NCBI GenBank assembly: GCA_003485765.1
Contig: DNHS01000035.1
Location: 127,745 to 191,744, forward strand
Reading direction: 5' to 3'
Length of the DNA: 64,000 nt
From: Candidatus Omnitrophota bacterium
GTDB lineage: Bacteria > Omnitrophota > Gorgyraeia > Gorgyraeales > Gorgyraeaceae
The translations under genes and the position numbers were made by a program. This document shows positions 1 through 64,000 of this stretch, one piece after another (positions within the stretch are counted from its first letter, which is position 1; every line of letters begins with the position of its first letter). Below the pieces are notes generated by a model. It had not been told where the DNA came from. It searched no databases and saw only the letters and a program-made list of their open reading frames with translations.

Positions 1-648
1 ATAGGTGGCATAAAAGCAGAAATACTGAAAAAAGAAAAACTTTATATGTTAGTAGATGCAGGGTTAATAACAGTCAGAATGGGCATACAGAGCGGAAGCG
101 AAAGGGTAAATAGGCAGGTATTTAAAAGGCATTTTTCTAAAGAAAAAAATATTGAGGCGGCTAAAATTTTTAAATTGTTTAAAAATAAGTTAAGGCCGCC
201 TTTTTATGATATTATCTTAGATAACCCTTGGGAAAATAGAGCTGATAAGCTTGCTACTTTGGAACTCTTAAGGGAGTTGCCGCGCCCGTATTTCTTAAAC
301 GTTTTTTCTCTATCCTTTTTTCCAGGCACAGAGCTTTACGAACGCGCATTAAAAGAAGGATTGATTAATGCCTATGACCCATTAAAGCAGTATCATAAAA
401 TCAGGAAAAATTTTTTGAATCTCTTGATGTTGTATACCAGCATATTGAAATTTCCTCGTTCTTTTTACAGAAGATTTCTTGATTCTAAAATGATAAAAGA
501 AGAAAAAAAAGAATACGTATTCTTTTATTATATTTATGTATTTATAAATCTATTTTCTCGTTTATTATCTTACTATACAAACTACAAATTCGTTTTGGCT
601 AAAATCAGAAAAATCGGAAAGGAAATAACTTATGGAATCTCAGATTAA
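1..648 (+). CDS. radical SAM protein, C-terminal portion (5' end lies outside window)
   Basis: Frame 1 is open from position 1. The translation resembles the C-terminal half of B12-binding/class-B radical SAM enzymes (…GIQSGSERV…FFPGTELYE…). The CxxxCxxC motif would lie upstream of the window. Confidence 0.45.
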   Translation: MGGIKAEILKKEKLYMLVDAGLITVRMGIQSGSERVNRQVFKRHFSKEKNIEAAKIFKLFKNKLRPPFYDIILDNPWENRADKLATLELLRELPRPYFLNVFSLSFFPGTELYERALKEGLINAYDPLKQYHKIRKNFLNLLMLYTSILKFPRSFYRRFLDSKMIKEEKKEYVFFYYIYVFINLFSRLLSYYTNYKFVLAKIRKIGKEITYGISD

Positions 649-1819
649 ATCAAATGATAATGAAATAGATGTATCAGTAGTCATGCCGTGCCTTAATGAA
701 GAGGAAATGATTGGAATATGTATTGAAAAGACTAAAAAGGCATTCAAGGATCATGATATAAAAGGTGAGATTATTGTTTCAGATAATGGCTCAAAAGACA
801 GGTCTGTGGAAATAGCTTTGAATTCAGGCGCAAGAGTTGTGCATCAGCCATTAAGGGGATATGGCAATGCCTATATGAAGGGAATAGAAAGCGCAAAAGG
901 GAAATACGTTGTAATGGGAGATGCAGACAATACTTATGATTTTTCTGAAATTCATAAATTTATAGAGCCTTTAAAAAAAGGCGCAGATATGGTTATGGGA
1001 TCCCGTTTAAAAGGAAAGATACATAAAGGCGCCATGCCTTTTTTGCATAGGTACATAGGCAATCCTGTGCTTTCAGGTATTCTTGAGTTAATGTTTAAGG
1101 CAAAGGTCTCTGATGCTCATTGCGGCATGAGGTCTTTTAGAAGAGAAGTTTTTGATAAATTATGCCTGAAAACACCAGGTATGGAATTTGCGTCTGAGAT
1201 GATAATAAAGGCAGCCAAGGCCAGATTAAAAATAGAGGACATTCCTATAACGTATTATCCTAGGGAGGGAGAGTCGAAACTTAGGACATTTAAAGATGGA
1301 TGGAGACACTTGAGGTTTATGCTGTTACTGAGCCCGGAATATTTATTCATATTACCAGGGATTATTATGTTGTTATTTGGATTGACGTCGCTTATTGCTT
1401 TAATAGGCGGACCTATAGCTATTTTAAATCATAAATTTGATTTACATATGATGATTCTTTCTAGTTTTTTTACGATTTCAGGGCTGCAAGTTTTATCTTT
1501 AGGATTATTTACACAAATATATTCTCATAATCTATTCGCTAGCGACAATAAACTCGTTACGTTTTTTATAAAATGTTTTACATTGGAAAAAGGCATATAT
1601 TCAGGCCTGTTCTTTTTAATGGTAGGTTTTTTATTTTGCGTAAAAGTTTTATATAACTATCTGCATGCCATAACAGGAGATTCTATTTACTACAACGCAA
1701 GATTTGCGGTATTTGGAGTTACTATGATGATAATGGGCTTACAGCTTATATTTTCTTCGTTTTATGTAAGTTTCTTAAACCTAAAAAAGGAACATGAAGA
1801 TTTTAATTATATGTCATGA
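632..1819 (+). CDS. family 2 glycosyltransferase (DPM1-like) with C-terminal multi-TM region
   Basis: N-terminus VSVVMPCLNEEE…VSDNGSKD…GDADNTYD is a GT-A fold with DxD. The C-terminal 150 aa are hydrophobic helices. Confidence 0.75.
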   Translation: MESQIKSNDNEIDVSVVMPCLNEEEMIGICIEKTKKAFKDHDIKGEIIVSDNGSKDRSVEIALNSGARVVHQPLRGYGNAYMKGIESAKGKYVVMGDADNTYDFSEIHKFIEPLKKGADMVMGSRLKGKIHKGAMPFLHRYIGNPVLSGILELMFKAKVSDAHCGMRSFRREVFDKLCLKTPGMEFASEMIIKAAKARLKIEDIPITYYPREGESKLRTFKDGWRHLRFMLLLSPEYLFILPGIIMLLFGLTSLIALIGGPIAILNHKFDLHMMILSSFFTISGLQVLSLGLFTQIYSHNLFASDNKLVTFFIKCFTLEKGIYSGLFFLMVGFLFCVKVLYNYLHAITGDSIYYNARFAVFGVTMMIMGLQLIFSSFYVSFLNLKKEHEDFNYMS

Positions 1820-2930
1820 GTTTCCTCCTATAGGAGGAGGCGCGGCAAATGCTGCATTTTATATAGCAAGTTACCTTAGAAATAAACAGCATGAGGTAAC
1901 AGTGATTACCTCAAGATTTAAACGGGTCAACCAGGCTGAATATGATTTCAACATAATTTATCTCCCTGTTTTGAGAAAGCATATTGACAGGACATCGCCT
2001 TTGGAATTGATTTCTTTCGCTCTGTCAGGTATTTTTTATAGTTTATTTAATATCAGAAAGTCTAGATACGATATATGCCTTGCTATGCACGGTATACCTA
2101 GCGGATGGGTTGCTTTTGTTATACGCAAGATTTTTGGAATTTCTTATATTGTTTCTCTTCGCGGAGGTGACGTGCCAGGCTTTTTGCCTCAGGAATATGA
2201 TAGGCTTCATAAAAAAGTAAAAATTCTAACCAAACTATATTGGAAAAATGCAAAATCTATTATTGCCAATAGCGAGGGTTTAAAAGAGCTGGCAGATATT
2301 ACTGCGAATACGTTAGATAAAAAGGTAAAGATTGTATCAAATGGTGTTGATTGTCAGGCCTTTAAACCGGATTATTCGTTAAGAGACAATCAGTCCATTA
2401 GGATTATTTACGCTGGAAGAATTACTTTACAAAAGGGATTGGAAGGCTTTATTAAAGCTGTAAAACAAGCTAAGGACAAGATAAAAAATAATTTTAATAT
2501 AAAAATTATAGGCAATGGCTATTTAAAGGCCTATCTTGAAAAGATATCATTTGAATTGTGCGGCAAGGGTATTATAACATTCAGCGATTGGATGGATAAG
2601 AAGAGCCTGATTATGGAATACAAAAAAGCGCATATATTTATTCTTCCGTCATTTTATGAGGGTATGTCAAACTCACTTCTTGAAGCCATGGCATGCGGTT
2701 GTATGGTGATAGCAAGCGATATACCTGGCAATAGAGAGCTTGTTAAAAGATATGAAAATGGTGTTCTTTTTAATCCAAGCGATTCATTGAATTTAGAAGA
2801 GGTATTGATGAATGTTTTAAATAGCGGGCCGGGCACAATAGAAGATATGGGTAAAAAAAGCAGGATAATTGCTGAGAGATTTGATTGGGACAGAGTAACA
2901 GATTTGTATCTTGAAGAGTTCTATGCGTAA
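1794..2930 (+). CDS. family 4 (GT-B) glycosyltransferase
   Basis: MKILIICHEFPPIGGG N-terminus and the C-terminal EGMSNSLLEAMACGCMVIASD E-x7-E motif. Confidence 0.8.
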   Translation: MKILIICHEFPPIGGGAANAAFYIASYLRNKQHEVTVITSRFKRVNQAEYDFNIIYLPVLRKHIDRTSPLELISFALSGIFYSLFNIRKSRYDICLAMHGIPSGWVAFVIRKIFGISYIVSLRGGDVPGFLPQEYDRLHKKVKILTKLYWKNAKSIIANSEGLKELADITANTLDKKVKIVSNGVDCQAFKPDYSLRDNQSIRIIYAGRITLQKGLEGFIKAVKQAKDKIKNNFNIKIIGNGYLKAYLEKISFELCGKGIITFSDWMDKKSLIMEYKKAHIFILPSFYEGMSNSLLEAMACGCMVIASDIPGNRELVKRYENGVLFNPSDSLNLEEVLMNVLNSGPGTIEDMGKKSRIIAERFDWDRVTDLYLEEFYA

Positions 2931-4257
2931 AAAATATCTGATAATTTTTGTTGTGTCAATTTTAATAGCCTTTATTTTCATATATCTTGACAGAGATGCA
3001 AGAAAAATAAAGGCAGATGCAATTATCTATTATACCATAGCAGAAAATATTGTAAGCGGTCATAGCTTTTCTGATAAAATAAACCCTCCATATTCGCCTA
3101 CAATGTCCCGCGAGCCTGTATATCCTTTATTCTTGAGCGTTCTATTTTATTTATTTAACAAAAATATCCTGGCAGTTCAATTTGCTCAAGCCTTGATATA
3201 TGCCTTAACTTGCTTAGTTATGTTGAAAGTTGTTTCTATGTTGTTGAGTGAGGCCAAATATCAGTTTATTATCTCTATGATCATAGCGCTTTTTCCTGTA
3301 ATCCCAAGTTATGTGCCATATATGTTTACCGAAGTTTTGTTTACATTTCTCTTGGCATTATGTGTTTTTTCTATAATAAAAGGTCTAAAACAGGATGGTT
3401 TGAAGTGGTATTTTATTTCAGGTATGCTAATCGGTATTGCTACTTTATGCAGGGCTATATTGATATTATTGCCTGTATTTTTATTGGTTTTAATGTGTGT
3501 GCATTTCTATAAAAAATATAAAAGAATTATCACCCCTGAATTATTCAAGGCGTCTGTTTTACTATTATTTGGATTTGCGCTAGTAGTAATGCCGTGGATG
3601 GCAAGAAATTATTTATTGTTTAATAAGCCATCTATTGCATTAAGAGGTTTTAGCAGTATGTACACAAGGGCCGTAAAAGTGAATTTAAGCAAGGATGAGC
3701 TTAAGATGTATGGAATCTATTGTTTTTCTGAATATTTAGCTGGCAAAGTATATCCACAGCATTACCTTGTTTCTAACGCAGGAGGGTATTTTTATAAACC
3801 AGCGCTTCAAAAAATCAAAGAATATTCAGACAAAGGTATTTCTCAAGAAAAGGCAGATGACATGTTTAAAAAAGAGGTACTGGAGCTGGTCCGAAACCAT
3901 CCAATAAAATTTACTGCTATGGGTTTTTTTGAAATTGTAAAACTCAATTCTTTCTCTCAAGTTTTATTTGTAAATCAGAAGAGCATGGAAGATGCTATTC
4001 TGAACACATATATATTGTTTGCAATAAGAGGTTTTTTAAAATTGCTCGGTTTTTTTATTGTTATCGTAGCTTTTGCAGGAATGATTTCTGTGCATAAACT
4101 CAGGCACGAATGGATGGTTCTATTTTGTGTGATTATGTATTTTAATACGATACATTTTTTTCTTGACTCTGTTGGCAGATACGTTGTTCCGATAATCCCT
4201 TATTATATATTATTTTGTATAGTACAGTTGAGAGGATTAGGACGCAAGGCATTATGA
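2911..4257 (+). CDS. ArnT/PMT-like (GT39/GT83 family) integral membrane glycosyltransferase
   Basis: More than 10 predicted TM helices. N-terminal DAIIYYTIAENIVSGHSFS loop motif is typical of the dolichyl-phosphate-mannose/ArnT family. Paralogous to 23731-24963. Confidence 0.55.
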   Translation: MKSSMRKKYLIIFVVSILIAFIFIYLDRDARKIKADAIIYYTIAENIVSGHSFSDKINPPYSPTMSREPVYPLFLSVLFYLFNKNILAVQFAQALIYALTCLVMLKVVSMLLSEAKYQFIISMIIALFPVIPSYVPYMFTEVLFTFLLALCVFSIIKGLKQDGLKWYFISGMLIGIATLCRAILILLPVFLLVLMCVHFYKKYKRIITPELFKASVLLLFGFALVVMPWMARNYLLFNKPSIALRGFSSMYTRAVKVNLSKDELKMYGIYCFSEYLAGKVYPQHYLVSNAGGYFYKPALQKIKEYSDKGISQEKADDMFKKEVLELVRNHPIKFTAMGFFEIVKLNSFSQVLFVNQKSMEDAILNTYILFAIRGFLKLLGFFIVIVAFAGMISVHKLRHEWMVLFCVIMYFNTIHFFLDSVGRYVVPIIPYYILFCIVQLRGLGRKAL

Positions 4258-5615
4258 TGTTGAAAGAAAAAATTATAAACACTAATAAGCCGGTTATATT
4301 GATGATAGGGGCTGTAATAGCTCTTGCAGTAAATTTTCTACCCTCAGAAGGTATGGTGTTTCCTTTTCTTATTTTTTGTATAGGGCTTTTTATAGGAATG
4401 TTCTTTATTAATTTAATGCCGGAACAAGATAATAAATTTTTAATATCGCTGTTTCTTCTGGCATTTTTGTCAAGGATTTTTGCGTCTCTATTTTTCTTCA
4501 ATGCAGTTTTTTTATATAATGGCAATGGAATGCTTGGAGATGCATGGCCTTTTAGCCAAAGCGGTTATGATGTTCTTCAGATGTGGCTGGCCGGTATCAG
4601 AGACATAAAGACTATTACAGATAATATGATGAAAATAACAGCCAGCGGAAATCTGGGTAGTTATGATTTCTGGAATGCAGTGGTTTATTTTTTTACAGGC
4701 AAAAGCCCTATGTCTGTAATATTTATCAATTGTCTGGCAGGTTCTCTGGCCGTTATATTCATATATTACATTACAAAACAGATGTGCAGTATAAAGGCCG
4801 CTAAAATAGCAGCTATTTTGACCGCTTTTTGGCCTTCAATATTTATGTGGTCAATACAGAATTTAAAGGAATCCTCAAGTATTTTTTTAATAGTATTTTT
4901 AATGTGGGCCATGCTAAATTTAAAGACAAGATTCAGATTTCATTTTATATTTTTGGTGTTTATTTTAAGTTTAGCCCTTAAGGAAATGAGGCTTATCTCA
5001 TTTTTTGTATTTTATATATTGGTAGTTCCATTCGCATTATTTTTATCGATATGCAGGTCTAAAAGGCTGGAATTTATATTTTTAGGCATCTTGATTATAT
5101 TTATTGGGGTTTCATTATTTGAGGTGGTCAAGCTTCAAATAGTAAAGCTTATACCTTTTTTTCCAACCAGAGGCAATATTGAGTTTTTGAAATGGGCATA
5201 TGAGATGAGAACTAACAGGGCTACAGGCGGAACAGCGTTTTTGACTGGTTTAAATTTATCTAACCCATTAAACCTTGTATTTTTTGTGCCAACTGCACTA
5301 TTAATTGCCTGGTTAGCGCCTTTTCCATGGCAGGTGGGGAGCATGTCACAGATAAGCGCTATTCCTGAAATGCTGGTATATTATATGCTCATACCATCTA
5401 TATTTTCAGGTTATAGATTTATAATGAAGCATAGAGTTAGTGAAGGCGGACTATTGATAATAGCCTATATTTTCATAATGATGATTGTCCTGGCATTCAT
5501 AGAAGGCAATATAGGTACTTTATTTAGGCATAGAGCAATGGTTTTGCCTTTTTTATTTGTGTTAATAGGTATAGGGCTGGAGAAAATAACATTTAAAATT
5601 ACAGCGCATGACTAA
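4254..5615 (+). CDS. polytopic membrane protein (possible Wzy-like polymerase or GT-C enzyme)
   Basis: ATG at 4254 overlaps the upstream stop (ATGA). Hydrophobic throughout with no soluble-domain motifs. Function inferred from context only. Confidence 0.35.
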   Translation: MMLKEKIINTNKPVILMIGAVIALAVNFLPSEGMVFPFLIFCIGLFIGMFFINLMPEQDNKFLISLFLLAFLSRIFASLFFFNAVFLYNGNGMLGDAWPFSQSGYDVLQMWLAGIRDIKTITDNMMKITASGNLGSYDFWNAVVYFFTGKSPMSVIFINCLAGSLAVIFIYYITKQMCSIKAAKIAAILTAFWPSIFMWSIQNLKESSSIFLIVFLMWAMLNLKTRFRFHFIFLVFILSLALKEMRLISFFVFYILVVPFALFLSICRSKRLEFIFLGILIIFIGVSLFEVVKLQIVKLIPFFPTRGNIEFLKWAYEMRTNRATGGTAFLTGLNLSNPLNLVFFVPTALLIAWLAPFPWQVGSMSQISAIPEMLVYYMLIPSIFSGYRFIMKHRVSEGGLLIIAYIFIMMIVLAFIEGNIGTLFRHRAMVLPFLFVLIGIGLEKITFKITAHD

Positions 5616-6816
5616 TCCCATAAAAGCATTGTTTATTTCTTATAATGGCGCATTAGAGCCGTTAATACAGTCTCAGGGCATTCCTTACTTAAAAGGATTA
5701 TCTGATAAAGGCGTAAAATGTTTTTTATTAAGTTTTGAAAAAAGAGAAGAAGGAGCACTTGAGCTTAAAAAAGAATTAGAATGCCATGGAATAAAATGGT
5801 ATCGCCTTAAATATCATAAGAGACCAACCTTACCAGCTACTTTATTTGATATATTATCCGGTATTGTCTCGGGCATGTATATAGCTGTTTCAAAAGATAT
5901 TAATATTGTTCATAGCAGGGCTACTGTTCCGGCTTTAATGGGATATGTAATAGCAAAGCTTACAGGAAAAAAATTTATTTTTGATGTAAGAGGATTGATG
6001 GCAGAGGAATATGCTGACGGAGGCATGTGGAAAAGAGGCAGTCTTTTATATAAAGTTACTTCTCGGATTGAAAAAAAGTTATTAAAGAAGGCGGATTCTT
6101 TAATCGTGATTACTGAAAATATAAAAGAATGTTTAACAAATGATGATAGAAAAAAACAGAATATTACTGTGATACCTTGTTGTGTTGATATAGATAAATT
6201 TAGCGAAGAATGTAATCTAACCAAGACGTTAAAGGAAAAATATAAGCTTTCAGGAAAATTTGTGTTTTTGTATATTGGATCCGTTGGAACATGGTATTTA
6301 TTGGAGGAAATGATAGATTTTTTTATCGCGGCTAAAAGTATAATTAATAACGCGCATTTTTTAATATTGACTCATATTGATAAAGATATGGTTATATCTG
6401 CTTGTAAAAGAAAAAAACTGTCTTTTAATGATGTTACTGTTGATAACGCGGAATTTTCTAATATGCCTTATTATATTAAACTGGCAGATGTTGGAATTTT
6501 TTTCATAAAGCCTTGTTTTTCTAAAAGGTCTTCCTGTCCTACTAAATTTGCAGAATACCTGGTTTGTGGTTTACCGCTTGTAATAAATTCAGGAATAGGC
6601 GATACTGATAAAATAGTGAAAGATTATAAGTTAGGAGTAGTTATTGATAAATTTAATCAAGGCTCATATTTGTCTAATACATATCAGCTATTAGAGTTAA
6701 TGAAAGAGAAAGGGGCTATTTCTAATAGATGCAAGAAAACGGCAAAAGATATTTTTTCTTTAGACATAGGTGTCTCTAAGTATTTCGATGTATATAGGAG
6801 CCTGATATGCAATTAA
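5608..6816 (+). CDS. family 4 glycosyltransferase
   Basis: GT-B architecture with the GT4-like C-terminal region (…FAEYLVCGLPLVINSGIGD…). Confidence 0.65.
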   Translation: MTNPIKALFISYNGALEPLIQSQGIPYLKGLSDKGVKCFLLSFEKREEGALELKKELECHGIKWYRLKYHKRPTLPATLFDILSGIVSGMYIAVSKDINIVHSRATVPALMGYVIAKLTGKKFIFDVRGLMAEEYADGGMWKRGSLLYKVTSRIEKKLLKKADSLIVITENIKECLTNDDRKKQNITVIPCCVDIDKFSEECNLTKTLKEKYKLSGKFVFLYIGSVGTWYLLEEMIDFFIAAKSIINNAHFLILTHIDKDMVISACKRKKLSFNDVTVDNAEFSNMPYYIKLADVGIFFIKPCFSKRSSCPTKFAEYLVCGLPLVINSGIGDTDKIVKDYKLGVVIDKFNQGSYLSNTYQLLELMKEKGAISNRCKKTAKDIFSLDIGVSKYFDVYRSLICN

Positions 6817-7685
6817 AAGCTATAGTTACCGGCGCGAATGGTATGTTGGGGGATTCGTTTTGCCCTCTTTTAGAAAATAAAGGTTATCATGTTGTTGCTA
6901 CTGATATTATTACAAATGCAAGAATTATTAAACTAGATATAAAAAATTTAGATAAAACAATGAATGTTGTAAAAAGAGAAAAGCCTGGAATTATCTTTCA
7001 TCTTGCCGCTGAAACAGATGTTGATAAATGTGAGTTAAATGAAAAGCATGCTTATGAAACAAATGCTAAGGGAACAGAAAACATAGCCTTATGCTGTAAA
7101 GAGCTGGATATCCCTATGGTTTATATAAGCACAGGATCTGTTTTTGACGGGGAAAAAGAAGATGGATATACAGAGGAAGATGTTGCTGGCCCACCAGTAA
7201 ACATATATGCCAAAAGTAAACTGGAAGGCGAAAAAATAGTAAAATCTTTGCTATCTAAATACTATATTATAAGGGCTGGCTGGATGATAGGAGGTTATAA
7301 TAAAGATAAGAAATTTGTATGGAAGATAGTGGAATTACTAAAAACCAAGAAGGAGATATCAGCAGTTATTGATAAATTTGGGACCCCTACATTTACTAAA
7401 GATTTTTCAAAAGGGATATATGATATTATAACTAAAGGCGAATACGGGCTTTATCACTCTGTAAATAATGGAATATGCACGCGGTTTGACATTGCTAAAA
7501 AGATCATAGAGTACCTAGGTAAAAAAAATATCATATTGAAACCTGTTGATTCAAGAGCTTTTCCTATGCCTGCTCCTCGCCCAAAGTCAGAAGCTCTTAT
7601 TAATCATAAACTATCTTCAATGGGTATGAATAACATGAGGACATGGCAGGAAGCTTTAAAAGAATATATAGAAGAGATTAAATGA
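6807..7685 (+). CDS. dTDP-4-dehydrorhamnose reductase (RmlD)-like sugar-nucleotide reductase
   Basis: N-terminal Rossmann motif TGANGMLG, YAKSK catalytic dyad region, about 290 aa as in RmlD. Confidence 0.6.
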   Translation: MQLKAIVTGANGMLGDSFCPLLENKGYHVVATDIITNARIIKLDIKNLDKTMNVVKREKPGIIFHLAAETDVDKCELNEKHAYETNAKGTENIALCCKELDIPMVYISTGSVFDGEKEDGYTEEDVAGPPVNIYAKSKLEGEKIVKSLLSKYYIIRAGWMIGGYNKDKKFVWKIVELLKTKKEISAVIDKFGTPTFTKDFSKGIYDIITKGEYGLYHSVNNGICTRFDIAKKIIEYLGKKNIILKPVDSRAFPMPAPRPKSEALINHKLSSMGMNNMRTWQEALKEYIEEIK

Positions 7686-8794
7686 AAATATTATTTATAC
7701 AGCCTTACCCTACTGAAGGCGCAAGTGCCAGGTATAGAGTAGAACAGTATGTGCCTTATCTGGAAAAGAACGGCATTAAATGTGTTATCAGGTCTTTTGT
7801 TTCAACTAAGTTTTATAAGATTTTGTATAAAAAAGAGCTTTATTTCAAAAAAATATTATATTTTATTCAAAGCAGTATTCAAAGGTTTTTTGATATATTT
7901 CTTGCAATAAGATCGGATTTAATATTTATACATCTCGAGGCATTTCCTTTAGGCCCTCCGTTTTTAGAGTATATTTTTGCAAAAGTTTTGCATAAAAAAA
8001 TTATATATGATCTGGATGATGCCATCTATATAGGTAGTACTAGTTCAGCTAATAATTTTTTAAAATATTTAAAATGTCCTTCAAAGATTAAAAAAATAAT
8101 CAAAATTAGCAGCCATGTTATAGCTTGCAATGAATATCTTGCCAATTATGCTGAAAAATATAATAACAATGTAACTGTTATTCATACATCAGTAGATACA
8201 GACAAATTTAAACCAATAAATAGAGAGAAAAAAGAAAATATAGTGATAGGGTGGATAGGGAGTCATAGTACAGCAAAATATCTATCAGAATTAAAAGATG
8301 TTTTTTTTGAACTTAGTGCTAAATATAAATTTACCATAAAGGTTATAGGTGCAGGGGAAGGATGCGATTTTGAGATACTCGGAGTAAATGTAGTTCAACT
8401 TGATTGGAGTCTTAAAGACGAAATCGCTCATTTTCAATCTTTTGATATAGGAGTATATCCTTTACCTGAAGATGAATGGACTAAGGGTAAAACAGGTTTT
8501 AAGACTATTCAGTACATGAGCATTGGTATCCCATGCGTGGTGTCGGATGTAGGCGCGAACAGGGATATAATAAAAGATGGCATAAATGGTTATCTTGCAA
8601 GGACAAAAGAAGAATGGATTGAAAAAATATCTAAGCTAATTGATGATGCTGGGTTGAGAGAAAAAATTGGCTTTGCAGGCCGAAAGACAGCGGAAGAAAG
8701 GTATTCTCTTAAAATAAATATCCCAAAATTTATTAGCATCTTTAAAAGTTTCAGTATTGCAAAGAATGAGAGCAAAAAATACAATTATGATTAA
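7682..8794 (+). CDS. family 1/4 glycosyltransferase
   Basis: GT-B C-terminal lobe (…GWIGSHSTAKYL…IGIPCVVSDVGANRDII…). Confidence 0.6.
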   Translation: MKILFIQPYPTEGASARYRVEQYVPYLEKNGIKCVIRSFVSTKFYKILYKKELYFKKILYFIQSSIQRFFDIFLAIRSDLIFIHLEAFPLGPPFLEYIFAKVLHKKIIYDLDDAIYIGSTSSANNFLKYLKCPSKIKKIIKISSHVIACNEYLANYAEKYNNNVTVIHTSVDTDKFKPINREKKENIVIGWIGSHSTAKYLSELKDVFFELSAKYKFTIKVIGAGEGCDFEILGVNVVQLDWSLKDEIAHFQSFDIGVYPLPEDEWTKGKTGFKTIQYMSIGIPCVVSDVGANRDIIKDGINGYLARTKEEWIEKISKLIDDAGLREKIGFAGRKTAEERYSLKINIPKFISIFKSFSIAKNESKKYNYD

Positions 8795-9782
8795 AAAAAG
8801 ACTTGTAAAAATTATTGCGCCAGTCATTGGGCATTTTATTTCTCTTAGATTGCCTTCTATAATAGCAATAGAAGCAACCAATCGTTGCTTTCTTGATTGC
8901 GTTACATGTCCGATACCTAACCATATGAAAAGACAAAAAGGAGATATGCAGCTTTCAACTTTCAGGACTTTTTTAAGTCAAATAAACTGGAAAGTACATA
9001 AGCTAAGTTGGGCATTTGGCGGCGAACCTCTGTTGAATAAAAATATATGGCAGATGATAAAACTTGCTGCTCTTAAAGGTATCCCTTCTAAAGTTGATAC
9101 CAATGGCATGTTGCTTAATAAATATGAAAATGAAATATTTAATTCGAATCTCAGGGTATTAAATATAGCTTTTGAAGGGCTTTCAAAAGAAAACACAAGT
9201 AGCTTTAGACAGGGCTTCGATCATGAATTGGTTATAAGTAACATCAAAGCAATAAGCCGGAGGAAAAACGCAATAGGCGCAGAATATCCTGTAATAATTC
9301 TCAATTATTTAGTTAGAAAGGATAACGAGGATGATATAGAAAGAACTATAGAATTAGCGCGGGGATGGAAGATAGATGATATAATATTTAAAAGTATTAA
9401 TATAAGCCCCAGCTTATGGCTTTCTCAAAGTCAGATGCAATATCTGGGGAATAAATTTCTTCCGGTAAAAAGGGCTGAACTTAGCCGTTATAAACGGCAA
9501 AATGGACAATGGGTTCCTAAAGAGAATCTAAGCGATTATTGCAGATATCTGATAAATAGTCTGACTGTAACATGGGAGGGCAAAGTGTTGCCATGTTGTT
9601 TTGATTTTGATGCGTCTATGGTAGTAGGAGATATACATAATGAAGATTTAAAATCCATATGGCGTAATGAAAGATTTAGTCTTATCAGAAAAAAAGTTTA
9701 TAGCGGCTCTATCCAAATGTGCAATAACTGTACTTCAGTTTCTTTGCAGAAAAAAGTAAATATAATCAAAAATGAATCTTAG
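8787..9782 (+). CDS. radical SAM / SPASM-domain protein
   Basis: AIEATNRCFLDCVTCP gives CxxxCxxC. C-terminal Cys-rich tail (…PCCFDFD…CNNC) is SPASM/twitch-like. The track start at 8757 is TTG; ATG candidates are 8766 and 8787. Confidence 0.7.
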   Translation: MIKKRLVKIIAPVIGHFISLRLPSIIAIEATNRCFLDCVTCPIPNHMKRQKGDMQLSTFRTFLSQINWKVHKLSWAFGGEPLLNKNIWQMIKLAALKGIPSKVDTNGMLLNKYENEIFNSNLRVLNIAFEGLSKENTSSFRQGFDHELVISNIKAISRRKNAIGAEYPVIILNYLVRKDNEDDIERTIELARGWKIDDIIFKSINISPSLWLSQSQMQYLGNKFLPVKRAELSRYKRQNGQWVPKENLSDYCRYLINSLTVTWEGKVLPCCFDFDASMVVGDIHNEDLKSIWRNERFSLIRKKVYSGSIQMCNNCTSVSLQKKVNIIKNES

Positions 9783-9788
9783 ATATAT

Positions 9789-10907
9789 ATGGAATATCTA
9801 AAAAACAAACATATAGCGTTATTCTTTTCTTATAAGGTATCATTGAATGTATGGGAAGACTTAGGAATGATAACTAGAGAATCCAGAATCTGGGGCATTT
9901 TATGGAAAAATTTTAATAAAGTGTCTTTTATCACATATGGCAATAAAAATGAAGAAGTTTTTGGTAAGCACTTTCCTTCTATAAAATTGCTTAATAATAA
10001 ATGGAATTTAAATCCCGCGACCTATAGTATATTTTTGCCGTTTCTTTATAAGAAGGAGCTCATGAATATAGATTTATATAAAGTAAATCAGGTTAGCGGC
10101 GCTTTGCCTGCTATTATCAGTAAGATTTTATATAAAAAGAAGCTTATTATTCGATGCGGATTTCAGCTGTCTCTTTTTTTAAAAAAACAGAAAGAGAATA
10201 TTATTAAAATATTTTTAGCCTTAGTTTTAGAGAGGATATCTTTTTATATGGCTGATGTTATAATAGTAACGTCTATAAAAGACAGGGAATACATAGGTGC
10301 TTATCACAAGGTAAATTTTCACAAGATAAAAGTAATTTCTAATGGGATAGATACAGAATTATTTAACATATTAGAAGGCATAAAAAAGGAACGCGGTCGG
10401 ATTTTATTTGTAGGAAGGCTTATCAGGCAGAAGAATTTATTTTCTCTATTAGAAGCGGTAAAAGGCCTTAAAGAAATTCATCTTGTTATAATAGGCAAGG
10501 GATATCTTAAAGAGGCATTGGCGCAAAAATCAAAGGAGTATCGAGTAAATGTTACTTTTATAGAGAGAATAAAAAACGAAGAGTTACCCATAGAATATAA
10601 TAGATCAGAACTTTTTATATTACCGTCTTTATTCGAAGGTAACCCCAAGGTTTTATTAGAAGCCATGGCCTGTGGACTGCCTGTAATTTGCACTGATGTC
10701 GATGGCATGAATACTATTGTACAGCATGGAGTTAACGGTATGCTATGTCAGAGCCACGATGAAAGTATGAAAAATTCCATCCTTGAATTGCTCAACAATG
10801 AGGGTTTAAGAAAAAAATTAGGCCAAAATGCAAGGGATACTATAGTGTCAAAGTTCAGTTTAGATATGGTTGCTGAACAAGAGATTTTTTGTTATGAGCA
10901 TTTATAG
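9789..10907 (+). CDS. family 4 glycosyltransferase
   Basis: EGNPKVLLEAMACGLPVICTDVDGM motif. Confidence 0.8.
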   Translation: MEYLKNKHIALFFSYKVSLNVWEDLGMITRESRIWGILWKNFNKVSFITYGNKNEEVFGKHFPSIKLLNNKWNLNPATYSIFLPFLYKKELMNIDLYKVNQVSGALPAIISKILYKKKLIIRCGFQLSLFLKKQKENIIKIFLALVLERISFYMADVIIVTSIKDREYIGAYHKVNFHKIKVISNGIDTELFNILEGIKKERGRILFVGRLIRQKNLFSLLEAVKGLKEIHLVIIGKGYLKEALAQKSKEYRVNVTFIERIKNEELPIEYNRSELFILPSLFEGNPKVLLEAMACGLPVICTDVDGMNTIVQHGVNGMLCQSHDESMKNSILELLNNEGLRKKLGQNARDTIVSKFSLDMVAEQEIFCYEHL

Positions 10908-11760
10908 AAAGGGCTTGATGAAATACAATCTTGACAAACAGAGAAAAAGGTATGATGCGTTGTATCTTTCAAAGGATACTACATGTTTATATGACGAGTA
11001 TTTAGATGAGCCTTTTTTTGAAATAGCTAATTCTAAATATTTTTTTCCAAAATTGTTTAAGAATATAAACGATAAGATTGTTTTAGATATTGGTTGTGGT
11101 GGAGGTAATATGGGGTCCAAAATAAGCCATAAGACAAAATACATGGTAAATATGGACGTATCTTTTAATGCTCTTTTATATGCACGAAAAAGGATTGCAA
11201 ATGAAAAGGCCAAATATGTGCATGGAGACATGCTTAGATTGCCATTTAAGGAAACAAGTTTCGATACAGTTCTTTGCTATGCCTCGCTGCATCATATAGA
11301 AGATGTGGCTATGGTAGCTAAAGAAGCTATGCGAGTATTAAAGAATAAAGGTAAATTTTTATGTTTTGAGCCAACTGAACGTTATCCATGGGTTTATTTT
11401 TGGTTGGATTTATTTATGATACCAAAGTCCTTAGCCGTATTTTTAAAAAATATTTATGTGAAGTTGCAACATAGATTTGCTAAACAACGCAAATTTTATA
11501 ATGTATTAAAAAAAATACCGCACAATTCTGGCGTACATTTTTTTAAACTACCATCTCAGTATAAAGAGATACTTGTAAAAAATGGAGTTAAGGATGTAAA
11601 AGTAGAGACAGTTTTTCTTGAATTTTTGCCCCCGCGTTATTTTATGAGCAAAAATAAAATTATTGTAGAATGGATAATTAAACTATCACATTTATTTCAT
11701 AAATTGAGGATTGCTAAAGAAAGAGGAAGGTTTATAATTATCGAGGTAACTAAATCTTAA
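10870..11760 (+). CDS. class I SAM-dependent methyltransferase
   Basis: Motif I VLDIGCGGGNMG and post-I acidic residue. Confidence 0.7.
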   Translation: MLNKRFFVMSIYRKGLMKYNLDKQRKRYDALYLSKDTTCLYDEYLDEPFFEIANSKYFFPKLFKNINDKIVLDIGCGGGNMGSKISHKTKYMVNMDVSFNALLYARKRIANEKAKYVHGDMLRLPFKETSFDTVLCYASLHHIEDVAMVAKEAMRVLKNKGKFLCFEPTERYPWVYFWLDLFMIPKSLAVFLKNIYVKLQHRFAKQRKFYNVLKKIPHNSGVHFFKLPSQYKEILVKNGVKDVKVETVFLEFLPPRYFMSKNKIIVEWIIKLSHLFHKLRIAKERGRFIIIEVTKS

Positions 11761-11778
11761 GTTATACAGTGGGGCGAT

Positions 11779-12414
11779 ATGGTAAAAATATTTTATAGAA
11801 ATTTGTTGAAATTTTTTTTAAGGCTTTATGATTTTGCTTATCAAAAGATAAATAGCGTAGCTATTAGATATTATGGAATGCATCCAAAACATAAATTTAA
11901 TGATTTTCATAAATTTTTTATAGATCGCATACCCAATGACGCAAGGGTTCTTGATATTGGCTGCAGCCGCGGTGAATTAACAGTTGACCTGGCAACCAAG
12001 GCATCTTATGTGGCTGCATATGATATTTCGGAAGAGGCTATAAAATCAGCAATAAAAAATCGTTCACGGCAAAATATAAATTATTTTGTAGGTGAAGCTA
12101 CGAACAATATGCCTCAGGAACAATTTGATATAGCTGTTTGTTCGAATGTACTTGAACATTTGGAAGATTCTGATGTTTTTCTGAAAAAACTAAATGCTAT
12201 TGCGAAAAAGGTTCTTATACGGGTTCCTAACTTTGATAATAATTGGATTCTGGGAGTGAAAAAAGATCTGAAGATGGAATATTTTTTGGATCCGCAGCAT
12301 CGAAGAGAGTATGTGGTTGATTCTATAAAAAAGGAATTGAATAATACGGGCTGGATAATAGAATCTATGGAAGCATCGACTGAAATAAGGATTATGGCAG
12401 GAAGAAAGAGCTAA
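11779..12414 (+). CDS. class I SAM-dependent methyltransferase
   Basis: Motif I VLDIGCSRGELT. Confidence 0.7.
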   Translation: MVKIFYRNLLKFFLRLYDFAYQKINSVAIRYYGMHPKHKFNDFHKFFIDRIPNDARVLDIGCSRGELTVDLATKASYVAAYDISEEAIKSAIKNRSRQNINYFVGEATNNMPQEQFDIAVCSNVLEHLEDSDVFLKKLNAIAKKVLIRVPNFDNNWILGVKKDLKMEYFLDPQHRREYVVDSIKKELNNTGWIIESMEASTEIRIMAGRKS

Positions 12415-12418
12415 TTTT

Positions 12419-13912
12419 ATGCAAAATAATGTATCTAGAGAAGTATTTTTAAGTACTATCTACAACTATATAGGCACAATAGCAGGATATATCATATCTT
12501 TCTTTACCCTGTTCTATCTTACAAAAAGCTTAACTATTGCGCAATTTGGACACTGCAGTCTTATCTTAAATACACAGACGTTCTTTTTTCTTATCCTAAG
12601 TTTTGGGTTGCCGTCGGTTATCTTAAGATATGTATCTGAATATTTGGTAAAGCATGATTATAGAACTGTCAGAAAGATCATGTGGTCGAGCATGGGGATA
12701 ATAATGTTCTTTGGCGTGTTAGTTTCTATTATCATGGCTATATTAGCCAGGAAATTTCCGGGCACTGTAAATAGGTTTTTTTTATCTCAATACTTATTTT
12801 TAGCTGTTGTTCTGGGTATGCTAAGAGCAGAAGTTCGTATATGCGAGGCTGCCTTTTTCGCATTTCTAAAACAAGGGTACAAAATATTTTTTAATGTGTT
12901 AGGCGCGCTGCTGACTTTATTTCTTTTTGTTTTCTCAATAAAGCTTGGATTTGGCCTATTGGGGATTATCTTAAGCATAGCCGTTGTGGATCTTTTTTTA
13001 GTCGTGGCATATATTTTAAGAATAGAATTGTATACGCGCGGCAAAATTTCTATTCCGTCAAAAATTGATCTAAATAGATATTTTACTTATGGAATTAAAG
13101 AATATGCTACTAAGGTGCTATCTTTTTTTTGGGATTCCAAGATAGACGGATATATTATTACATTTTATTTAGGGGCATCATTGACTGGAATATTTTATTT
13201 TGCTGTAACTGCCGCAACTACTCTTGCGGAGTCTATGCCTAGCTCTCTTATGCAATCATTGAGCCAGTCCGTATTTACACGGCAGTATGTAAAATATGAA
13301 AATCAAAAAGAGTTAGCTTATCTATTTAGTCTTATAAATAAGCTTAAGGCATTTTTTGTTTTTCCTGTTTTTCTTAGTTTTCTTTTAGTGATAGATAAAA
13401 TAGTTATCATTTTTTTTAATAAATACACAGAGTCTATTTTAATATTTCAGATACTTTTAATTTTTATGATATTTTATATTTTTGCGATGCCTCTAAGAAG
13501 TATAGTCGCGGTACTTGAAAGAAACGAAATATTACTATGGGGAAGCGCTGTTATCTTGTATAAAATCCCGATGACGATATTTTTAACAAAAAACTATGGC
13601 CTTATAGGCACTGCTTTTGCGGTAGGAACATCTTTTTTGTTATATTTTGTAGTACAATTTTTTTTAACCAGACGCGTTATAACGATAGTATATCCATGGA
13701 AAGCTTTTTATAAAATATTTCTAAATAGCTTGGTAGTATGTATTCCGATATTATTCATTAAGCCATTTGTAAAAGATATGATATCTGTATTAATTTTAAT
13801 TCTTATTTCAGTCGCTGTCTATTTAGGTATTTCGTTTCTGCATAAACCATTTGACGATTATGATCGTCAAATGCTAAATAAACCATTCAAGAGGATTCTA
13901 TTCAACTTTTAA
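12419..13912 (+). CDS. Wzx-type polysaccharide flippase (MOP superfamily)
   Basis: About 500 aa, 12-14 TM helices, typical polysaccharide-biosynthesis-protein layout. Confidence 0.65.
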   Translation: MQNNVSREVFLSTIYNYIGTIAGYIISFFTLFYLTKSLTIAQFGHCSLILNTQTFFFLILSFGLPSVILRYVSEYLVKHDYRTVRKIMWSSMGIIMFFGVLVSIIMAILARKFPGTVNRFFLSQYLFLAVVLGMLRAEVRICEAAFFAFLKQGYKIFFNVLGALLTLFLFVFSIKLGFGLLGIILSIAVVDLFLVVAYILRIELYTRGKISIPSKIDLNRYFTYGIKEYATKVLSFFWDSKIDGYIITFYLGASLTGIFYFAVTAATTLAESMPSSLMQSLSQSVFTRQYVKYENQKELAYLFSLINKLKAFFVFPVFLSFLLVIDKIVIIFFNKYTESILIFQILLIFMIFYIFAMPLRSIVAVLERNEILLWGSAVILYKIPMTIFLTKNYGLIGTAFAVGTSFLLYFVVQFFLTRRVITIVYPWKAFYKIFLNSLVVCIPILFIKPFVKDMISVLILILISVAVYLGISFLHKPFDDYDRQMLNKPFKRILFNF

Positions 13913-13925
13913 TTATTGAGGTAGA

Positions 13926-14516
13926 ATGTTTAAATCGTTTGTAAAAACTGTAATGGCGTATTGCTATCCTGTATTGGCCAGGATTTCGGGGCATTGTTCG
14001 TGGAGCACTAAAACATTTGGTTCTTACATAAGCCCTTTTTGGCATGTAAATATAGGAACAAATACAATAGTTGCTCCTAGGGCAATCTTGCGCGCAGGGA
14101 TGAAAACTAATATTAAAATAGGAAAATCTTGCTATGTGCATCCTTATGCTATGTTGCTTTGCTATAACGGTAATATAGAGTTAGGCGATTTCGTCAGCAT
14201 AAATTCGTTTTGTATGTTATATGGGCATGGAGAGCTAATTATAGGAAATAATGTCCGGATAGCCGCCGGAACAATTATTGCCCCGGTAAATCATGTTTTT
14301 TCAGACCCAAATAAGCCGATACGTCAACAAGGAATAATTACAAAGGGGATTATTATAAAGGATGATGTATGGATAGGGGCTAACTCTACCATATTGGATG
14401 GAGTAACAATTGGCAGGGGCTCTGTAATAGGAGCAGGTAGCGTGGTTACAGCAACTATAGAACCATACTCAATAGCTGTGGGAGTGCCCTGTAAAGTAGT
14501 TAAAAAAAGAGAATAA
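13926..14516 (+). CDS. hexapeptide-repeat (left-handed beta-helix) sugar O-acetyltransferase
   Basis: Repeated [LIV]G-x4 hexapeptides (WIGANSTILDGVTIGRGSVIGAGSVV). Confidence 0.75.
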   Translation: MFKSFVKTVMAYCYPVLARISGHCSWSTKTFGSYISPFWHVNIGTNTIVAPRAILRAGMKTNIKIGKSCYVHPYAMLLCYNGNIELGDFVSINSFCMLYGHGELIIGNNVRIAAGTIIAPVNHVFSDPNKPIRQQGIITKGIIIKDDVWIGANSTILDGVTIGRGSVIGAGSVVTATIEPYSIAVGVPCKVVKKRE

Positions 14517-14561
14517 AGACTGATTAAATTATATGATAAAAAATGATGAGACAATCTTGAC

Positions 14562-15437
14562 ATGGAGAGATGCGTATTGTTGTCAGCCTGTCTGCCTAAA
14601 AAGACCTCATCTGGAAGTGTAAGTGTGGATAATAACCTAAAAACAGTTTTTGTTCGTTGCGAAGGCGTGCGAATAGTTTATTACAAGATTAATGCTCTCG
14701 GGATGTTGGATTTTTGGGATAAGCACTGGGAAGATAGTGTTTACAATGTTTCAAAAGAATATTATCGGCCGTATCTTAAGGGTTTTTTAGGCTATGGCAG
14801 AGTGCAAGATGTTTTTAATAAGTTTTTACCTAGAAAAGGATTGATCCTTGAAGCAGGTTGTGGTACGGGGAGATATGTGATATCTCTGCGTGCCAGAGGC
14901 TATAATTGCTTTGGGGTAGATTCTGCGTCAAAAACAGTTCAGAAGATAAAAGATTATTTTCCAGATTTGCCTGTTGAGGTGGGAGATATATGCAAATTAA
15001 ATTTAAAAGATGAAAGTATCGACGCTTATATTTCGTTAGGGGTTATGGAGCATTTTAAGGAAGGGCCTTACACTGCGATAAAAGAGGCGTGCAGGGTATT
15101 GAAGAAAAAGGGAATAATACTTGTAAGCGTTCCGCAGATATTTCTTTGGAGAAAACTACAAGCGCATCCGGAAGGTACACCCTTGCCGGAAAACGCGTCT
15201 TTTTATCAATATGCGTTTTCTGTGGATGAATTTAGGTCAAATTTACTCAACGCGGGATTCAGGATAAAAGGTGAATATGGGTACTATTCGCATTATGCAT
15301 TTACGCTTAGATTCAACTTTTTTAGAAAAGCGCTGAAGATATTTAGAAAATTGGCGCTTTTAGATTTAATAATCGATAGGATGCCGGTAGGGAAAAATAT
15401 TTCCCGCATGAGACTTTATGTCGCCGAAAAAATTTAA
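14562..15437 (+). CDS. class I SAM-dependent methyltransferase
   Basis: Motif I ILEAGCGTGRYV. Confidence 0.7.
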   Translation: MERCVLLSACLPKKTSSGSVSVDNNLKTVFVRCEGVRIVYYKINALGMLDFWDKHWEDSVYNVSKEYYRPYLKGFLGYGRVQDVFNKFLPRKGLILEAGCGTGRYVISLRARGYNCFGVDSASKTVQKIKDYFPDLPVEVGDICKLNLKDESIDAYISLGVMEHFKEGPYTAIKEACRVLKKKGIILVSVPQIFLWRKLQAHPEGTPLPENASFYQYAFSVDEFRSNLLNAGFRIKGEYGYYSHYAFTLRFNFFRKALKIFRKLALLDLIIDRMPVGKNISRMRLYVAEKI

Positions 15438-15559
15438 AGAGTTATGTTTAAAAATATCAAAGTTCTTATAATGGATATTTATATTATTTTTTTAAAGTTC
15501 CAGTAGACCTTCTTTTAAAATTGCTGGCTGAAATATGATGAGCTACCTCATAAGATAAT

Positions 15560-16810
15560 ATGATACAAGATTATGATATTGTATGTATATCCACGTCTGA
15601 TTGGGAACAGCCATGGGGCAGCCGACAACAGATAATGACCAGGCTTTCTTCTGAAAATAGAGTATTATTTGTTGAATATCAGTCGTCATTTTTGCATTTT
15701 TTAAAATATCCAAATTTATACATTCGCCCGCCAAAGAAACCAATAGCGGGCTCAGTATTCCGCCCAAGGAACCCTGGGCTTAAGCCCTGGTGGGCTCCAT
15801 TTTCTAAAATTTTTACTCGTAGAATAAGAAATATAAAAGATAATCTGGTAGTCTATAAGCCTCTAGTTAATCTGCCATTTCGGTATCACAGTAAAATTAT
15901 CAACATATTGAATCAAAGATTTCTTCTATTCCAATTAAGGCGACTCGTTAAAAATCTTAAATTTTATAAAATTTTATTGTGGATATTTGAACCTTCTGCT
16001 TATTTTTTAGTCAATAGATTAGGAGAAAAGATATCCATATATCAATGTATAGATTTTTTTAAAAATGAAAAAAAATCATATTTGCGCAAAAAATGCATTG
16101 AGGCTATGGAAAATAAACTGTGCGAAGACTGTGATATTGTATTTGTTTCAACAAATGAGCTTCTGCTAGATAAGCTAAATTTAAATAAAGAAACATATCT
16201 TGTTCCAAGCGCCGTGGATGAATCTTTTTTTAATATTAATAAGAGTTTATCAAAATTTACCATACCTGGAATAATAAACAATAACCTATATCCAAAGATA
16301 GGATTTGTTGGCACATTAGATGGTAGGATAGATTATGAATTAATAAATTTTATAGCAGAAGCACATTACGATTGGACGATAGTGTTGCTAGGATTAGTAA
16401 TTGACAGAAGATATGCTAAATGCCTGAATAAAAGGAAAAATATACAAATGCTTGGATGGATAGATAACAATTTGCTCCCGCTTTATATAAATTCATTTGA
16501 TATTGGGATCGCTCCATATAAAATCAATGAGTTTACCAAAGGCATTTCCCCTATTAAAGTATTTGAGTATCTGGCATTGGCTAAACCTGTTGTGTCTACT
16601 AGGATACCATCTTTAGAAAAATATGAGGATGTGATTTGTATAGCAGATAACAAAGAAGATTTTATTAGAGGCATTGAAATATTATTAAAAGATAAAGGGA
16701 AAGAATCATCATGCAAAAGATTGAAATTAGCGCAGGAGAATACTTGGAGCAGGAGAGTGGATGTTATTTCTGAAGTTATAGAAAAACACTTGAATAATAG
16801 TTACAATTAA
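15560..16810 (+). CDS. glycosyltransferase (GT-B-like), paralogue of the N-terminal domain of 16859-18700
   Basis: N-terminus DIVCISTSDWEQPWGSRQQIM parallels ICISSIDWDFVWQGHQEIM of the next gene. C-terminal GT1-type lobe. Confidence 0.5.
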   Translation: MIQDYDIVCISTSDWEQPWGSRQQIMTRLSSENRVLFVEYQSSFLHFLKYPNLYIRPPKKPIAGSVFRPRNPGLKPWWAPFSKIFTRRIRNIKDNLVVYKPLVNLPFRYHSKIINILNQRFLLFQLRRLVKNLKFYKILLWIFEPSAYFLVNRLGEKISIYQCIDFFKNEKKSYLRKKCIEAMENKLCEDCDIVFVSTNELLLDKLNLNKETYLVPSAVDESFFNINKSLSKFTIPGIINNNLYPKIGFVGTLDGRIDYELINFIAEAHYDWTIVLLGLVIDRRYAKCLNKRKNIQMLGWIDNNLLPLYINSFDIGIAPYKINEFTKGISPIKVFEYLALAKPVVSTRIPSLEKYEDVICIADNKEDFIRGIEILLKDKGKESSCKRLKLAQENTWSRRVDVISEVIEKHLNNSYN

Positions 16811-16858
16811 TTATGAAAGTATTTATAGGTTGTTTATTTTAGCGCAGGATAGCAGAAA

Positions 16859-18700
16859 ATGATTAAAAACGAAAATATAATATGTATCTCTTCTATAGAT
16901 TGGGATTTTGTATGGCAGGGGCATCAGGAGATAATGGCTACTTTTGCCAGAAATGGCAATCGGGTGCTATTTATTGAAAATACAGGTGTGCGTTTTCCAA
17001 GAATACGAGATATATCTCGCTTAAAAAATAGAATTAAAAACTGGTTTAAAGGAGTAAAAGGCATAAGGAAGGAAATGGAGAATTTGTATGTTTATTCTCC
17101 AGTCGTGTTACCTTTTCCATATTCTAGAATAGTAAGATGGGTAAACAAATATCTAATGCTGCGAATTATAGAAAAATGGATGAAAATCATGGAATTTAAT
17201 GCGCCTATTGTATGGACATTTTTGCCTACAGGGCTGGCATTAGATCTGTTGAATAATTTAAGCAAGAAATTAGTTGTTTACTATTGTATCGCTGATTTTG
17301 AAAAATTAGTGTCAAATCCTAATAAGATTAAAAAAACAGAGAGGGATGTTATAAAAAAATCCGATCTTATATTTGTGCAAGGCGAATTACTTAAGAGGCG
17401 TTGTGAAAAATACAATTCCAAGGTATTAGTCTTCCCATTCGGCGTTAACATAGATGTATTTAATAAAGAGAATTCCTCCTTGTCGGTGCCATCTGATATA
17501 AGCCATATAGAAGGGGCGCTCATAGGTTATATAGGTGGTATTCATAAACATGTAGATTTTCAATTGATAAAATTTATCGCTGACAAGAATCCTCAATGGA
17601 CGTTAGTATTTATCGGGCCTATACAACGGGATATTTCAGAACTTGAAAATTTAAAAAACATTGTTTTTTTAAATTTTAAAGAACACAAAGAGCTCGCAAA
17701 ATATATAACTAGGTTTGATGCATGCTTAATCCCTTACTTGCTGAATGAATACACTGAGACAGTTTATCCTACAAAACTAAATGAATATCTTTCTATGGCA
17801 AAACCAGTTGTTTCTACTGCTTTGCCGGAGATAGAAGCCTTTAATAAGAAACACGATAGAATTATTTATGTTGGCAAAGACAAAGAAACATTCGAAGTAT
17901 GTATAAAAGAGGCTTTGCATGAAAACAATCCTTACTTACAAAAAAAGCGCGTTGAAGCAGCGAAGGAAAATAGCTGGAAGATGCGTATTGAAAATATGAG
18001 CTCTCTGATTGAAATAGAAATAGAAAGGAAAAGATTAGATATAGAAGTTAAATGGAGGGAGAATCTAATTAGTTTCTATAGAATAGCAAGAAGAAAAATT
18101 TTACGGTTTAGCGCGATTTGTGTTATTACATATCTTTTATTGCTTAAGACATATTTTATTTGGTTTTTAGCATCCCCTTTAAAGATTTTTGAAAAACCGC
18201 AGAAAGCAGATGCAATAGTAGTATTTGGTGGCGGTGTAGGTGAAACAGGAAGCCCTGGCAAGAGTACCATAGAAAGAGCCCGTTATGCAGTGGAGCTGTA
18301 TAAGCAGGGTTATTCTAATAAAATACTGTTTTCATCAGGATATGTTTATGTTTATAATGATGCGGACAATATGAAACTTTTTGCCATTTCTATGGGAATA
18401 CTTGAAAAAGATATTATTCTGGAAGAGAAAGCGAACAGTTCTTATGAAAATGTTATATTTTCTAAAAAAATATTGGACAAAAATAAATGGCGTTCCATTT
18501 TATTGGTATCTTCGCCATACAATATGCGCAGGGCAGAACTGGTATTTAATAAATGGGCCAAAGATATAAAGGTTACCTACACGCCAGTTGATAAAACTCA
18601 GTTTTATGACAGAACAAGTGGAGTTAAGCTTGAACAGATAAAGGCTATTCTGCATGAGTATCTGGGAATAGTTTATTATTTTATAAGAGGTTATATATAA
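16859..18700 (+). CDS. glycosyltransferase fused to a C-terminal DUF218 (YdcF/ElyC/SanA-like) domain
   Basis: Residues about 1-400 are GT-B-like. After a TM segment, the C-terminal about 180 aa (ADAIVVFGGGVGE…SSPYNMRRAELVF) match the DUF218 pattern. Confidence 0.55.
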   Translation: MIKNENIICISSIDWDFVWQGHQEIMATFARNGNRVLFIENTGVRFPRIRDISRLKNRIKNWFKGVKGIRKEMENLYVYSPVVLPFPYSRIVRWVNKYLMLRIIEKWMKIMEFNAPIVWTFLPTGLALDLLNNLSKKLVVYYCIADFEKLVSNPNKIKKTERDVIKKSDLIFVQGELLKRRCEKYNSKVLVFPFGVNIDVFNKENSSLSVPSDISHIEGALIGYIGGIHKHVDFQLIKFIADKNPQWTLVFIGPIQRDISELENLKNIVFLNFKEHKELAKYITRFDACLIPYLLNEYTETVYPTKLNEYLSMAKPVVSTALPEIEAFNKKHDRIIYVGKDKETFEVCIKEALHENNPYLQKKRVEAAKENSWKMRIENMSSLIEIEIERKRLDIEVKWRENLISFYRIARRKILRFSAICVITYLLLLKTYFIWFLASPLKIFEKPQKADAIVVFGGGVGETGSPGKSTIERARYAVELYKQGYSNKILFSSGYVYVYNDADNMKLFAISMGILEKDIILEEKANSSYENVIFSKKILDKNKWRSILLVSSPYNMRRAELVFNKWAKDIKVTYTPVDKTQFYDRTSGVKLEQIKAILHEYLGIVYYFIRGYI

Positions 18701-18703
18701 GAT

Positions 18704-20122
18704 ATGTTGTTTAATTCTTTACAATTCGCTGTGTTTTTCATAATAGTTTATAGTCTCTATTTAGTACTGAACCACAAGTGGCAGAATCGGATGCTTCTTA
18801 CAGCTAGCTGTGTTTTTTATGGCGCATGGGATTGGAGATTTTTACTTTTAATGTTTGTTTCAATAACTACTGATTATTTTTGTGCTCTCAAGATACAAGA
18901 ATCAGTTGAAGAAAAAACAAGAAAAAGATTTTTATTTTTAAGCATATTTATTAATTTGGCAATATTAGGGTTCTTTAAATATTTCAATTTTTTTGCTGTT
19001 AGCATGGATAATCTTTTTAGCCACTTTGGTTTTTCTATCCAGCCACATCTCCTGCATATAATACTTCCGGTTGGCATCTCTTTTTATACATTCCAGGCTT
19101 TGAGCTATACTATAGATGTTTATAGAAAAGAACTGGAGCCTACCAGGAATTTCAGGGATTATGCCCTTTTTGTTACATATTTCCCGCAGCTTGTAGCAGG
19201 GCCTATTATGAGGGCAAGAGATCTCCTTCCTCAAGTCCTTTCAGCCAGAAAGTTATCTTTGAAACAATTTTATGAAGGATGTTATCTTATATTTTGGGGC
19301 CTGTTTCAAAAGATCTTTATCGCAGATAACCTGGCAAAAATAGTAGATTCTGTATTTAATTCCTCAGGCCCTTATAACGCGGCTAAAGTTCTTATAGCGC
19401 TATACGCCTTTGCGTTTCAGATATATTGTGATTTTGCAGGATACTCTAATATAGCAAGAGGCATGGGTAAATGCATGGGCTTTGACATCATGATTAATTT
19501 TAATCTGCCATATTTTGCCGTTAATCCAAGTGATTTCTGGAGAAGGTGGCACATAAGTTTGTCAACGTGGCTTAGAGACTATCTTTATATACCATTAGGC
19601 GGTAACAAAAAAGGCGGGTTCCTTACTTATAGAAATCTGGCAATAACCATGCTTTTGGGAGGGTTATGGCATGGCGCTGCTTGGACTTTTGTTATTTGGG
19701 GAGCTTATCATGGCATGCTTCTTATAATACACAGATTGCTTAAACCTGTGCTTGCAAAGATACCCAGCCCTAAAAATGCTACAATAGGGAAAGCGTGGTT
19801 TTTCTTGCGCGTTGTTTTCTTTTTCCAATTAACATGCGTCGGGTGGCTGATTTTCAGGGCCAAATCCATAGGACAGATCCTGAATATGCTCGGTAGTTTT
19901 GTTTCAAACTTTAATGTCGGTTTAGACATGGGTTTCTTCAGCTTAATTCGCTTAATCTGGCTGCTAATATTAGTTCAGATTGCGCAGTTTATAAAGAATG
20001 ATCAAATGGTCGTCTATAAATCAAATATTCTGCTTAAAGCGGTATTTTATATTATCTTTTTTTATTCAATAGTTATGTATGGAGCAAGTGGTGGAAAAGA
20101 ATTCATTTATTTCCAATTCTAA
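18704..20122 (+). CDS. MBOAT-family membrane O-acyltransferase (AlgI/DltB-like)
   Basis: Polytopic, with the conserved …WRRWHISLSTWLRDYLYIPLGG… His-containing MBOAT motif. Confidence 0.85.
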   Translation: MLFNSLQFAVFFIIVYSLYLVLNHKWQNRMLLTASCVFYGAWDWRFLLLMFVSITTDYFCALKIQESVEEKTRKRFLFLSIFINLAILGFFKYFNFFAVSMDNLFSHFGFSIQPHLLHIILPVGISFYTFQALSYTIDVYRKELEPTRNFRDYALFVTYFPQLVAGPIMRARDLLPQVLSARKLSLKQFYEGCYLIFWGLFQKIFIADNLAKIVDSVFNSSGPYNAAKVLIALYAFAFQIYCDFAGYSNIARGMGKCMGFDIMINFNLPYFAVNPSDFWRRWHISLSTWLRDYLYIPLGGNKKGGFLTYRNLAITMLLGGLWHGAAWTFVIWGAYHGMLLIIHRLLKPVLAKIPSPKNATIGKAWFFLRVVFFFQLTCVGWLIFRAKSIGQILNMLGSFVSNFNVGLDMGFFSLIRLIWLLILVQIAQFIKNDQMVVYKSNILLKAVFYIIFFYSIVMYGASGGKEFIYFQF

Positions 20123-21269
20123 GAAGTTGCCCTGGGCGTTTTTTATTGCCTTATCGGTAATAATCATTCTTTATTTTACCGAGATGTTTATATTGCCGAT
20201 CAACTTTTTTACATTCAGGACATGGGAAGCATTAATGGTAAAAGAATTTCTTCCGGGTAGTTTCTATCCAAATATGAAAATATCAATGATTGAAGCTGGA
20301 GGTGATTTAGGACGACATACTAAATTTGCAGTTAAGAAAAAAGTGCAATGGGAAACTGACCGCTATGGATACAGAAAACACGATGCCGGTATAAACAGGT
20401 ATCAGATCGTTATCTTGGGAGATTCAGCTATTGCTGGAACAGGGTTGACCCAGGAAGACATGCTTTCCGAAGTATTAGAACGAAGATTGAAAATTAACGT
20501 GTATCCTTTTACCCCTTCAAGGTATCCGCTGGTAGATAGCTTTTTAAACACAAAGCGTTTCACAGATAACCCTCCGGATATAGTTATCCTTGAGAGAATC
20601 GAGAAAAAAATTCCAGAACTATCTAATATTATTCCAAATTATAACAACCAACAGAAATATTCTTGGTTAGAACAGCACTGGATATATTTTTTAGATAGAT
20701 ATCCATACTTTGCAATATTACTAGATCGAATCTGTAAAAACAATATGGGCTATTATTTTAAAAGCAGAATAGAAATTATTGCTCAGTACCCTGCCCAGTT
20801 ACTTATTAAAGCAAGTAAAAGAGAATATAATCCGCCTGGCGCTGTACAAAGTATAGTGAATGACAAGATGCTTTTCTTGAAAGAGACAGTTGATAAGATG
20901 GAAACTGACAGAGGGATTTCTGAAGAAGAAATAGAGAGAATAGCGGAAGTTATAGCTTCTTATGCCAGAGTATTCAAGGAAAAAGGTATTCGTTTTATAT
21001 TTCTACCAATACCTAACAAAGAAAATATTTATTATGAACATTTGCCGATTAAAAATAGAACAAAACCGAAATTCTTAGAAAGGCTGATTCTGAAATTACA
21101 GAAAAAAGGCATAGAAGTAATCGATACGCAAAAGGCTTTTGATGAAGCATTTCGCCAAAGTAATACCTTGCTTTACCAAACAGATGACACGCACTGGAAT
21201 TCAAACGGCGTTAGGGTAACAGCGAATTTGATTGAAAAGTTATTACAGAGAGGCTTAACAAAATTTTAG
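20079..21269 (+). CDS. AlgJ/AlgX/DltD-like SGNH-fold O-acetylation partner
   Basis: N-terminal signal anchor, GDS(A) motif (ILGDSAIAG) and the C-terminal DDTHWNSNG motif seen in AlgJ/AlgX. Start overlaps the MBOAT 3' end. Confidence 0.6.
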   Translation: MEQVVEKNSFISNSKKLPWAFFIALSVIIILYFTEMFILPINFFTFRTWEALMVKEFLPGSFYPNMKISMIEAGGDLGRHTKFAVKKKVQWETDRYGYRKHDAGINRYQIVILGDSAIAGTGLTQEDMLSEVLERRLKINVYPFTPSRYPLVDSFLNTKRFTDNPPDIVILERIEKKIPELSNIIPNYNNQQKYSWLEQHWIYFLDRYPYFAILLDRICKNNMGYYFKSRIEIIAQYPAQLLIKASKREYNPPGAVQSIVNDKMLFLKETVDKMETDRGISEEEIERIAEVIASYARVFKEKGIRFIFLPIPNKENIYYEHLPIKNRTKPKFLERLILKLQKKGIEVIDTQKAFDEAFRQSNTLLYQTDDTHWNSNGVRVTANLIEKLLQRGLTKF

Positions 21270-21282
21270 AATAGAGAATGCT

Positions 21283-22251
21283 ATGGATTACGAAAAAGGC
21301 GGAAGGCAGAAAGAATACTATAGCGAGTTGGAAGTAATGCTAAGAAATTGCCCTTTGTGCGGGAGCAAGAATTATATCAATATATGTACAGAAAGGGGCA
21401 ATGTAGGTATAGTGAAATGTAAAGAGTGCAGTTTAATATATGTAAATCCAATGGTTAAAGAGCCTGAAAAGAATTACTGGGGAGATGAGAAGAAATATTT
21501 TGAAGAAGCGAGATTGATATTTGAAGGCAAGGCAAAAAGTCACAGGGATGTGAATTATTTGGAGGATTTAAAAGTTATAGAAAGCATAAAACCAAAAGGA
21601 AATTTCTTGGATATAGGAACCAATATGGGATTTTTCCTTAGGCATACACGTGGGAAAAAGTGGAATGTTTGTGGTGTAGATCCTTCGCCTTCACTTTCTG
21701 AAATGGCCAGGAAGTATTTTGAGCTGAATGTAAAAACTTGCTATCTAAATGAAGCAGGATTTGAAGATGAATATTTTGACGTGGTTACAATGACAGATGT
21801 TTTTGAGCATATACCGGAACTAAAGAAGTTATTGGCAGATATTAAAAAAGTGATTAAAAAAGATGGGATATTGTTTATCAAGGTTCCAAATGGGAAATAT
21901 AATATGCTGAAATTATGGCTGGCGAAGGCGGCTGGAAAAGTAAAAGATTATGATATATTTGATTCTTATGAGCATGTAACGCATTTTACCCATAAGACAT
22001 TAAAAAGAATACTGGCAGAATGCGGATTTAAAGTAACTAAATCGTACATTGGTAAACCCATACAACTCCCAGTTTGGCATAAATATGTAGGCCACTATTA
22101 TCAGTATCCAAGCCCATGGTTTCTGGATTTGAAAAATTATGCGATGAGGAGTTTATTTTACTGGATTTCTAAGGTTGAGAGAGTTTTAAGGTTTGGGAAT
22201 ATAGGGTATTTTGCGCCGAATATTATTGTGATTGCTCAAAGAAATGTTTAA
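21283..22251 (+). CDS. SAM-dependent methyltransferase with N-terminal Cys4 zinc ribbon
   Basis: CPLCGS…CKEC zinc ribbon followed by motif I FLDIGTNMGFF. Confidence 0.7.
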   Translation: MDYEKGGRQKEYYSELEVMLRNCPLCGSKNYINICTERGNVGIVKCKECSLIYVNPMVKEPEKNYWGDEKKYFEEARLIFEGKAKSHRDVNYLEDLKVIESIKPKGNFLDIGTNMGFFLRHTRGKKWNVCGVDPSPSLSEMARKYFELNVKTCYLNEAGFEDEYFDVVTMTDVFEHIPELKKLLADIKKVIKKDGILFIKVPNGKYNMLKLWLAKAAGKVKDYDIFDSYEHVTHFTHKTLKRILAECGFKVTKSYIGKPIQLPVWHKYVGHYYQYPSPWFLDLKNYAMRSLFYWISKVERVLRFGNIGYFAPNIIVIAQRNV

Positions 22252-22298
22252 ACGGACTTTGCTTTATATTTCATAGCCTATAAGTTGAAAGCTAGAAT

Positions 22299-23015
22299 AT
22301 GGAAAAAAGTTTATCTATTATCTTGCCGGCGTATAATGAGGCAGAAAATATAAAAAAAGCAATATATGACTGCTTTAATTTTTTAGATGTTTTAAGTTAT
22401 AGGCATGAGATTATAGTTATTGATGACGGAAGTACGGATAACACAGGAAAGATTTTAGTTGATATAGCTGAAAAGCACAGTAATTTACGTGTCATTACGC
22501 ATGCTAAAAATGAAGGATATGGAATAGCCTTAAGAGATGGTTTTAAAGCTGCGCAATCCGAATTGGTATTTTTTACAGATTCAGACAGGCAATTTGCTAT
22601 AGAAAGTTTATCAGAAATGCTGCCCCTAATAGAGATGGCTGATATAGTAATAGGATATCGGCTTGACCGAAAAGACCATTTTATTCGTAAATTTTTATCT
22701 TGCGGATACAATACGCTGGTAAGTTTACTTTTTGATTTAAATGTAAAAGATGTAGATTGCGCGTTTAAGCTTTTTAGAAGAGAGGTTTTTGATAAGATTA
22801 CAATAGAATCGAAGCATTTTTTTATTAATACCGAGATATTGGCGAAAGCCAGGCTTTATAGTTTTAATATTGCTGAAATAGGAATTACTCACTATCCTAG
22901 AATTAACGGGATGTCCAAAGTATCGTTAAAGTATGTTCCATTGACTTTAAGAGAGTTGTTTAGAATCAAAAAAAGCATAGATAGAATTAAAAATGAGGAG
23001 TTTGTTCTAAAGTGA
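22299..23015 (+). CDS. family 2 glycosyltransferase (DPM1-like, soluble)
   Basis: SIILPAYNEAENI…VIDDGSTD…FTDSD motifs. Confidence 0.8.
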   Translation: MEKSLSIILPAYNEAENIKKAIYDCFNFLDVLSYRHEIIVIDDGSTDNTGKILVDIAEKHSNLRVITHAKNEGYGIALRDGFKAAQSELVFFTDSDRQFAIESLSEMLPLIEMADIVIGYRLDRKDHFIRKFLSCGYNTLVSLLFDLNVKDVDCAFKLFRREVFDKITIESKHFFINTEILAKARLYSFNIAEIGITHYPRINGMSKVSLKYVPLTLRELFRIKKSIDRIKNEEFVLK

Positions 23016-23752
23016 AAATAGAAGAACAATTTAAATATTCGCAATTAGGAGATTCTTATTGGTGGCTTGCCGGTAAATATCTATTAATTACAAAGCTTCT
23101 TAAGAAAGTTTTGGATAAGCAGTACAAAAAGGGTAGAAAAAGTTTAAAAATATTAGATATTGGTTGTGGCCCAGGAAATCTATCTAACAATTTATCAAAC
23201 ATTGGGGAAGTGTTTGGTATTGATGTTTCGCTGCCCACTTTAAAGCTGTGCCAAAAAAAGTACTCAAATTTAATTAATGGGAAAGCTGACGAGTTGCCTA
23301 TTCGCGAAGGTTCTTTTGATATTGTTATTCTTTTAGATGTGCTGGAACATATAGCTGATGATGCTAAAGTTATGAAAGAAACTTTTCGCATCTTGAAGCC
23401 AGGAGGAATTGTTTTAATAACAGCGCCTGCATGTAAAATATTATGGGGCAGCCACGATGAAATATATCAGCACTATAGAAGATACAGCTTGGATGAGATA
23501 AAAAAGGTGGTTAGAAGAGCTGGTTTTACAATAAAAAAACTAATAGCTTTTGAAGCTATTTTTTTTATACCTCTTTTATTATTTAGGAAAATTAAAAATG
23601 TTTTAAATTATTCCAAGAGAGATGATTTTATAAAAATTCCGAATTGGTTAAATTCTATTCTAACAGTTATTGTTTTGCTAGAAGGGCGAATTTCTTATAA
23701 TATTAATAATCCTTTAGGGGTTTCAATAATATGCATAGCAAAAAAAGAATAA
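23012..23752 (+). CDS. class I SAM-dependent methyltransferase
   Basis: Motif I ILDIGCGPGNLS. Confidence 0.75.
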   Translation: MKIEEQFKYSQLGDSYWWLAGKYLLITKLLKKVLDKQYKKGRKSLKILDIGCGPGNLSNNLSNIGEVFGIDVSLPTLKLCQKKYSNLINGKADELPIREGSFDIVILLDVLEHIADDAKVMKETFRILKPGGIVLITAPACKILWGSHDEIYQHYRRYSLDEIKKVVRRAGFTIKKLIAFEAIFFIPLLLFRKIKNVLNYSKRDDFIKIPNWLNSILTVIVLLEGRISYNINNPLGVSIICIAKKE

Positions 23753-24963
23753 TAGTAGCTGTTTTTATATCCGCATTTATATTGAGAATAAGCTGGATGC
23801 TTATTACAAGTTCTCATGTCCACCCACGGATATGGGAATATGAAAATATAGCGATAAATCTTTTAAATGGCCATGGATTTACATACTTTCATTTAAATAC
23901 AGTTTATCGTTCCTTTGTGCAGCCCTTGTATCCATTTTTTTGCACTGTTATATATTTGTTCACAAATCATAGTTATTTAATTTTGCAATTGATCCAAATT
24001 ATCATTTCTTCATTCATATGTGTTATTATCTTTGAAATAGCAGGCATTATTTTTGATAGGCGCATAGCTGTATTTTCAGCAATATTGGCAGTTTTCCATC
24101 CTGGTATGATTGTTTATGCTGTAAAGTTACACCCTTTGGTAATAGATACTTTTCTTATATCATTAGTTGCCTTGACATTTTTACATCTCAGGTCAAATTT
24201 TTCTGTACGGAATCAAATCATTGCCGGCATTATAAGCGGATTGTGCATTCTTACTCGTTCTACTATAGGATTGTTTTTGCTTTTAGCTGTAATTTGGCTT
24301 CTTTATAGGAATGGCTATCCTAAGAAGAAGATTATTTTAGGAGGTTTTATTATTTTATTCGCAAGTTTTCTTATTATTTTACCATGGATGATAAGAAATT
24401 ATATGGTTCATAGACAGGTTGTTTTTATGCAAACTACTACTGGAGAAGTTTTTTGGAGGGGCAATAATACTAATGCATCAGGCTCTGCTTACAAGATTGA
24501 CGGCAGGACAGTTTTAGGATCTTCTTCTCCTGAATTTTTAAAAAAACTTTATAGCTTAGATGAAATGGGGCAAAATAAATTATTCAGAGAAGAAGCATTT
24601 GGTTTCATGAAAGGACATCCTTTTGAAGTGATGTCTTTATTTATAAAAAAGAACTACTATTTTTGGTGGTTTTCTCCGCAATCTGGCATGGAATATCCAA
24701 AGCTTTATCTATTAATTTATAAGGCTTTGTATTCTGTTGTTATTTTATTTGGAATTTTAGGTATTATTTTTGCTTTGAGTTCCAGGATAAGCAATATTAG
24801 AGAAAACACTTTATTAATACTGCTTCTTTTTTTATCTATTTCTTTTGCTCAAAGTCTTTTTTATGTAGAAGGAAGGCACAGATGGGCAATTGAACCAATG
24901 CTCCTAATTTTTACTGCAAATGGAATAGTTAATATAAAAAATATGGTAAAAGGTAAAATTTGA
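23731..24963 (+). CDS. ArnT/PMT-like (GT39/GT83) integral membrane glycosyltransferase
   Basis: Paralogue of 2911-4257 (YENIAINLLNGHGFTY loop), more than 10 TM helices. Confidence 0.55.
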   Translation: MHSKKRIIVAVFISAFILRISWMLITSSHVHPRIWEYENIAINLLNGHGFTYFHLNTVYRSFVQPLYPFFCTVIYLFTNHSYLILQLIQIIISSFICVIIFEIAGIIFDRRIAVFSAILAVFHPGMIVYAVKLHPLVIDTFLISLVALTFLHLRSNFSVRNQIIAGIISGLCILTRSTIGLFLLLAVIWLLYRNGYPKKKIILGGFIILFASFLIILPWMIRNYMVHRQVVFMQTTTGEVFWRGNNTNASGSAYKIDGRTVLGSSSPEFLKKLYSLDEMGQNKLFREEAFGFMKGHPFEVMSLFIKKNYYFWWFSPQSGMEYPKLYLLIYKALYSVVILFGILGIIFALSSRISNIRENTLLILLLFLSISFAQSLFYVEGRHRWAIEPMLLIFTANGIVNIKNMVKGKI

Positions 24964-24965
24964 AT

Positions 24966-25049
24966 ATGTACGGGATATGTGGGAAGATTAGTTCAAATGT
25001 AGCGGTTAACGAGAAACTCATCAGTAAGATGTGCTGGACGCATACATAA
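24966..25049 (+). pseudogene. degenerate duplicate of the 5' end of asnB (28 codons)
   Basis: atgtacgggatatgtgggaagattagttcaaatgta… aligns base-for-base with the asnB start at 29324 (atgtgcgggatatgcgggaagattagtataaatggt…). Peptide MYGICGKISSNVAVNEKLISKMC versus MCGICGKISINGNVTEELIRKMC. Ends in a stop after 28 codons. Confidence 0.6.
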
Positions 25050-25185
25050 GTATATCGCATAGCGTAAAAAAGGAGGCCTTTCATGTCAAAGGGCGGATGG
25101 ATAGTAAAGTTTAATAATGTTGAGGTGGAAAGGTGTTATGCGGTTTCGTAGAGGAGGATTAATATAGGCGCTCCGGCAGTATATT

Positions 25186-26340
25186 ATGAATAAAAACATC
25201 AGACTTTCGATAATTTTTATAGTTTTTGCCATAGTTTCCCTGAATGTCTTTCCCGCGTATCCCTCGGATGATAGTTCCCCGGAGAAAATCACTGATATAT
25301 CAGACCGTAAATATGAACAAGTCCTGATCGATTTGCTGGATAACGCTAAAGAATCGATAGTTATTTCCATGTATGGTATAAGCCTTGGCTTCGGAGAAAA
25401 AAGTCCGGTAATGCTCCTATTAAATGACTTGTTAGAGGCTAGGAAACGGGGAGTCAGTGTTACAATGTATCTTAATACCCGCTTTAGGGACACCGATAAA
25501 TCTGAAGGGTCTTTTATTGAAAGCCCTGTGTTTAAGGAGCTGAAAGACGCAGGGTGTGATATTTACCTTATACCGTCCAGCCGTACGCTTCATGATAAAC
25601 TCATAATAGTTGATAGTAGATATGTGGTAATAGGCAGTACAAACTGGTCTAATTCTGCTTTGCGGAGGAATTTCGAATCCAATACCCTTATTGATTCGCC
25701 TCGCCACGCCGGTGAAAAACTCAAGCGGCTTGAAGATGTGTTGAAGTTTGTAAAGTCAAATACGGAAATATCCGGCATTCCTGATTATTTGGAAGATCTG
25801 CCTGAGGAGATAGCTATCTCTGAAGAGCTCCTGGTAAATAAGAAATACTTTTCCCGCATGGTTACAGGCCAGGATGAACGCGTTTTTGATCTATATCTCT
25901 TACTTTTAGGCTATAGCCAATTAACGAGTGAGAGTGAATTTTTCATAAACATGGAAGATATGGCATTGAGTTTGGGACTGCCTAGCGCATGGAGTTATAC
26001 TGCTTTAAGGAGGCAGGTGATAAGAAGCCTGAAGAGGCTCCGGAACCCGTATGATCTTATAAGCGTAGACTTTCTGCATGGTAAAGACGTCTTCGTAAAG
26101 CTTACAGATATCCCGGGTGATTCTTTTGTTATACCATCAGAGTCTATTATGAAGAGGCAAGGCGCTGATTTAACCTTGCGCCTGAAATTTCTTCTTATGA
26201 TAGAGGCTCTCTTCAAAAGCAGAGGGGAAGATATTTCTTCTATAGCAAAGTCTGATCTAGCTAAGCGTTTTAATGTAAATGAATCCACCATCCAGGAAGC
26301 CTTTAATGACTTAAAAAAAATTGAAAGAAACCGCCCTTGA
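25186..26340 (+). CDS. secreted phospholipase-D-superfamily (single HKD, Nuc-like) protein with C-terminal helical extension
   Basis: Signal-peptide-like N-terminus (MNKNIRLSIIFIVFAIVSLNVFPAYPSDD). One HxKx4D motif (HDKLIIVD…GSTNWS). The C-terminal about 200 aa contain winged-helix-like segments. Confidence 0.65.
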   Translation: MNKNIRLSIIFIVFAIVSLNVFPAYPSDDSSPEKITDISDRKYEQVLIDLLDNAKESIVISMYGISLGFGEKSPVMLLLNDLLEARKRGVSVTMYLNTRFRDTDKSEGSFIESPVFKELKDAGCDIYLIPSSRTLHDKLIIVDSRYVVIGSTNWSNSALRRNFESNTLIDSPRHAGEKLKRLEDVLKFVKSNTEISGIPDYLEDLPEEIAISEELLVNKKYFSRMVTGQDERVFDLYLLLLGYSQLTSESEFFINMEDMALSLGLPSAWSYTALRRQVIRSLKRLRNPYDLISVDFLHGKDVFVKLTDIPGDSFVIPSESIMKRQGADLTLRLKFLLMIEALFKSRGEDISSIAKSDLAKRFNVNESTIQEAFNDLKKIERNRP

Positions 26341-26377
26341 GATGTGTCTATATATAAAGCCTATTGCCTTTTTGCGA

Positions 26378-26454
26378 CATGTCTAATAGACACATTCCGC
26401 CAGTGCCTATTGACTTTTAAGTTAGAAGCGGGTAGATTTATATAGAGTTGGCTA
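26378..26454 (+). repeat. about 75-bp direct repeat R3 copy A, containing operator palindrome and sigma70-like promoter
   Basis: More than 90% identical to 31236-31304. Contains ATGTCTAATAGACACAT palindrome, TTGACT (26410-15), 17-bp spacer, TAGATT (26433-38). Confidence 0.6.
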
Positions 26455-26562
26455 AAGGGTGGGGGCAAATAGCCGCCGCCCTTGCAATATTACCATTCTT
26501 ATGTTATACTCATTATAGTGAGTAATAGTTCAATAAAATGAGTATTGGGGAGGGAAGGAGTT

Positions 26563-27129
26563 ATGCTTTCTAGTTATGTTATCTCTACTAATTCACAAAG
26601 CGCATTAAGCTTTCTTCTCGCGCATCCTGACAAATCACATTACGAAAGAGAAATTGCCAGAGGCGCTAAGATTAGTTATGGCTCAGCTAATAATATATTA
26701 AATCGGTTATACAAAGAAAACCTGGTCAAGAGAAAAATTGAAGGCAGGATGTGTTACTATTCTATTGATATGGCTAATCCATATATCAAAGAATTTAAGA
26801 TTCTAAATAATCTCCTTCTTATTGAATCTCTAATAGAACTTCTCAAGCCATATGCCCGCAAGATAATTCTTTACGGAAGCTGGGCTCAAGGAACCGATAT
26901 CGAAAATAGCGATATAGACTTGTTTATTATTACCTCAGATGAAGATAAAGTCAGATCTATTGTTGACAAATATTCTTATACTAACAAAGCAGCCAATAGA
27001 AAAATACAGGCTATTATCAATACCCCTGCTGATCTCCTGAACACAGATGAGAAAGAGGCTGTTTTTATGGAAGAAGTAAAACAAGGAAAAATCTTATGGG
27101 AGAGAGAAATTAATGAACATAACCTTTAA
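26563..27129 (+). CDS. winged-HTH + minimal nucleotidyltransferase (MNT) protein
   Basis: ATG at 26563 follows a GGAGGGAAGGAG RBS; the track start at 26545 is TTG. GSWAQGTDIENSDIDLFII is the pol-beta NTase GS…DxD motif. The N-terminal about 70 aa are wHTH-like. Confidence 0.7.
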   Translation: MLSSYVISTNSQSALSFLLAHPDKSHYEREIARGAKISYGSANNILNRLYKENLVKRKIEGRMCYYSIDMANPYIKEFKILNNLLLIESLIELLKPYARKIILYGSWAQGTDIENSDIDLFIITSDEDKVRSIVDKYSYTNKAANRKIQAIINTPADLLNTDEKEAVFMEEVKQGKILWEREINEHNL

Positions 27130-27544
27130 AGATTGCATAGCAAGTAAGAAAATATTCCGCTTTCCTCCGGCAAAGCACCTTGTAGATCTCGAAATCAAAG
27201 ATTCTGAGGATGATCTGCAATCAGCCGAGGAAGAATTTTCTAAAGCAGGATATAAATGGGCTACGATTAAAGGCTACTATTCAATGTTCCATGCAGCGCG
27301 AGCTCTCCTGTACTCTCGGGGATACAGAGAAAGAGGCCATTATTGTCTTTACCTGGCAATAAAAGAATTCTTCGTTAAAGAAGAGAAGCTAAATCTTCAA
27401 TTGGCAGAAGATTTTAACAATTCTATGATTCTGCGGGAAGAAGCGGATTACAAAAGAAAATTTTCTCAGAAAGGCGCTTCTGGAATAATTGAAAGCGCAA
27501 AAAAATTCCTTAAGGCGGCAAAAGAACTACTAAATCCCCTTTGA
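27113..27544 (+). CDS. HEPN-domain protein (partner of the upstream MNT)
   Basis: All-helical 143 aa with an R-x(3-6)-H-like segment (RERGHY) and REEADYKRK. Start overlaps the MNT stop by 17 nt. Confidence 0.6.
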   Translation: MNITFKDCIASKKIFRFPPAKHLVDLEIKDSEDDLQSAEEEFSKAGYKWATIKGYYSMFHAARALLYSRGYRERGHYCLYLAIKEFFVKEEKLNLQLAEDFNNSMILREEADYKRKFSQKGASGIIESAKKFLKAAKELLNPL

Positions 27545-27585
27545 GCGCCACAAAAGTTCAGTATTTGAATCACAATGATGTTGAA

Positions 27586-28293
27586 ATGATCAAATTTGGC
27601 ATTAGACAGTCATTTGATAATATAGAACAGATAGAAGAGAGATATTCAAAATTGGATGCGCCTGTAGAGTTGGCTCTGCCTTACTACTGGGATATATATG
27701 AGCCTGTTAGAGGTCGTTTAACGGAAGTAGTTGAAAAGATAAGATCGTACGGGACAAAAGTTTTAAGTGTGCATGCGGTTCAGGCTCCTATTACGGATGA
27801 ACGATTTAAGATATGGGGAAATGAAATAGCTGATTTCGCTAGGACGCTCGGGGCGACGAATATTACTTTGCACCCTAACAATGTTAATAAGGATAAAGCT
27901 GTCCAAGACGAAGCGCTCAAGAATTTGGAATATTTTTCCGGGCTATATAAAAACGATGTGGTCTTTTGTATTGAAACTTTTGAAGGTAAGCGAAGAGTTT
28001 TTACTCCCGATGAAATAGCATCATTTAACTTGCCGATGACATTGGATACATCACATATACGAGAGGACGAAAAGGTCTGGAGCTTGATTAAGGGATATAA
28101 AGAGCGCATCTTCAATGTGCATCTTTCAGCAAGAGAAGGCGCGAGACAACATCTGCCTATTGACGATTTTTGCAAAGAGGTGGTGCGCTATCTGATAGAT
28201 AACAAATGGACCGGGAATGTAATATTGGAGTATCTACCAGAATTTCACGGGCATCTGATAAGCGATCTAGAATTGCTGAAAGCAATGCAGTAG
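27586..28293 (+). CDS. xylose-isomerase-like TIM-barrel protein (AP-endonuclease-2 / sugar-phosphate isomerase fold)
   Basis: Alternating beta-strand/His-Glu pattern (MIKFGI…LSVHAV…ITLHPN…CIETFEG…DTSHI…NVHLSA…EYLPEFHGH), spaced as in endonuclease IV and sugar-phosphate isomerases. The track start is TTG 27541 overlapping the HEPN stop (TTGA); first ATG is 27586. Confidence 0.4.
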   Translation: MIKFGIRQSFDNIEQIEERYSKLDAPVELALPYYWDIYEPVRGRLTEVVEKIRSYGTKVLSVHAVQAPITDERFKIWGNEIADFARTLGATNITLHPNNVNKDKAVQDEALKNLEYFSGLYKNDVVFCIETFEGKRRVFTPDEIASFNLPMTLDTSHIREDEKVWSLIKGYKERIFNVHLSAREGARQHLPIDDFCKEVVRYLIDNKWTGNVILEYLPEFHGHLISDLELLKAMQ

Positions 28294-28489
28294 GTCTTAA
28301 TAGAGGATTTCATGAGAGAGGCCGTAGAGTTTTTGAAGAACTTAGTTTTTGGCAAGGAATATCTTAAGGCGACTATAAAAGAATACTAGCATCGGGGACG
28401 TCTTACTGCGCTGTAACATTTTACCATATAATAAGTTACGAGCCTTATGGTTCTAAAATATAAGGCATTTCTATGTGATGTATTCGAAT

Positions 28490-28574
28490 CGTGACGCGCT
28501 GCGTCACGAATTAAGCTGGACGCACTATAGGAAAAATTACTCATCAAGATATAGCCCAGGTTTAAACCTGGGCT
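28490..28574. repeat. two GC-rich perfect hairpins/palindromes in the Phd-RelE upstream region
   Basis: cgtgacgcGCTgcgtcacg (28490-28508) and the perfect 22-mer AGCCCAGGTTTAAACCTGGGCT (28553-28574). Confidence 0.5.
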
Positions 28575-28595
28575 GCTGCGAGCTGAACTGTTACC

Positions 28596-28624
28596 TTGAC
28601 AGATATCCAAAAATAGGATATACT
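28596..28624 (+). promoter_or_regulatory. sigma70-like promoter of the Phd/RelE pair with internal operator
   Basis: TTGACA(28596-601)-17 bp-TATACT(28619-624). The spacer contains inverted repeat ATATCC-N7-GGATAT. Confidence 0.45.
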
Positions 28625-28666
28625 TTTAATGTAGACACAAAGGTAACTACAAAGGAGGTGAGTGTG

Positions 28667-28957
28667 ATGAGCATTGCTGCTGATTTATTAAAAGCTAATC
28701 ATGTTGGCATCAGGGATATTAAAGAACATCTATCTACACGGCTGCTTAAAGATATTTTGGTAATAACTGATAGGGGCACGCCTGTAAGTGTAAATCTGCC
28801 TTATTCTGATGTATTAGAATTGATAGATATTATTGATGAGGCGGCGGATTTGGAAACTATGGCTACAGTTAGCGAAGGAAGATTGGCAATAAGGGAAGGC
28901 GCAAAAGGTATACTGGTTGCCGATCTTTTTAAAAGAATAAGGACGCAGCGTAAATGA
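28667..28957 (+). CDS. Phd/YefM-family antitoxin
   Basis: ATG 28667 preceded by AAGGAGG; the longer track ORF from 28475 has no RBS and runs through the palindromes. Sequence …GIRDIKEHLSTRLLKDILVITDRGTPVSV… fits Phd/YefM. Stop overlaps the toxin start (ATGA). Confidence 0.6.
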   Translation: MSIAADLLKANHVGIRDIKEHLSTRLLKDILVITDRGTPVSVNLPYSDVLELIDIIDEAADLETMATVSEGRLAIREGAKGILVADLFKRIRTQRK

Positions 28958-29262
28958 AATACCAGGTTAGGTTCCCCGGTCATTCTATTGAGAAAAAATT
29001 TGAGAAATTTCTTTTAAAGATTCATCCGGTAAGCCTGCAAGAAGAAATTATGCAAGACCTGAGTAAGCTTGCCGATAACCCCCGGCCTTATGGTGAAAAG
29101 GCTTTTAAGAAACTCAAGCTGCCTATTCAATTTTATCAGTATGTTGCGCAATACAGAATAAGAATAGGCGACTATAGAATGCTTTATGATGTAGATGATG
29201 AGAAAAAGATTGTATGGATTTTAGCATTGAGAAGGCGTTCGGAAAAAACATACAGAACATAA
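28954..29262 (+). CDS. RelE/ParE-family toxin
   Basis: C-terminus YRIRIGDYRMLYDVDDEKKIVWILALRRR is the RelE/ParE/YoeB signature. Confidence 0.7.
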   Translation: MKYQVRFPGHSIEKKFEKFLLKIHPVSLQEEIMQDLSKLADNPRPYGEKAFKKLKLPIQFYQYVAQYRIRIGDYRMLYDVDDEKKIVWILALRRRSEKTYRT

Positions 29263-29323
29263 CCCACTAAACACATAGGATAGAGGCGATTATTGACACA
29301 TTTGTGTAAATAAAGGGAGACGT

Positions 29324-31204
29324 ATGTGCGGGATATGCGGGAAGATTAGTATAAATGGTAATGTGACAGAAGAACTCATCAGGAAGATGTGTGGGGTGCT
29401 TACGCATAGGGGGCCGAATGACGAAGGGGTTTATGTAAAAGGAGGTATGGGGCTGGGGCATAGGAGGCTCGCTATTATTGATTTATCGCAGGCTGGGCAT
29501 CAGCCGATGAGTAATGAAGATGGTTCTATCTGGATAGTTCTGAATGGAGAGATTTATAATTTTATTGAGTTAAGAGAGGCGCTTGAAAAAAAAGGCCACA
29601 GGTTTAAATCTCATGCAGATACTGAAGTAGTATTACATTTATATGAGGATAAAGGCGTAGAATGCCTTAAGGATTTAAGAGGGCCTTTCGCGTTCGCGAT
29701 ATGGGATAGCAGGAAAGAACTTCTTTTTATTGCCAGAGATAGGATTGGCAAAAAACCATTATATTACCATTATAGAAATCAGACATTGATCTTTGCTTCC
29801 GAGATTAAGGCTATCCTGCAGGATCCTGATGTATCGAGAGAGGTCAACAGACCTGCAATAACAGATTATCTAAGTTATGGATATACGCCTACGCCAGAAA
29901 CTATGTTTAAGAATATTGTGAAGCTCCCGCCTGCTCATTTTATGGTCTATGAAAAAGGCAATATAAGATTAGAAAAATACTGGGAACTTGATTTTTCAAA
30001 AAAGATAAAAATGTCCGAGAAAGATTATTGCCATAGAACCATGGAACTTCTTGAAGAATGTACTAAGATACGCCTAATAAGCGATGTACCGCTAGGAGCT
30101 TTCTTAAGTGGGGGCATAGATTCGAGCGCTGTAGTGTATATGATGAGCAAACTAAGTTCAAAGCCTGTAAAGACATTTTCCATAGGTTTCGATGATAAAG
30201 AGTATAGCGAATTAAAATACGCTAAAGTTATTGCAGATAGATTTAAAACAGAACATCATGAGTATATTGTTAAGCCAGACGCTATAGAACTTTTACCAAA
30301 ACTCGTATGGCATTACAATGAACCTTACGCTGACTCTTCAGCTCTGCCCAGTTATTATGTGGCGAAGATGACCAGACAAGAAGTGACTGTCGCTTTAAAC
30401 GGAGATGGAGGGGATGAGGATTTTGGAGGATATGAAAGGTTTATGGCAGCAAGATTCGCTGAATCAATCAGTAAATCGCCTGTGCCTTTCAAGGATAAAA
30501 TTATAAAGCTTATTGTAAGTAGTATTCCAGAATCCATGGGATTTAAGGACTCTAGGTTCAGGCTTAGGAGGTTTTTAATCGAGTTATCAAAGCCATGCAG
30601 GGAAAGGCATTACAATTGGATATCGATATTCAGCGAGCATGAAAAGGAAAACATGTTTACAGCAGGATTTGCCGGAGAACTTGCCGGAAAGAGTTCATTT
30701 AATTATTTAGACAGAGCGTTTAATGAATGCGGCTCAAAAGATATTGTAGATTTAGTGATGTCAGCGGATATAAAGACTAATCTATTGGATGACCTGCTTG
30801 TGAAAATGGATATAGCAACAATGGCGAATTCGCTGGAAGGCAGGTCGCCGTTTTTAGATCATAAGATGATGGAGTTCTGTGCCGCTATGCCGAGCAATAT
30901 GAAAATAAAAGGCACAAAATTAAAATATATATTAAAGAAAGCGTTATCCAAGGCATTGCCTAAGGAAATACTTTCCCGAGGCAAGATGGGATTCGGCGTG
31001 CCACTGGACGCCTGGTTTCGTAAAGAATTAAAAGACTATTCTTATGGCATTTTAATGAGCGATAACTGCGTAAATAGAGGTTATTTTAAAAAAGACGTTA
31101 TAAAGAAAATCCTTGATGAACACACCTCCGGCAAAGCCAATAACGGCGCCAGGATCTGGAGCCTATTATTCCTGGAATTATGGCATAAGGAATTTATAGA
31201 TTAA
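29324..31204 (+). CDS. asnB: asparagine synthase (glutamine-hydrolysing) family amidotransferase
   Basis: MCGICG N-terminal Cys nucleophile, RGPNDEG, SGGIDSS PP-loop, 626 aa. Confidence 0.9.
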   Translation: MCGICGKISINGNVTEELIRKMCGVLTHRGPNDEGVYVKGGMGLGHRRLAIIDLSQAGHQPMSNEDGSIWIVLNGEIYNFIELREALEKKGHRFKSHADTEVVLHLYEDKGVECLKDLRGPFAFAIWDSRKELLFIARDRIGKKPLYYHYRNQTLIFASEIKAILQDPDVSREVNRPAITDYLSYGYTPTPETMFKNIVKLPPAHFMVYEKGNIRLEKYWELDFSKKIKMSEKDYCHRTMELLEECTKIRLISDVPLGAFLSGGIDSSAVVYMMSKLSSKPVKTFSIGFDDKEYSELKYAKVIADRFKTEHHEYIVKPDAIELLPKLVWHYNEPYADSSALPSYYVAKMTRQEVTVALNGDGGDEDFGGYERFMAARFAESISKSPVPFKDKIIKLIVSSIPESMGFKDSRFRLRRFLIELSKPCRERHYNWISIFSEHEKENMFTAGFAGELAGKSSFNYLDRAFNECGSKDIVDLVMSADIKTNLLDDLLVKMDIATMANSLEGRSPFLDHKMMEFCAAMPSNMKIKGTKLKYILKKALSKALPKEILSRGKMGFGVPLDAWFRKELKDYSYGILMSDNCVNRGYFKKDVIKKILDEHTSGKANNGARIWSLLFLELWHKEFID

Positions 31205-31235
31205 TACCCTTCCCTTTGATAGCCCACTTTCATGG

Positions 31236-31304
31236 CATGTCTAATGGACACATTCTGCCAGCGCCTATTGACTTTTAAGTTAGAAGCGGGTAGATTTATA
31301 TATA
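31236..31304 (+). repeat. direct repeat R3 copy B with promoter (TTGACT 31268-73 / TAGATT 31291-96)
   Basis: Near-identical to 26378-26454. Confidence 0.6.
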
Positions 31305-31328
31305 GTAATTAAAAATCTGGAGGGATAA

Positions 31329-31899
31329 ATGACAAAAGAGGCAGCTGTTACTAAAATTGCTATTTTTCGGAAGAAAGAGATCAGGAAAACCATTCATAAG
31401 AATGAATGGTGGTTTGTTATTGAAGACGTTATCTCAGCTTTGATTAATTCCAGTGATCCTAAGCAGTATATACAGAGAATGAAACAAAGGGATCCAGAGT
31501 TGGCCAAAGGGTGGGTACAAATTGTACATACCCTTGAAATTCGCACAGAAGGTGGAAGGCAGAAGATGAACTGTGCAAATACAGAAGGTATTTTTCGCAT
31601 TATCCAGTCTGTTCCTGACCCCGTCCGCGTATAAAAAGTTTAAAGGATTAAAGCGGCAAAATCTGCGGGATCATATGAATGACTTGGAGCTAATCTTCTC
31701 AATGCTTGGAGAGGCATCCACTAAAGAAATCACCATAAATAAAAATGCTCAGGGATTTATTGAGACTAAACAAGCGGCCCAGGAGGGCGGCGCTGTCGCA
31801 GGCAATGCTAGAAAAGAATTGGAAAGAAAGAGCGGTAAAAAAGTATTAACGCGTGAAAATTATCTAAAGGCAGCTCAAAGCAAGAAACTCTTGAATTAA
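31329..31899 (+). pseudogene. Bro-N domain / DinD-like gene split by a +1 frameshift
   Basis: ORF 31329-31634 carries a Bro-N-like N-domain (…NEWWFVIEDV…TEGIFRIIQSVP). The +1 frame ORF continuing to 31899 carries a DinD-like C-terminus (…QGFIETKQAAQEGGAVAGNARKELERKSGKKVLTRENYL). The frames switch near the C-run at about 31617. Confidence 0.5.
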
Positions 31900-31917
31900 T
31901 GGAGTAATATTATTTTA

Positions 31918-31966
31918 GGAAAGAAAAATTTTTGAAAGAAAACGCTTTTGAGATGTGTCTTATATA
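31918..31966 (+). repeat. repeat R2 copy 1 (ends in GAGATGTGTCTTATATA box)
   Basis: Matches 34083-34140 apart from a 9-nt indel. Confidence 0.5.
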
Positions 31967-32022
31967 GTAGCGAATCAAGGACTCTAATCCGCTGATTTTG
32001 TAAAAAATCCTTACTTTCGTCC

Positions 32023-32051
32023 TTGACGATTTCCTTACTTTATGGTATATT
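32023..32051 (+). promoter_or_regulatory. sigma70-like promoter of the AbrB-type antitoxin cassette
   Basis: TTGACG-17 bp-TATATT, then RBS GGGAGGTGAG and ATG 32074. Confidence 0.45.
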
Positions 32052-32073
32052 TGATAACGGGAGGTGAGAAAAT

Positions 32074-32331
32074 ATGACAGTTACCATGACCGCAAAGAAT
32101 CAAATAACCATACCTAAAAAGATCACAGAAGCCTTGGGTTTAGAAAAGGGGTCTATGTTCAAGGTAGAGGTTTCTAAGAATGGGATAGAGTTTATTCCTC
32201 TGGAGACAAAAGAGAGGGAGTTTACCCATGAGGAATATACAAAATTAGAAACCCTGGCAGTACAAGAAAAGGGAAAAGAGAAGCGCGTGACAAAAAAGCT
32301 TATCGATAATTTAAAAAAAGGGAAAATTTAA
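32074..32331 (+). CDS. AbrB/MazE/SpoVT-type (swapped-hairpin) antitoxin
   Basis: N-terminus TMTAKNQITIPKKITEALGLEKGS is the SpoVT/AbrB looped-hinge motif. Confidence 0.7.
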   Translation: MTVTMTAKNQITIPKKITEALGLEKGSMFKVEVSKNGIEFIPLETKEREFTHEEYTKLETLAVQEKGKEKRVTKKLIDNLKKGKI

Positions 32332-32334
32332 TCA

Positions 32335-32472
32335 ATGCCTTTACGAAGGCCTTATTATGAAGCCGGGATAGAAGGAAGTATTCGTGTTGTGATAAGACAA
32401 GAGGGGCAAATGTGTATTGCAGTATTAGCAGGGAATCACGACCAAATAAGACAATTTCTGGCCACTGGGTAG
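32335..32472 (+). pseudogene. truncated RelE/ParE-like toxin remnant (45 aa)
   Basis: Begins 4 nt after the antitoxin stop. Peptide …SIRVVIRQEGQMCIAVLAGNHDQI resembles only the C-terminal beta-sheet of RelE/ParE; the N-terminal half is absent. Confidence 0.3.
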
Positions 32473-32558
32473 AGAACCTTCCCCTATATAAACCAAACAT
32501 AGAGGCGCGTTATGGAAAGGACGAAGTCGCCAAGGCAAGAGAGCTTAGCTTTATGATA

Positions 32559-32620
32559 GTCTCCTCCATGCGTTCGGATAATCCTTTAAGGAATATTGGA
32601 TATGTGGTTGGGATTTTAAG
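32559..32620 (+). repeat. repeat R1 copy 1
   Basis: About 90% identical to 34022-34082 (gtctcctccatgcg…ggataatcctttaag…gggattttaag). Confidence 0.55.
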
Positions 32621-32718
32621 ATATGCCCGATAGACATATTTCGTCAGTACCTATTGACAAAATAAAAATATAGATTATACTCTATATAGAGATAGGTTAT
32701 AATCTATATGCAAGCATA

Positions 32719-33441
32719 GTGGGGATTTCTATGGATTTGAAGCTAAGAGAGGCACAAAAACTTGTTCTGAAGATATTTTCGCAAGAGGCAGAGGATTTCG
32801 CGCTTGCCGGCGGCACAGCACTTGAATTATATTACCTGCGTCACAGATTTTCTTCGGATCTGGATTTTTTTTCAAGAAAATACCCCGTTTCAGAAATAGA
32901 TACTTTGGTAGAGGCCTTTGAAAAACATCTGGATCAGAAAATTCATCTGGAATCAGAATTTGTTTCCGTCAATAAGGCGTGCGTCCGGTTTTATGCTATA
33001 CCGGTCAAGGGTTCGGATAGGCCATTAAAGATTGATTTTGTTGAAGATGTTGTGTGTACTCGCCCGGTAATACGGAAAATTGACGGTGTCCGCGTGTATA
33101 GCGCGGAGGATTTATACCTGCATAAAATAGCCGCTATTTCTGGCACTCAAGTTATAACAGATGAGGTCGGCAGGCAAGTCAGCGAAGGCCGCAAAGAGGC
33201 GCGGGATGTATTTGACGTGTACATGCTTTCAAAAAAAATACAGCCATTGCACATATTCCTGCGCAGTCTTTCGCCCCGGTTCCAAAAGGGGATAGTCCAC
33301 TGGTATCGGACATTTTCCAGGCAGGAACTCAAGCTCGCGCTAATGGAGCTGGATATTTACGATACTGAATTCAATGCCAGGGAATTGGTTATTTATCTGG
33401 AAAACGAGGTCAAGCAATTAGCCAAGGAGGCAATAGGATAA
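32719..33441 (+). CDS. AbiEii/AbiGii-family nucleotidyltransferase (type IV TA toxin-like, DUF1814)
   Basis: …FALAGGTALELYYLRHRFSSDLDFFS… is the AbiEii GGTAL…R.SxDLDF NTase motif. An alternative ATG is at 32731. Confidence 0.7.
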   Translation: MGISMDLKLREAQKLVLKIFSQEAEDFALAGGTALELYYLRHRFSSDLDFFSRKYPVSEIDTLVEAFEKHLDQKIHLESEFVSVNKACVRFYAIPVKGSDRPLKIDFVEDVVCTRPVIRKIDGVRVYSAEDLYLHKIAAISGTQVITDEVGRQVSEGRKEARDVFDVYMLSKKIQPLHIFLRSLSPRFQKGIVHWYRTFSRQELKLALMELDIYDTEFNARELVIYLENEVKQLAKEAIG

Positions 33442-33950
33442 TGATTATTTCAAAATATTTTTGGGACATAAGTGAAACTGCCCTGAAAGAAACAGCCAGG
33501 ATACTTAAAAATCCAAAACATCCTCAATTTCCGGTTAAAATGGTAATTTTTATGTCGCGCTGTGATAAGCCAAAGGAGCTATTTTCCTTGATTGCCAAGG
33601 ATGAGTTTATAGACGCATGGCCAAAGATCAGGGCTCAATGGATAAAACGCGCGCGGCAGTCAGATTTCAGGGATTGGTGGGAAACAATCTATGAACATCT
33701 CGTAGATGCGCATGGACGAGCGCGCAGAAAACCCACAAGCGCCACGCCGGTTTTTTTCCGAAAGTTTGGAGCGCTTATTAAAGAAGCGAGGATTCGGAAA
33801 GGGTTGAGCCAGAAACAATTGGCGCATCGCATAGGTATGAAACAGCCGGATGTTTCCAGGATAGAAGAAGGCAGGAAAAATATCACGCTATACACCGTCA
33901 TGCGTTTCTGCAATGTTTTAGGCATTAAGAAAATTACAGTAGGCCAGTAA
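33441..33950 (+). CDS. protein with unknown N-domain and C-terminal XRE-family HTH
   Basis: C-terminus LIKEARIRKGLSQKQLAHRIGMKQPDVSRIEEGRKNITLYTV is Cro/C1-type HTH. The ATG overlaps the AbiEii stop by 1 nt (TAATG). Confidence 0.6.
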   Translation: MIISKYFWDISETALKETARILKNPKHPQFPVKMVIFMSRCDKPKELFSLIAKDEFIDAWPKIRAQWIKRARQSDFRDWWETIYEHLVDAHGRARRKPTSATPVFFRKFGALIKEARIRKGLSQKQLAHRIGMKQPDVSRIEEGRKNITLYTVMRFCNVLGIKKITVGQ

Positions 33951-34021
33951 AACGTCAACTATTTTTTCGACCCTGTAATTATAATTGTCGCATAACAAAT
34001 GTAGCCAAAGCAGTCAAAAAA

Positions 34022-34140
34022 GTCTCCTCCATGCGGCCGGATAATCCTTTAAGAAACATTGGATATTTAGTGGGGATTTTAAGGAAAGAAAAATTTTAAA
34101 AATTTTTGAAAGAAAACGCTTTTGAGATGTGTCTTATATA
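34022..34140 (+). repeat. repeats R1 copy 2 + R2 copy 2 (ends in GAGATGTGTCTTATATA box)
   Basis: Direct duplicates of 32559-32620 and 31918-31966. Confidence 0.55.
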
Positions 34141-34168
34141 TGAAAGAGGGCTTGGGCATGGGGTGATA

Positions 34169-34197
34169 TTGACACATTTGTGTAAATGTGGTATATT
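34169..34197 (+). promoter_or_regulatory. sigma70-like promoter of RHH-MazF cassette with ACACAnnTGTGT operator
   Basis: TTGACA-17 bp-TATATT. The 20-mer ATTGACACATTTGTGTAAAT is also present at 29292-29311 immediately upstream of asnB. Confidence 0.45.
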
Positions 34198-34217
34198 TTG
34201 TTCAGGAGGTGAGTTAT

Positions 34218-34469
34218 ATGGTAAAAAAGAATATGGGAAGGGAAAGATTGAGCATTGATGTATTGCCGGAAGAACACAGGCAGATTAAGGCATATGCCGC
34301 GCTGTATGGTAAGACAATGAGAGAATATGTATTGGAATGCGTACAGAAAAAACTGCGAGAGGAAACTGAACAAAAGGAATTAGCTAATATGAGCGCATAT
34401 CCTGACAAGGATTCTATATTAAACAGCGTATGGGAAAATAAAAAGGATGCGGCATATGATAAAATGTAA
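34218..34469 (+). CDS. ribbon-helix-helix (CopG/ParD-like) antitoxin
   Basis: ATG 34218 after CAGGAGGTGAG. ERLSIDVLPEEHRQIKAYAALYGKTMREYVLECV is beta-strand then two helices. Confidence 0.6.
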   Translation: MVKKNMGRERLSIDVLPEEHRQIKAYAALYGKTMREYVLECVQKKLREETEQKELANMSAYPDKDSILNSVWENKKDAAYDKM

Positions 34470-34806
34470 ATACGGAGACATTGTATTAGTAAACTTTGGT
34501 TTTTCTGAAGGGATTGGGTTTGAGAAAAGGCCTGCGTTGGTTATAAGCAGTGAGGCATATCATGCGGAAAGGCAGGAGGTAGTTATCCTGGCTATTACCA
34601 GCAATGTAAATAGAATATTCTTGGGCGACACAAAGATTTCTCAATGGAAAGAAGCTGGATTGCTTTATCCTTCACTTGTTACAGCGATTATAAGGACAGT
34701 AAAATCAGATATGATTTTTAGGAAAATAGGGGAGATCGGGCCGGATGATTTAAAGAGGGTAGAGAGCAGTATAAAGAAAATTTTTGGAATAACTGGAGAA
34801 AAGTAA
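34447..34806 (+). CDS. MazF/PemK-family toxin (mRNA interferase)
   Basis: YGDIVLVNFGFSEGIGFEKRPALVISSEAYH is the PemK/MazF signature. Confidence 0.75.
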   Translation: MRHMIKCKYGDIVLVNFGFSEGIGFEKRPALVISSEAYHAERQEVVILAITSNVNRIFLGDTKISQWKEAGLLYPSLVTAIIRTVKSDMIFRKIGEIGPDDLKRVESSIKKIFGITGEK

Positions 34807-34820
34807 AGCTAGGAGGCAAA

Positions 34821-35558
34821 ATGGCGATGAGAAGTTATGGCTGGGTGCCGGATAGGCCGGATCAGAGGGATTATTTATATAAGGCGATAAGGCCTGTGGT
34901 GAGATTGCCTGAGAAAGTGGATTTGAGGGAATTTTGTTCTATTGTTGAGAATCAGGAGGCGCTTGGGAGCTGTACGGCGAATGCGCTAGCAGGAAATTTG
35001 GAATATTTGGACCATAAAATAGATGATGAATATGAGGATGTGTCGAGACTTTTTATTTATTACAATGAAAGAGTTTTGGAAGATACAGTTGATTATGATT
35101 CAGGAGCATCTCTAAGAGATGGCATTAAGACATTGAGGAAACAAGGCGCGTGCTGGGAAAAGACGTGGCCGTATTTAATAGAGAAATTTACCCGAAAGCC
35201 GCCTCTAAAATGCTACAAAGAAGCTAAAAAACACCAAATTGAATCCTACCACCGCATAGGCGCCCTATCTGAAATGCTTACCTGCCTCGCTGAAGGATAT
35301 CCGTTCGTCTTTGGTTTTACTGTTTATGAAAGTTTCCAGTCGCAGAAAGTGGCCAAAACAGGTGTGGCTAATATGCCCAGGAAGAAGGAAAAAGTCCTTG
35401 GCGGACATGCTGTCCTGGCAGTAGGCTATAACCAGAAGCAAAAGAGATTTATAGTGCGAAATTCCTGGGGAACTAAATGGGGCAAAGACGGATATTTCAC
35501 CATGCCGTACGAATACCTCGAAACCCTTTCAGCAGACTTCTGGACAATAAGAAAATAA
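34821..35558 (+). CDS. papain-like C1A cysteine peptidase, no signal peptide and no prodomain
   Basis: Full catalytic set: Gln (ENQ), Cys (GSCTANA), His (GGHAVLAVGY), Asn-Ser-Trp (NSWGTKWGKDGYF). AGGAGG RBS 5 nt upstream. Starts 15 nt after the MazF stop. Confidence 0.8.
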   Translation: MAMRSYGWVPDRPDQRDYLYKAIRPVVRLPEKVDLREFCSIVENQEALGSCTANALAGNLEYLDHKIDDEYEDVSRLFIYYNERVLEDTVDYDSGASLRDGIKTLRKQGACWEKTWPYLIEKFTRKPPLKCYKEAKKHQIESYHRIGALSEMLTCLAEGYPFVFGFTVYESFQSQKVAKTGVANMPRKKEKVLGGHAVLAVGYNQKQKRFIVRNSWGTKWGKDGYFTMPYEYLETLSADFWTIRK

Positions 35559-35575
35559 ATAGTTATAATAAAGCC

Positions 35576-36745
35576 ATGAAAATATTAAGAATTATAGCAA
35601 GACTTAATATAGGCGGGCCGGCGAGAAATGCGGTCTTGTTAACAGAAGGATTCCCGGGAACTGCGCTTATTTGTGGGGAGGTGGATAAGTCTGAGGGCGA
35701 TATGATGTATTTGGCAGGCGAGAAAGGGATAAAGCCTATTATTATAAAAGAGTTAGGAAGAGAATTATCCTGGAAAGATGATTGGGCGGCGTTTTGGAAG
35801 ATATATAAGATTATTCGCGAGGTAAAGCCGGATATCATTCATACGCATACGGCGAAGGCAGGGACGCTAGGGAGGTTTGCAGGGATATTATATGGTAAAG
35901 CTATTTTAATCCATACCTTTCACGGCCATGTGTTTAGCGGGTATTTTGGGAAGGTTAAGACAATATTTTTTATATGGGTGGAGAAATTTTTAGCGTTGTT
36001 TACTGACACGATAATTACAGTAAGCGAGGCGTTGAAAAAAGAATTGGTAGAAAAATATAGAATAGCGCCAGAGAAAAAATTCAGCGTAATAGAATTAGGT
36101 TTTGAACTGGATGAGCTTTTGAAATTGCCGCCAAGAGAAAACAGCGGAACTGTAAATGTTGGAATTGTGGGAAGGTTAGTGCCTGTAAAAAATCATAAGA
36201 TGATGCTTAGAGTGGCTAAAAGAGTAGGCGATATACAGGGACAGTCCCCTAAAAAGGGGACAGTCCCTGTAGAAATAGTCCCTGTGCGCTATATGATTAT
36301 TGGCGATGGGGAGATGAGGGGAGAACTGGAAAGATACGTGGAAGAATTGGGCATAAAAGATAAAGTAGAGTTCAAGGGATGGGTAAAGGACTTAAAGGCT
36401 ATTTATGAAGAACTTGACATTGTGGCATTGACTTCATTGAATGAAGGAACGCCCGTATCTCTCATAGAAGCAATGGCTGGCGGGAGACCTGTGATAGCTA
36501 CAAATGTAGGCGGCGTAAAGGATATTGTGAAAGATGGCGCGAGCGGATATCTTGTAGAATTAGGAAATGTAGAAGAATTTATTAAAAAACTCCTGGAATT
36601 AATTAAAGATCCTGAGAAAAGAAGAAAATTTGGCGAAAACGGCAGGAATATCGTGAAAGATCGATTCTCAAAAGAAAGATTGATTAAAGATACCGAGAAG
36701 TTGTATAATAATACCCTGCAAGAAAATCAATTTCTTCGGTCTTAA
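35576..36745 (+). CDS. family 4 glycosyltransferase (carries an in-frame palindromic insertion)
   Basis: MKILRIIARLNIGGPARN start and EGTPVSLIEAMAGGRPVIATNVGGVKDIV motif. ATG 35576; the track start at 35477 overlaps the peptidase. Confidence 0.75.
   Translation: MKILRIIARLNIGGPARNAVLLTEGFPGTALICGEVDKSEGDMMYLAGEKGIKPIIIKELGRELSWKDDWAAFWKIYKIIREVKPDIIHTHTAKAGTLGRFAGILYGKAILIHTFHGHVFSGYFGKVKTIFFIWVEKFLALFTDTIITVSEALKKELVEKYRIAPEKKFSVIELGFELDELLKLPPRENSGTVNVGIVGRLVPVKNHKMMLRVAKRVGDIQGQSPKKGTVPVEIVPVRYMIIGDGEMRGELERYVEELGIKDKVEFKGWVKDLKAIYEELDIVALTSLNEGTPVSLIEAMAGGRPVIATNVGGVKDIVKDGASGYLVELGNVEEFIKKLLELIKDPEKRRKFGENGRNIVKDRFSKERLIKDTEKLYNNTLQENQFLRS
36236..36286. repeat. GC-rich hairpin-repeat element inserted in-frame within the GT4 gene
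   Basis: cagGGACAGTCCCctaaaaagGGGACAGTCCCtgtagaaatAGTCCCtgtg: three GGGACAGTCCC-type hairpin units. Translated as …GQSPKKGTVPVEIVPV…. Confidence 0.5.
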
Positions 36746-36867
36746 GACTGGAGTTTGTTTGAAATTGATACTGAGCCCACTATTGTTTCAGTGGCGGGCG
36801 AATGTATAAAGATAATTGAAAGAATTTAGCCTCCAGATGTGTCTAGTATGGTAGAAAGGAGGCTGAT

Positions 36868-37278
36868 ATGACTATGAACAAGAAAGAAAAAGGAGAAATA
36901 GCGGGATTAAGAGGGGAACTGCGAAGCTCTGTGGGAGAATTAAGAGGAGAATTGCAGAGTTCTGTGGGAGAATTAAGAGGGGAACTGCGAAGCTCTGTGG
37001 GAGAATTAAGAGGAGAGTTGCGAAGCTCTGTGGAAGAACTAAGAATACACATGGGTGTCTTGGTAGAGGGTTTGCGTTCAGAAGTTAGGGTGGTAGCTGA
37101 ACAATATGGAAGCGTTGTAAAAAAGCTGGAAGAACATGACAGGAGATTTGATAAAATTGATCTAAGATTTGACAGAATCGACTTAGAGTTTATCGGTATG
37201 AAGACAGGTTTGTTTGATACTAGTCATAGAGTAGATGATCACGAAACAAGAATCAGAAAATTAGAATTAGCTAAATAA
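36868..37278 (+). CDS. small coiled-coil protein with four tandem 11-aa repeats (GELRSSVGELR)
   Basis: ORF preceded by GAAAGGAGG. Repetitive heptad-like N-half and a conserved-looking C-half (…RRFDKIDLRFDRIDLEF…). Confidence 0.4.
   Translation: MTMNKKEKGEIAGLRGELRSSVGELRGELQSSVGELRGELRSSVGELRGELRSSVEELRIHMGVLVEGLRSEVRVVAEQYGSVVKKLEEHDRRFDKIDLRFDRIDLEFIGMKTGLFDTSHRVDDHETRIRKLELAK
36914..37045 (+). repeat. 4 x 33-bp near-perfect tandem repeats inside the coding sequence
   Basis: Unit ggaactgcgaagctctgtgggagaattaagagg, repeated head-to-tail. Confidence 0.7.
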
Positions 37279-37290
37279 TCAGGAGACAAG

Positions 37291-38250
37291 ATGAAAGTTT
37301 TAATTACCGGCGGTGCAGGGTTTATCGGGTCGCACTTAAGCGATGAATTGATAGCAGGCGGGAATGAGGTAGTTATATTGGATGACCTTTCTACAGGAAG
37401 ATTTGAGAATATTACCCATTTAGACGGAAATAAGTCATTCCAATTTATAGAGGGCACTATACTTAATGAAACGCTTGTAGATAAATTAGTTGAAAGATGC
37501 GATGTGGTATATCATTTAGCCGCGGCAGTAGGAGTGGATCTTGTAGTAAAGAAGCCGCTAGAATCTTTAGTTACTAATATCAAAGGAAGCGAGATAGTTC
37601 TTGATATGGTGCACAGATATCATAAAAAGATTCTTATCACCTCTACGTCTGAGATATACGGCAAGAATACAAACGGCCCTTTAAAAGAAGATGATGACAG
37701 GATTTTAGGTTCGCCTCTTAAAGTGAGATGGGGTTATTCTACTGCAAAGGCAGTGGATGAAATGCTGGCTTATATTTACTGGAAAGAGAAAAAAGTTCCG
37801 ACTGTTATAGTGAGGCTTTTTAATACAGTTGGGCCGCGTCAGACAGGCGCTTATGGCATGGTAGTACCCAGATTCATAAATCAAGCTCTTAGAAATGAAG
37901 ATATAACTGTGTATGGGACAGGTAAGCAGTCCAGGTGTTTTTTGCATGTCAAAGATGTTATTAAGACGCTTATCAAGCTAATGAATAATAAAGACGCGGT
38001 TGGAAATGTGTTTAATATAGGGAGCCATGAAGAGATAACAATAGAAAATTTAGCGAAAAAAATAATAGAAATCTCTAAGAGTAAATCAAAAATTACTTAC
38101 ATATCTTACGAAAAAGCCTACGAAGAAGGTTTTGAAGACATGCAGCGCCGCGTGCCTGACACTACAAAGGTAAAAAATTTAGTCGGTTTCAATCCTACCA
38201 TGGATTTAGAAGGCATCATAAAAAGCGTAATAGAATATTATAAAAAATAA
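37291..38250 (+). CDS. NAD-dependent sugar-nucleotide epimerase/dehydratase (extended SDR)
   Basis: MKVLITGGAGFIGSHL, catalytic YSTAK. Confidence 0.75.
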   Translation: MKVLITGGAGFIGSHLSDELIAGGNEVVILDDLSTGRFENITHLDGNKSFQFIEGTILNETLVDKLVERCDVVYHLAAAVGVDLVVKKPLESLVTNIKGSEIVLDMVHRYHKKILITSTSEIYGKNTNGPLKEDDDRILGSPLKVRWGYSTAKAVDEMLAYIYWKEKKVPTVIVRLFNTVGPRQTGAYGMVVPRFINQALRNEDITVYGTGKQSRCFLHVKDVIKTLIKLMNNKDAVGNVFNIGSHEEITIENLAKKIIEISKSKSKITYISYEKAYEEGFEDMQRRVPDTTKVKNLVGFNPTMDLEGIIKSVIEYYKK

Positions 38251-38252
38251 TC

Positions 38253-40031
38253 ATGCTCAAGTCTTACCTGATACCATTCTTATTATCCTTCAGTCTTTCA
38301 ATACTAATAACGCCCATTGTTAAAAGAATAGCTATATTAAAAGGCTGTATCGCGAAGCCGCGGGAAGACAGATGGAACAAAAATCCCACAGCGCTTTTCG
38401 GCGGGATAGCTATTTTCCTGAGTTTTATTATCCCGTATGTCATCTTTGTAAAATTCAACATGGAAAATCTAGGGATTATCCTGGCTGGGTGTTTTATATT
38501 CGGCGTAGGGATTTTCGATGACATAGCCCGTATAAAGCCTTACACGAAACTTCTTACTCAGATAGTGGCAGCCGCGCTGCTTCTTAATTTTGGAATAAAG
38601 ATAAACGCGATTCCTTATCCTCTCATAAGCGCGCCTCTTACAATATTATGGATAGTCGCGATTATCAATTCCTTTAATCTGCTGGACAATATGGACGGGC
38701 TTTCCGGAGGCATAGCCGCTATAGTAGGCGCGGTCTTATTTTTATTCTCTATTTTAAACGGGAATTTTGAGGTGGGACTACCTGCCCTTATTCTTACAGG
38801 AAGCCTTTTAGGATTTTTAAGATATAATTTTAAACCCGCTCAGATTTTCATGGGAGACTCAGGAAGCATGTTTATAGGTTTAATGCTGGGGGCCATTACT
38901 TTACATGGGAGCTGGCAAGAATCAACGCATCTAGTGATGGTGCTTCTTATCCCTATACTTATCTTAGCGGTTCCTATATTTGACACAATGTTTGTAGCTT
39001 TAATGAGAAGCATAAATTCGCGTAAGGTTTTTCAAGGCGGCAAAGACCATCTATCCCACAGGATGGTGGTTTTGGGGCTTTCTGAGCGAAAGACTGTTTT
39101 GGCGCTCTATTCTATGAGCATAGTTTTCGGGGCTATAAGCATACTTTCTATGTTTGTGAGCCCGGCTGTAACAATTGTTCTTATACTTTTAGCCGTGATA
39201 AGCCTTATTTATTTCGGAGCTTTTTTAGGCAAGGTTAAGGTATATGAAGATAATGGTTTAAACGGAGCCAGGAAAAAGAATGGAGGAGTTGTATTAAACG
39301 GCGTTTTAATGCACAAAAGAAGAATACTGGAAGTCGGAGTGGATTTTATTCTTATATGCCTGGCGTATATCGCGGCAAATCTTTTAAGATATGAAGGCAT
39401 TTTATCCATTAATAGCCAGGATTTGATAGTTAAATCTTTGCCTTTAATATTGATCGTAAAATTTATTGTATTCTTCGGATTCGGGCTTTATAGAGGCATG
39501 TGGCGTTATGTGAGCGTTTTAGAGCTTGTAAATATTTTTAAAGCAGTATCTTTCGCGTCTATCGTTTCTAGCCTGGCAGTGCTTTTTATATGGCGTTTTC
39601 AGGGATTCTCAAGGACTGTTTTTATAATAGATTGGCTGTTGCTTTTTATTTTTGTTTCAGGATCCAGGGTGCTTGAGAGGGTATATAAAGAGATTTTTGA
39701 CCAGGCTAACCTTAACGGCAAAAAGGTCCTTATTTATGGCGCAGGCGATGCGGGAGAATTTATGCTTAGAGAAATCAGGAATAATAAAATCCTTCATTAT
39801 GATCCTGTGGGATTTTTGGATGATGACGAAGAAAAAATAGGCCGCCGCATACACGGTGTAGCTGTCCTTGGAACCAGAAAAGACATGGAAAAATTCCTGA
39901 AAACTAAAGAAGCGAATGAACTCATAATAGCTATTCCAGGTATAGATAAATATATTTTAGAAGAGGTAATATCCATCTGTAATAGCCTTGATATAAAGTA
40001 TAAAAAAATCTCAGATATATTGCCGAGGTAA
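38253..40031 (+). CDS. WecA/MraY-type polyprenyl-phosphate sugar-1-phosphate transferase fused to a CapD/PglF-like TM + Rossmann N-module
   Basis: N-half has INSFNLLDNMDGLSGG (MraY/WecA). C-half has TM helices plus KVLIYGAGDAGEFMLREI…GFLDDDEEKIG (CoA-binding-type Rossmann, as in the N-termini of CapD/WbaP). Confidence 0.55.
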   Translation: MLKSYLIPFLLSFSLSILITPIVKRIAILKGCIAKPREDRWNKNPTALFGGIAIFLSFIIPYVIFVKFNMENLGIILAGCFIFGVGIFDDIARIKPYTKLLTQIVAAALLLNFGIKINAIPYPLISAPLTILWIVAIINSFNLLDNMDGLSGGIAAIVGAVLFLFSILNGNFEVGLPALILTGSLLGFLRYNFKPAQIFMGDSGSMFIGLMLGAITLHGSWQESTHLVMVLLIPILILAVPIFDTMFVALMRSINSRKVFQGGKDHLSHRMVVLGLSERKTVLALYSMSIVFGAISILSMFVSPAVTIVLILLAVISLIYFGAFLGKVKVYEDNGLNGARKKNGGVVLNGVLMHKRRILEVGVDFILICLAYIAANLLRYEGILSINSQDLIVKSLPLILIVKFIVFFGFGLYRGMWRYVSVLELVNIFKAVSFASIVSSLAVLFIWRFQGFSRTVFIIDWLLLFIFVSGSRVLERVYKEIFDQANLNGKKVLIYGAGDAGEFMLREIRNNKILHYDPVGFLDDDEEKIGRRIHGVAVLGTRKDMEKFLKTKEANELIIAIPGIDKYILEEVISICNSLDIKYKKISDILPR

Positions 40032-40038
40032 TTTTAAT

Positions 40039-41037
40039 ATGCAGAAAAAAAATGTAATAGTTACTGGCGGAGCGGGTTTTATAGGAAGCCATCTTGTGGA
40101 TAAGCTTTTAGAAGAGGGCCATAAGGTAACAGTCCTGGATAATTTTTCTACAGGCAGGCTTCAAAATCTAGCTCATATAAAAGGCAATACAAACTTTATT
40201 CTTAAAGAAGCGGATGTGAGCGATTTAGGCGCCATAAAAGAGTATTTTAAAGGTATTGACTGGGTGTTTCATATGGCAGCTCTTGCGGATATTGTGCCGT
40301 CAATTACAAACCCATTGGAATATCACCAGTCTAATGTAGATGGCACATTTAGCGCGCTTGAGGCATCCAGAATGTCAGGCGTTAAAAGATTTGTCTATAC
40401 AGCGTCTTCATCTTGTTATGGGTTGCCGGAAGTTATTCCTACGCCTGAAGATAGCCCTATAAAGTCGGAGTATCCTTACGCCCTTACAAAATATGTAGGC
40501 GAGTGTTATGCGATGAACTGGGCAAAGATTTATAAACTGCCTGTTATATCGCTGAGGCTTTTCAATGTTTACGGCCCGCGTTCCAGGACATCAGGCACTT
40601 ACGGCGCTGTGTTTGGAGTTTTTTTGGCGCAGAAGCTTGCAGGAAAACCGTTTACTGTAGTAGGGAATGGAAACCAGACAAGGGATTTTACATATGTAAG
40701 CGATGTGGTCAGGGCGTTTATAGCAGCAGCTGAATCTGATATAATAGGAGAGATTTTTAATGTAGGAAGCGGCAATACTTATAGCGTCAATAGATTGGTG
40801 GAGCTCTTGGGAGGCGAAAAAGTATATATACCTAAAAGACCGGGGGAGCCGGACTCTACTTTTGCGGATATTTCAAAGATAAAAAAAATATTGGGCTGGA
40901 AACCGGAAGTAAGTTTCGAAAAAGGGGTAAAGATTTTACTGGAGAATATTGATTACTGGGCCGAAGCTCCTGTGTGGACGCCTGAGAAAATCAAAGACGC
41001 TACGAAAGAATGGTTTAAATATTTAGGAGCAAAATAA
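40039..41037 (+). CDS. NAD-dependent sugar-nucleotide epimerase/dehydratase (GalE-like)
   Basis: VIVTGGAGFIGSHLVDKL, YALTKY, GNGNQTRDFTYVSDVV. Confidence 0.75.
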   Translation: MQKKNVIVTGGAGFIGSHLVDKLLEEGHKVTVLDNFSTGRLQNLAHIKGNTNFILKEADVSDLGAIKEYFKGIDWVFHMAALADIVPSITNPLEYHQSNVDGTFSALEASRMSGVKRFVYTASSSCYGLPEVIPTPEDSPIKSEYPYALTKYVGECYAMNWAKIYKLPVISLRLFNVYGPRSRTSGTYGAVFGVFLAQKLAGKPFTVVGNGNQTRDFTYVSDVVRAFIAAAESDIIGEIFNVGSGNTYSVNRLVELLGGEKVYIPKRPGEPDSTFADISKIKKILGWKPEVSFEKGVKILLENIDYWAEAPVWTPEKIKDATKEWFKYLGAK

Positions 41038-42555
41038 ATGAATAAAATAAAAACATTAGATGAATTAGCCGGTATAATACAGCAGTTTAAAAAGAAAGGT
41101 AAAAAGATAGTCCAGTGCCATGGCGTTTTTGACCTTTTACATCCTGGCCATATACGGCACTTTGAATCTGCCAGAAAACAGGGCGATGCGCTTATAGTTA
41201 CTTTGACAAAGGATAAATATGTCAATAAAGGACCTGGCAGGCCTGTTTTTAACCAGCGCCTCAGGGCTGAATCAATCGCGGCTCTTCAGTGTGTGGATTA
41301 TGTAGCAATCAACGAATGGCCTACAGCCACTGAGACTATAAAAAAATTAAAGCCTGATGTGTATGCAAAGGGCAGTGACTACAGCGACTCTAAAAAAGAC
41401 CTGACAGGTGAGATCCGCAATGAAGAAAGCGCAGTGCGCTCGGTTGGCGGCAGAATTTATTTTACAGACGATATAACTTTCAGTTCTACTAAATTATTAA
41501 ATACTCATTTTAGCGTATATCCTGAAGAGACAGGTGAATATCTAAGGGATTTCAGAGAGAAGTATACTGCGGATCAGATTATAAAATACCTGAAAGACCT
41601 GGCCGGCATGAAGGTGCTTGTTATAGGAGACGCAATTATAGATGAGTATCACTATTGCAGGGCTATGGGCAAAGCCTCAAAGGAAAATATCATCCCTACA
41701 AGATTCCTGCGCGATGAAACATTTGCAGGAGGAGCGCTTGCGGCCGCGAATCATATAGCCGGTTTCTGCAGGAATGTCCAGCTCGTAACGTGCCTGGGTA
41801 GCCAGAATAGTTACGAGAGTTTTATAAAAAGCAAGCTTAAGCCTAATATAAAAACAAAATTTTTCTTACGCGAAGGCGTGCCTACTACTGTGAAGCGCAG
41901 ATTTATAGAAGACGCGTTTTTATCAAAGTTATTTGAGGTATGTTTTTTAGATGACAGGCCTTTGCCGGAAAAATTGGAGTCAAAGCTTCATGTGTATTTA
42001 AAAGGTATAATCAAGAATTTTGACCTAGTACTAGTGGGGGATTTTGGACATGGGTTTATTGAGAAAAATACAGTTGAGTTTCTGGCTCGAAAGGCTAATT
42101 TCTTGGCTGTTAACGCTCAGACTAACAGCGCGAACGCGGGCTTTAATCTGATAACTAAATATCCCCGCGCGGATTATATATGCATTGATGAGCCTGAGAT
42201 CAGGCTTGCGGCTCATAATAAATTTGATAATATAGAAAACCTGATTACTGGAATCGCAAAGCAAGTAAAGTATAAAAAAATAATAGTTACGCTTGGGCAT
42301 AAGGGCTCCATAGGCTACAGTCCAAAAGAAGGTTTTTCAAGGGCTCCTGTTTTCTCAAAGGAGATTGTGGACAGGATGGGCGCTGGGGACGCTTTTATTT
42401 CTGTTACAGCCCCGTGCGCAGCAGCCGGCTATCCGATGGATGTAATAGGATTCATAGGAAATGCAGTGGGCGCGATGAAGGTTCTGATAGTAGGGAACCG
42501 CTCGTCAGTAGAACCCGTGCCGCTGTATAAATTTATAAGTACATTATTAAAATAA
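41038..42555 (+). CDS. hldE: bifunctional heptose 7-phosphate kinase / heptose 1-phosphate adenylyltransferase with swapped domain order
   Basis: N-terminal domain GVFDLLHPGHIRHFESARKQGDALIVTL…RPV… matches RfaE domain II (adenylyltransferase). C-terminal domain is pfkB kinase (…GAGDAFISV). Confidence 0.75.
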   Translation: MNKIKTLDELAGIIQQFKKKGKKIVQCHGVFDLLHPGHIRHFESARKQGDALIVTLTKDKYVNKGPGRPVFNQRLRAESIAALQCVDYVAINEWPTATETIKKLKPDVYAKGSDYSDSKKDLTGEIRNEESAVRSVGGRIYFTDDITFSSTKLLNTHFSVYPEETGEYLRDFREKYTADQIIKYLKDLAGMKVLVIGDAIIDEYHYCRAMGKASKENIIPTRFLRDETFAGGALAAANHIAGFCRNVQLVTCLGSQNSYESFIKSKLKPNIKTKFFLREGVPTTVKRRFIEDAFLSKLFEVCFLDDRPLPEKLESKLHVYLKGIIKNFDLVLVGDFGHGFIEKNTVEFLARKANFLAVNAQTNSANAGFNLITKYPRADYICIDEPEIRLAAHNKFDNIENLITGIAKQVKYKKIIVTLGHKGSIGYSPKEGFSRAPVFSKEIVDRMGAGDAFISVTAPCAAAGYPMDVIGFIGNAVGAMKVLIVGNRSSVEPVPLYKFISTLLK

Positions 42556-42628
42556 TATTTAGGCCTTAAACAACTTTACATTTCAACAATGTTGATTTGT
42601 AAAGTTGTTTGGAAACATAGGAGTTTAC

Positions 42629-43195
42629 ATGTTTACTTATTTTGAAAAGCTGAACCGTCTTTTTATGGAAATGGAAGCCAGCGATAAAAACAGAAAGAGA
42701 GTCGATATTTCCTCAGCTCTTAAAAGTAGCGTGGAGCTGATAAAGAAAACTGCTGGTAAAGGTAATAAGATTATGTTTATTGGAAACGGCGGAAGCGCCA
42801 GTATATCAAGCCACATGGCAATAGATTTCTGGAAAAATAGCGGGATAAAGGCAGTGAGTTTTAATGACAGCGCTCAGTTGACTTGTCTAGGTAATGACTT
42901 TGGGTATGAGCATGTGTTTGAAAAACCAATAGAGTTTTTCGCTGAAACAGGAGATGTGCTTATAGCAATATCCAGTTCCGGCAAATCAAAAAATATATTA
43001 AAAGGGGTCAAGGCAGCAAGGCTCAAAAAATGCAAGGTCATAACAATGTCCGGATTTTCCAAAAACAATCCTTTAAGAAAAATGGGGTATTTGAATTTTT
43101 ATGTCCCGTCTGATTCTTATGGTTTTGTAGAGATTGCTCACGGCGCAATCTGCCACCTGTTCGCGGATTACACCTATAAAAAACCCAATGGATAA
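42629..43195 (+). CDS. gmhA: phosphoheptose isomerase (SIS domain)
   Basis: IMFIGNGGSASISSHMAIDF…SSSGKS. ATG 42629 after AGGAG. Confidence 0.8.
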   Translation: MFTYFEKLNRLFMEMEASDKNRKRVDISSALKSSVELIKKTAGKGNKIMFIGNGGSASISSHMAIDFWKNSGIKAVSFNDSAQLTCLGNDFGYEHVFEKPIEFFAETGDVLIAISSSGKSKNILKGVKAARLKKCKVITMSGFSKNNPLRKMGYLNFYVPSDSYGFVEIAHGAICHLFADYTYKKPNG

Positions 43196-44255
43196 ATATC
43201 GCATAGACAGTCATAAACTGATGTTTCATACCAGCCGCGTTAATGACTGGCTTAACGGAAAGCCCATCTATCCTATCTATATAGAAGTCTCTCCTAGTGG
43301 CTCGTGCAATCATCGCTGCACATACTGCGGTTTGGATTTCATGAAATACAGGCCGAAATTTCTTGAAACAGGAGTATTTAAAAAACGCCTTGTTGAAATG
43401 GGGAAATGTGGAGTAAAGAGTATCATGTATGCCGGAGAAGGCGAGCCTTTTCTGCATAAAGACATGGCGGAGATAACCAAGGCTACTAAGAAAGCAGGGA
43501 TAGACGTAGCTTTTACTACAAATGGCGCGTTATTTAATAAAGGATTAGCAGAAAATATTTTGCCTTACGCTTCATGGATCAAGGTGAGCATTAATGCTGG
43601 AAAGCCGGCTACTTATAAGAAAATACATCGCTCGCCCAGCGGTGATTTTGAACGCGTTTTTGAGAACATGTCTTATGCTGCTGAATTGCGCGATAAAAAG
43701 GGATATAATTGCACTCTCGGGATGCAGCTTGTTCTTCTGCCGCAAAACAGCGGAGAAGTTGAGCTTTTGGCAGAAAAGGCAAAAGAAATAGGCATGGATT
43801 ATCTTGTGGTAAAGCCTTATTCACAGCATCCGCAGAGCAAAACCAGGATTTTTAAAGATATAAAATACAGCAAGTACTACGATATGGCGGACAGTTTAAG
43901 CAGGTATAATGACAAGAATTTTCACATTGTGTTCAGGATTCATGCTATGCAGAAATGGGATGGCGCAGATAAAAGCTATAAACATTGTCTTGCTTTGCCT
44001 TTCTGGTCTTATATAGATTCGGATGGAAATGTGTGGGCATGCAGTATTTATTTAACCGATAAAAAGTTTATGATAGGCAATATTTATAAAGACAGTTTCG
44101 GTCAAATATATAAAAGCGATAAGTATAAAAAACTTATCAATAGAGCTGGTAAGGCGTTAGACACATCCAAGTGCCGTGTTAATTGCCGCATGGATGAGAT
44201 TAACAGATACTTATGGGAGCTTAAAAATCCTTCGGAACATGTGAATTTTATATAA
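43188..44255 (+). CDS. radical SAM protein of unknown specificity
   Basis: SPSGSCNHRCTYCG gives CxxxCxxC. ATG 43188 overlaps the gmhA stop. Confidence 0.6.
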   Translation: MDKYRIDSHKLMFHTSRVNDWLNGKPIYPIYIEVSPSGSCNHRCTYCGLDFMKYRPKFLETGVFKKRLVEMGKCGVKSIMYAGEGEPFLHKDMAEITKATKKAGIDVAFTTNGALFNKGLAENILPYASWIKVSINAGKPATYKKIHRSPSGDFERVFENMSYAAELRDKKGYNCTLGMQLVLLPQNSGEVELLAEKAKEIGMDYLVVKPYSQHPQSKTRIFKDIKYSKYYDMADSLSRYNDKNFHIVFRIHAMQKWDGADKSYKHCLALPFWSYIDSDGNVWACSIYLTDKKFMIGNIYKDSFGQIYKSDKYKKLINRAGKALDTSKCRVNCRMDEINRYLWELKNPSEHVNFI

Positions 44256-44267
44256 TAATAAATTTAT

Positions 44268-45101
44268 ATGGATAAAGAAAATTTTTTAAAGAAAAAGGCT
44301 GATGCAATAAGGGACGATGTTATAAGAGTTTCTATAAAGAATAAGGCAGGCCATATCGCGCCTTCTTTGTCCTGCGTGGATATACTTACCGCCCTTTATT
44401 ACGATGTAATGGCGTATAGGCCCAAAGACCCTTTATGGGAGGCAAGAGACAGGCTGATTTTTTCCAAAGGCCATGGTTGTTATGCGCTTTATGCGATTCT
44501 TGCGGATAAAGGGGTTATACCTAAAAAAGAATGGAAAGGGTTTTATACGCCTTCGAGCTCTCTTTCAGGGTGTATAGAGCGAAGGCCTAAATACGGGTTT
44601 GAAGCGAGCTGTGGTTCTCTTGGCCATGGTTTGCCGATTGCAGTTGGCGTTGCATTTGGAGCAAAGCTATGGAATAAAAATTACCATACTTTTTGCATTG
44701 CAGGAGACGGAGAATTGCAGGAGGGGACTACATGGGAAGCTTTGCAGTTTGCTGTCAAACATGAAATACGAAACCTCACTGTCATCATTGATTCAAACCG
44801 CCTTCAGGCAATGGATTTTGTTACAGATGTTCTTGATAAAGAAGCGCATGATAATATTAAAAGGATTAAAGGGTTTGGCCTGTCGCCTGTAGTGTGCCCT
44901 GGCCATGATGTTTGGAAACTGGCAGGTTTTCTCAGGCAAGCCAGGGCATTATCAGGGAATAAGCCTAATGTAATTATTGCGAAGACAGTAAAAGGTTTTG
45001 GCTTAAAATGTATGGAAAATGTTCCGAAATTTCATTTTCGTATTCCTAACGACGAAGAATTATCCATGGGTAAGAGTTATGAATCGTGCGCAGAATTTTA
45101 G
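44268..45101 (+). CDS. transketolase N-terminal (TPP-binding) subunit
   Basis: GHIAPSLSCVDILTALYY…GHGCYALYA…GSLGHGLPIAVG. Confidence 0.75.
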   Translation: MDKENFLKKKADAIRDDVIRVSIKNKAGHIAPSLSCVDILTALYYDVMAYRPKDPLWEARDRLIFSKGHGCYALYAILADKGVIPKKEWKGFYTPSSSLSGCIERRPKYGFEASCGSLGHGLPIAVGVAFGAKLWNKNYHTFCIAGDGELQEGTTWEALQFAVKHEIRNLTVIIDSNRLQAMDFVTDVLDKEAHDNIKRIKGFGLSPVVCPGHDVWKLAGFLRQARALSGNKPNVIIAKTVKGFGLKCMENVPKFHFRIPNDEELSMGKSYESCAEF

Positions 45102-45570
45102 AAAAGACATTGTAAATTATATCGCGCCGTATTTTCGCAAGGATAAAAGATATATCCTCTTGGTATGCGATATGGGGTTTGGCGTTGTCGACCAATTAAA
45201 GAAAGAATTTCCGAAAAGGGTTATTAATTGCGGTATTATGGAGCAGGGCGTTGTAGGCATTGCCGCGGGAATGAGTCTGAGCGGGTCTATTCCTATAGTA
45301 TATTCAATAGTAAATTTTCTGGTTTATAGGGCGTTTGAACAGGTAAGAAACGATGTAATACTGCAGGGCTTGAATGTTAAGTTTATAGCGACAGGCGTAA
45401 ATAATTATTTTAAATTTCTCGGGCCTTCGCATTGCTGCGGGTCAGATGATATCAAATTAATGAAATTTATCAATATGAAAGTGTATGACCCCTATACCTC
45501 AAAGAAGCCGTTTAATAAGATTGTTGATGAATGGATATCCAGCGATAAAGCAGGTTATATTCGTGTTTAA
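45079..45570 (+). CDS. transketolase pyrimidine-binding-domain subunit (short)
   Basis: …GIMEQGVVGIAAGMSLSG… Only about 160 aa and lacks the usual C-terminal domain. Confidence 0.5.
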   Translation: MNRAQNFRKDIVNYIAPYFRKDKRYILLVCDMGFGVVDQLKKEFPKRVINCGIMEQGVVGIAAGMSLSGSIPIVYSIVNFLVYRAFEQVRNDVILQGLNVKFIATGVNNYFKFLGPSHCCGSDDIKLMKFINMKVYDPYTSKKPFNKIVDEWISSDKAGYIRV

Positions 45571-45587
45571 AAAAAGGCATTCAAGGC

Positions 45588-46292
45588 ATGGCTAACCAAT
45601 TTTCCATATCAGTAATTGTTCCGGCTTACAATGAAGAGCAGAATATAGCAGGAGCTGTTTCAGCGATTAAAGCGGCAGCAGCCAATAGGTTCAGCGAATA
45701 CGAAATACTTATTATTGACGACGCCAGTTCGGATAATACAGGTTCCATAGCTGATAAAATTTCCAGGGAAAACCCTAATGTAAAAGTTTTTCACAATTCT
45801 AAAAACATGGGGTTTGGTTACAATTATAAGATGGGCGTAGGCTTGGCAACCAAGGACTATATAGGGCTTATCCCTGGCGACAATGAAATACTTGAAGATT
45901 CTATAAAGGATATATTCAGCTGCGCGGGCAAAGCGGATATGGTGTTGCCGTATCATACGAATTCTGAAGAAAGGTCCTTATTGAGGCGCAGTCTGTCAGG
46001 AGGTTTTACAGCGCTTTTAAATTTATTATTTGGCTATAAACTTAAGTATTACAATGGCCCTGTGGTGCATAAAAGGGAGATAGTAACTAAAGTTCGGATG
46101 ACTACAGATGGGTTTGCGTATCAGGCGGAGATTATAACCCGGCTGTTGAAAGCCGGGCATTCATATATTGAAGTTGGCATGAAAATCCGCATCCGCCAGC
46201 ATGGCCACTCAAAGGCGCTGTATCCGAAAAATGTCTGGAGCGTTTTAAAAACCATAGCAAAGCTATGCTGGGAATTAAATCTTAAAAGATGA
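45588..46292 (+). CDS. family 2 glycosyltransferase
   Basis: ISVIVPAYNEEQNI…IIDDASSDNT. Confidence 0.75.
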   Translation: MANQFSISVIVPAYNEEQNIAGAVSAIKAAAANRFSEYEILIIDDASSDNTGSIADKISRENPNVKVFHNSKNMGFGYNYKMGVGLATKDYIGLIPGDNEILEDSIKDIFSCAGKADMVLPYHTNSEERSLLRRSLSGGFTALLNLLFGYKLKYYNGPVVHKREIVTKVRMTTDGFAYQAEIITRLLKAGHSYIEVGMKIRIRQHGHSKALYPKNVWSVLKTIAKLCWELNLKR

Positions 46293-47404
46293 GAATAGGG
46301 ATAGACATACGTTCAACCCTTAAAAAACAAACCGGCATCGGCAGATATACCCTTAATCTTATAAATTCCCTCGCAAAAATAGATTCCAAAAATGAGTATT
46401 TTCTTTATAGCAGGAAAAAGCTGTTAGATTTTAAAAAACGCCTGCCTAGACTGCCTGCCGGAAATTTTCGCCACTGCGTAGATTATTTTAAAAAGGGTCC
46501 TGACAGAGTTTTACCGGAGTTAGATATATTCCATACATCTTCTTATGATCTAGAGAGGCCAAAAAAAGCAGAAAGATTTATTGTTACTATCCACGATGTG
46601 ATTATTAAAGCCTATCCCTATGGCCATAGCGAGAAGACAATAAAAGAAGTAGATGGCGAGCTGAAGAGGGTTTTAGGAGAAGCTGATTTATTAATAGCTG
46701 ATTCGAATAATACGAAGGCTGACATGGGAAAGTTCTACCAGGTTTCTGAATCCAAAATTAAAGTTATTTATCCAGGCGTAAATATTAGTGATTCTTCTCG
46801 ACTCGGCCTTCGGCCTCGCTCGAAGAATATTGCCAATATTGTTCGAGCGAGCAGCGAAGCTGCGAGTCGAGAACAATATATTCTTTTTGTAGGCACCATT
46901 GAGCCCCGCAAAAATATACAGGGTCTGATAAAGGCATTTAATCTATTAAAAAAAGAACATGGCATAGCGCATAAATTAATCATCGCAGGCATGAAAGGCT
47001 GGATGTACGAAGATATTTTTAAAGAATACGAAAATTCTGCGTTTAAAAACGATATAATATTTAAAGGCTATATCAGCGATCAGGAGCTTGCTCGATTATA
47101 TAAAAACGCCTCAGTTTTTGTGTACCCATCATTCTATGAAGGATTTGGGTTTCCCATCCTGGAAGCTTTTGGCTATGGTGTGCCAGTGGTGACATCTAAA
47201 ACATCATCCTGCGGAGAGATAGCAGGGGATAGCGCTTTGTTGGTTAATCCGGAGCGTTATCAGGAAATAGTGGAAGCAATATTAAAAATTATTAGTGATA
47301 GTTCGCTTAGGCAGGGGTTAATCATCAAAGGTTTTGAGAGAGCCGAATTGTTTACATGGCAAAATACATCAATAGAGTTTCTTAATTGTTTGACAAATAC
47401 CTAA
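46289..47404 (+). CDS. family 4 glycosyltransferase (carries an in-frame palindromic insertion)
   Basis: GT4 C-terminal EGFGFPILEAFGYGVPVVTS. Confidence 0.75.
   Translation: MRIGIDIRSTLKKQTGIGRYTLNLINSLAKIDSKNEYFLYSRKKLLDFKKRLPRLPAGNFRHCVDYFKKGPDRVLPELDIFHTSSYDLERPKKAERFIVTIHDVIIKAYPYGHSEKTIKEVDGELKRVLGEADLLIADSNNTKADMGKFYQVSESKIKVIYPGVNISDSSRLGLRPRSKNIANIVRASSEAASREQYILFVGTIEPRKNIQGLIKAFNLLKKEHGIAHKLIIAGMKGWMYEDIFKEYENSAFKNDIIFKGYISDQELARLYKNASVFVYPSFYEGFGFPILEAFGYGVPVVTSKTSSCGEIAGDSALLVNPERYQEIVEAILKIISDSSLRQGLIIKGFERAELFTWQNTSIEFLNCLTNT
46796..46873. repeat. about 78-bp nested palindromic (cloverleaf-like) GC-rich element inside the GT4 coding sequence
   Basis: Outer stem TCTCGACTCG/CGAGTCGAGA enclosing hairpins GGCCttcGGCC, CGCTCGAAGAATATTG/CAATATTGTTCGAGCG and GCAGCgaaGCTGC. 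Reading frame maintained. Confidence 0.55.
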
Positions 47405-47454
47405 TTTTATGGCATACTTAAGTATGAATAAAGTATTACTAAAAGGAGGGTTGT

Positions 47455-47718
47455 ATGCCTAATAACACAGTGAAGATTGCTATAAGCTTGCCTAAACAAG
47501 AATACCAATTTTTAGAAAAATTTAGGAGAAAGCTTGGTATTTCTCGCAGCGCAATGATTGACAAGGCAATAAGTTTCTGGTTGAAACGACAGCAGGATGA
47601 AGAGCTTATTAAAGAATATGAGGATTCTTACAAAAAAAAGCCTGAGAATGTTTCTGAAATAATTGCGTTAGAAAAGGCCGGTCTTGAGGCCTTATCGGAA
47701 GAAGGGGGTTGGAGATGA
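47455..47718 (+). CDS. ribbon-helix-helix antitoxin
   Basis: VKIAISLPKQEYQFLEKFRRKLGISRSAMIDKAISFWL is strand plus helices. RBS AAAGGAGGG. Confidence 0.6.
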   Translation: MPNNTVKIAISLPKQEYQFLEKFRRKLGISRSAMIDKAISFWLKRQQDEELIKEYEDSYKKKPENVSEIIALEKAGLEALSEEGGWR

Positions 47719-48026
47719 AGCGTGGCGAGATTTGGTGGGCAGATTTACCCGAACCTATAGGTAGAAGGCCTGTTGTATTGCTTTCGCGGGATGAAGCTTA
47801 TAATGTGCGCAACGCAGTCACTGTGGCAGAAGTAACTACAAATATCAGAGGAATTTCAGTAGAAGTGCTGTTGTCAAAAGAAGATGGCCTGCCTAAATCC
47901 TGCGCAGTTAATTTAGATACTATAGTTACTATCCGTAAAGCGTTGCTTAAAGAACGCATTAGCCTTTTGCGCCAGGAAAAAATAAATGCGGTTAATTCTG
48001 CTATAAAATTTGCTTTAGCTTTGTAA
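47709..48026 (+). CDS. MazF/PemK-family toxin
   Basis: KRGEIWWADLPEPIGRRPVVLLSRDEAYN…. Confidence 0.75.
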   Translation: MEMKRGEIWWADLPEPIGRRPVVLLSRDEAYNVRNAVTVAEVTTNIRGISVEVLLSKEDGLPKSCAVNLDTIVTIRKALLKERISLLRQEKINAVNSAIKFALAL

Positions 48027-48045
48027 TAGCTTGGCGAGCTCCGTA

Positions 48046-48624
48046 CTATTTACGTAATGCTGGATTTAAGGCTGGGTCGTTATAGAGTTTGTGCTGTTTG
48101 TAGGACTTGATTTTTTTCCTTCCGGAATAGATATCATCCATTAATTCCTTAAGACATTTCAGAAGATCATCGGATTTTTCCAGGACTTGCTCAAGCATAT
48201 TAGAACACCTTTCAATGTGAGCAATATCTGCGTCTTTACGATTTATTTCTTTTTTAAGATTATAGCTTCTGAGGGCTAATATTGTAAGACGGTCATACAG
48301 GCTTCCGGGATTTTCGGAATTCATGGGAAGAGTTTGGTCTATAGATTTTAGTTTTTCTTCCACATCTTGTCTTATAAGAGCGTCTAAGGCGTCTATAATG
48401 TCATTTCTGCTCTGGTTTTCTTTATCAATCTTTCTTTTCAGTTCAGCTATACAGCTGTCAGGCACATCTTTACGCCTTGCCTCATCTTCATAACCCCAGA
48501 GTATGAAATTCGCGGACAAAAGATCTAGTACAGTCTTTTCAATAGCAGTAGAACCTGTATTTTTAAAACTGCCGTTATATAGCTCTTCCACAAGGTTATT
48601 TATAGATTTAAGCCACTTTTCCAT
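48046..48624 (-). CDS. hypothetical protein (possibly DUF4254-like); the only convincing minus-strand gene
   Basis: 192-aa ORF with no + strand competitor, divergent from the GT9 gene. Predominantly helical and acidic. Family assignment from memory only. Confidence 0.4.
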   Translation of the reverse strand: MEKWLKSINNLVEELYNGSFKNTGSTAIEKTVLDLLSANFILWGYEDEARRKDVPDSCIAELKRKIDKENQSRNDIIDALDALIRQDVEEKLKSIDQTLPMNSENPGSLYDRLTILALRSYNLKKEINRKDADIAHIERCSNMLEQVLEKSDDLLKCLKELMDDIYSGRKKIKSYKQHKLYNDPALNPALRK

Positions 48625-48635
48625 AGCAAAAATAT

Positions 48636-48664
48636 TATACCATATTGTTACTATTTATGGTATA
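48636..48664. promoter_or_regulatory. 9-bp inverted repeat in the divergent promoter region
   Basis: TATACCATA-N11-TATGGTATA between the minus-strand gene start and the GT9 start. Confidence 0.3.
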
Positions 48665-48676
48665 TTATAAACTTAA

Positions 48677-49903
48677 ATGAGAAAGAATATTCTGGTTATA
48701 AATCCATTCGGCATAGGGGATGTTCTGTTTTCAACAGTGCTGGTAAGGCAATTAAGAAAGAATAACCCTAATAGCTATATAGCTTATATATGTAATCTAA
48801 AAGTAAAAGATATTCTGGCCACAAATCCTGATATCAATGAAGTTTTTGTATTTGAGCGCGATGAATATAGATCAGAATGGAAGAAATCAAAGATTAGAGG
48901 CATAAAAAAGTTCTTAGGGTTCTGGAGAGAGGTAAAAAAGAAAAAATTTGATGTAGTATTTGATCTTTCGCTTGGCAAGGAATACGCGTTTTTATGCTGG
49001 TGGGTTGGCATAAAAGAGCGCAAAGGATTTAATTATAAAAAACGGGGAAGATTTTTAACGCATAAAATAGAGTTTGACGGGTTTAACGATAAGCCTGTGG
49101 CAGAATATTATTTAGATTTATTTTATCTTAATAAGATTGCTTCGCTCACTCCGTTCGCTCGCAATGACGAACTTATATGTCATTGCGAGGAGCCTCAAAG
49201 AGGCGACGAAGCAATCTCAACAGTTTTAGTTACGACAGAACATGATAAAGAATATATAGACAATTTTTTAAACCAATCAGGCATTAAAGATAACGATATT
49301 CTAATCGGCATCGCCCCTGGCGGTGGCATGAGCTTTGGCCTTAAGAATCAGGATAGACGCAGATGGCCTGTTAAAAAATTTGCTGAATTAGCAGATAAAG
49401 TTATTGAAAAATTTAATGCCAGAATAATTTTAATATGGGGCCCTGGAGAGGAAAAATTAGTTCAGGAAATAGCGATTCTAATGAAACAAAAGCCATTGAT
49501 CACCCCGGCTACTAAGATAAGAGAAATGGCAGAGCTGTGTAAGAGATGTAAGCTGGTTATTTGCAGCGAAGGCGGCCCTCTTCATATTGCCAATAGCCAT
49601 GACGTAAAGACAATATCTATATTTGGTCCGGTAGATGAAAAAGTTTACGGTCCGTATCCACTTGGGGAAAATAATATTGTAGTGACTTCAGATGTTGATT
49701 GCAGGCCGTGTTATAAGAAATTTAAACTCCCTGAATGCAGTAATAGAAAATGCTTAGAGGATATTTCAGTGGATGGAGTATTTAAAGAGATTGCTTCGGC
49801 TGCCACCTTTGGAAGCTTCCCTCGCAATGACGGTGGAACAGGCAGTGTCATTGCGAGGAGTTCCGATATCAAAGATGTCGGGACGACGAAGCAATCTAAA
49901 TAA
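48677..49903 (+). CDS. family 9 glycosyltransferase (LPS heptosyltransferase-like) with two in-frame palindromic insertions
   Basis: [31 protein letters not shown] is the RfaC/RfaF-type N-terminus. Central …GIAPGGG… and C-terminal …[11 protein letters not shown]… segments. Confidence 0.7.
49135..49217. repeat. nested palindromic element copy 1 inside the GT9 gene
   Basis: Outer stem AGATTGCTTCG/CGAAGCAATCT enclosing CTCGCAATGAC…GTCATTGCGAG and GCCTCaaaGAGGC. Encodes …[26 protein letters not shown]…. Confidence 0.6.
49788..49897. repeat. nested palindromic element copy 2 at the 3' end of the GT9 gene
   Basis: Same outer stem and same CTCGCAATGAC/GTCATTGCGAG inner stem as 49135-49217. Encodes the tail …[28 protein letters not shown]. 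Confidence 0.6.
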
Positions 49904-49914
49904 CAGGAGAAGCC

Positions 49915-51018
49915 ATGAAAGTAGATATTTTTACTCTTAAAAAACAATACGAGAGCATAAAAGATGAGATCAAAGGACCTATAGAGAAGGTTATACAATC
50001 AGGCGGATTTATACTTGGCGAAGATGTTGGCCTCTTTGAAAATGAATTTGCTGAATACTGCGGAGTCAAATATGGGATTGGCGTGAATTCAGGAACAGAC
50101 GCCTTATTTTTAGCCTGCCTTGCCTGCGGCATTGGAAAAGGCGACGAAGTGATAACCCCGACTTATACTTACATAGCTACTAGTTTCGGGATTTCTATGG
50201 CAGGCGCAAAACCGGTTTTTGTGGATACAGAAGAAAAAACTTATAGTATTGATATTTCAAAGATAGAAAAGGTCATTACTAAAAAAACAAAAGCTATATT
50301 ACTTGTGCATCTATATGGCCACCCGGCTAATATGGATCCCATAATCGAGATTGCCAAGAAATATAAGCTCAAAGTTATAGAAGACTGTGCTCAAGCTCAC
50401 GGAGCGCTTTACAAAAACAAGAAAGTCGGCGGTTTTGGAGATGCAGCATGTTTTTCATTTTATCCTACTAAGAATCTTGGAGCTTTTGGTGACGGCGGCA
50501 TGATAATAACAAATTCAGAAGAGGTAAAGGATAAAGCGTTGCTTCTGAGAGATTACGGAAGAAAAGGGAGATACGAAAACATAATCAAAGGTTATAATTC
50601 TAGGCTCGATACATTACAGGCGGCTATTTTACGCGTAAAGCTTAAACATTTGGACGAGTGGAATGAAAAAAGAAGAAAAAATGCGAGCCTTTATACAAAA
50701 CTATTCAAAGAAAAAAAGGTGGATATAGTACTTCCTTATGAGGCAGATTATGCAAAACATATTTATCATCAATATACTATCAGAGTTAAAAATAGAAAAG
50801 AAGTTATGGAAAAACTGGCTGATAAAGGTGTGCGCACGTTAATTCATTATCCAATACCTGTACATTTGCAAGAATGCTATAAAGAACTTGGTTATAAAAG
50901 AGGCGCTTTTCCTGTTGCAGAAAAATGCTGTGAAGAAATAATGAGCTTACCTATGTATCCGGAACTCACAGAAGAAGAAATCAGATACGTAGTGGAGCAA
51001 TTGTCTGAAATAATATGA
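49915..51018 (+). CDS. DegT/DnrJ/EryC1/StrS-family PLP-dependent sugar aminotransferase
   Basis: Typical length and N-terminus (…[30 protein letters not shown]…). Lys-containing [15 protein letters not shown] segment. Confidence 0.85.
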
Positions 51019-51902
51019 AACTTTTAATTATCGGAGCTTCAGGGGTTCTTGGAAGCAGGTTATATAACGATGCAATAAAAAATAAATGGAACGTTCTGGG
51101 AACATATTGTTCTCATGAATGCGAGGGGCTTTTTTATCTGGACGTAAGGGATAAAGCGAGCCTTGAAAAAGTATTTAATTTTTTTCGTCCTGAAACAGTA
51201 GTAATGGCCGGCGGAATTACAGATGTAGACTTATGCACGTTAAAACCCAAGCTTGCTATGGATGTGAATATAAAAGGTACGATGAATCTAGTAAAAAAGA
51301 CAAAAGAGTATGACGCAAGATTAGTATATGTTTCAACTGATTATGTATTTGACGGAGAAAACGGGCCGTATAAAGAAAATGACAAACCAAACCCTATAAA
51401 CATGTACGGCAGGACAAAACTGGAAGCGGAAAATATAATAAAAAGTAAATTGAAAGATTGCTTAATAGTGCGCACTGCGCAACTTTATGGAGTAGCGGAG
51501 CGAAGCTCCGCGCAAAACAGTAATTTTACGCTGAAAATAATTCACAATATGAAGAGCGGCAAAAATGTATACGCAGCAGATGATTTATATTCTACGCCTA
51601 CTTACGCAGGATCTCTTTCTGAAATAATAATAAAACTTATAGAGAAAAAGGCCAAAGGCGTTTATCATGGCGCAGGGGCTGAATTTTTAAACCGATACGA
51701 TTATGTCAATAAAATAGCCGATATTTTCGGGCTTGATAAGAGATTGATACAAAAGGTCAAACTGAAAGATTTAAAGCTGAAGGCAAAGCGTCCTAAAAAA
51801 GGCGGCTTAAAAATTGATAAAGTGGTTAAAGGAAAGATTGCTAAACCCTATGATTGCAAAACAGGCCTTGCTTTTTTGAAAAAAGACATGTCTTATGCTT
51901 GA
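51015..51902 (+). CDS. RmlD-like sugar-nucleotide reductase/epimerase
   Basis: [16 protein letters not shown]; about 295 aa. Confidence 0.6.
51495..51511. repeat. perfect 7-bp-stem GAA-loop hairpin inside coding sequence
   Basis: GCGGAGCgaaGCTCCGC (contains the GCGAAGC mini-hairpin core). Confidence 0.4.
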
Positions 51903-52827
51903 TATAAAATGCGATATTATCATACCTATCTGGAATGAATGCGAACTTTTGCGGAAGTGTATAGCCAGCATCGAAAAAAATACAGCTCTGTCTTACAGGA
52001 TTATATTGGTGGACAATGCTAGTTATCCGGAAACGGCTTTATATCTCAAGGGGTTGTCAGAAAGTAATAAAAATCGCATAATCCTGATACGCAACGAAGA
52101 GAACCTTGGTTTTCCAAAGGCAGTGAATCAAGGGATAGAGTTTTCCGGCGCAGCCTATCTTTGTGTCCTCAATAGCGACACCGAAGTTTACAAAGGCTGG
52201 CTTGAAGAGATGATGCGAGTCAGTGAAAGCGCTCTAGATATAGGCATAATCAATCCCTCCAGCAATAATCTTGGCCAGCCAGAGCCTTTAAAAGGTTTTT
52301 CCGGTCAATGGATCGAGATGTCGTCTTGTATCGGTTTTTGCATGTTGATAAAAAGAGAAGTGTTTGAAAAGATAGGCAAATTTGATGAGATATATAGTCC
52401 TGGAAACTTTGAAGATACTGATTTTTCAAGGAGAGCCATAAAGGCAGGTTATAAATGCGTTATGGCAAAAGGCGCTTATGTATATCATGCGCAAAACACA
52501 GGTTTTAAGAAAAGAAAAGACTGGGATGAAAAGTTTAAAACAAATCTGGAAATATTTAATAAACGATGGGGAAAGGTTAAAAGAATAGCTTATATTCTTA
52601 AAGATACAAGAGAGGATGCGTTAAGGGCTGTTGAAGAGAGCATTAAAGGTTTTCTGAAATCCGGGGATTGGGTTTATGTTTTTATCAAAAAAGGCTCTAT
52701 GAGGCCTGATCTGAAAGAGCATTGTTCGCTGCGTATTTTTGAAATAGAAAGATTTCTATTTAATATAAAAGTTTTATGGCATATAGCAGCTCGTAAAAAG
52801 AAATTCGATAAAGTTATAAAATCTTGA
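51895..52827 (+). CDS. family 2 glycosyltransferase
   Basis: IIIPIWNECELL…LVDNASYPET…NSDTEV. Confidence 0.75.
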   Translation: MLDIKCDIIIPIWNECELLRKCIASIEKNTALSYRIILVDNASYPETALYLKGLSESNKNRIILIRNEENLGFPKAVNQGIEFSGAAYLCVLNSDTEVYKGWLEEMMRVSESALDIGIINPSSNNLGQPEPLKGFSGQWIEMSSCIGFCMLIKREVFEKIGKFDEIYSPGNFEDTDFSRRAIKAGYKCVMAKGAYVYHAQNTGFKKRKDWDEKFKTNLEIFNKRWGKVKRIAYILKDTREDALRAVEESIKGFLKSGDWVYVFIKKGSMRPDLKEHCSLRIFEIERFLFNIKVLWHIAARKKKFDKVIKS

Positions 52828-52831
52828 TTTT

Positions 52832-53233
52832 ATGGAAAACCAGAAAAGAATAATTATAATTTCAGAAGCGGGATGGCAGGGCGCAAGGCAGTTATCCATT
52901 GAGCTCTCAAAAAAAGGAATAATGGCAATCGTTCTTATTAAGGGAAGGCTTGGCAGGCACGAAAGAGATATGATTACAAAGTATATGGGAATTAAGAACA
53001 TATTTATATCTCAGAAACTTTTTGCTGTTTTAATGTTTGCATATATTTTATCCCTGGCTATTTGTTTTAAACCTATGGTTATTTTTGTAACAAAGGAAAA
53101 AACAGAAAAAACAATTCTTAAATTGGAAAAGTTTTTTAAAAATATTCATTTGGCAAGATTAAAGGAGTCAGAAAATTATTTTAGCGTATTTGATTTAAAT
53201 ATGGGGCTCGTTGATTATAGGAGTTATTTATAG
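52832..53233 (+). CDS. hypothetical protein
   Basis: ORF only; one hydrophobic segment. Confidence 0.25.
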   Translation: MENQKRIIIISEAGWQGARQLSIELSKKGIMAIVLIKGRLGRHERDMITKYMGIKNIFISQKLFAVLMFAYILSLAICFKPMVIFVTKEKTEKTILKLEKFFKNIHLARLKESENYFSVFDLNMGLVDYRSYL

Positions 53234-53238
53234 ATTTT

Positions 53239-54099
53239 ATGAATATAGCTATTATTTTTGACATATTGAGAGCTGATACAATAGGCATATATTATGAAAA
53301 GGCTTTCAGGGAGCTAGGGCATGGCGTAGACCATTTTCAGACAGATGAAATGCATAAGATAAATAAAAAATATGATATGTACTTGTGCATAGATGACGGC
53401 CTCAATAGAGACGCTATCCCAAAGAGTTTATTTCCCAAGGTTTTTTATGCCATAGACGTGCATTTGCCGGCGCCTGAACGGAAAATACGGAAGAAAGTTT
53501 TAAACAAAAGTTATGACCTGGTATTTACGCCTGCCCAGTGGTGGATTAATCAGATGAAGGGTATCTCACCTGTTGAAATTATATGGATGAACCAGGGGTG
53601 TGATCTGGATATACATAAGAGATTAAATGTGGAAAGGAATTATGACATAGGTTTCGTAGGGACCGACGGCGGAGTGCCTAGGAAATTTTATCTTCAGGAA
53701 ATAAGGGAAAGGTATCCCAATAATTTTATCGGAACGGCTGATTACAAGGATATGTCCAGGATTTACAGCGCATCCAAGGTAGGTTTTAGCTTACCTATAC
53801 GTTTAGAATACCTGACTCTCAGAAATTATGAAATCATGGCGTGCGGCGCAATGCTTTTGATGAAAAGATTAAGAGACGACAGCGCTGAGAGGCTCGGATT
53901 TATAGATAAAAAGCACCTTGTTATATTTGATGGCCCAAAAGATTTATTTGAACTTTTAGATTATTATCTGAAGAACAAAGATGAGAGAGAAAGAATAGCA
54001 GAAAACGGATATCGTCTCGCTATTGAAAAACATACTTATCTTCATAGGGCAAGAGAGATAGTGGATATTGTGAAAGACAGGTTTCATCTGTGTGATTAA
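53239..54099 (+). CDS. CgeB/DUF3880-like glycosyltransferase-domain protein
   Basis: C-terminus …YEIMACGAMLLMKR…ENGYRLAIEKHTY… resembles the GT1-type C-lobe of CgeB-family proteins. Confidence 0.4.
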   Translation: MNIAIIFDILRADTIGIYYEKAFRELGHGVDHFQTDEMHKINKKYDMYLCIDDGLNRDAIPKSLFPKVFYAIDVHLPAPERKIRKKVLNKSYDLVFTPAQWWINQMKGISPVEIIWMNQGCDLDIHKRLNVERNYDIGFVGTDGGVPRKFYLQEIRERYPNNFIGTADYKDMSRIYSASKVGFSLPIRLEYLTLRNYEIMACGAMLLMKRLRDDSAERLGFIDKKHLVIFDGPKDLFELLDYYLKNKDERERIAENGYRLAIEKHTYLHRAREIVDIVKDRFHLCD

Positions 54100-54151
54100 G
54101 GATATGAAAGTTAATGACACTATTGTAATCTAAATTATAGGAGAAATTGGT

Positions 54152-55009
54152 ATGTCCCTTATTAGCAGGTTCAAGAGCAGGTATAAGGATTTACAAAAAA
54201 TAACCAAAGTTTTCATACAACAACCACAGCTAAGCTTTAAGCGGTTGACCAAATTACCTGCAAATTTACGCGGCTTTAACTATTCTCAAGAATGGCAACC
54301 CTCTGCTGTCACTAACAAGCAGCCATCTTTTTCTGGTCTACCAGCGGTATCTCAGTCTTCAAACCCCTTAAAATCTTATATTAATTCCCATAAAGAAGGA
54401 AAAGGTATTTTGAAGTGGGACCACTATTTTGATATTTATCATCAGCACTTTAAAAAATTTGTGGGACACGAGGTGCATATACTTGAAATTGGAATTTTCA
54501 GCGGCGGAAGTCTCGAAATGTGGAGGGATTATTTCGGTTCTAAGTGCCACATCTATGGTGTGGATATACAAGAAGAATGTAAAATGTATGAAAACGAATA
54601 CACAAACATTTTTATAGGCGATCAGGCAGATCGTAAATTTTGGAAATTATTTAAAGATAAAGTTCCTGTAGTCGATATTCTGATTGATGACGGCGGCCAT
54701 CAAGCTGAGCAACAAATAGTCACGCTCGAAGAGATGCTTCCTCATCTTTCTCCTGGAGGGATCTATTTTTGTGAAGACATTCATGGGTCTTACAATGATT
54801 TTGCTTCTTATTTACACGGACTAATTAATAGTCTAAATGATATGATTCAGTTGTCAGAATCTGGAATTAGCCCCACACAATTCCAAAGCTGGATTAAATC
54901 GATGCATTTTTATCCGTATGTTACGGTAATTGAAAAAGCCGAGAGGCCTGAAGAAAAAATTGTCGCTACAGGACATGGAACTGAATGGCAGCCGTTTTTA
55001 AAATTTTAA
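54152..55009 (+). CDS. CmcI/TylF-like class I SAM-dependent (sugar O-)methyltransferase
   Basis: …HILEIGIFSGGSLEMWRDYFG…VVDILIDDGGHQAEQ…. Confidence 0.5.
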   Translation: MSLISRFKSRYKDLQKITKVFIQQPQLSFKRLTKLPANLRGFNYSQEWQPSAVTNKQPSFSGLPAVSQSSNPLKSYINSHKEGKGILKWDHYFDIYHQHFKKFVGHEVHILEIGIFSGGSLEMWRDYFGSKCHIYGVDIQEECKMYENEYTNIFIGDQADRKFWKLFKDKVPVVDILIDDGGHQAEQQIVTLEEMLPHLSPGGIYFCEDIHGSYNDFASYLHGLINSLNDMIQLSESGISPTQFQSWIKSMHFYPYVTVIEKAERPEEKIVATGHGTEWQPFLKF

Positions 55010-55013
55010 ATGT

Positions 55014-55679
55014 ATGAATAAAAAGAAAGATAAACGCGATGATTTTTTAGATCTTGTACCTCGAGGCACAAGAAGATTGTTGGATGTAGGATGCGGTTCT
55101 GGCGGGCTTTCCATGAGATTAAAGGAAAAAGGCATAGAGGCGGTAGGTGTAGAAAAAAATGAAAATCTATGTTCTCTGGCTAAAGAAAAATTAGATACGG
55201 TGATTTCAGGGGATGTGGAAAATTTAAAGTTAGATTATCCGGAAGGGTATTTTGATTGTATTATGTATGCAGATATCCTTGAGCATTTAACAGAGCCTTT
55301 AAATATTTTGGAGAAACATAAAATTTATTTACAGAAAGACGGCTGCGTAATAGCGAGTATTCCTAATGTAAGATATTATAAAATCATCCTGCGTTTAATC
55401 CTATCCGGCGCGTGGGATTATAACGATGCTGGAATGCTTGACAGGACTCATGTCAGATTTTTTGGATTAATAAATATTATAGAACTTTTTGAAAAAGCCG
55501 GTTACGAGATAGTGGAGATCAGGAGGAATGTTATCGCAGCCAGAGGGTTCAGGGTTCTAAATTTTATATTTTTTAATAATTTGAAAGATTTTCTTACATA
55601 TCAATACTATATCAAGGCAAAAAAGAGCGACAACTTGTTGAAAACTTGTACTGATGCCAGAAAGATCTATAAGTTTTGA
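55014..55679 (+). CDS. class I SAM-dependent methyltransferase
   Basis: LLDVGCGSGGLS. Confidence 0.7.
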   Translation: MNKKKDKRDDFLDLVPRGTRRLLDVGCGSGGLSMRLKEKGIEAVGVEKNENLCSLAKEKLDTVISGDVENLKLDYPEGYFDCIMYADILEHLTEPLNILEKHKIYLQKDGCVIASIPNVRYYKIILRLILSGAWDYNDAGMLDRTHVRFFGLINIIELFEKAGYEIVEIRRNVIAARGFRVLNFIFFNNLKDFLTYQYYIKAKKSDNLLKTCTDARKIYKF

Positions 55680-55711
55680 TTTCCGGGTTATTATAAAGAT
55701 CAGAGGTTTAT

Positions 55712-56449
55712 ATGGATGCATTTGAAAATTTAAGGCCAGGAGGGTCAGGTATTTTACCCGAAGAAACGCATCCGAAATTTTTCGCAAGACATTTCAGCGC
55801 GTATCATTTCGCGCTTCCTCATGTGAAGGATAAGGATGTTCTTGAGATAGGCTTCGGAGATGGGTATGGTGCGAATTTTCTGGCGGATAGCGCGAGAAGC
55901 GTAAAGGCTGTTGACGTTCTGGAAAAGAACGTGGCGCTTGCGGCAAATAAATATAAAAGAAATAAGCTGGAGTTTAAAAAAACAGATATCACGTATTCAG
56001 AATTTGCTGATAATACGTTTGACGCGGTTGTGAGTTTTCAGGTAATAGAGCACATACCTGAAAACGAAATCGCCGGATATCTGGAATCCATAAAAAGGGT
56101 TTTGAAAAAAGGCGGAAGGGCTTTTATCTCTACGCTTAACCTGGACAAAAACAAAAAACCCAACAGGCCGTATCCTAAAAACCCTTTTCATATCAAGGAG
56201 TTTACATATAAAGAATTTGACCTGTGTATCAAAGAGGTTTTTAATAACTATGAAATAAAGGGCCTTTTTTATACGACAAAGCTTAGATTTTATGAAAGAT
56301 TGAAGAAAATAGGCATTTTTAAATTTTTTCCTCCAGGGCTAAATATAGTGGATAATTATTACAAGAGAATTACGGTAAATGACTTTACATGGAAAAAGGA
56401 AGACTTACAGGCTTGCATAGATTTCATGGCAGTCTGCATAAAAAAATAA
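55712..56449 (+). CDS. class I SAM-dependent methyltransferase
   Basis: VLEIGFGDGYGANFLA. Confidence 0.7.
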   Translation: MDAFENLRPGGSGILPEETHPKFFARHFSAYHFALPHVKDKDVLEIGFGDGYGANFLADSARSVKAVDVLEKNVALAANKYKRNKLEFKKTDITYSEFADNTFDAVVSFQVIEHIPENEIAGYLESIKRVLKKGGRAFISTLNLDKNKKPNRPYPKNPFHIKEFTYKEFDLCIKEVFNNYEIKGLFYTTKLRFYERLKKIGIFKFFPPGLNIVDNYYKRITVNDFTWKKEDLQACIDFMAVCIKK

Positions 56450-56459
56450 GGATCAGGCT

Positions 56460-58100
56460 TTGAAAAAATATCTCACATTAGATTTTGTCTTAATCGCGGC
56501 TTTGGTGGTATTTGTCACCCTTCAGCCGTACTTTATGCATGGGATGATAAATTTTTATGAAACAGGAATATATCTACCTCAGATAAATGAGTTTCTTCAT
56601 GGCAAGGCGTTATATAGAGATGTTTTTGTTTTAAGAGGGCCTCTTGAAATAGTTATGCCGGCCTTACTGATGAAGCTTTTTGGGGTACATGTAGGGGCAT
56701 TGAATGCGTATTTTTATTTTGGTACAGTAGTAACTCTTTTTATATATGCGTTATTTGCGCTGAGGCTATATAAAACAAGAGGTTTTGTTTATCTTTTTGC
56801 CATGGTTTTGATAGCCAGGACTTTTCCGTGGTCTTGTTTTAACGTATGGGGTGGAATAAGGTTCGGGCTGGGTATATTCGGCGTATTGCTGGCTGTAAAT
56901 TTTCTGAGAAATAAAAAATCTGTGCAGCTTTTATTTTCCGGAATATTAACCAGCTTTGCATTTTGGACAAGTTTTGAACTTGGCGCGTTCAGTTTTATTT
57001 CTATTATAACGGCGCTTCTTTTATGTGGATATGCAGAGATAAAAGACATGCGGGTTGTTTTCAGGTATGTTTTAATTTATATCGCAGGAAATATTATCGC
57101 ATCGCTTCCGTTTATTCTTTATTTATTTTTGAATAACGCTTTTTTCTTTTATTTAGATGCAGTATACGTGGTTTTGACAAAAACGTCAAAGGTGTTTAAT
57201 CCTGCGTTTTGTTTTGAAACGCCGATGAACCTAAAAGAGTTTATCATGGCGCTCTATCCGTTGAGCCATAATTTTAAATACACCCTGCCGTTTTTATTTT
57301 ATGTTGCAGTATGCGCTTATCTATTGCGGAGATTTGCAAAAAGAAAATTTGATATTTCAGATATTTCAATATCTGCGGTGTCAATCTACGGGATTTTATT
57401 ATATATCAGCACTTTCAGAAACGTAGAAGGCCCTCAATACAGGATGACGCTCCAGCCGCTCTTATTAGTCATGTTTTTTTATTTGGAGCGGTTTTATATA
57501 TGGAATAAAGGTTTAAAACAAAGTATTCGCGGATTAAAAAAGGTTTTGGTTATTTTTATTTTATTTGCTATTCCGGTATACGTGCTGGGATTTTCTGTAA
57601 GTAAATACAGCAAGCGGTTTTTCATTTTTAAGGAAATAAAAGAGGCTATTTTGCACAACAAGCGCGCTGATATACCGTATGCAAATCCTGACCCAACCCC
57701 TATTAAATCGAATCGCGCTATGGGGATAATCGTGCCAGGTTCTCAGGCCAGAGAAGTAGATGGCGTAGTAGAATATATAGCTACTCATACTGAAAATAGC
57801 GATGCTGTTTTTACTTTTCCAGATCTAGGGTCTTATAATTTTCTGACAGACAGGCCTTCAGCAGGAAAGTTCTATTGCGCTGAATTATCCTTCATGGATT
57901 CGCAATGGTTTGAGGATATGTTTAGGGAGCTTAAAAATACAAAGCCAAAATTTATTATATGCGCTAAAGAATTTACAAGGCTAAAGCCTTTCATGCCTGA
58001 TATTGGTAAATATCTGGATAGGATGACCGAATTCTTACGGGAAGACTATAACATAAGGAAGTCATTTGAAACAGTTAATATATTTGAAAGGAAGATATAA
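56460..58100 (+). CDS. polytopic membrane protein with C-terminal soluble domain (possible GT-C-type glycosyltransferase)
   Basis: About 11 TM helices in the first 370 aa, then a hydrophilic about 170-aa domain. Confidence 0.35.
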   Translation: MKKYLTLDFVLIAALVVFVTLQPYFMHGMINFYETGIYLPQINEFLHGKALYRDVFVLRGPLEIVMPALLMKLFGVHVGALNAYFYFGTVVTLFIYALFALRLYKTRGFVYLFAMVLIARTFPWSCFNVWGGIRFGLGIFGVLLAVNFLRNKKSVQLLFSGILTSFAFWTSFELGAFSFISIITALLLCGYAEIKDMRVVFRYVLIYIAGNIIASLPFILYLFLNNAFFFYLDAVYVVLTKTSKVFNPAFCFETPMNLKEFIMALYPLSHNFKYTLPFLFYVAVCAYLLRRFAKRKFDISDISISAVSIYGILLYISTFRNVEGPQYRMTLQPLLLVMFFYLERFYIWNKGLKQSIRGLKKVLVIFILFAIPVYVLGFSVSKYSKRFFIFKEIKEAILHNKRADIPYANPDPTPIKSNRAMGIIVPGSQAREVDGVVEYIATHTENSDAVFTFPDLGSYNFLTDRPSAGKFYCAELSFMDSQWFEDMFRELKNTKPKFIICAKEFTRLKPFMPDIGKYLDRMTEFLREDYNIRKSFETVNIFERKI

Positions 58101-58102
58101 AG

Positions 58103-58810
58103 GTGCTTAAAAAAGAAATTTCAAAGGATTACGACAGGATTTTTTCAACGCATGGGCTGAGAACAGAAACATCGTATTACAGGTGGATTATTTCCATACT
58201 GGGAGATATGAATAGCAAAGCGCTTCTGGACATTAGCTGTGGAGAAGGGATTTTGCTGGCTGAGGCGGCAAAACAAGGCGCAAGGACATTCGGAGTAGAC
58301 ATATCCCAGGAGGCGCTTAAAAGGACGAGAGCGAGCAGCCCTGATTCATGCCTCGCGTTGAGTGACGGCGAAAAAGTCTGTCTCGGGCCTCGCGCTAAAT
58401 TTGATTATATAACTTGCCTTGGGAGCCTGGAACATTATAATTATCCTGAGGAAGGGTGCAGGGAGATCGTCAGGCTTTTAAAGCCTGACGGCAAGGCAGT
58501 CGTTGTCCTTCCGAATGAATTCTCAATGCATGTTCTTTTGGATGTTTTATTCAAAGGCAGGTCAGGGGATGACGGTTTTCAGATAATCGAGAAACTGGCG
58601 AGTTTTGGCCAGTGGAAGAAATTCCTGGAGGCAAATGGCCTGAAGATGTTAAAGGCATACAAGGTTAATGAAAGGCCTGTTTTTTGGAGAGATAGGAAAA
58701 TCCGATCCTTCAGCAAATTTTTAAGAAATCTATGGTTTTATTATTTAACCCCGTTTTATTTCGCAAGGACATTTGCATTTTTATGCGAAAAGAAGGATAA
58801 ATATGTTTAA
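58103..58810 (+). CDS. class I SAM-dependent methyltransferase
   Basis: LLDISCGEGILLAEAA. Confidence 0.7.
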   Translation: MLKKEISKDYDRIFSTHGLRTETSYYRWIISILGDMNSKALLDISCGEGILLAEAAKQGARTFGVDISQEALKRTRASSPDSCLALSDGEKVCLGPRAKFDYITCLGSLEHYNYPEEGCREIVRLLKPDGKAVVVLPNEFSMHVLLDVLFKGRSGDDGFQIIEKLASFGQWKKFLEANGLKMLKAYKVNERPVFWRDRKIRSFSKFLRNLWFYYLTPFYFARTFAFLCEKKDKYV

Positions 58811-59582
58811 AAAGATTTCAGTGGTTACAATCGCAAAAAACGAAGAAGCTAATATTGCCGCGTGTATCAATAGCGCGAAAGGCTGGGCAGATGAGCATAT
58901 AGTAGTGGATGATTTTAGCTCCGATAAGACTGTGGAGATTGCTAAGGCTAATGGCGCTATAGTTTTTCAGAGAAAGATGGACATAGAAGGCGTTCATAGG
59001 AACTGGGCGTATTCCAGGGCGAATAATGAATGGGTATTGAGCCTGGATGCGGATGAAGAAGTGACGCCTGAATTAAAAGAAGAGATAATGAGGGCGATTC
59101 AGTCAGATGATTATGTGGTTTATAATGTTCCTCTTAGGACTTACATAGGGGATTACTGGGTTAAATATGGCGGATGGTATCCTGGCCGCAAGGATAGATT
59201 ATTTAAAAAATCAGAATTTAAATATGAAGAAACTGGCGTGCATCCAAGAGTTTTTTATAAAGGCAAATGCGGCAGGTTAAATAGCGATATTATTCATAAA
59301 GGTTATGAGGATTTTGCAGAGCTTTTTAGAGGGCTTAATGGCCAGACTACTTTAGAGGCCCAGAAGTGGTTTAATGATGGCCGTAAAGTAGGCGTAGGTC
59401 TGATACTCTGGAAAGCAACTGACAGATTTTTTAGGACTTATATTGGGAAAAAAGGCCATAGAGACGGCTTAGTAGGTTTTGTAGTAGCTATGAACAGCGC
59501 GCTTTATCAAATCTTCAGCTATGTAAAATACCGGGAACTCAAGCAAAATCTGCCCTTCGGGCAGATTTTGCGCAGACCCTGA
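58773..59582 (+). CDS. family 2 glycosyltransferase
   Basis: ISVVTIAKNEEANI…VVDDFSSDKT…LDADEE. Confidence 0.7.
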   Translation: MHFYAKRRINMFKKISVVTIAKNEEANIAACINSAKGWADEHIVVDDFSSDKTVEIAKANGAIVFQRKMDIEGVHRNWAYSRANNEWVLSLDADEEVTPELKEEIMRAIQSDDYVVYNVPLRTYIGDYWVKYGGWYPGRKDRLFKKSEFKYEETGVHPRVFYKGKCGRLNSDIIHKGYEDFAELFRGLNGQTTLEAQKWFNDGRKVGVGLILWKATDRFFRTYIGKKGHRDGLVGFVVAMNSALYQIFSYVKYRELKQNLPFGQILRRP

Positions 59583-59630
59583 GCAAGGCCGAAGGCCGCG
59601 TCGAAGGGTCAAGTCGAAGGGTCAAATTGA
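59546..59630. repeat. GC-rich hairpin cluster spanning the GT2 stop codon (terminator-like / MITE-like)
   Basis: AAATCTGCCCttcGGGCAGATTT (10-bp stem) then GGCCgaaGGCC, GACCC…GGGTC and a 13-bp tandem GTCGAAGGGTCAA x2. Confidence 0.5.
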
Positions 59631-59693
59631 GCGCAAAAAGGTTGATATAATTTCCTATACTATTAAGAACAGTTTACTGCGAGGCGGAGACAA

Positions 59694-60293
59694 ATGGAAA
59701 TAACGAGATTTAAACGCAGGATTAAGGAGCTGTTTTTTCAACGCAGGAAGATGAAAGGAATAGATAAAATAGACGGGCATTTTGGATTAAATGAAGGCTA
59801 TCTTGTTTTTAATATAGCCAAATCCCTTAAAGATAATTCAGTTATACTTGAAATAGGCGCTTTTAAGGGGAAATCAACCTGTTTTATAGCTGAAGGGATC
59901 CGCGCTAAGAATTGCAGTTTTTATACCATAGACCCATGGTCTAATGATGGAATGGCGGGCGGTAGCCATGATATTTTTAATGATTTTTTAAAAAATACAG
60001 AATTTTATAAGGATAAAATAACGCCTTTGAGGGGTTATTCTTATGATATACGGAAAGATTGGCCGGAACATAGAAAAATAGATTTCTTATGGACTGACGG
60101 GGATCATTCTTACAAAGGCGTAACCCGGGATATCCATGACTGGATGCCTCTCGTAAAAAAGAATGGCTTTGTGTGTTTTCATGATTATAGGGATGAACCT
60201 GATGTGAAAAAGGCAGTAGATGAAATAACAAAGAATAGAACAATACGATTCGTAAAAACAGAAGGCTGTATTTACATGGCCAGGCGCAATTAG
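59694..60293 (+). CDS. class I SAM-dependent methyltransferase (Methyltransf_24-like)
   Basis: ILEIGAFKGKSTCF…WTDGDHSYKGV. Confidence 0.6.
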   Translation: MEITRFKRRIKELFFQRRKMKGIDKIDGHFGLNEGYLVFNIAKSLKDNSVILEIGAFKGKSTCFIAEGIRAKNCSFYTIDPWSNDGMAGGSHDIFNDFLKNTEFYKDKITPLRGYSYDIRKDWPEHRKIDFLWTDGDHSYKGVTRDIHDWMPLVKKNGFVCFHDYRDEPDVKKAVDEITKNRTIRFVKTEGCIYMARRN

Positions 60294-60309
60294 ATCTTAA
60301 AGAGGGAAA

Positions 60310-61350
60310 ATGAAAATCTTAGTAACCGGAGGCGCAGGTTTAGTAGGTTCGCATACAGCAGAGTACTACGCTAAAAAAGGCGATGAGGTTATTGCACTGG
60401 ATAACCTTATGCGTTCAAGCCTATTCGGATACAATAAAGATAGCGTGGAATTTAACTGGAATTATCTGGCGCAGTTTGACAATATAAAACGTATAAAAGG
60501 AGATGTTAGAGAAGAGCAGGATATGATGAAGGCTTTAGGAAACGGAGTGGATGCTGTCATACATACCGCGGGCCAGCCCGGAGTGCCCCTTTCCATGAAA
60601 ATCCCGAAAGAAGATTTTAGCATAAATGCGTACGGTACGTTAAATGTACTGGAGTGCGTGAGAAAGATTTGCCCTAAAGCGGCGTTTATATATTGTTCTA
60701 CCAATAAAATTTACGGAGAGAATGTAGATAAGATTTCATTGGAGGAAGAAGAGACAAGGTATGTGTATAAGAGCAAAAAAGGAATTTCTGAAGACATGTC
60801 TGTGGATTTAACATGCCATACGCCTTATGGCGCCTCAAAATATACAGGAGATATTTATACCCAGGAATACGGGCATATGTATGGCATGAAAACAGCTGTA
60901 TTCCGCATGTCGTGTATTTACGGCACAAGGCAGTTTGGCTTTGAAGACCAGGGCTGGGTGGCGTGGTTTGTTATAGCAAATCTCACAGGGCAGGATATTG
61001 TTATTTATGGAGACGGAAAACAGGTAAGGGATTTATTATATGCGGATGATTTGGTGGAGGCATATGATAAATTTATAAATAGCGATATAAAACATGACGT
61101 GTTTAATATCGGCGGAGGCCCCAGGAACACCACATCGCTTCTGGAGTTTATTAATTTAGTGGAACAGAAAACCGGCATTAAATTCAGAAAAATAGAATAT
61201 AAATCATGGAGGCCGAGCGATCAGAAAGTGTATATTTCAGATATTTCCAAGGTCTCAAAGGTTTTGAGTTGGAAACCGGGCGTTACCGTAGAAAAGGGAC
61301 TTGAAAAGTTAATAGAGTGGGTCGGGGCTAACAATAAATTTTTTATATGA
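60310..61350 (+). CDS. NAD-dependent sugar-nucleotide epimerase/dehydratase
   Basis: MKILVTGGAGLVGSHT, YGASKY. Confidence 0.7.
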   Translation: MKILVTGGAGLVGSHTAEYYAKKGDEVIALDNLMRSSLFGYNKDSVEFNWNYLAQFDNIKRIKGDVREEQDMMKALGNGVDAVIHTAGQPGVPLSMKIPKEDFSINAYGTLNVLECVRKICPKAAFIYCSTNKIYGENVDKISLEEEETRYVYKSKKGISEDMSVDLTCHTPYGASKYTGDIYTQEYGHMYGMKTAVFRMSCIYGTRQFGFEDQGWVAWFVIANLTGQDIVIYGDGKQVRDLLYADDLVEAYDKFINSDIKHDVFNIGGGPRNTTSLLEFINLVEQKTGIKFRKIEYKSWRPSDQKVYISDISKVSKVLSWKPGVTVEKGLEKLIEWVGANNKFFI

Positions 61351-61901
61351 AAGCTATATTCTTAGATAGAGACGGCGTGATAAATAGGGATCCGGGGTTC
61401 GGGGATTATATAAAGAGTTGGAAAGAGTTTGAGTTTATGCTAGGAGCGATTGATGCCATAAAGCTCCTCAATGAGCATGGCTATGAAATATTCGTGATCT
61501 CAAACCAGGCAGGCGTGGCTAAAGGGCTTTTTTCGCTAGAGGCACTGGATGATATTACAAAAAATATGCTGAAAGAGATTGAGGCAAAAGGTGGGAAGAT
61601 CAGGCAGGTTTCTTATTGCACTCACGCAACAGACGCCGGATGCGACTGCAGGAAGCCTAATACAGGACTGATAAAGAATGCCACAAAGGGCCTGGATATA
61701 GATTTTAAAAAAACATATTTTATAGGAGACTCAAGGCTTGATGTGGGAGCCGGAAAGAATATGAGCTGTAAGACGATTTTACTTCTAACAGGCAAAGAAA
61801 ATTCTGAGGATCGAAAGGCATGGGAACATAAACCTGATTTTATAATGAATAACCTCATGGAGGCTGTAAAATGGGTGTTAAAGGAAGAGCAAAAATCTTA
61901 G
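61347..61901 (+). CDS. gmhB: D,D-heptose 1,7-bisphosphate phosphatase (HAD-IIIA)
   Basis: FLDRDGVIN HAD motif I. ISNQAG. Zinc-finger YCTHATDAGCDCRKP characteristic of GmhB. Confidence 0.8.
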   Translation: MKAIFLDRDGVINRDPGFGDYIKSWKEFEFMLGAIDAIKLLNEHGYEIFVISNQAGVAKGLFSLEALDDITKNMLKEIEAKGGKIRQVSYCTHATDAGCDCRKPNTGLIKNATKGLDIDFKKTYFIGDSRLDVGAGKNMSCKTILLLTGKENSEDRKAWEHKPDFIMNNLMEAVKWVLKEEQKS

Positions 61902-62038
61902 GAGAGCTTTTTAGGTTTCTTTGGCAGAGGAAACTCTGGTGGATGATACCGATAGTAGCAGTGCTTTTATTATTAGGCCTATTAATATTCTTTACTCAGT
62001 CATCAGCAGTCGCGCCGTTTATATATACTTTATTTTAA
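61871..62038 (+). CDS. small single-TM protein (55 aa) not in the supplied ORF track
   Basis: MGVKGRAKILGELFRFLWQRKLWWMIPIVAVLLLLGLLIFFTQSSAVAPFIYTLF. Overlaps the gmhB 3' end. Resembles a conserved small-membrane-protein family (from memory). Confidence 0.35.
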   Translation: MGVKGRAKILGELFRFLWQRKLWWMIPIVAVLLLLGLLIFFTQSSAVAPFIYTLF

Positions 62039-62060
62039 CTGTGTCCGAGGTTAATTAGAG

Positions 62061-63191
62061 ATGAAGATATTAATTACATACGCTTATGCTGGAGTGGGGC
62101 ATAAAAAAGCAGCCCTGGCAATAGAAAAGGCCTTGGCCGGCCATAGCGGAGTTGAAGTTAAAAATATAGATGTCCTGGATTATACTAATGACTTTTTTAA
62201 GGCCTCTTATCCTGGTGTCTATTTATTTCTTATAAATAAAACGCCTACTTTGTGGGGGCTGTTTTATTATTTATTGGACTCTAGGGCAGTGGATTTTTTC
62301 ATGGCGCCATTGAGGAAGTTTATACATAGGCTGAATTGCAAAAAATTTATAGAGTTTGTAAAGGCTGAAAACCCTGACGTAGTGGTTTCAACGCATTTCA
62401 TGCCGAGTGAGATTATTTCCGGACTTAAAGAAAGCGGCGAGTTCAGAGGAAAGCTGGTAAATGTGGTGACTGATTTTATAGCGCATTCTTTCTGGATGGC
62501 CAGGTCCAGCGATTATTTCATAGGGGCTATTCAGAGGACTAAGAATGATCTTTTAAGGCGCGGTGTGCCTGAAGAAAAGATCAGGATCATGGGCATTCCG
62601 TGCGACCCTGTGTTCAGCATTTCAAAGGGCAGGGAAAATTTAATCAAGCAATTAGGCATAGAGTCTGGATTTTTCAATGTGCTTATAATGAGCGGAGGAT
62701 TTGGCACAGGGCCTATGAAAGAAATTGTCGCTGAAATTAATAACCTGGATCCTGATACTAGGGATAAGATGCAATTAATTACAATCTGCGGCAAAAACGA
62801 ACTTTTATTTCATGAGTTAAGAAAAATGGTTCAGGGCCTCAAGGTAAGGTTAAATGCCTTTGGTTATATGAATAATGTGGATGAATTTATGGAAGTAAGC
62901 GATATAATAGTTACTAAGCCGGGCGGCCTGACTATCTCAGAGGCGCTTTCAAAGACTTTGCCAATGATTATAGTCCAGCCGATACTGGGCCAGGAGACAA
63001 GAAATTGCAAAATTTTAACAGGATATGGGACTGCTGTAAAGGCAAAAAATACCAGAGAGGTTTGCGAGTTAATAGAAGAATTTGCTACTTCTCCTGAAAA
63101 AATGATTGGCACCAGGACCAGGATAAAGCTTCTTCGGTACCCGGACGCCGCTAAAAATATCGCAGAACTTATAATGGCACAAACAACTTGA
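62061..63191 (+). CDS. MGDG-synthase/UgtP-like (GT28) diacylglycerol glycosyltransferase
   Basis: MKILITYAYAGVGHKKAALAIEKAL N-terminus and GT28 C-terminal region (…VTKPGGLTISEALSK…). Confidence 0.7.
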   Translation: MKILITYAYAGVGHKKAALAIEKALAGHSGVEVKNIDVLDYTNDFFKASYPGVYLFLINKTPTLWGLFYYLLDSRAVDFFMAPLRKFIHRLNCKKFIEFVKAENPDVVVSTHFMPSEIISGLKESGEFRGKLVNVVTDFIAHSFWMARSSDYFIGAIQRTKNDLLRRGVPEEKIRIMGIPCDPVFSISKGRENLIKQLGIESGFFNVLIMSGGFGTGPMKEIVAEINNLDPDTRDKMQLITICGKNELLFHELRKMVQGLKVRLNAFGYMNNVDEFMEVSDIIVTKPGGLTISEALSKTLPMIIVQPILGQETRNCKILTGYGTAVKAKNTREVCELIEEFATSPEKMIGTRTRIKLLRYPDAAKNIAELIMAQTT

Positions 63192-63217
63192 CACTTTAAC
63201 ATTGTTAAAATGTCAAG

Positions 63218-63904
63218 TTGTTTGGAGAGATAGGGATTATGAATATTATAGAAATTGTTGGAACAATTGCGGATGAATTAAAAATAAAGGCGTATATTGT
63301 AGGCGGGTCTGTGAGGGATAAGCTGTTAGGTATGTCTAATTATGACCTGGATTTTGTGGTAGAAGGGGATGGGATTAAGTTTGCAGAAGTTTTGAATAAA
63401 AAATTAAAGGGCAGATTAATAACATACAAGGCATTTGGCACAGCTACTATTGAGCTTAAAGGAAAAAGGATAGATGTTGTCACTGCCAGAAAAGAGTCTT
63501 ACAAATATCCTGCAGCTTACCCTATTGTAAAACCAGGCGCGATAAAGGACGATCTATTCAGAAGGGATTTTACAATAAACGCAATGGCTCTGGCCATAGA
63601 TAAAAAAGGCTTAGGCAAATTAGTGGATTTCTACGGCGGCCAAAAAGATTTAACAAAAGGCGTGATAAGAGTATTGCATGATAAAAGTTTTATGGATGAC
63701 CCAACCAGGATTTTCAGGGCTGTGAGATTTTCAGTGAGATTTGGTTTTAAAATAGAACCGCATACGAAAAAGCTTATGAAGGAGGCGGTGCTGGACGGAT
63801 TCTTGGGCGAGGTGAATGCAGGCAGGATCAGGAAAGAGATTGAGCTATTCTTAAAAGAAAAGAATCCGAAGAAATGCTTGGATGTATTCAGTAAATTAAT
63901 GTAA
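63218..63904 (+). CDS. poly(A) polymerase / CCA-adding enzyme head-domain protein (short form, 228 aa)
   Basis: YIVGGSVRDKLLGMSNYDLDFVV (GGxVRD…DxD) and RxxFTINAMA. Terminates well short of the usual about 400 aa. Confidence 0.55.
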   Translation: MFGEIGIMNIIEIVGTIADELKIKAYIVGGSVRDKLLGMSNYDLDFVVEGDGIKFAEVLNKKLKGRLITYKAFGTATIELKGKRIDVVTARKESYKYPAAYPIVKPGAIKDDLFRRDFTINAMALAIDKKGLGKLVDFYGGQKDLTKGVIRVLHDKSFMDDPTRIFRAVRFSVRFGFKIEPHTKKLMKEAVLDGFLGEVNAGRIRKEIELFLKEKNPKKCLDVFSKLM

Positions 63905-63914
63905 AGGAGCGGAA

Positions 63915-64000
63915 ATGGGAATACGGTCAGAGAGAGTCGAAGGCCAGTTAAAAAAAGAAATCTCAAAAATATTACAGGAAGACCTGAAGGATCCGCGCAT
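63915..64000 (+). CDS. rbfA: ribosome-binding factor A, N-terminal part (3' end outside window)
   Basis: MGIRSERVEGQLKKEISKILQEDLKDPR matches the RbfA N-terminus. GGAG RBS. Confidence 0.55.
   Translation, partial: MGIRSERVEGQLKKEISKILQEDLKDPR

What the first reader, a model, noticed from the sequence alone, without database searches (positions are those of the whole stretch)
36236..59630. GC-rich nested palindromic (MITE/RPE-like) elements lie in-frame inside glycosyltransferase and SDR coding sequences
In a 32% GC genome, several 17-110-bp elements with near-perfect nested inverted repeats and GAA/GCGAAGC-type loops lie within ORFs without breaking the frame. They sit in the GT4 genes (36236-36286, 46796-46873), twice in the GT9 gene (49135-49217, 49788-49897), in the RmlD-like gene (51495-51511) and across the stop of the GT2 gene (59546-59630). 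The two GT9 copies share outer stem AGATTGCTTCG/CGAAGCAATCT and inner stem CTCGCAATGAC/GTCATTGCGAG, so they belong to one family. They add 9-30 aa insertions or tails such as …[18 protein letters not shown]. This resembles the Rickettsia palindromic elements that colonise proteins. It raises questions about a mobilisation mechanism and about tolerance by the host proteins. The elements may also act as transcript-stabilising or attenuating hairpins inside a very long same-strand operon.
Basis: seen in the sequence. Interest (0 to 1): 0.7.

Follow-up and report, generated by a model that had tools for sequence, protein, structure and literature searches.

The report
Palindromic repeats translated inside sugar-transferase genes
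Six GC-rich hairpin-forming repeats of the REP/RPE kind sit inside, or at the 3' end of, glycan-synthesis genes of an uncultured Omnitrophota bacterium and are read through as floppy peptide loops and tails, a real phenomenon that was already described in Rickettsia and other bacteria.

Summary
The six elements include the four most stable 90-nt folds in the 64 kb; five rank in the top six. They lie in two GT4 genes, a GT9 gene (two copies), an RmlD-like gene, and across the stop codon of a GT2 gene. Omnitrophota orthologues in conserved gene order either lack them or carry a different palindrome at the same site, so they are secondary insertions. AlphaFold confidence drops below 50 essentially only over the inserted segments (interdomain linker or C-terminal tail).

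Both GT9 copies are tail-to-tail dimers of one unit, YGTC-ATTGC-GA-[variable hairpin]-GAA-GCAAT-CTC. That unit fits the CGTC-tagged REP superfamily, which includes Rickettsia RPE-4/RPE-6. Its exact 22 conserved bases occur in at least 18 bacterial phyla and in phage contigs. The RmlD-like insert is a GTAG-tagged REP. The GT4 inserts belong to two further families.

They are not MITEs, terminators or Rfam RNAs. No transposase gene was found nearby, so how they move is unknown. Intragenic REP/RPE insertions, shared hot spots between orthologues and solvent-exposed positions are all published. These are new members of a known kind.

The parts
36234..36286 (+). Element A. A hairpin with arms 36234-36250 and 36255-36271 (17 bp, one A.A mismatch, AAAA loop), built from two copies of GGGACAGTCCC, plus a third partial copy at 36277-36286. 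It encodes QGQSPKKGTVPVEIVPV in a loop of the C-terminal domain of the GT4 gene 35573-36745.
   Evidence: The orthologue in L244 has a short loop and L245 has a different insert. The peptide GQS[PQ]..GTVP occurs at the same site in four orthologues (P0241, P0242, P0245, P0288), and P0248 and P0254 carry the GLSP..GTVP variant. Only 1 of 3 forward frames is open.
46795..46874 (+). Element B. A four-way palindrome with outer stem TTCTCGACTC/GAGTCGAGAA enclosing three hairpins: GGCC-TTC-GGCC, CTCGCTCGAAGAATATTG/CAATATTGTTCGAGCGAG, and CAGC-GAA-GCTG. It encodes SSRLGLRPRSKNIANIVRASSEAASRE in the interdomain linker of the GT4 gene 46289-47404.
   Evidence: (MFE -47.8, rank 1). Copies of the same family lie in the L245 GT9 linker, GT9 tail, GT4_B linker and GT4_A N-terminus, and in L248. 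In the AF2 model the only segment with pLDDT below 50 is 169-179. The Logan contig L001 starts inside it at 46845.
46805..46816 (+). A 12-nt mini-hairpin (GGCC-TTC-GGCC plus one base, peptide GLRP) nested in B. It is absent from the otherwise identical B copy in L248. The exact indel boundary is ambiguous within a short repeated TCG.
   Evidence: Nucleotide comparison of the window with L248. Protein P0125 lacks GLRP.
49134..49217 (.). Element C. A tail-to-tail dimer of the CGTC-type REP unit: left unit 49134-49168 (minus orientation, CGTC tag), spacer 49169-49178, right unit 49179-49217 (plus orientation, TGTC tag, GCCTC-AAA-GAGGC apical hairpin). It encodes [29 protein letters not shown] in the interdomain linker of the GT9 gene 48677-49903.
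   Evidence: The linker is 33 aa here against 8 aa in L244. AF2 pLDDT is below 50 over 152-178.
49788..49897 (.). Element D. A second tail-to-tail dimer of the same unit: left unit 49788-49831 (minus), spacer, right unit 49847-49897 (plus, 11-bp apical hairpin with two G.T pairs on the sense strand). It encodes the C-terminal tail [38 protein letters not shown] of GT9; the stop codon TAA follows at 49901-49903.
   Evidence: (MFE -62.9). Tails of orthologues are 13-20 aa shorter or carry other palindromes. AF2 pLDDT is below 50 over 380-408. The NCBI copy P0001 has a 29-nt deletion at its left edge.
51489..51515 (+). Element E. A single GTAG-tagged REP, GGAGTAG-CGGAGC-GAA-GCTCCG-CGCAA. It encodes GVAERSSAQ in a loop of the RmlD-like gene 51015-51902.
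   Evidence: Near-identical copies lie in the L243 GT9 linker, GT9 tail and GT4_B linker (two copies). The peptide AERS[SF]A occurs in 13 orthologues of two gene families. Orthologues in L244 and L242 lack it.
59543..59623 (+). Element F. Hairpin 1 at 59543-59571 (GCAAAATCTGCCC-TTC-GGGCAGATTTTGC) is fully coding. Hairpin 2 at 59576-59610 (GACCCT..GGCC-GAA-GGCC..AGGGTC) contains the GT2 stop codon 59580-59582. A 13-nt direct repeat follows at 59611-59623. The right half resembles family B (SKAEGRVE against SEAEGRVEK).
   Evidence: The GT2 orthologues called in L244 and L245 are 255 and 252 aa, against 269 aa for the longest ORF here (a TTG start; gene callers give 259 aa). In L244 and L245 the next gene overlaps GT2. 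Logan contigs end at 59590 and begin at 59603, inside F.
48677..49903 (+). Host gene: GT9 heptosyltransferase-like glycosyltransferase, 408 aa, against 347-368 aa in most orthologues.
   Evidence: Pfam PF01075, 2574 homologues, alignment A1, model.
46289..47404 (+). Host gene: GT4 glycosyltransferase carrying B.
   Evidence: Pfam, homologues, linker survey, model.
35573..36745 (+). Host gene: GT4 glycosyltransferase carrying A.
   Evidence: Pfam, homologues, loop survey.
51015..51902 (+). Host gene: RmlD-like SDR carrying E.
   Evidence: Pfam PF04321, orthologue alignment.
58773..59582 (+). Host gene: GT2 glycosyltransferase whose last ~13 codons and stop codon lie in F.
   Evidence: Pfam PF00535.

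Best explanation
The six elements are REP-type dispersed palindromic repeats from at least four families.

- C and D are tail-to-tail dimers of a CGTC/TGTC-tagged REP unit.
- E is a GTAG-tagged REP.
- B, with part of F, and A belong to two further families found in Omnitrophota relatives.

They were inserted secondarily into a tightly packed, single-strand glycan-biosynthesis gene cluster of an Omnitrophota bacterium. In such a cluster the only places where an 80-110-nt insert survives are interdomain linkers, surface loops and gene 3' ends. Only copies whose length and frame keep the reading frame open survive. These are simply translated into disordered peptide loops or tails that the enzymes tolerate.

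Shown: secondary insertion, family membership, repeated occupation of the same sites, and location in low-confidence linker or tail segments.

Inferred: the elements spread as single-stranded DNA hairpins through a trans-acting enzyme encoded elsewhere (a RAYT-like HUH transposase for the GTAG type; unknown for the CGTC type). Hot spots reflect tolerance plus a possible preference for inserting into existing hairpins. Any effect on mRNA stability or translation is secondary.
For: Real and non-random: five of the six strongest folds in 64 kb, z -4.6 to -6.6. Stem words are confined to C and D. Independent assemblies are base-identical over C, D, E and parts of B and F.

Secondary insertion: the syntenic locus L244 has none of the six elements and no 90-nt window at or below -35 kcal/mol in 21 kb. 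L242, L243, L245, L248 and L249 carry different palindromes at the same codon positions. Linker or loop lengths range 8-53 aa in 83 parsed GT9 orthologues, 11-51 aa in 97 GT4_B and 10-47 aa in 62 GT4_A. An 88%-identical orthologue (P0122) has entirely different linker content.

Families: E copies at four other sites in L243; B copies at four sites in L245 and one in L248; A-type peptides in six orthologues.

Structure of the C/D unit: 161 distinct centres of at least 9 nt fold far better than shuffled centres (mean -10.7 against -6.7 kcal/mol, Wilcoxon p = 2e-25). The ATTGC/GCAAT stem is in the MFE fold in 151 of 161.

CGTC-REP identity: the base before GTC is T in 64% and C in 29% of instances. 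Novosphingobium resinovorum pSA1 holds at least 40 matching places; the four units read in a 40-kb stretch form two head-to-head dimers with a CGTC tag and a CCAG tail. This matches the definition in PMC3733652.

Tolerated positions: in the AF2 models the multi-residue segments below pLDDT 50 are GT9 152-178 and 380-408, plus a 3-residue loop at 321-323, and GT4_B 169-179.

Frame filtering: C and D have centre lengths of 13 and 22 nt. In the IAS frame these avoid the TGA that the canonical 5- and 11-nt centres would give.

Ongoing change: a 12-nt nested mini-hairpin separates the window from L248.
Against: - No transposase or other recurrent gene lies near the elements in the window or near the unit in 240 loci. 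The mobilisation step is therefore pure inference. PMC3733652 itself states that CGTC REPs lack a dedicated transposase.
- No further copy was found in the other 40 kb of the window or in 9.2 kb downstream in the same genome. Multi-copy status within this genome rests on the copies inside the cluster and on contig breaks at B and F.
- Translation of the inserts is assumed, not shown.
- Part of the sharing between orthologues (for example GVAERSSAP in eight GT9 proteins) may be common descent rather than repeated insertion.
- The unit's tail is CTC, not CCA. The stem is 5 bp plus an internal loop, not 8-9 bp. The dimers are tail-to-tail, the rare type for CGTC REPs.
Confidence: 0.8

Rival explanations
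1. The hairpins have been recruited as RNA elements within the long same-strand operon. They could act as barriers to 3'-exonucleases, as processing sites that set segment-specific mRNA stability (as shown for E. coli REPs), or as ribosome pause sites at domain boundaries that help the two Rossmann domains fold in turn. This could hold alongside the insertion origin.
For: D and F sit at gene 3' ends just upstream of the next ribosome-binding site. The apical hairpin of D has two G.T pairs that pair only on the sense strand. Internal copies lie exactly at interdomain linkers. PMC3733652 argues that many REPs act as RNA.
Against: Each orthologue has a different element or none at each site, so no specific RNA is conserved. 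The unit shows no orientation bias relative to flanking genes, 54 sense to 46 antisense. G.T and A.C pairs in its variable stem are equally rare, 5 against 9 of 655. The terminator scan calls none of the elements. There is no Rfam match.
Confidence: 0.25
2. The segments are not insertions of mobile repeats. They are hypervariable linker sequence that becomes palindromic locally, for example through template-switch (quasi-palindrome) mutation or slippage.
For: The linkers are hypervariable in every orthologue. Even the shortest version, in L244, folds weakly (-18.7 kcal/mol). Some linkers show short direct peptide repeats. A 12-nt hairpin indel exists.
Against: The same sequences recur in unrelated genes and genomes: E in GT9, GT4 and RmlD; B in GT9, GT4_A and GT4_B; the C/D unit in at least 18 phyla and in phage contigs. 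Local mutation cannot produce that.
Confidence: 0.05
3. They are MITEs: non-autonomous derivatives of an insertion sequence, moved by cut-and-paste through terminal inverted repeats and leaving target-site duplications.
For: Size of 50-110 nt, inverted-repeat ends, dispersed copies.
Against: No target-site duplication is apparent at the C, D or B boundaries. The conserved ends belong to a hairpin unit that also occurs singly, in both dimer orientations and in tandem arrays. No cognate insertion sequence or transposase lies near 240 loci. Mini-hairpins of 12-27 nt behave as units.
Confidence: 0.05
4. The elements are removed before the mature protein is made, by intron-like splicing, translational bypassing as for yeast mitochondrial byp elements, or intein-like excision. 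The enzymes would then never carry the extra peptides.
For: Strong hairpins (-42 to -63 kcal/mol) inside coding sequence resemble byp elements.
Against: All internal copies keep the frame and lack stops in the frame used. There are no intron or ribozyme matches and no intein motifs. RPE-encoded peptides in Rickettsia are reported to be expressed (PMC3733652).
Confidence: 0.03
5. Assembly or binning artefact: chimeric joins at repeats.
For: Short-read contigs break inside B, F and a third palindrome. The NCBI record is labelled Gottesmanbacteria although all relatives are Omnitrophota.
Against: Three independent assemblies are identical across the elements they cover. Orthologous loci from unrelated samples show the same phenomenon.
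Confidence: 0.02

Closest known systems
CGTC-tagged REPs (Di Nocera, De Gregorio & Rocco 2013, BMC Genomics 14:522, PMC3733652). The paper places Rickettsia conorii RPE-4 and RPE-6 and Neisseria dRS3 in this superfamily.
   Same: The C/D unit has a terminal YGTC tag (CGTC or TGTC) and a stem whose first two pairs are A-T. It has a short unpaired C-rich tail and occurs as singles, dimers and groups. It is found both between and within genes, across phyla. In Novosphingobium the same 27 bases carry a CGTC tag and a CCAG tail as head-to-head dimers. No dedicated transposase is known for this superfamily or was found here.
   Different: The tail here is CTC or CTA, not CCA. The conserved stem is 5 bp followed by a GA/GAA internal loop and a variable apical hairpin, rather than 8-9 bp with a 4-5-nt loop. 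The window copies are tail-to-tail dimers, which the paper calls rare. I could not see the paper's figure of consensus sequences, so assignment to CGTC-1 to CGTC-4 is open. The spread found here (at least 18 phyla, Patescibacteria, phage contigs) is wider than the 5 phyla reported.
Rickettsia palindromic elements (RPEs) inside genes, as described in Matsutani et al. 2013, PLoS One 8:e71861 (PMC3767692), and the earlier work of Ogata and colleagues cited there and in PMC3733652.
   Same: Palindromic repeats are inserted in frame in functional genes. [quoted passage not shown] Orthologues carry different RPE groups at nearly the same position, for which hot spots or divergence were proposed. The encoded segments are solvent-exposed.
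   Different: The host is a free-living candidate phylum from groundwater, not an obligate intracellular alphaproteobacterium. At least four families share the same linker. The host genes are glycan-biosynthesis enzymes in a single operon-like cluster.
GTAG-tagged REPs and REPINs, proposed to be mobilised by RAYT (REP-associated tyrosine transposases of the HUH/IS200 type). The RAYT link is as summarised in PMC3733652; the term REPIN is from my own knowledge of Bertels & Rainey 2011.
   Same: E is a 6-7-bp GC-rich stem with a 3-nt loop, preceded directly by GTAG. It occurs as singles and as same-orientation (head-to-tail) pairs. C and D are REP doublets that fold into one long hairpin, as REPINs do. 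Intragenic GTAG REPs are most numerous in Opitutus terrae, which by my own knowledge is a Verrucomicrobia member of the same PVC group as Omnitrophota.
   Different: No RAYT gene was seen. E has conserved flanks (GGAGTAG ... CGCAA) beyond the tag.
Very small dispersed repeats of cyanobacteria (Elhai et al. 2008) and GC clusters or byp elements of yeast mitochondria. Both are from my own knowledge and were not checked here.
   Same: Very short hairpin units that nest within each other and occur inside genes. GC-rich hairpins in an AT-richer genome.
   Different: No sequence relationship was tested. Byp elements are bypassed during translation, for which there is no sign here.

Membership tests
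CGTC-tagged REP superfamily (PMC3733652) | Unpaired terminal CGTC motif, often TGTC or CCTC, at one end of the stem-loop | tested here: met
   In 300 unique unit instances the base before GTC is T in 192 and C in 88. In the window the left units of C and D have CGTC and the right units TGTC. Novosphingobium copies have CGTC.
CGTC-tagged REP superfamily (PMC3733652) | Stem of 8-9 bp whose first and second pairs are A-T, with a loop of 4-5 nt | tested here: inconclusive
   The stem starts ATTGC/GCAAT, so the A-T-first rule is met. Only 5 bp are conserved; they are followed by a GA/GAA internal loop and a variable hairpin of 2-9 bp, often with a GNA triloop. How the paper draws stem and loop for this sequence could not be checked because figures are not held.
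CGTC-tagged REP superfamily (PMC3733652) | Short unpaired tail, mostly CCA | tested here: inconclusive
   The search pattern fixed the first two tail bases as CT, so CCA tails were excluded from the 300 instances. Within them the third tail base is C in 72%. Window copies have CTC and CTA. Novosphingobium copies, found with a pattern that left the tail free, have CCAG.
CGTC-tagged REP superfamily (PMC3733652) | Mostly head-to-head dimers (tags outside) | tested here: not met
   This applies to the two window copies, which have the tags inside (tail-to-tail). Elsewhere both arrangements and singles occur, and Novosphingobium shows head-to-head dimers.
Rickettsia RPE-4/RPE-6/RPE-7 | Sequence match to the RPE consensus, with the shared ATGAC motif | tested here: inconclusive
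   ATGAC/GTCAT is present in every unit. One exact unit occurs in a Tisiphia (Rickettsiaceae) genome, L192. No R. conorii RPE sequence was available for alignment. The link rests on the equation of RPE-4 and RPE-6 with CGTC-4 and CGTC-1 in PMC3733652.
Rickettsia RPEs (as a phenomenon) | In-frame insertion in conserved genes, at surface-exposed positions, absent from some orthologues | tested here: met
GTAG-tagged REP (element E) | Short stem-loop (stem 6-13 bp, short loop) with GTAG at one end | tested here: met
   GGA-GTAG-CGGAGC-GAA-GCTCCG. The same layout is seen in five other copies.
GTAG-tagged REP (element E) | A cognate RAYT gene flanked by the repeats (REPtron) in the genome | not testable with these tools
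   Only about 73 kb of this genome was available, and no Y1/HUH transposase lies in it. A whole-genome search is needed.
MITE | Terminal inverted repeats derived from an insertion sequence, and target-site duplications | tested here: not met
   No duplication is apparent at the boundaries of B, C or D. The ends belong to a unit that also occurs singly and in arrays. No related insertion sequence or transposase lies near 240 loci.
Intrinsic terminator | GC-rich hairpin followed by a T run | tested here: not met
   None of the six elements is called by the scan of 46000-60500, which found 8 sites against 9.6 expected. Element A lies outside the scanned range.
Any Rfam family | Covariance-model match at the gathering score | tested here: not met
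   No match in the window or in 16 loci rich in units. At E <= 1 the only hit is a chance miRNA match at 21.7 bits against a gathering score of 80.

The most novel reading that the evidence does not exclude
The C/D unit may be more than one REP family among many. Its 22 conserved bases (YGTCATTGCGAG ... CGAAGCAATCTC) are found with exactly the same sequence in at least 18 bacterial phyla, in Patescibacteria and in phage contigs, while the apical hairpin varies freely but always pairs. That pattern suggests a specific recognition site (5-bp stem plus GA/GAA purine loop) for a conserved, still unidentified trans-acting enzyme that copies or moves these hairpins. The CGTC superfamily has no known transposase. 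On this reading, the repeated filling of the same linkers in Omnitrophota orthologues would reflect targeted insertion into existing hairpins rather than tolerance alone. Small GIY-YIG nuclease genes next to units in three loci are the only lead.
Probability: 0.2. Interest if true: 0.65.

Novelty: new member of a known kind. Interest (0 to 1): 0.35.

Why it matters
The practical value is for annotation and protein modelling of uncultured bacteria. Many odd peptides in MAG proteins ([41 protein letters not shown] and similar) are translated REP-type repeats, not protein motifs. They mark linkers and tails that can be trimmed.

The window also gives a compact natural experiment. One glycan-synthesis cluster has orthologues that are empty or filled with different families at identical positions. 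That could be used to date insertions and to test tolerance against targeting. With complete genomes it could also help find the missing mobilising enzyme of CGTC-type REPs, which is still an open question.

It does not reveal a new kind of element.

Tried and rejected
- Rfam: no match at gathering score for the window or for 16 loci rich in units, and only a chance miRNA hit at E <= 1 around the elements.
- Literature search for the stem sequences and the encoded peptides returned only chance primer matches. A search for GCGAAGC plus 'repeat' was uninformative. The unit sequence is not in the supplements of PMC3733652.
- Neighbour-gene enrichment around 312 units in 240 loci found only a set of related phage structural genes and generic paralogues, with no transposase or recombinase. 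A GIY-YIG motif scan found 2 hits in 1.87 Mb, too few to claim an association.
- Orientation of units relative to flanking genes shows no bias between genes (54:46) and 2:1 inside crude ORFs, which one reverse frame carrying a stop may explain.
- G.T against A.C counts, meant to identify the functional strand, were both negligible.
- I considered and dropped integron attC sites, dif/Xer sites, CRISPR repeats, sigma-54 promoters, operators of the CIRCE type and k-turns. Sequence or spacing does not fit. This is reasoning only, apart from Rfam.
- E and the inner stem of B are absent or nearly absent from IMG/VR (0 and 1 stretches). The A motif occurs there mostly as direct repeats that look like protein-binding sites and may be unrelated.
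- The upstream flank of the source contig could not be fetched. The 9.2 kb downstream has no element.
- The 14836-14925 and 58468-58490 hairpins are ordinary methyltransferase motifs, not elements.
- The metagenome-contig scan and the profile search of protein representatives were not used.

Full report
**1. The observation**

The sequences at the six stated positions are as described.

I folded every 90-nt window of the 64 kb in steps of 15 nt. The mean MFE is -14.7 kcal/mol with an sd of 5.0. B, A, D and F rank 1 to 4 and C ranks 6, at z = -4.6 to -6.6. Rank 5 (14836-14925) encodes a normal SAM-methyltransferase glycine motif. E is a perfect 7-bp GC-rich hairpin with a GAA loop. It is one of six such hairpins in the window, against 2.7 +/- 1.4 in Markov shuffles; the shuffles themselves reached six, so that count is not significant on its own.

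GTCATTGCGAG and CGAAGCAATCT each occur four times, only in C and D. The first is well above chance (0.5 expected, none of 100 shuffles reached four). The second is not decisive alone (1.4 expected, 6 of 100 shuffles reached four).

Pfam confirms the host genes:
- GT4, 35573-36745
- GT4, 46289-47404
- GT9, 48677-49903
- RmlD-like, 51015-51902
- GT2, 58773-59582

A to E are read through in frame. The GT2 stop codon (59580-59582) lies inside the second hairpin of F.

Three details need correcting.
- The elements lie in a 36-41% GC region, not 32%.
- Being free of stops is partly a property of the sequences themselves. B is open in all six frames; C, D and E in two of three forward frames; A in one.
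- A has no copy elsewhere in the window.

The elements are not assembly artefacts. A Logan assembly of run SRR6482978 is base-identical over 46845-59590 and 59603-63211, and an ENA scaffold over 52061-64000. These cover the 3' end of B, all of C, D and E, and F; A is supported only by the identical protein P0241. The short-read contigs break inside B, inside F and inside a third palindrome at 63180-63224, as expected for repeated sequence.

**2. Source organism**

The best homologues of all three glycosyltransferases are from Candidatus Omnitrophota. Identical proteins sit in an NCBI record named Candidatus Gottesmanbacteria bacterium GW2011_GWC2_39_8. I take that label to be a binning error.

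**3. The elements are insertions**

I fetched orthologous loci with the same gene order.

L244 comes from an 833-kb contig. It has none of the elements and no 90-nt window at or below -35 kcal/mol in 21 kb. Its GT9 linker is eight residues (AGKRNSYK), against 33 in the window, and its GT9 tail is 31 residues shorter.

The other loci carry different palindromes at the same codon positions:
- The GT9 linker holds C in the window, an E-type hairpin in L243, a B-type element in L245, and half of C plus another palindrome in L242.
- The GT9 tail holds D, an E-type hairpin, a B-type element, or a 17-bp perfect palindrome.
- The GT4_B linker holds B, two E-type copies, a B variant, or a CCACCGCGTAGGTGG dimer.
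- The RmlD loop holds E, nothing, or another insert.

Among the listed homologues the site lengths range widely:

| Site | Length range | Orthologues parsed |
|---|---|---|
| GT9 linker | 8-53 aa | 83 |
| GT4_B linker | 11-51 aa | 97 |
| GT4_A loop | 10-47 aa | 62 |

A handful of peptide types recur across the three gene families. An orthologue 88% identical to the window's GT4_B has completely different linker content, so turnover is fast relative to protein divergence.

**4. Position in the proteins**

AlphaFold2 models were built with the orthologue alignments.
- GT9: mean pLDDT 76.8. The multi-residue segments below 50 are 152-178 (C, between the two Rossmann-like domains) and 380-408 (D, after the last helix), plus a 3-residue loop at 321-323.
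- GT4_B: mean pLDDT 87.2. The only segment below 50 is 169-179, inside B, again in the interdomain linker.

**5. Families**

*C and D.* Each consists of two inverted copies of one unit. Written 5' to 3', the unit is YGTC-ATTGC-GA-G[variable]C-GAA-GCAAT-CTC.

The genome hits include Chloroflexota, Patescibacteria, Omnitrophota, Desulfobacterota, Bacteroidota isolates, Bacillota (the complete Sporomusa malonica genome), Planctomycetota, Atribacterota and a Rickettsiaceae symbiont, among others. That is at least 18 phyla.

The unit occurs singly, as dimers in both orientations, and in tandem arrays. Across 300 unique instances the base before GTC is T or C in 93%. The 161 distinct centres of at least 9 nt fold much better than shuffled ones (p = 2e-25), usually with GNA triloops. 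The ATTGC/GCAAT stem closes the fold in 151 of 161.

In Novosphingobium resinovorum plasmid pSA1 the same 27 bases occur in at least 40 places. The four units read in a 40-kb stretch form two head-to-head dimers with a CGTC tag and a CCAG tail.

These features match the CGTC-tagged REP superfamily of Di Nocera et al. 2013. That paper equates CGTC-1 and CGTC-4 with Rickettsia RPE-6 and RPE-4. Matsutani et al. [quoted passage not shown]

*E.* Its form is GGAGTAG-CGGAGC-GNA-GCTCCG-CGCAA, a GTAG-tagged REP. There are five further copies in L243 and in related proteins.

*B.* This is a compound four-way palindrome. Copies lie in L245 and L248, and F shares its right half. The window copy has a nested 12-nt mini-hairpin that the L248 copy lacks.

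*A.* It belongs to a hairpin family seen at the same GT4_A site in six orthologues.

E and the inner stem of B are absent or nearly absent from IMG/VR. That suggests narrower, possibly lineage-restricted families, in contrast to the C/D unit. Their distribution across bacterial genomes was not scanned.

**6. What they are not**

- No Rfam family matches.
- None is called as a terminator.
- There are no apparent target-site duplications and no IS-derived terminal repeats.
- No transposase lies in the window, where the 26-35 kb region holds toxin-antitoxin modules instead, or near 240 unit-bearing loci.
- The unit shows no orientation bias relative to neighbouring genes.

**7. Mechanism**

Shown:
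- The elements are secondary.
- They belong to dispersed families.
- They repeatedly occupy the same permissive sites.
- The internal copies preserve the reading frame. For C and D this involves unusual centre lengths (13 and 22 nt) that avoid the TGA which the canonical 5- and 11-nt centres would place in that frame.

Inferred:
- They are translated as disordered segments.
- They spread as single-stranded DNA hairpins through an enzyme encoded elsewhere. This would be RAYT-like for the GTAG type; none is known for the CGTC type (PMC3733652).
- Hot spots arise from tolerance, perhaps with a preference for inserting into existing hairpins.

A secondary role for the hairpins in mRNA stability or translational pausing cannot be excluded, but nothing here supports it.

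**8. Novelty**

These points are all published:
- intragenic REPs and RPEs;
- dimers that encode 20-30 residues;
- different repeats at the same position in orthologues;
- solvent-exposed locations;
- cross-phylum CGTC repeats.

What is added here:
- a new host phylum;
- four families sharing the same linkers of one glycan-biosynthesis cluster;
- a much wider distribution of one CGTC-type unit, including phage contigs and Patescibacteria.

This makes the finding a new member of a known kind, of moderate-to-low interest. One open lead remains: the unidentified factor that recognises the invariant base of the CGTC-type unit.

Noticed in passing
window 36906-37070, in ORF 36868-37278: Four to five tandem copies of a 33-nt unit encode an 11-residue repeat (GELRGELRSSV) in a small protein. 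Its only Pfam similarity is a weak match to apolipoprotein-type helical repeats. Orthologous loci have a small gene of 98-106 aa at the same place.
   Followed up: no
window 26312-26350, 31923-31966, 34097-34140, 36807-36845; also 26378-26448/31236-31306 and 32558-32620/34021-34083: Blocks of 40-70 nt between genes are repeated at 72-100% identity (AAAAATTTTTGAAAGAAAACGC..GAGATGTGTCT and others). They lie between small cassettes in the 26-37 kb region and look like shared promoter or leader sequences.
   Followed up: no
window 26545-29262, 32719-34806, 47455-48026: The glycan-biosynthesis cluster is interrupted by several toxin-antitoxin or defence-type modules: nucleotidyltransferase plus HEPN, ParE, AbiEii plus an HTH protein, and two MazF/PemK pairs. 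Syntenic loci carry different sets (Fic, AbiEii, ParD/PemK).
   Followed up: partly
window 42568-42610 and 63180-63224: Two AT-rich 43-nt near-perfect palindromes, 81% identical to each other (AAACAACTT.ACA..TCAACA/TGTTGA..TGT.AAGTTGTTT), lie just upstream of ORFs 42605.. and 63218... The Logan contig L262 ends inside the second one. This is a separate repeat family, possibly an operator.
   Followed up: no
window 49769-49797 (left edge of D), compared with protein P0001: The NCBI copy of the GT9 protein is 100% identical but ends ...[16 protein letters not shown]. That corresponds to a 29-nt deletion at the left edge of D, which shifts the frame onto the TGA inside the unit. It is either a real population variant or an assembly difference. 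If real, the D-encoded tail is dispensable.
   Followed up: partly
window 1-24000 against 26000-64000: GC content steps from 31.5-36% (mostly 32-34%) to 36-41% at about 26 kb, while GC skew stays positive throughout and nearly all genes are on the + strand. All six elements lie in the GC-richer part.
   Followed up: no
window 28489-28509 and 28553-28574, in ORF 28475-28957 (no Pfam match): Two perfect 9-bp GC-rich hairpins lie 45 nt apart near the start of an ORF of unknown function, upstream of a ParE toxin gene. They were not compared with the element families.
   Followed up: no
L022, L191 and other loci: A sister unit, GTCATTCTGAG...CGAAGAATCTC, differs from the C/D unit by a double compensatory change in the basal stem (ATTGC/GCAAT to ATTCT/AGAAT).
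   Followed up: no
L184 311-428; L191 3875-4391; L145: Small GIY-YIG nuclease genes lie close to CGTC-type units in three loci, 25 nt from a unit in L184. That is too few to claim an association, but it is the only nuclease-type neighbour seen.
   Followed up: partly
L004, L007, L019, L036, L089, L095 and about 13 further IMG/VR loci: A group of related phage contigs (shared portal-like, capsid-like and tail-like ORFs) carries the CGTC-type unit repeatedly between structural genes. The unit is often directly upstream of an AAGGAGG ribosome-binding site on the opposite strand.
   Followed up: partly
L125 1372-1870, L201, L180: In Chloroflexus and Caldatribacterium the unit forms head-to-tail tandem arrays, with a period of about 50 nt in Chloroflexus. 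This resembles the clustered REP blocks reported for Thermomicrobium roseum.
   Followed up: no
L252 (IMG/VR): GGGACAGTCCC-N4-GGGACAGTCCC occurs five times in AT-rich intergenic DNA of one phage contig. It looks like a repeated protein-binding site and may be unrelated to element A despite the shared 11-mer.
   Followed up: no
window 24965-25045 and 29323-29403: The 5' ends of two genes are 75% identical over 81 nt. The second is the 626-aa ORF 29324-31204, whose syntenic counterpart in L244 is an asparagine-synthase-type gene. This suggests paralogous amidotransferases within the cluster.
   Followed up: no
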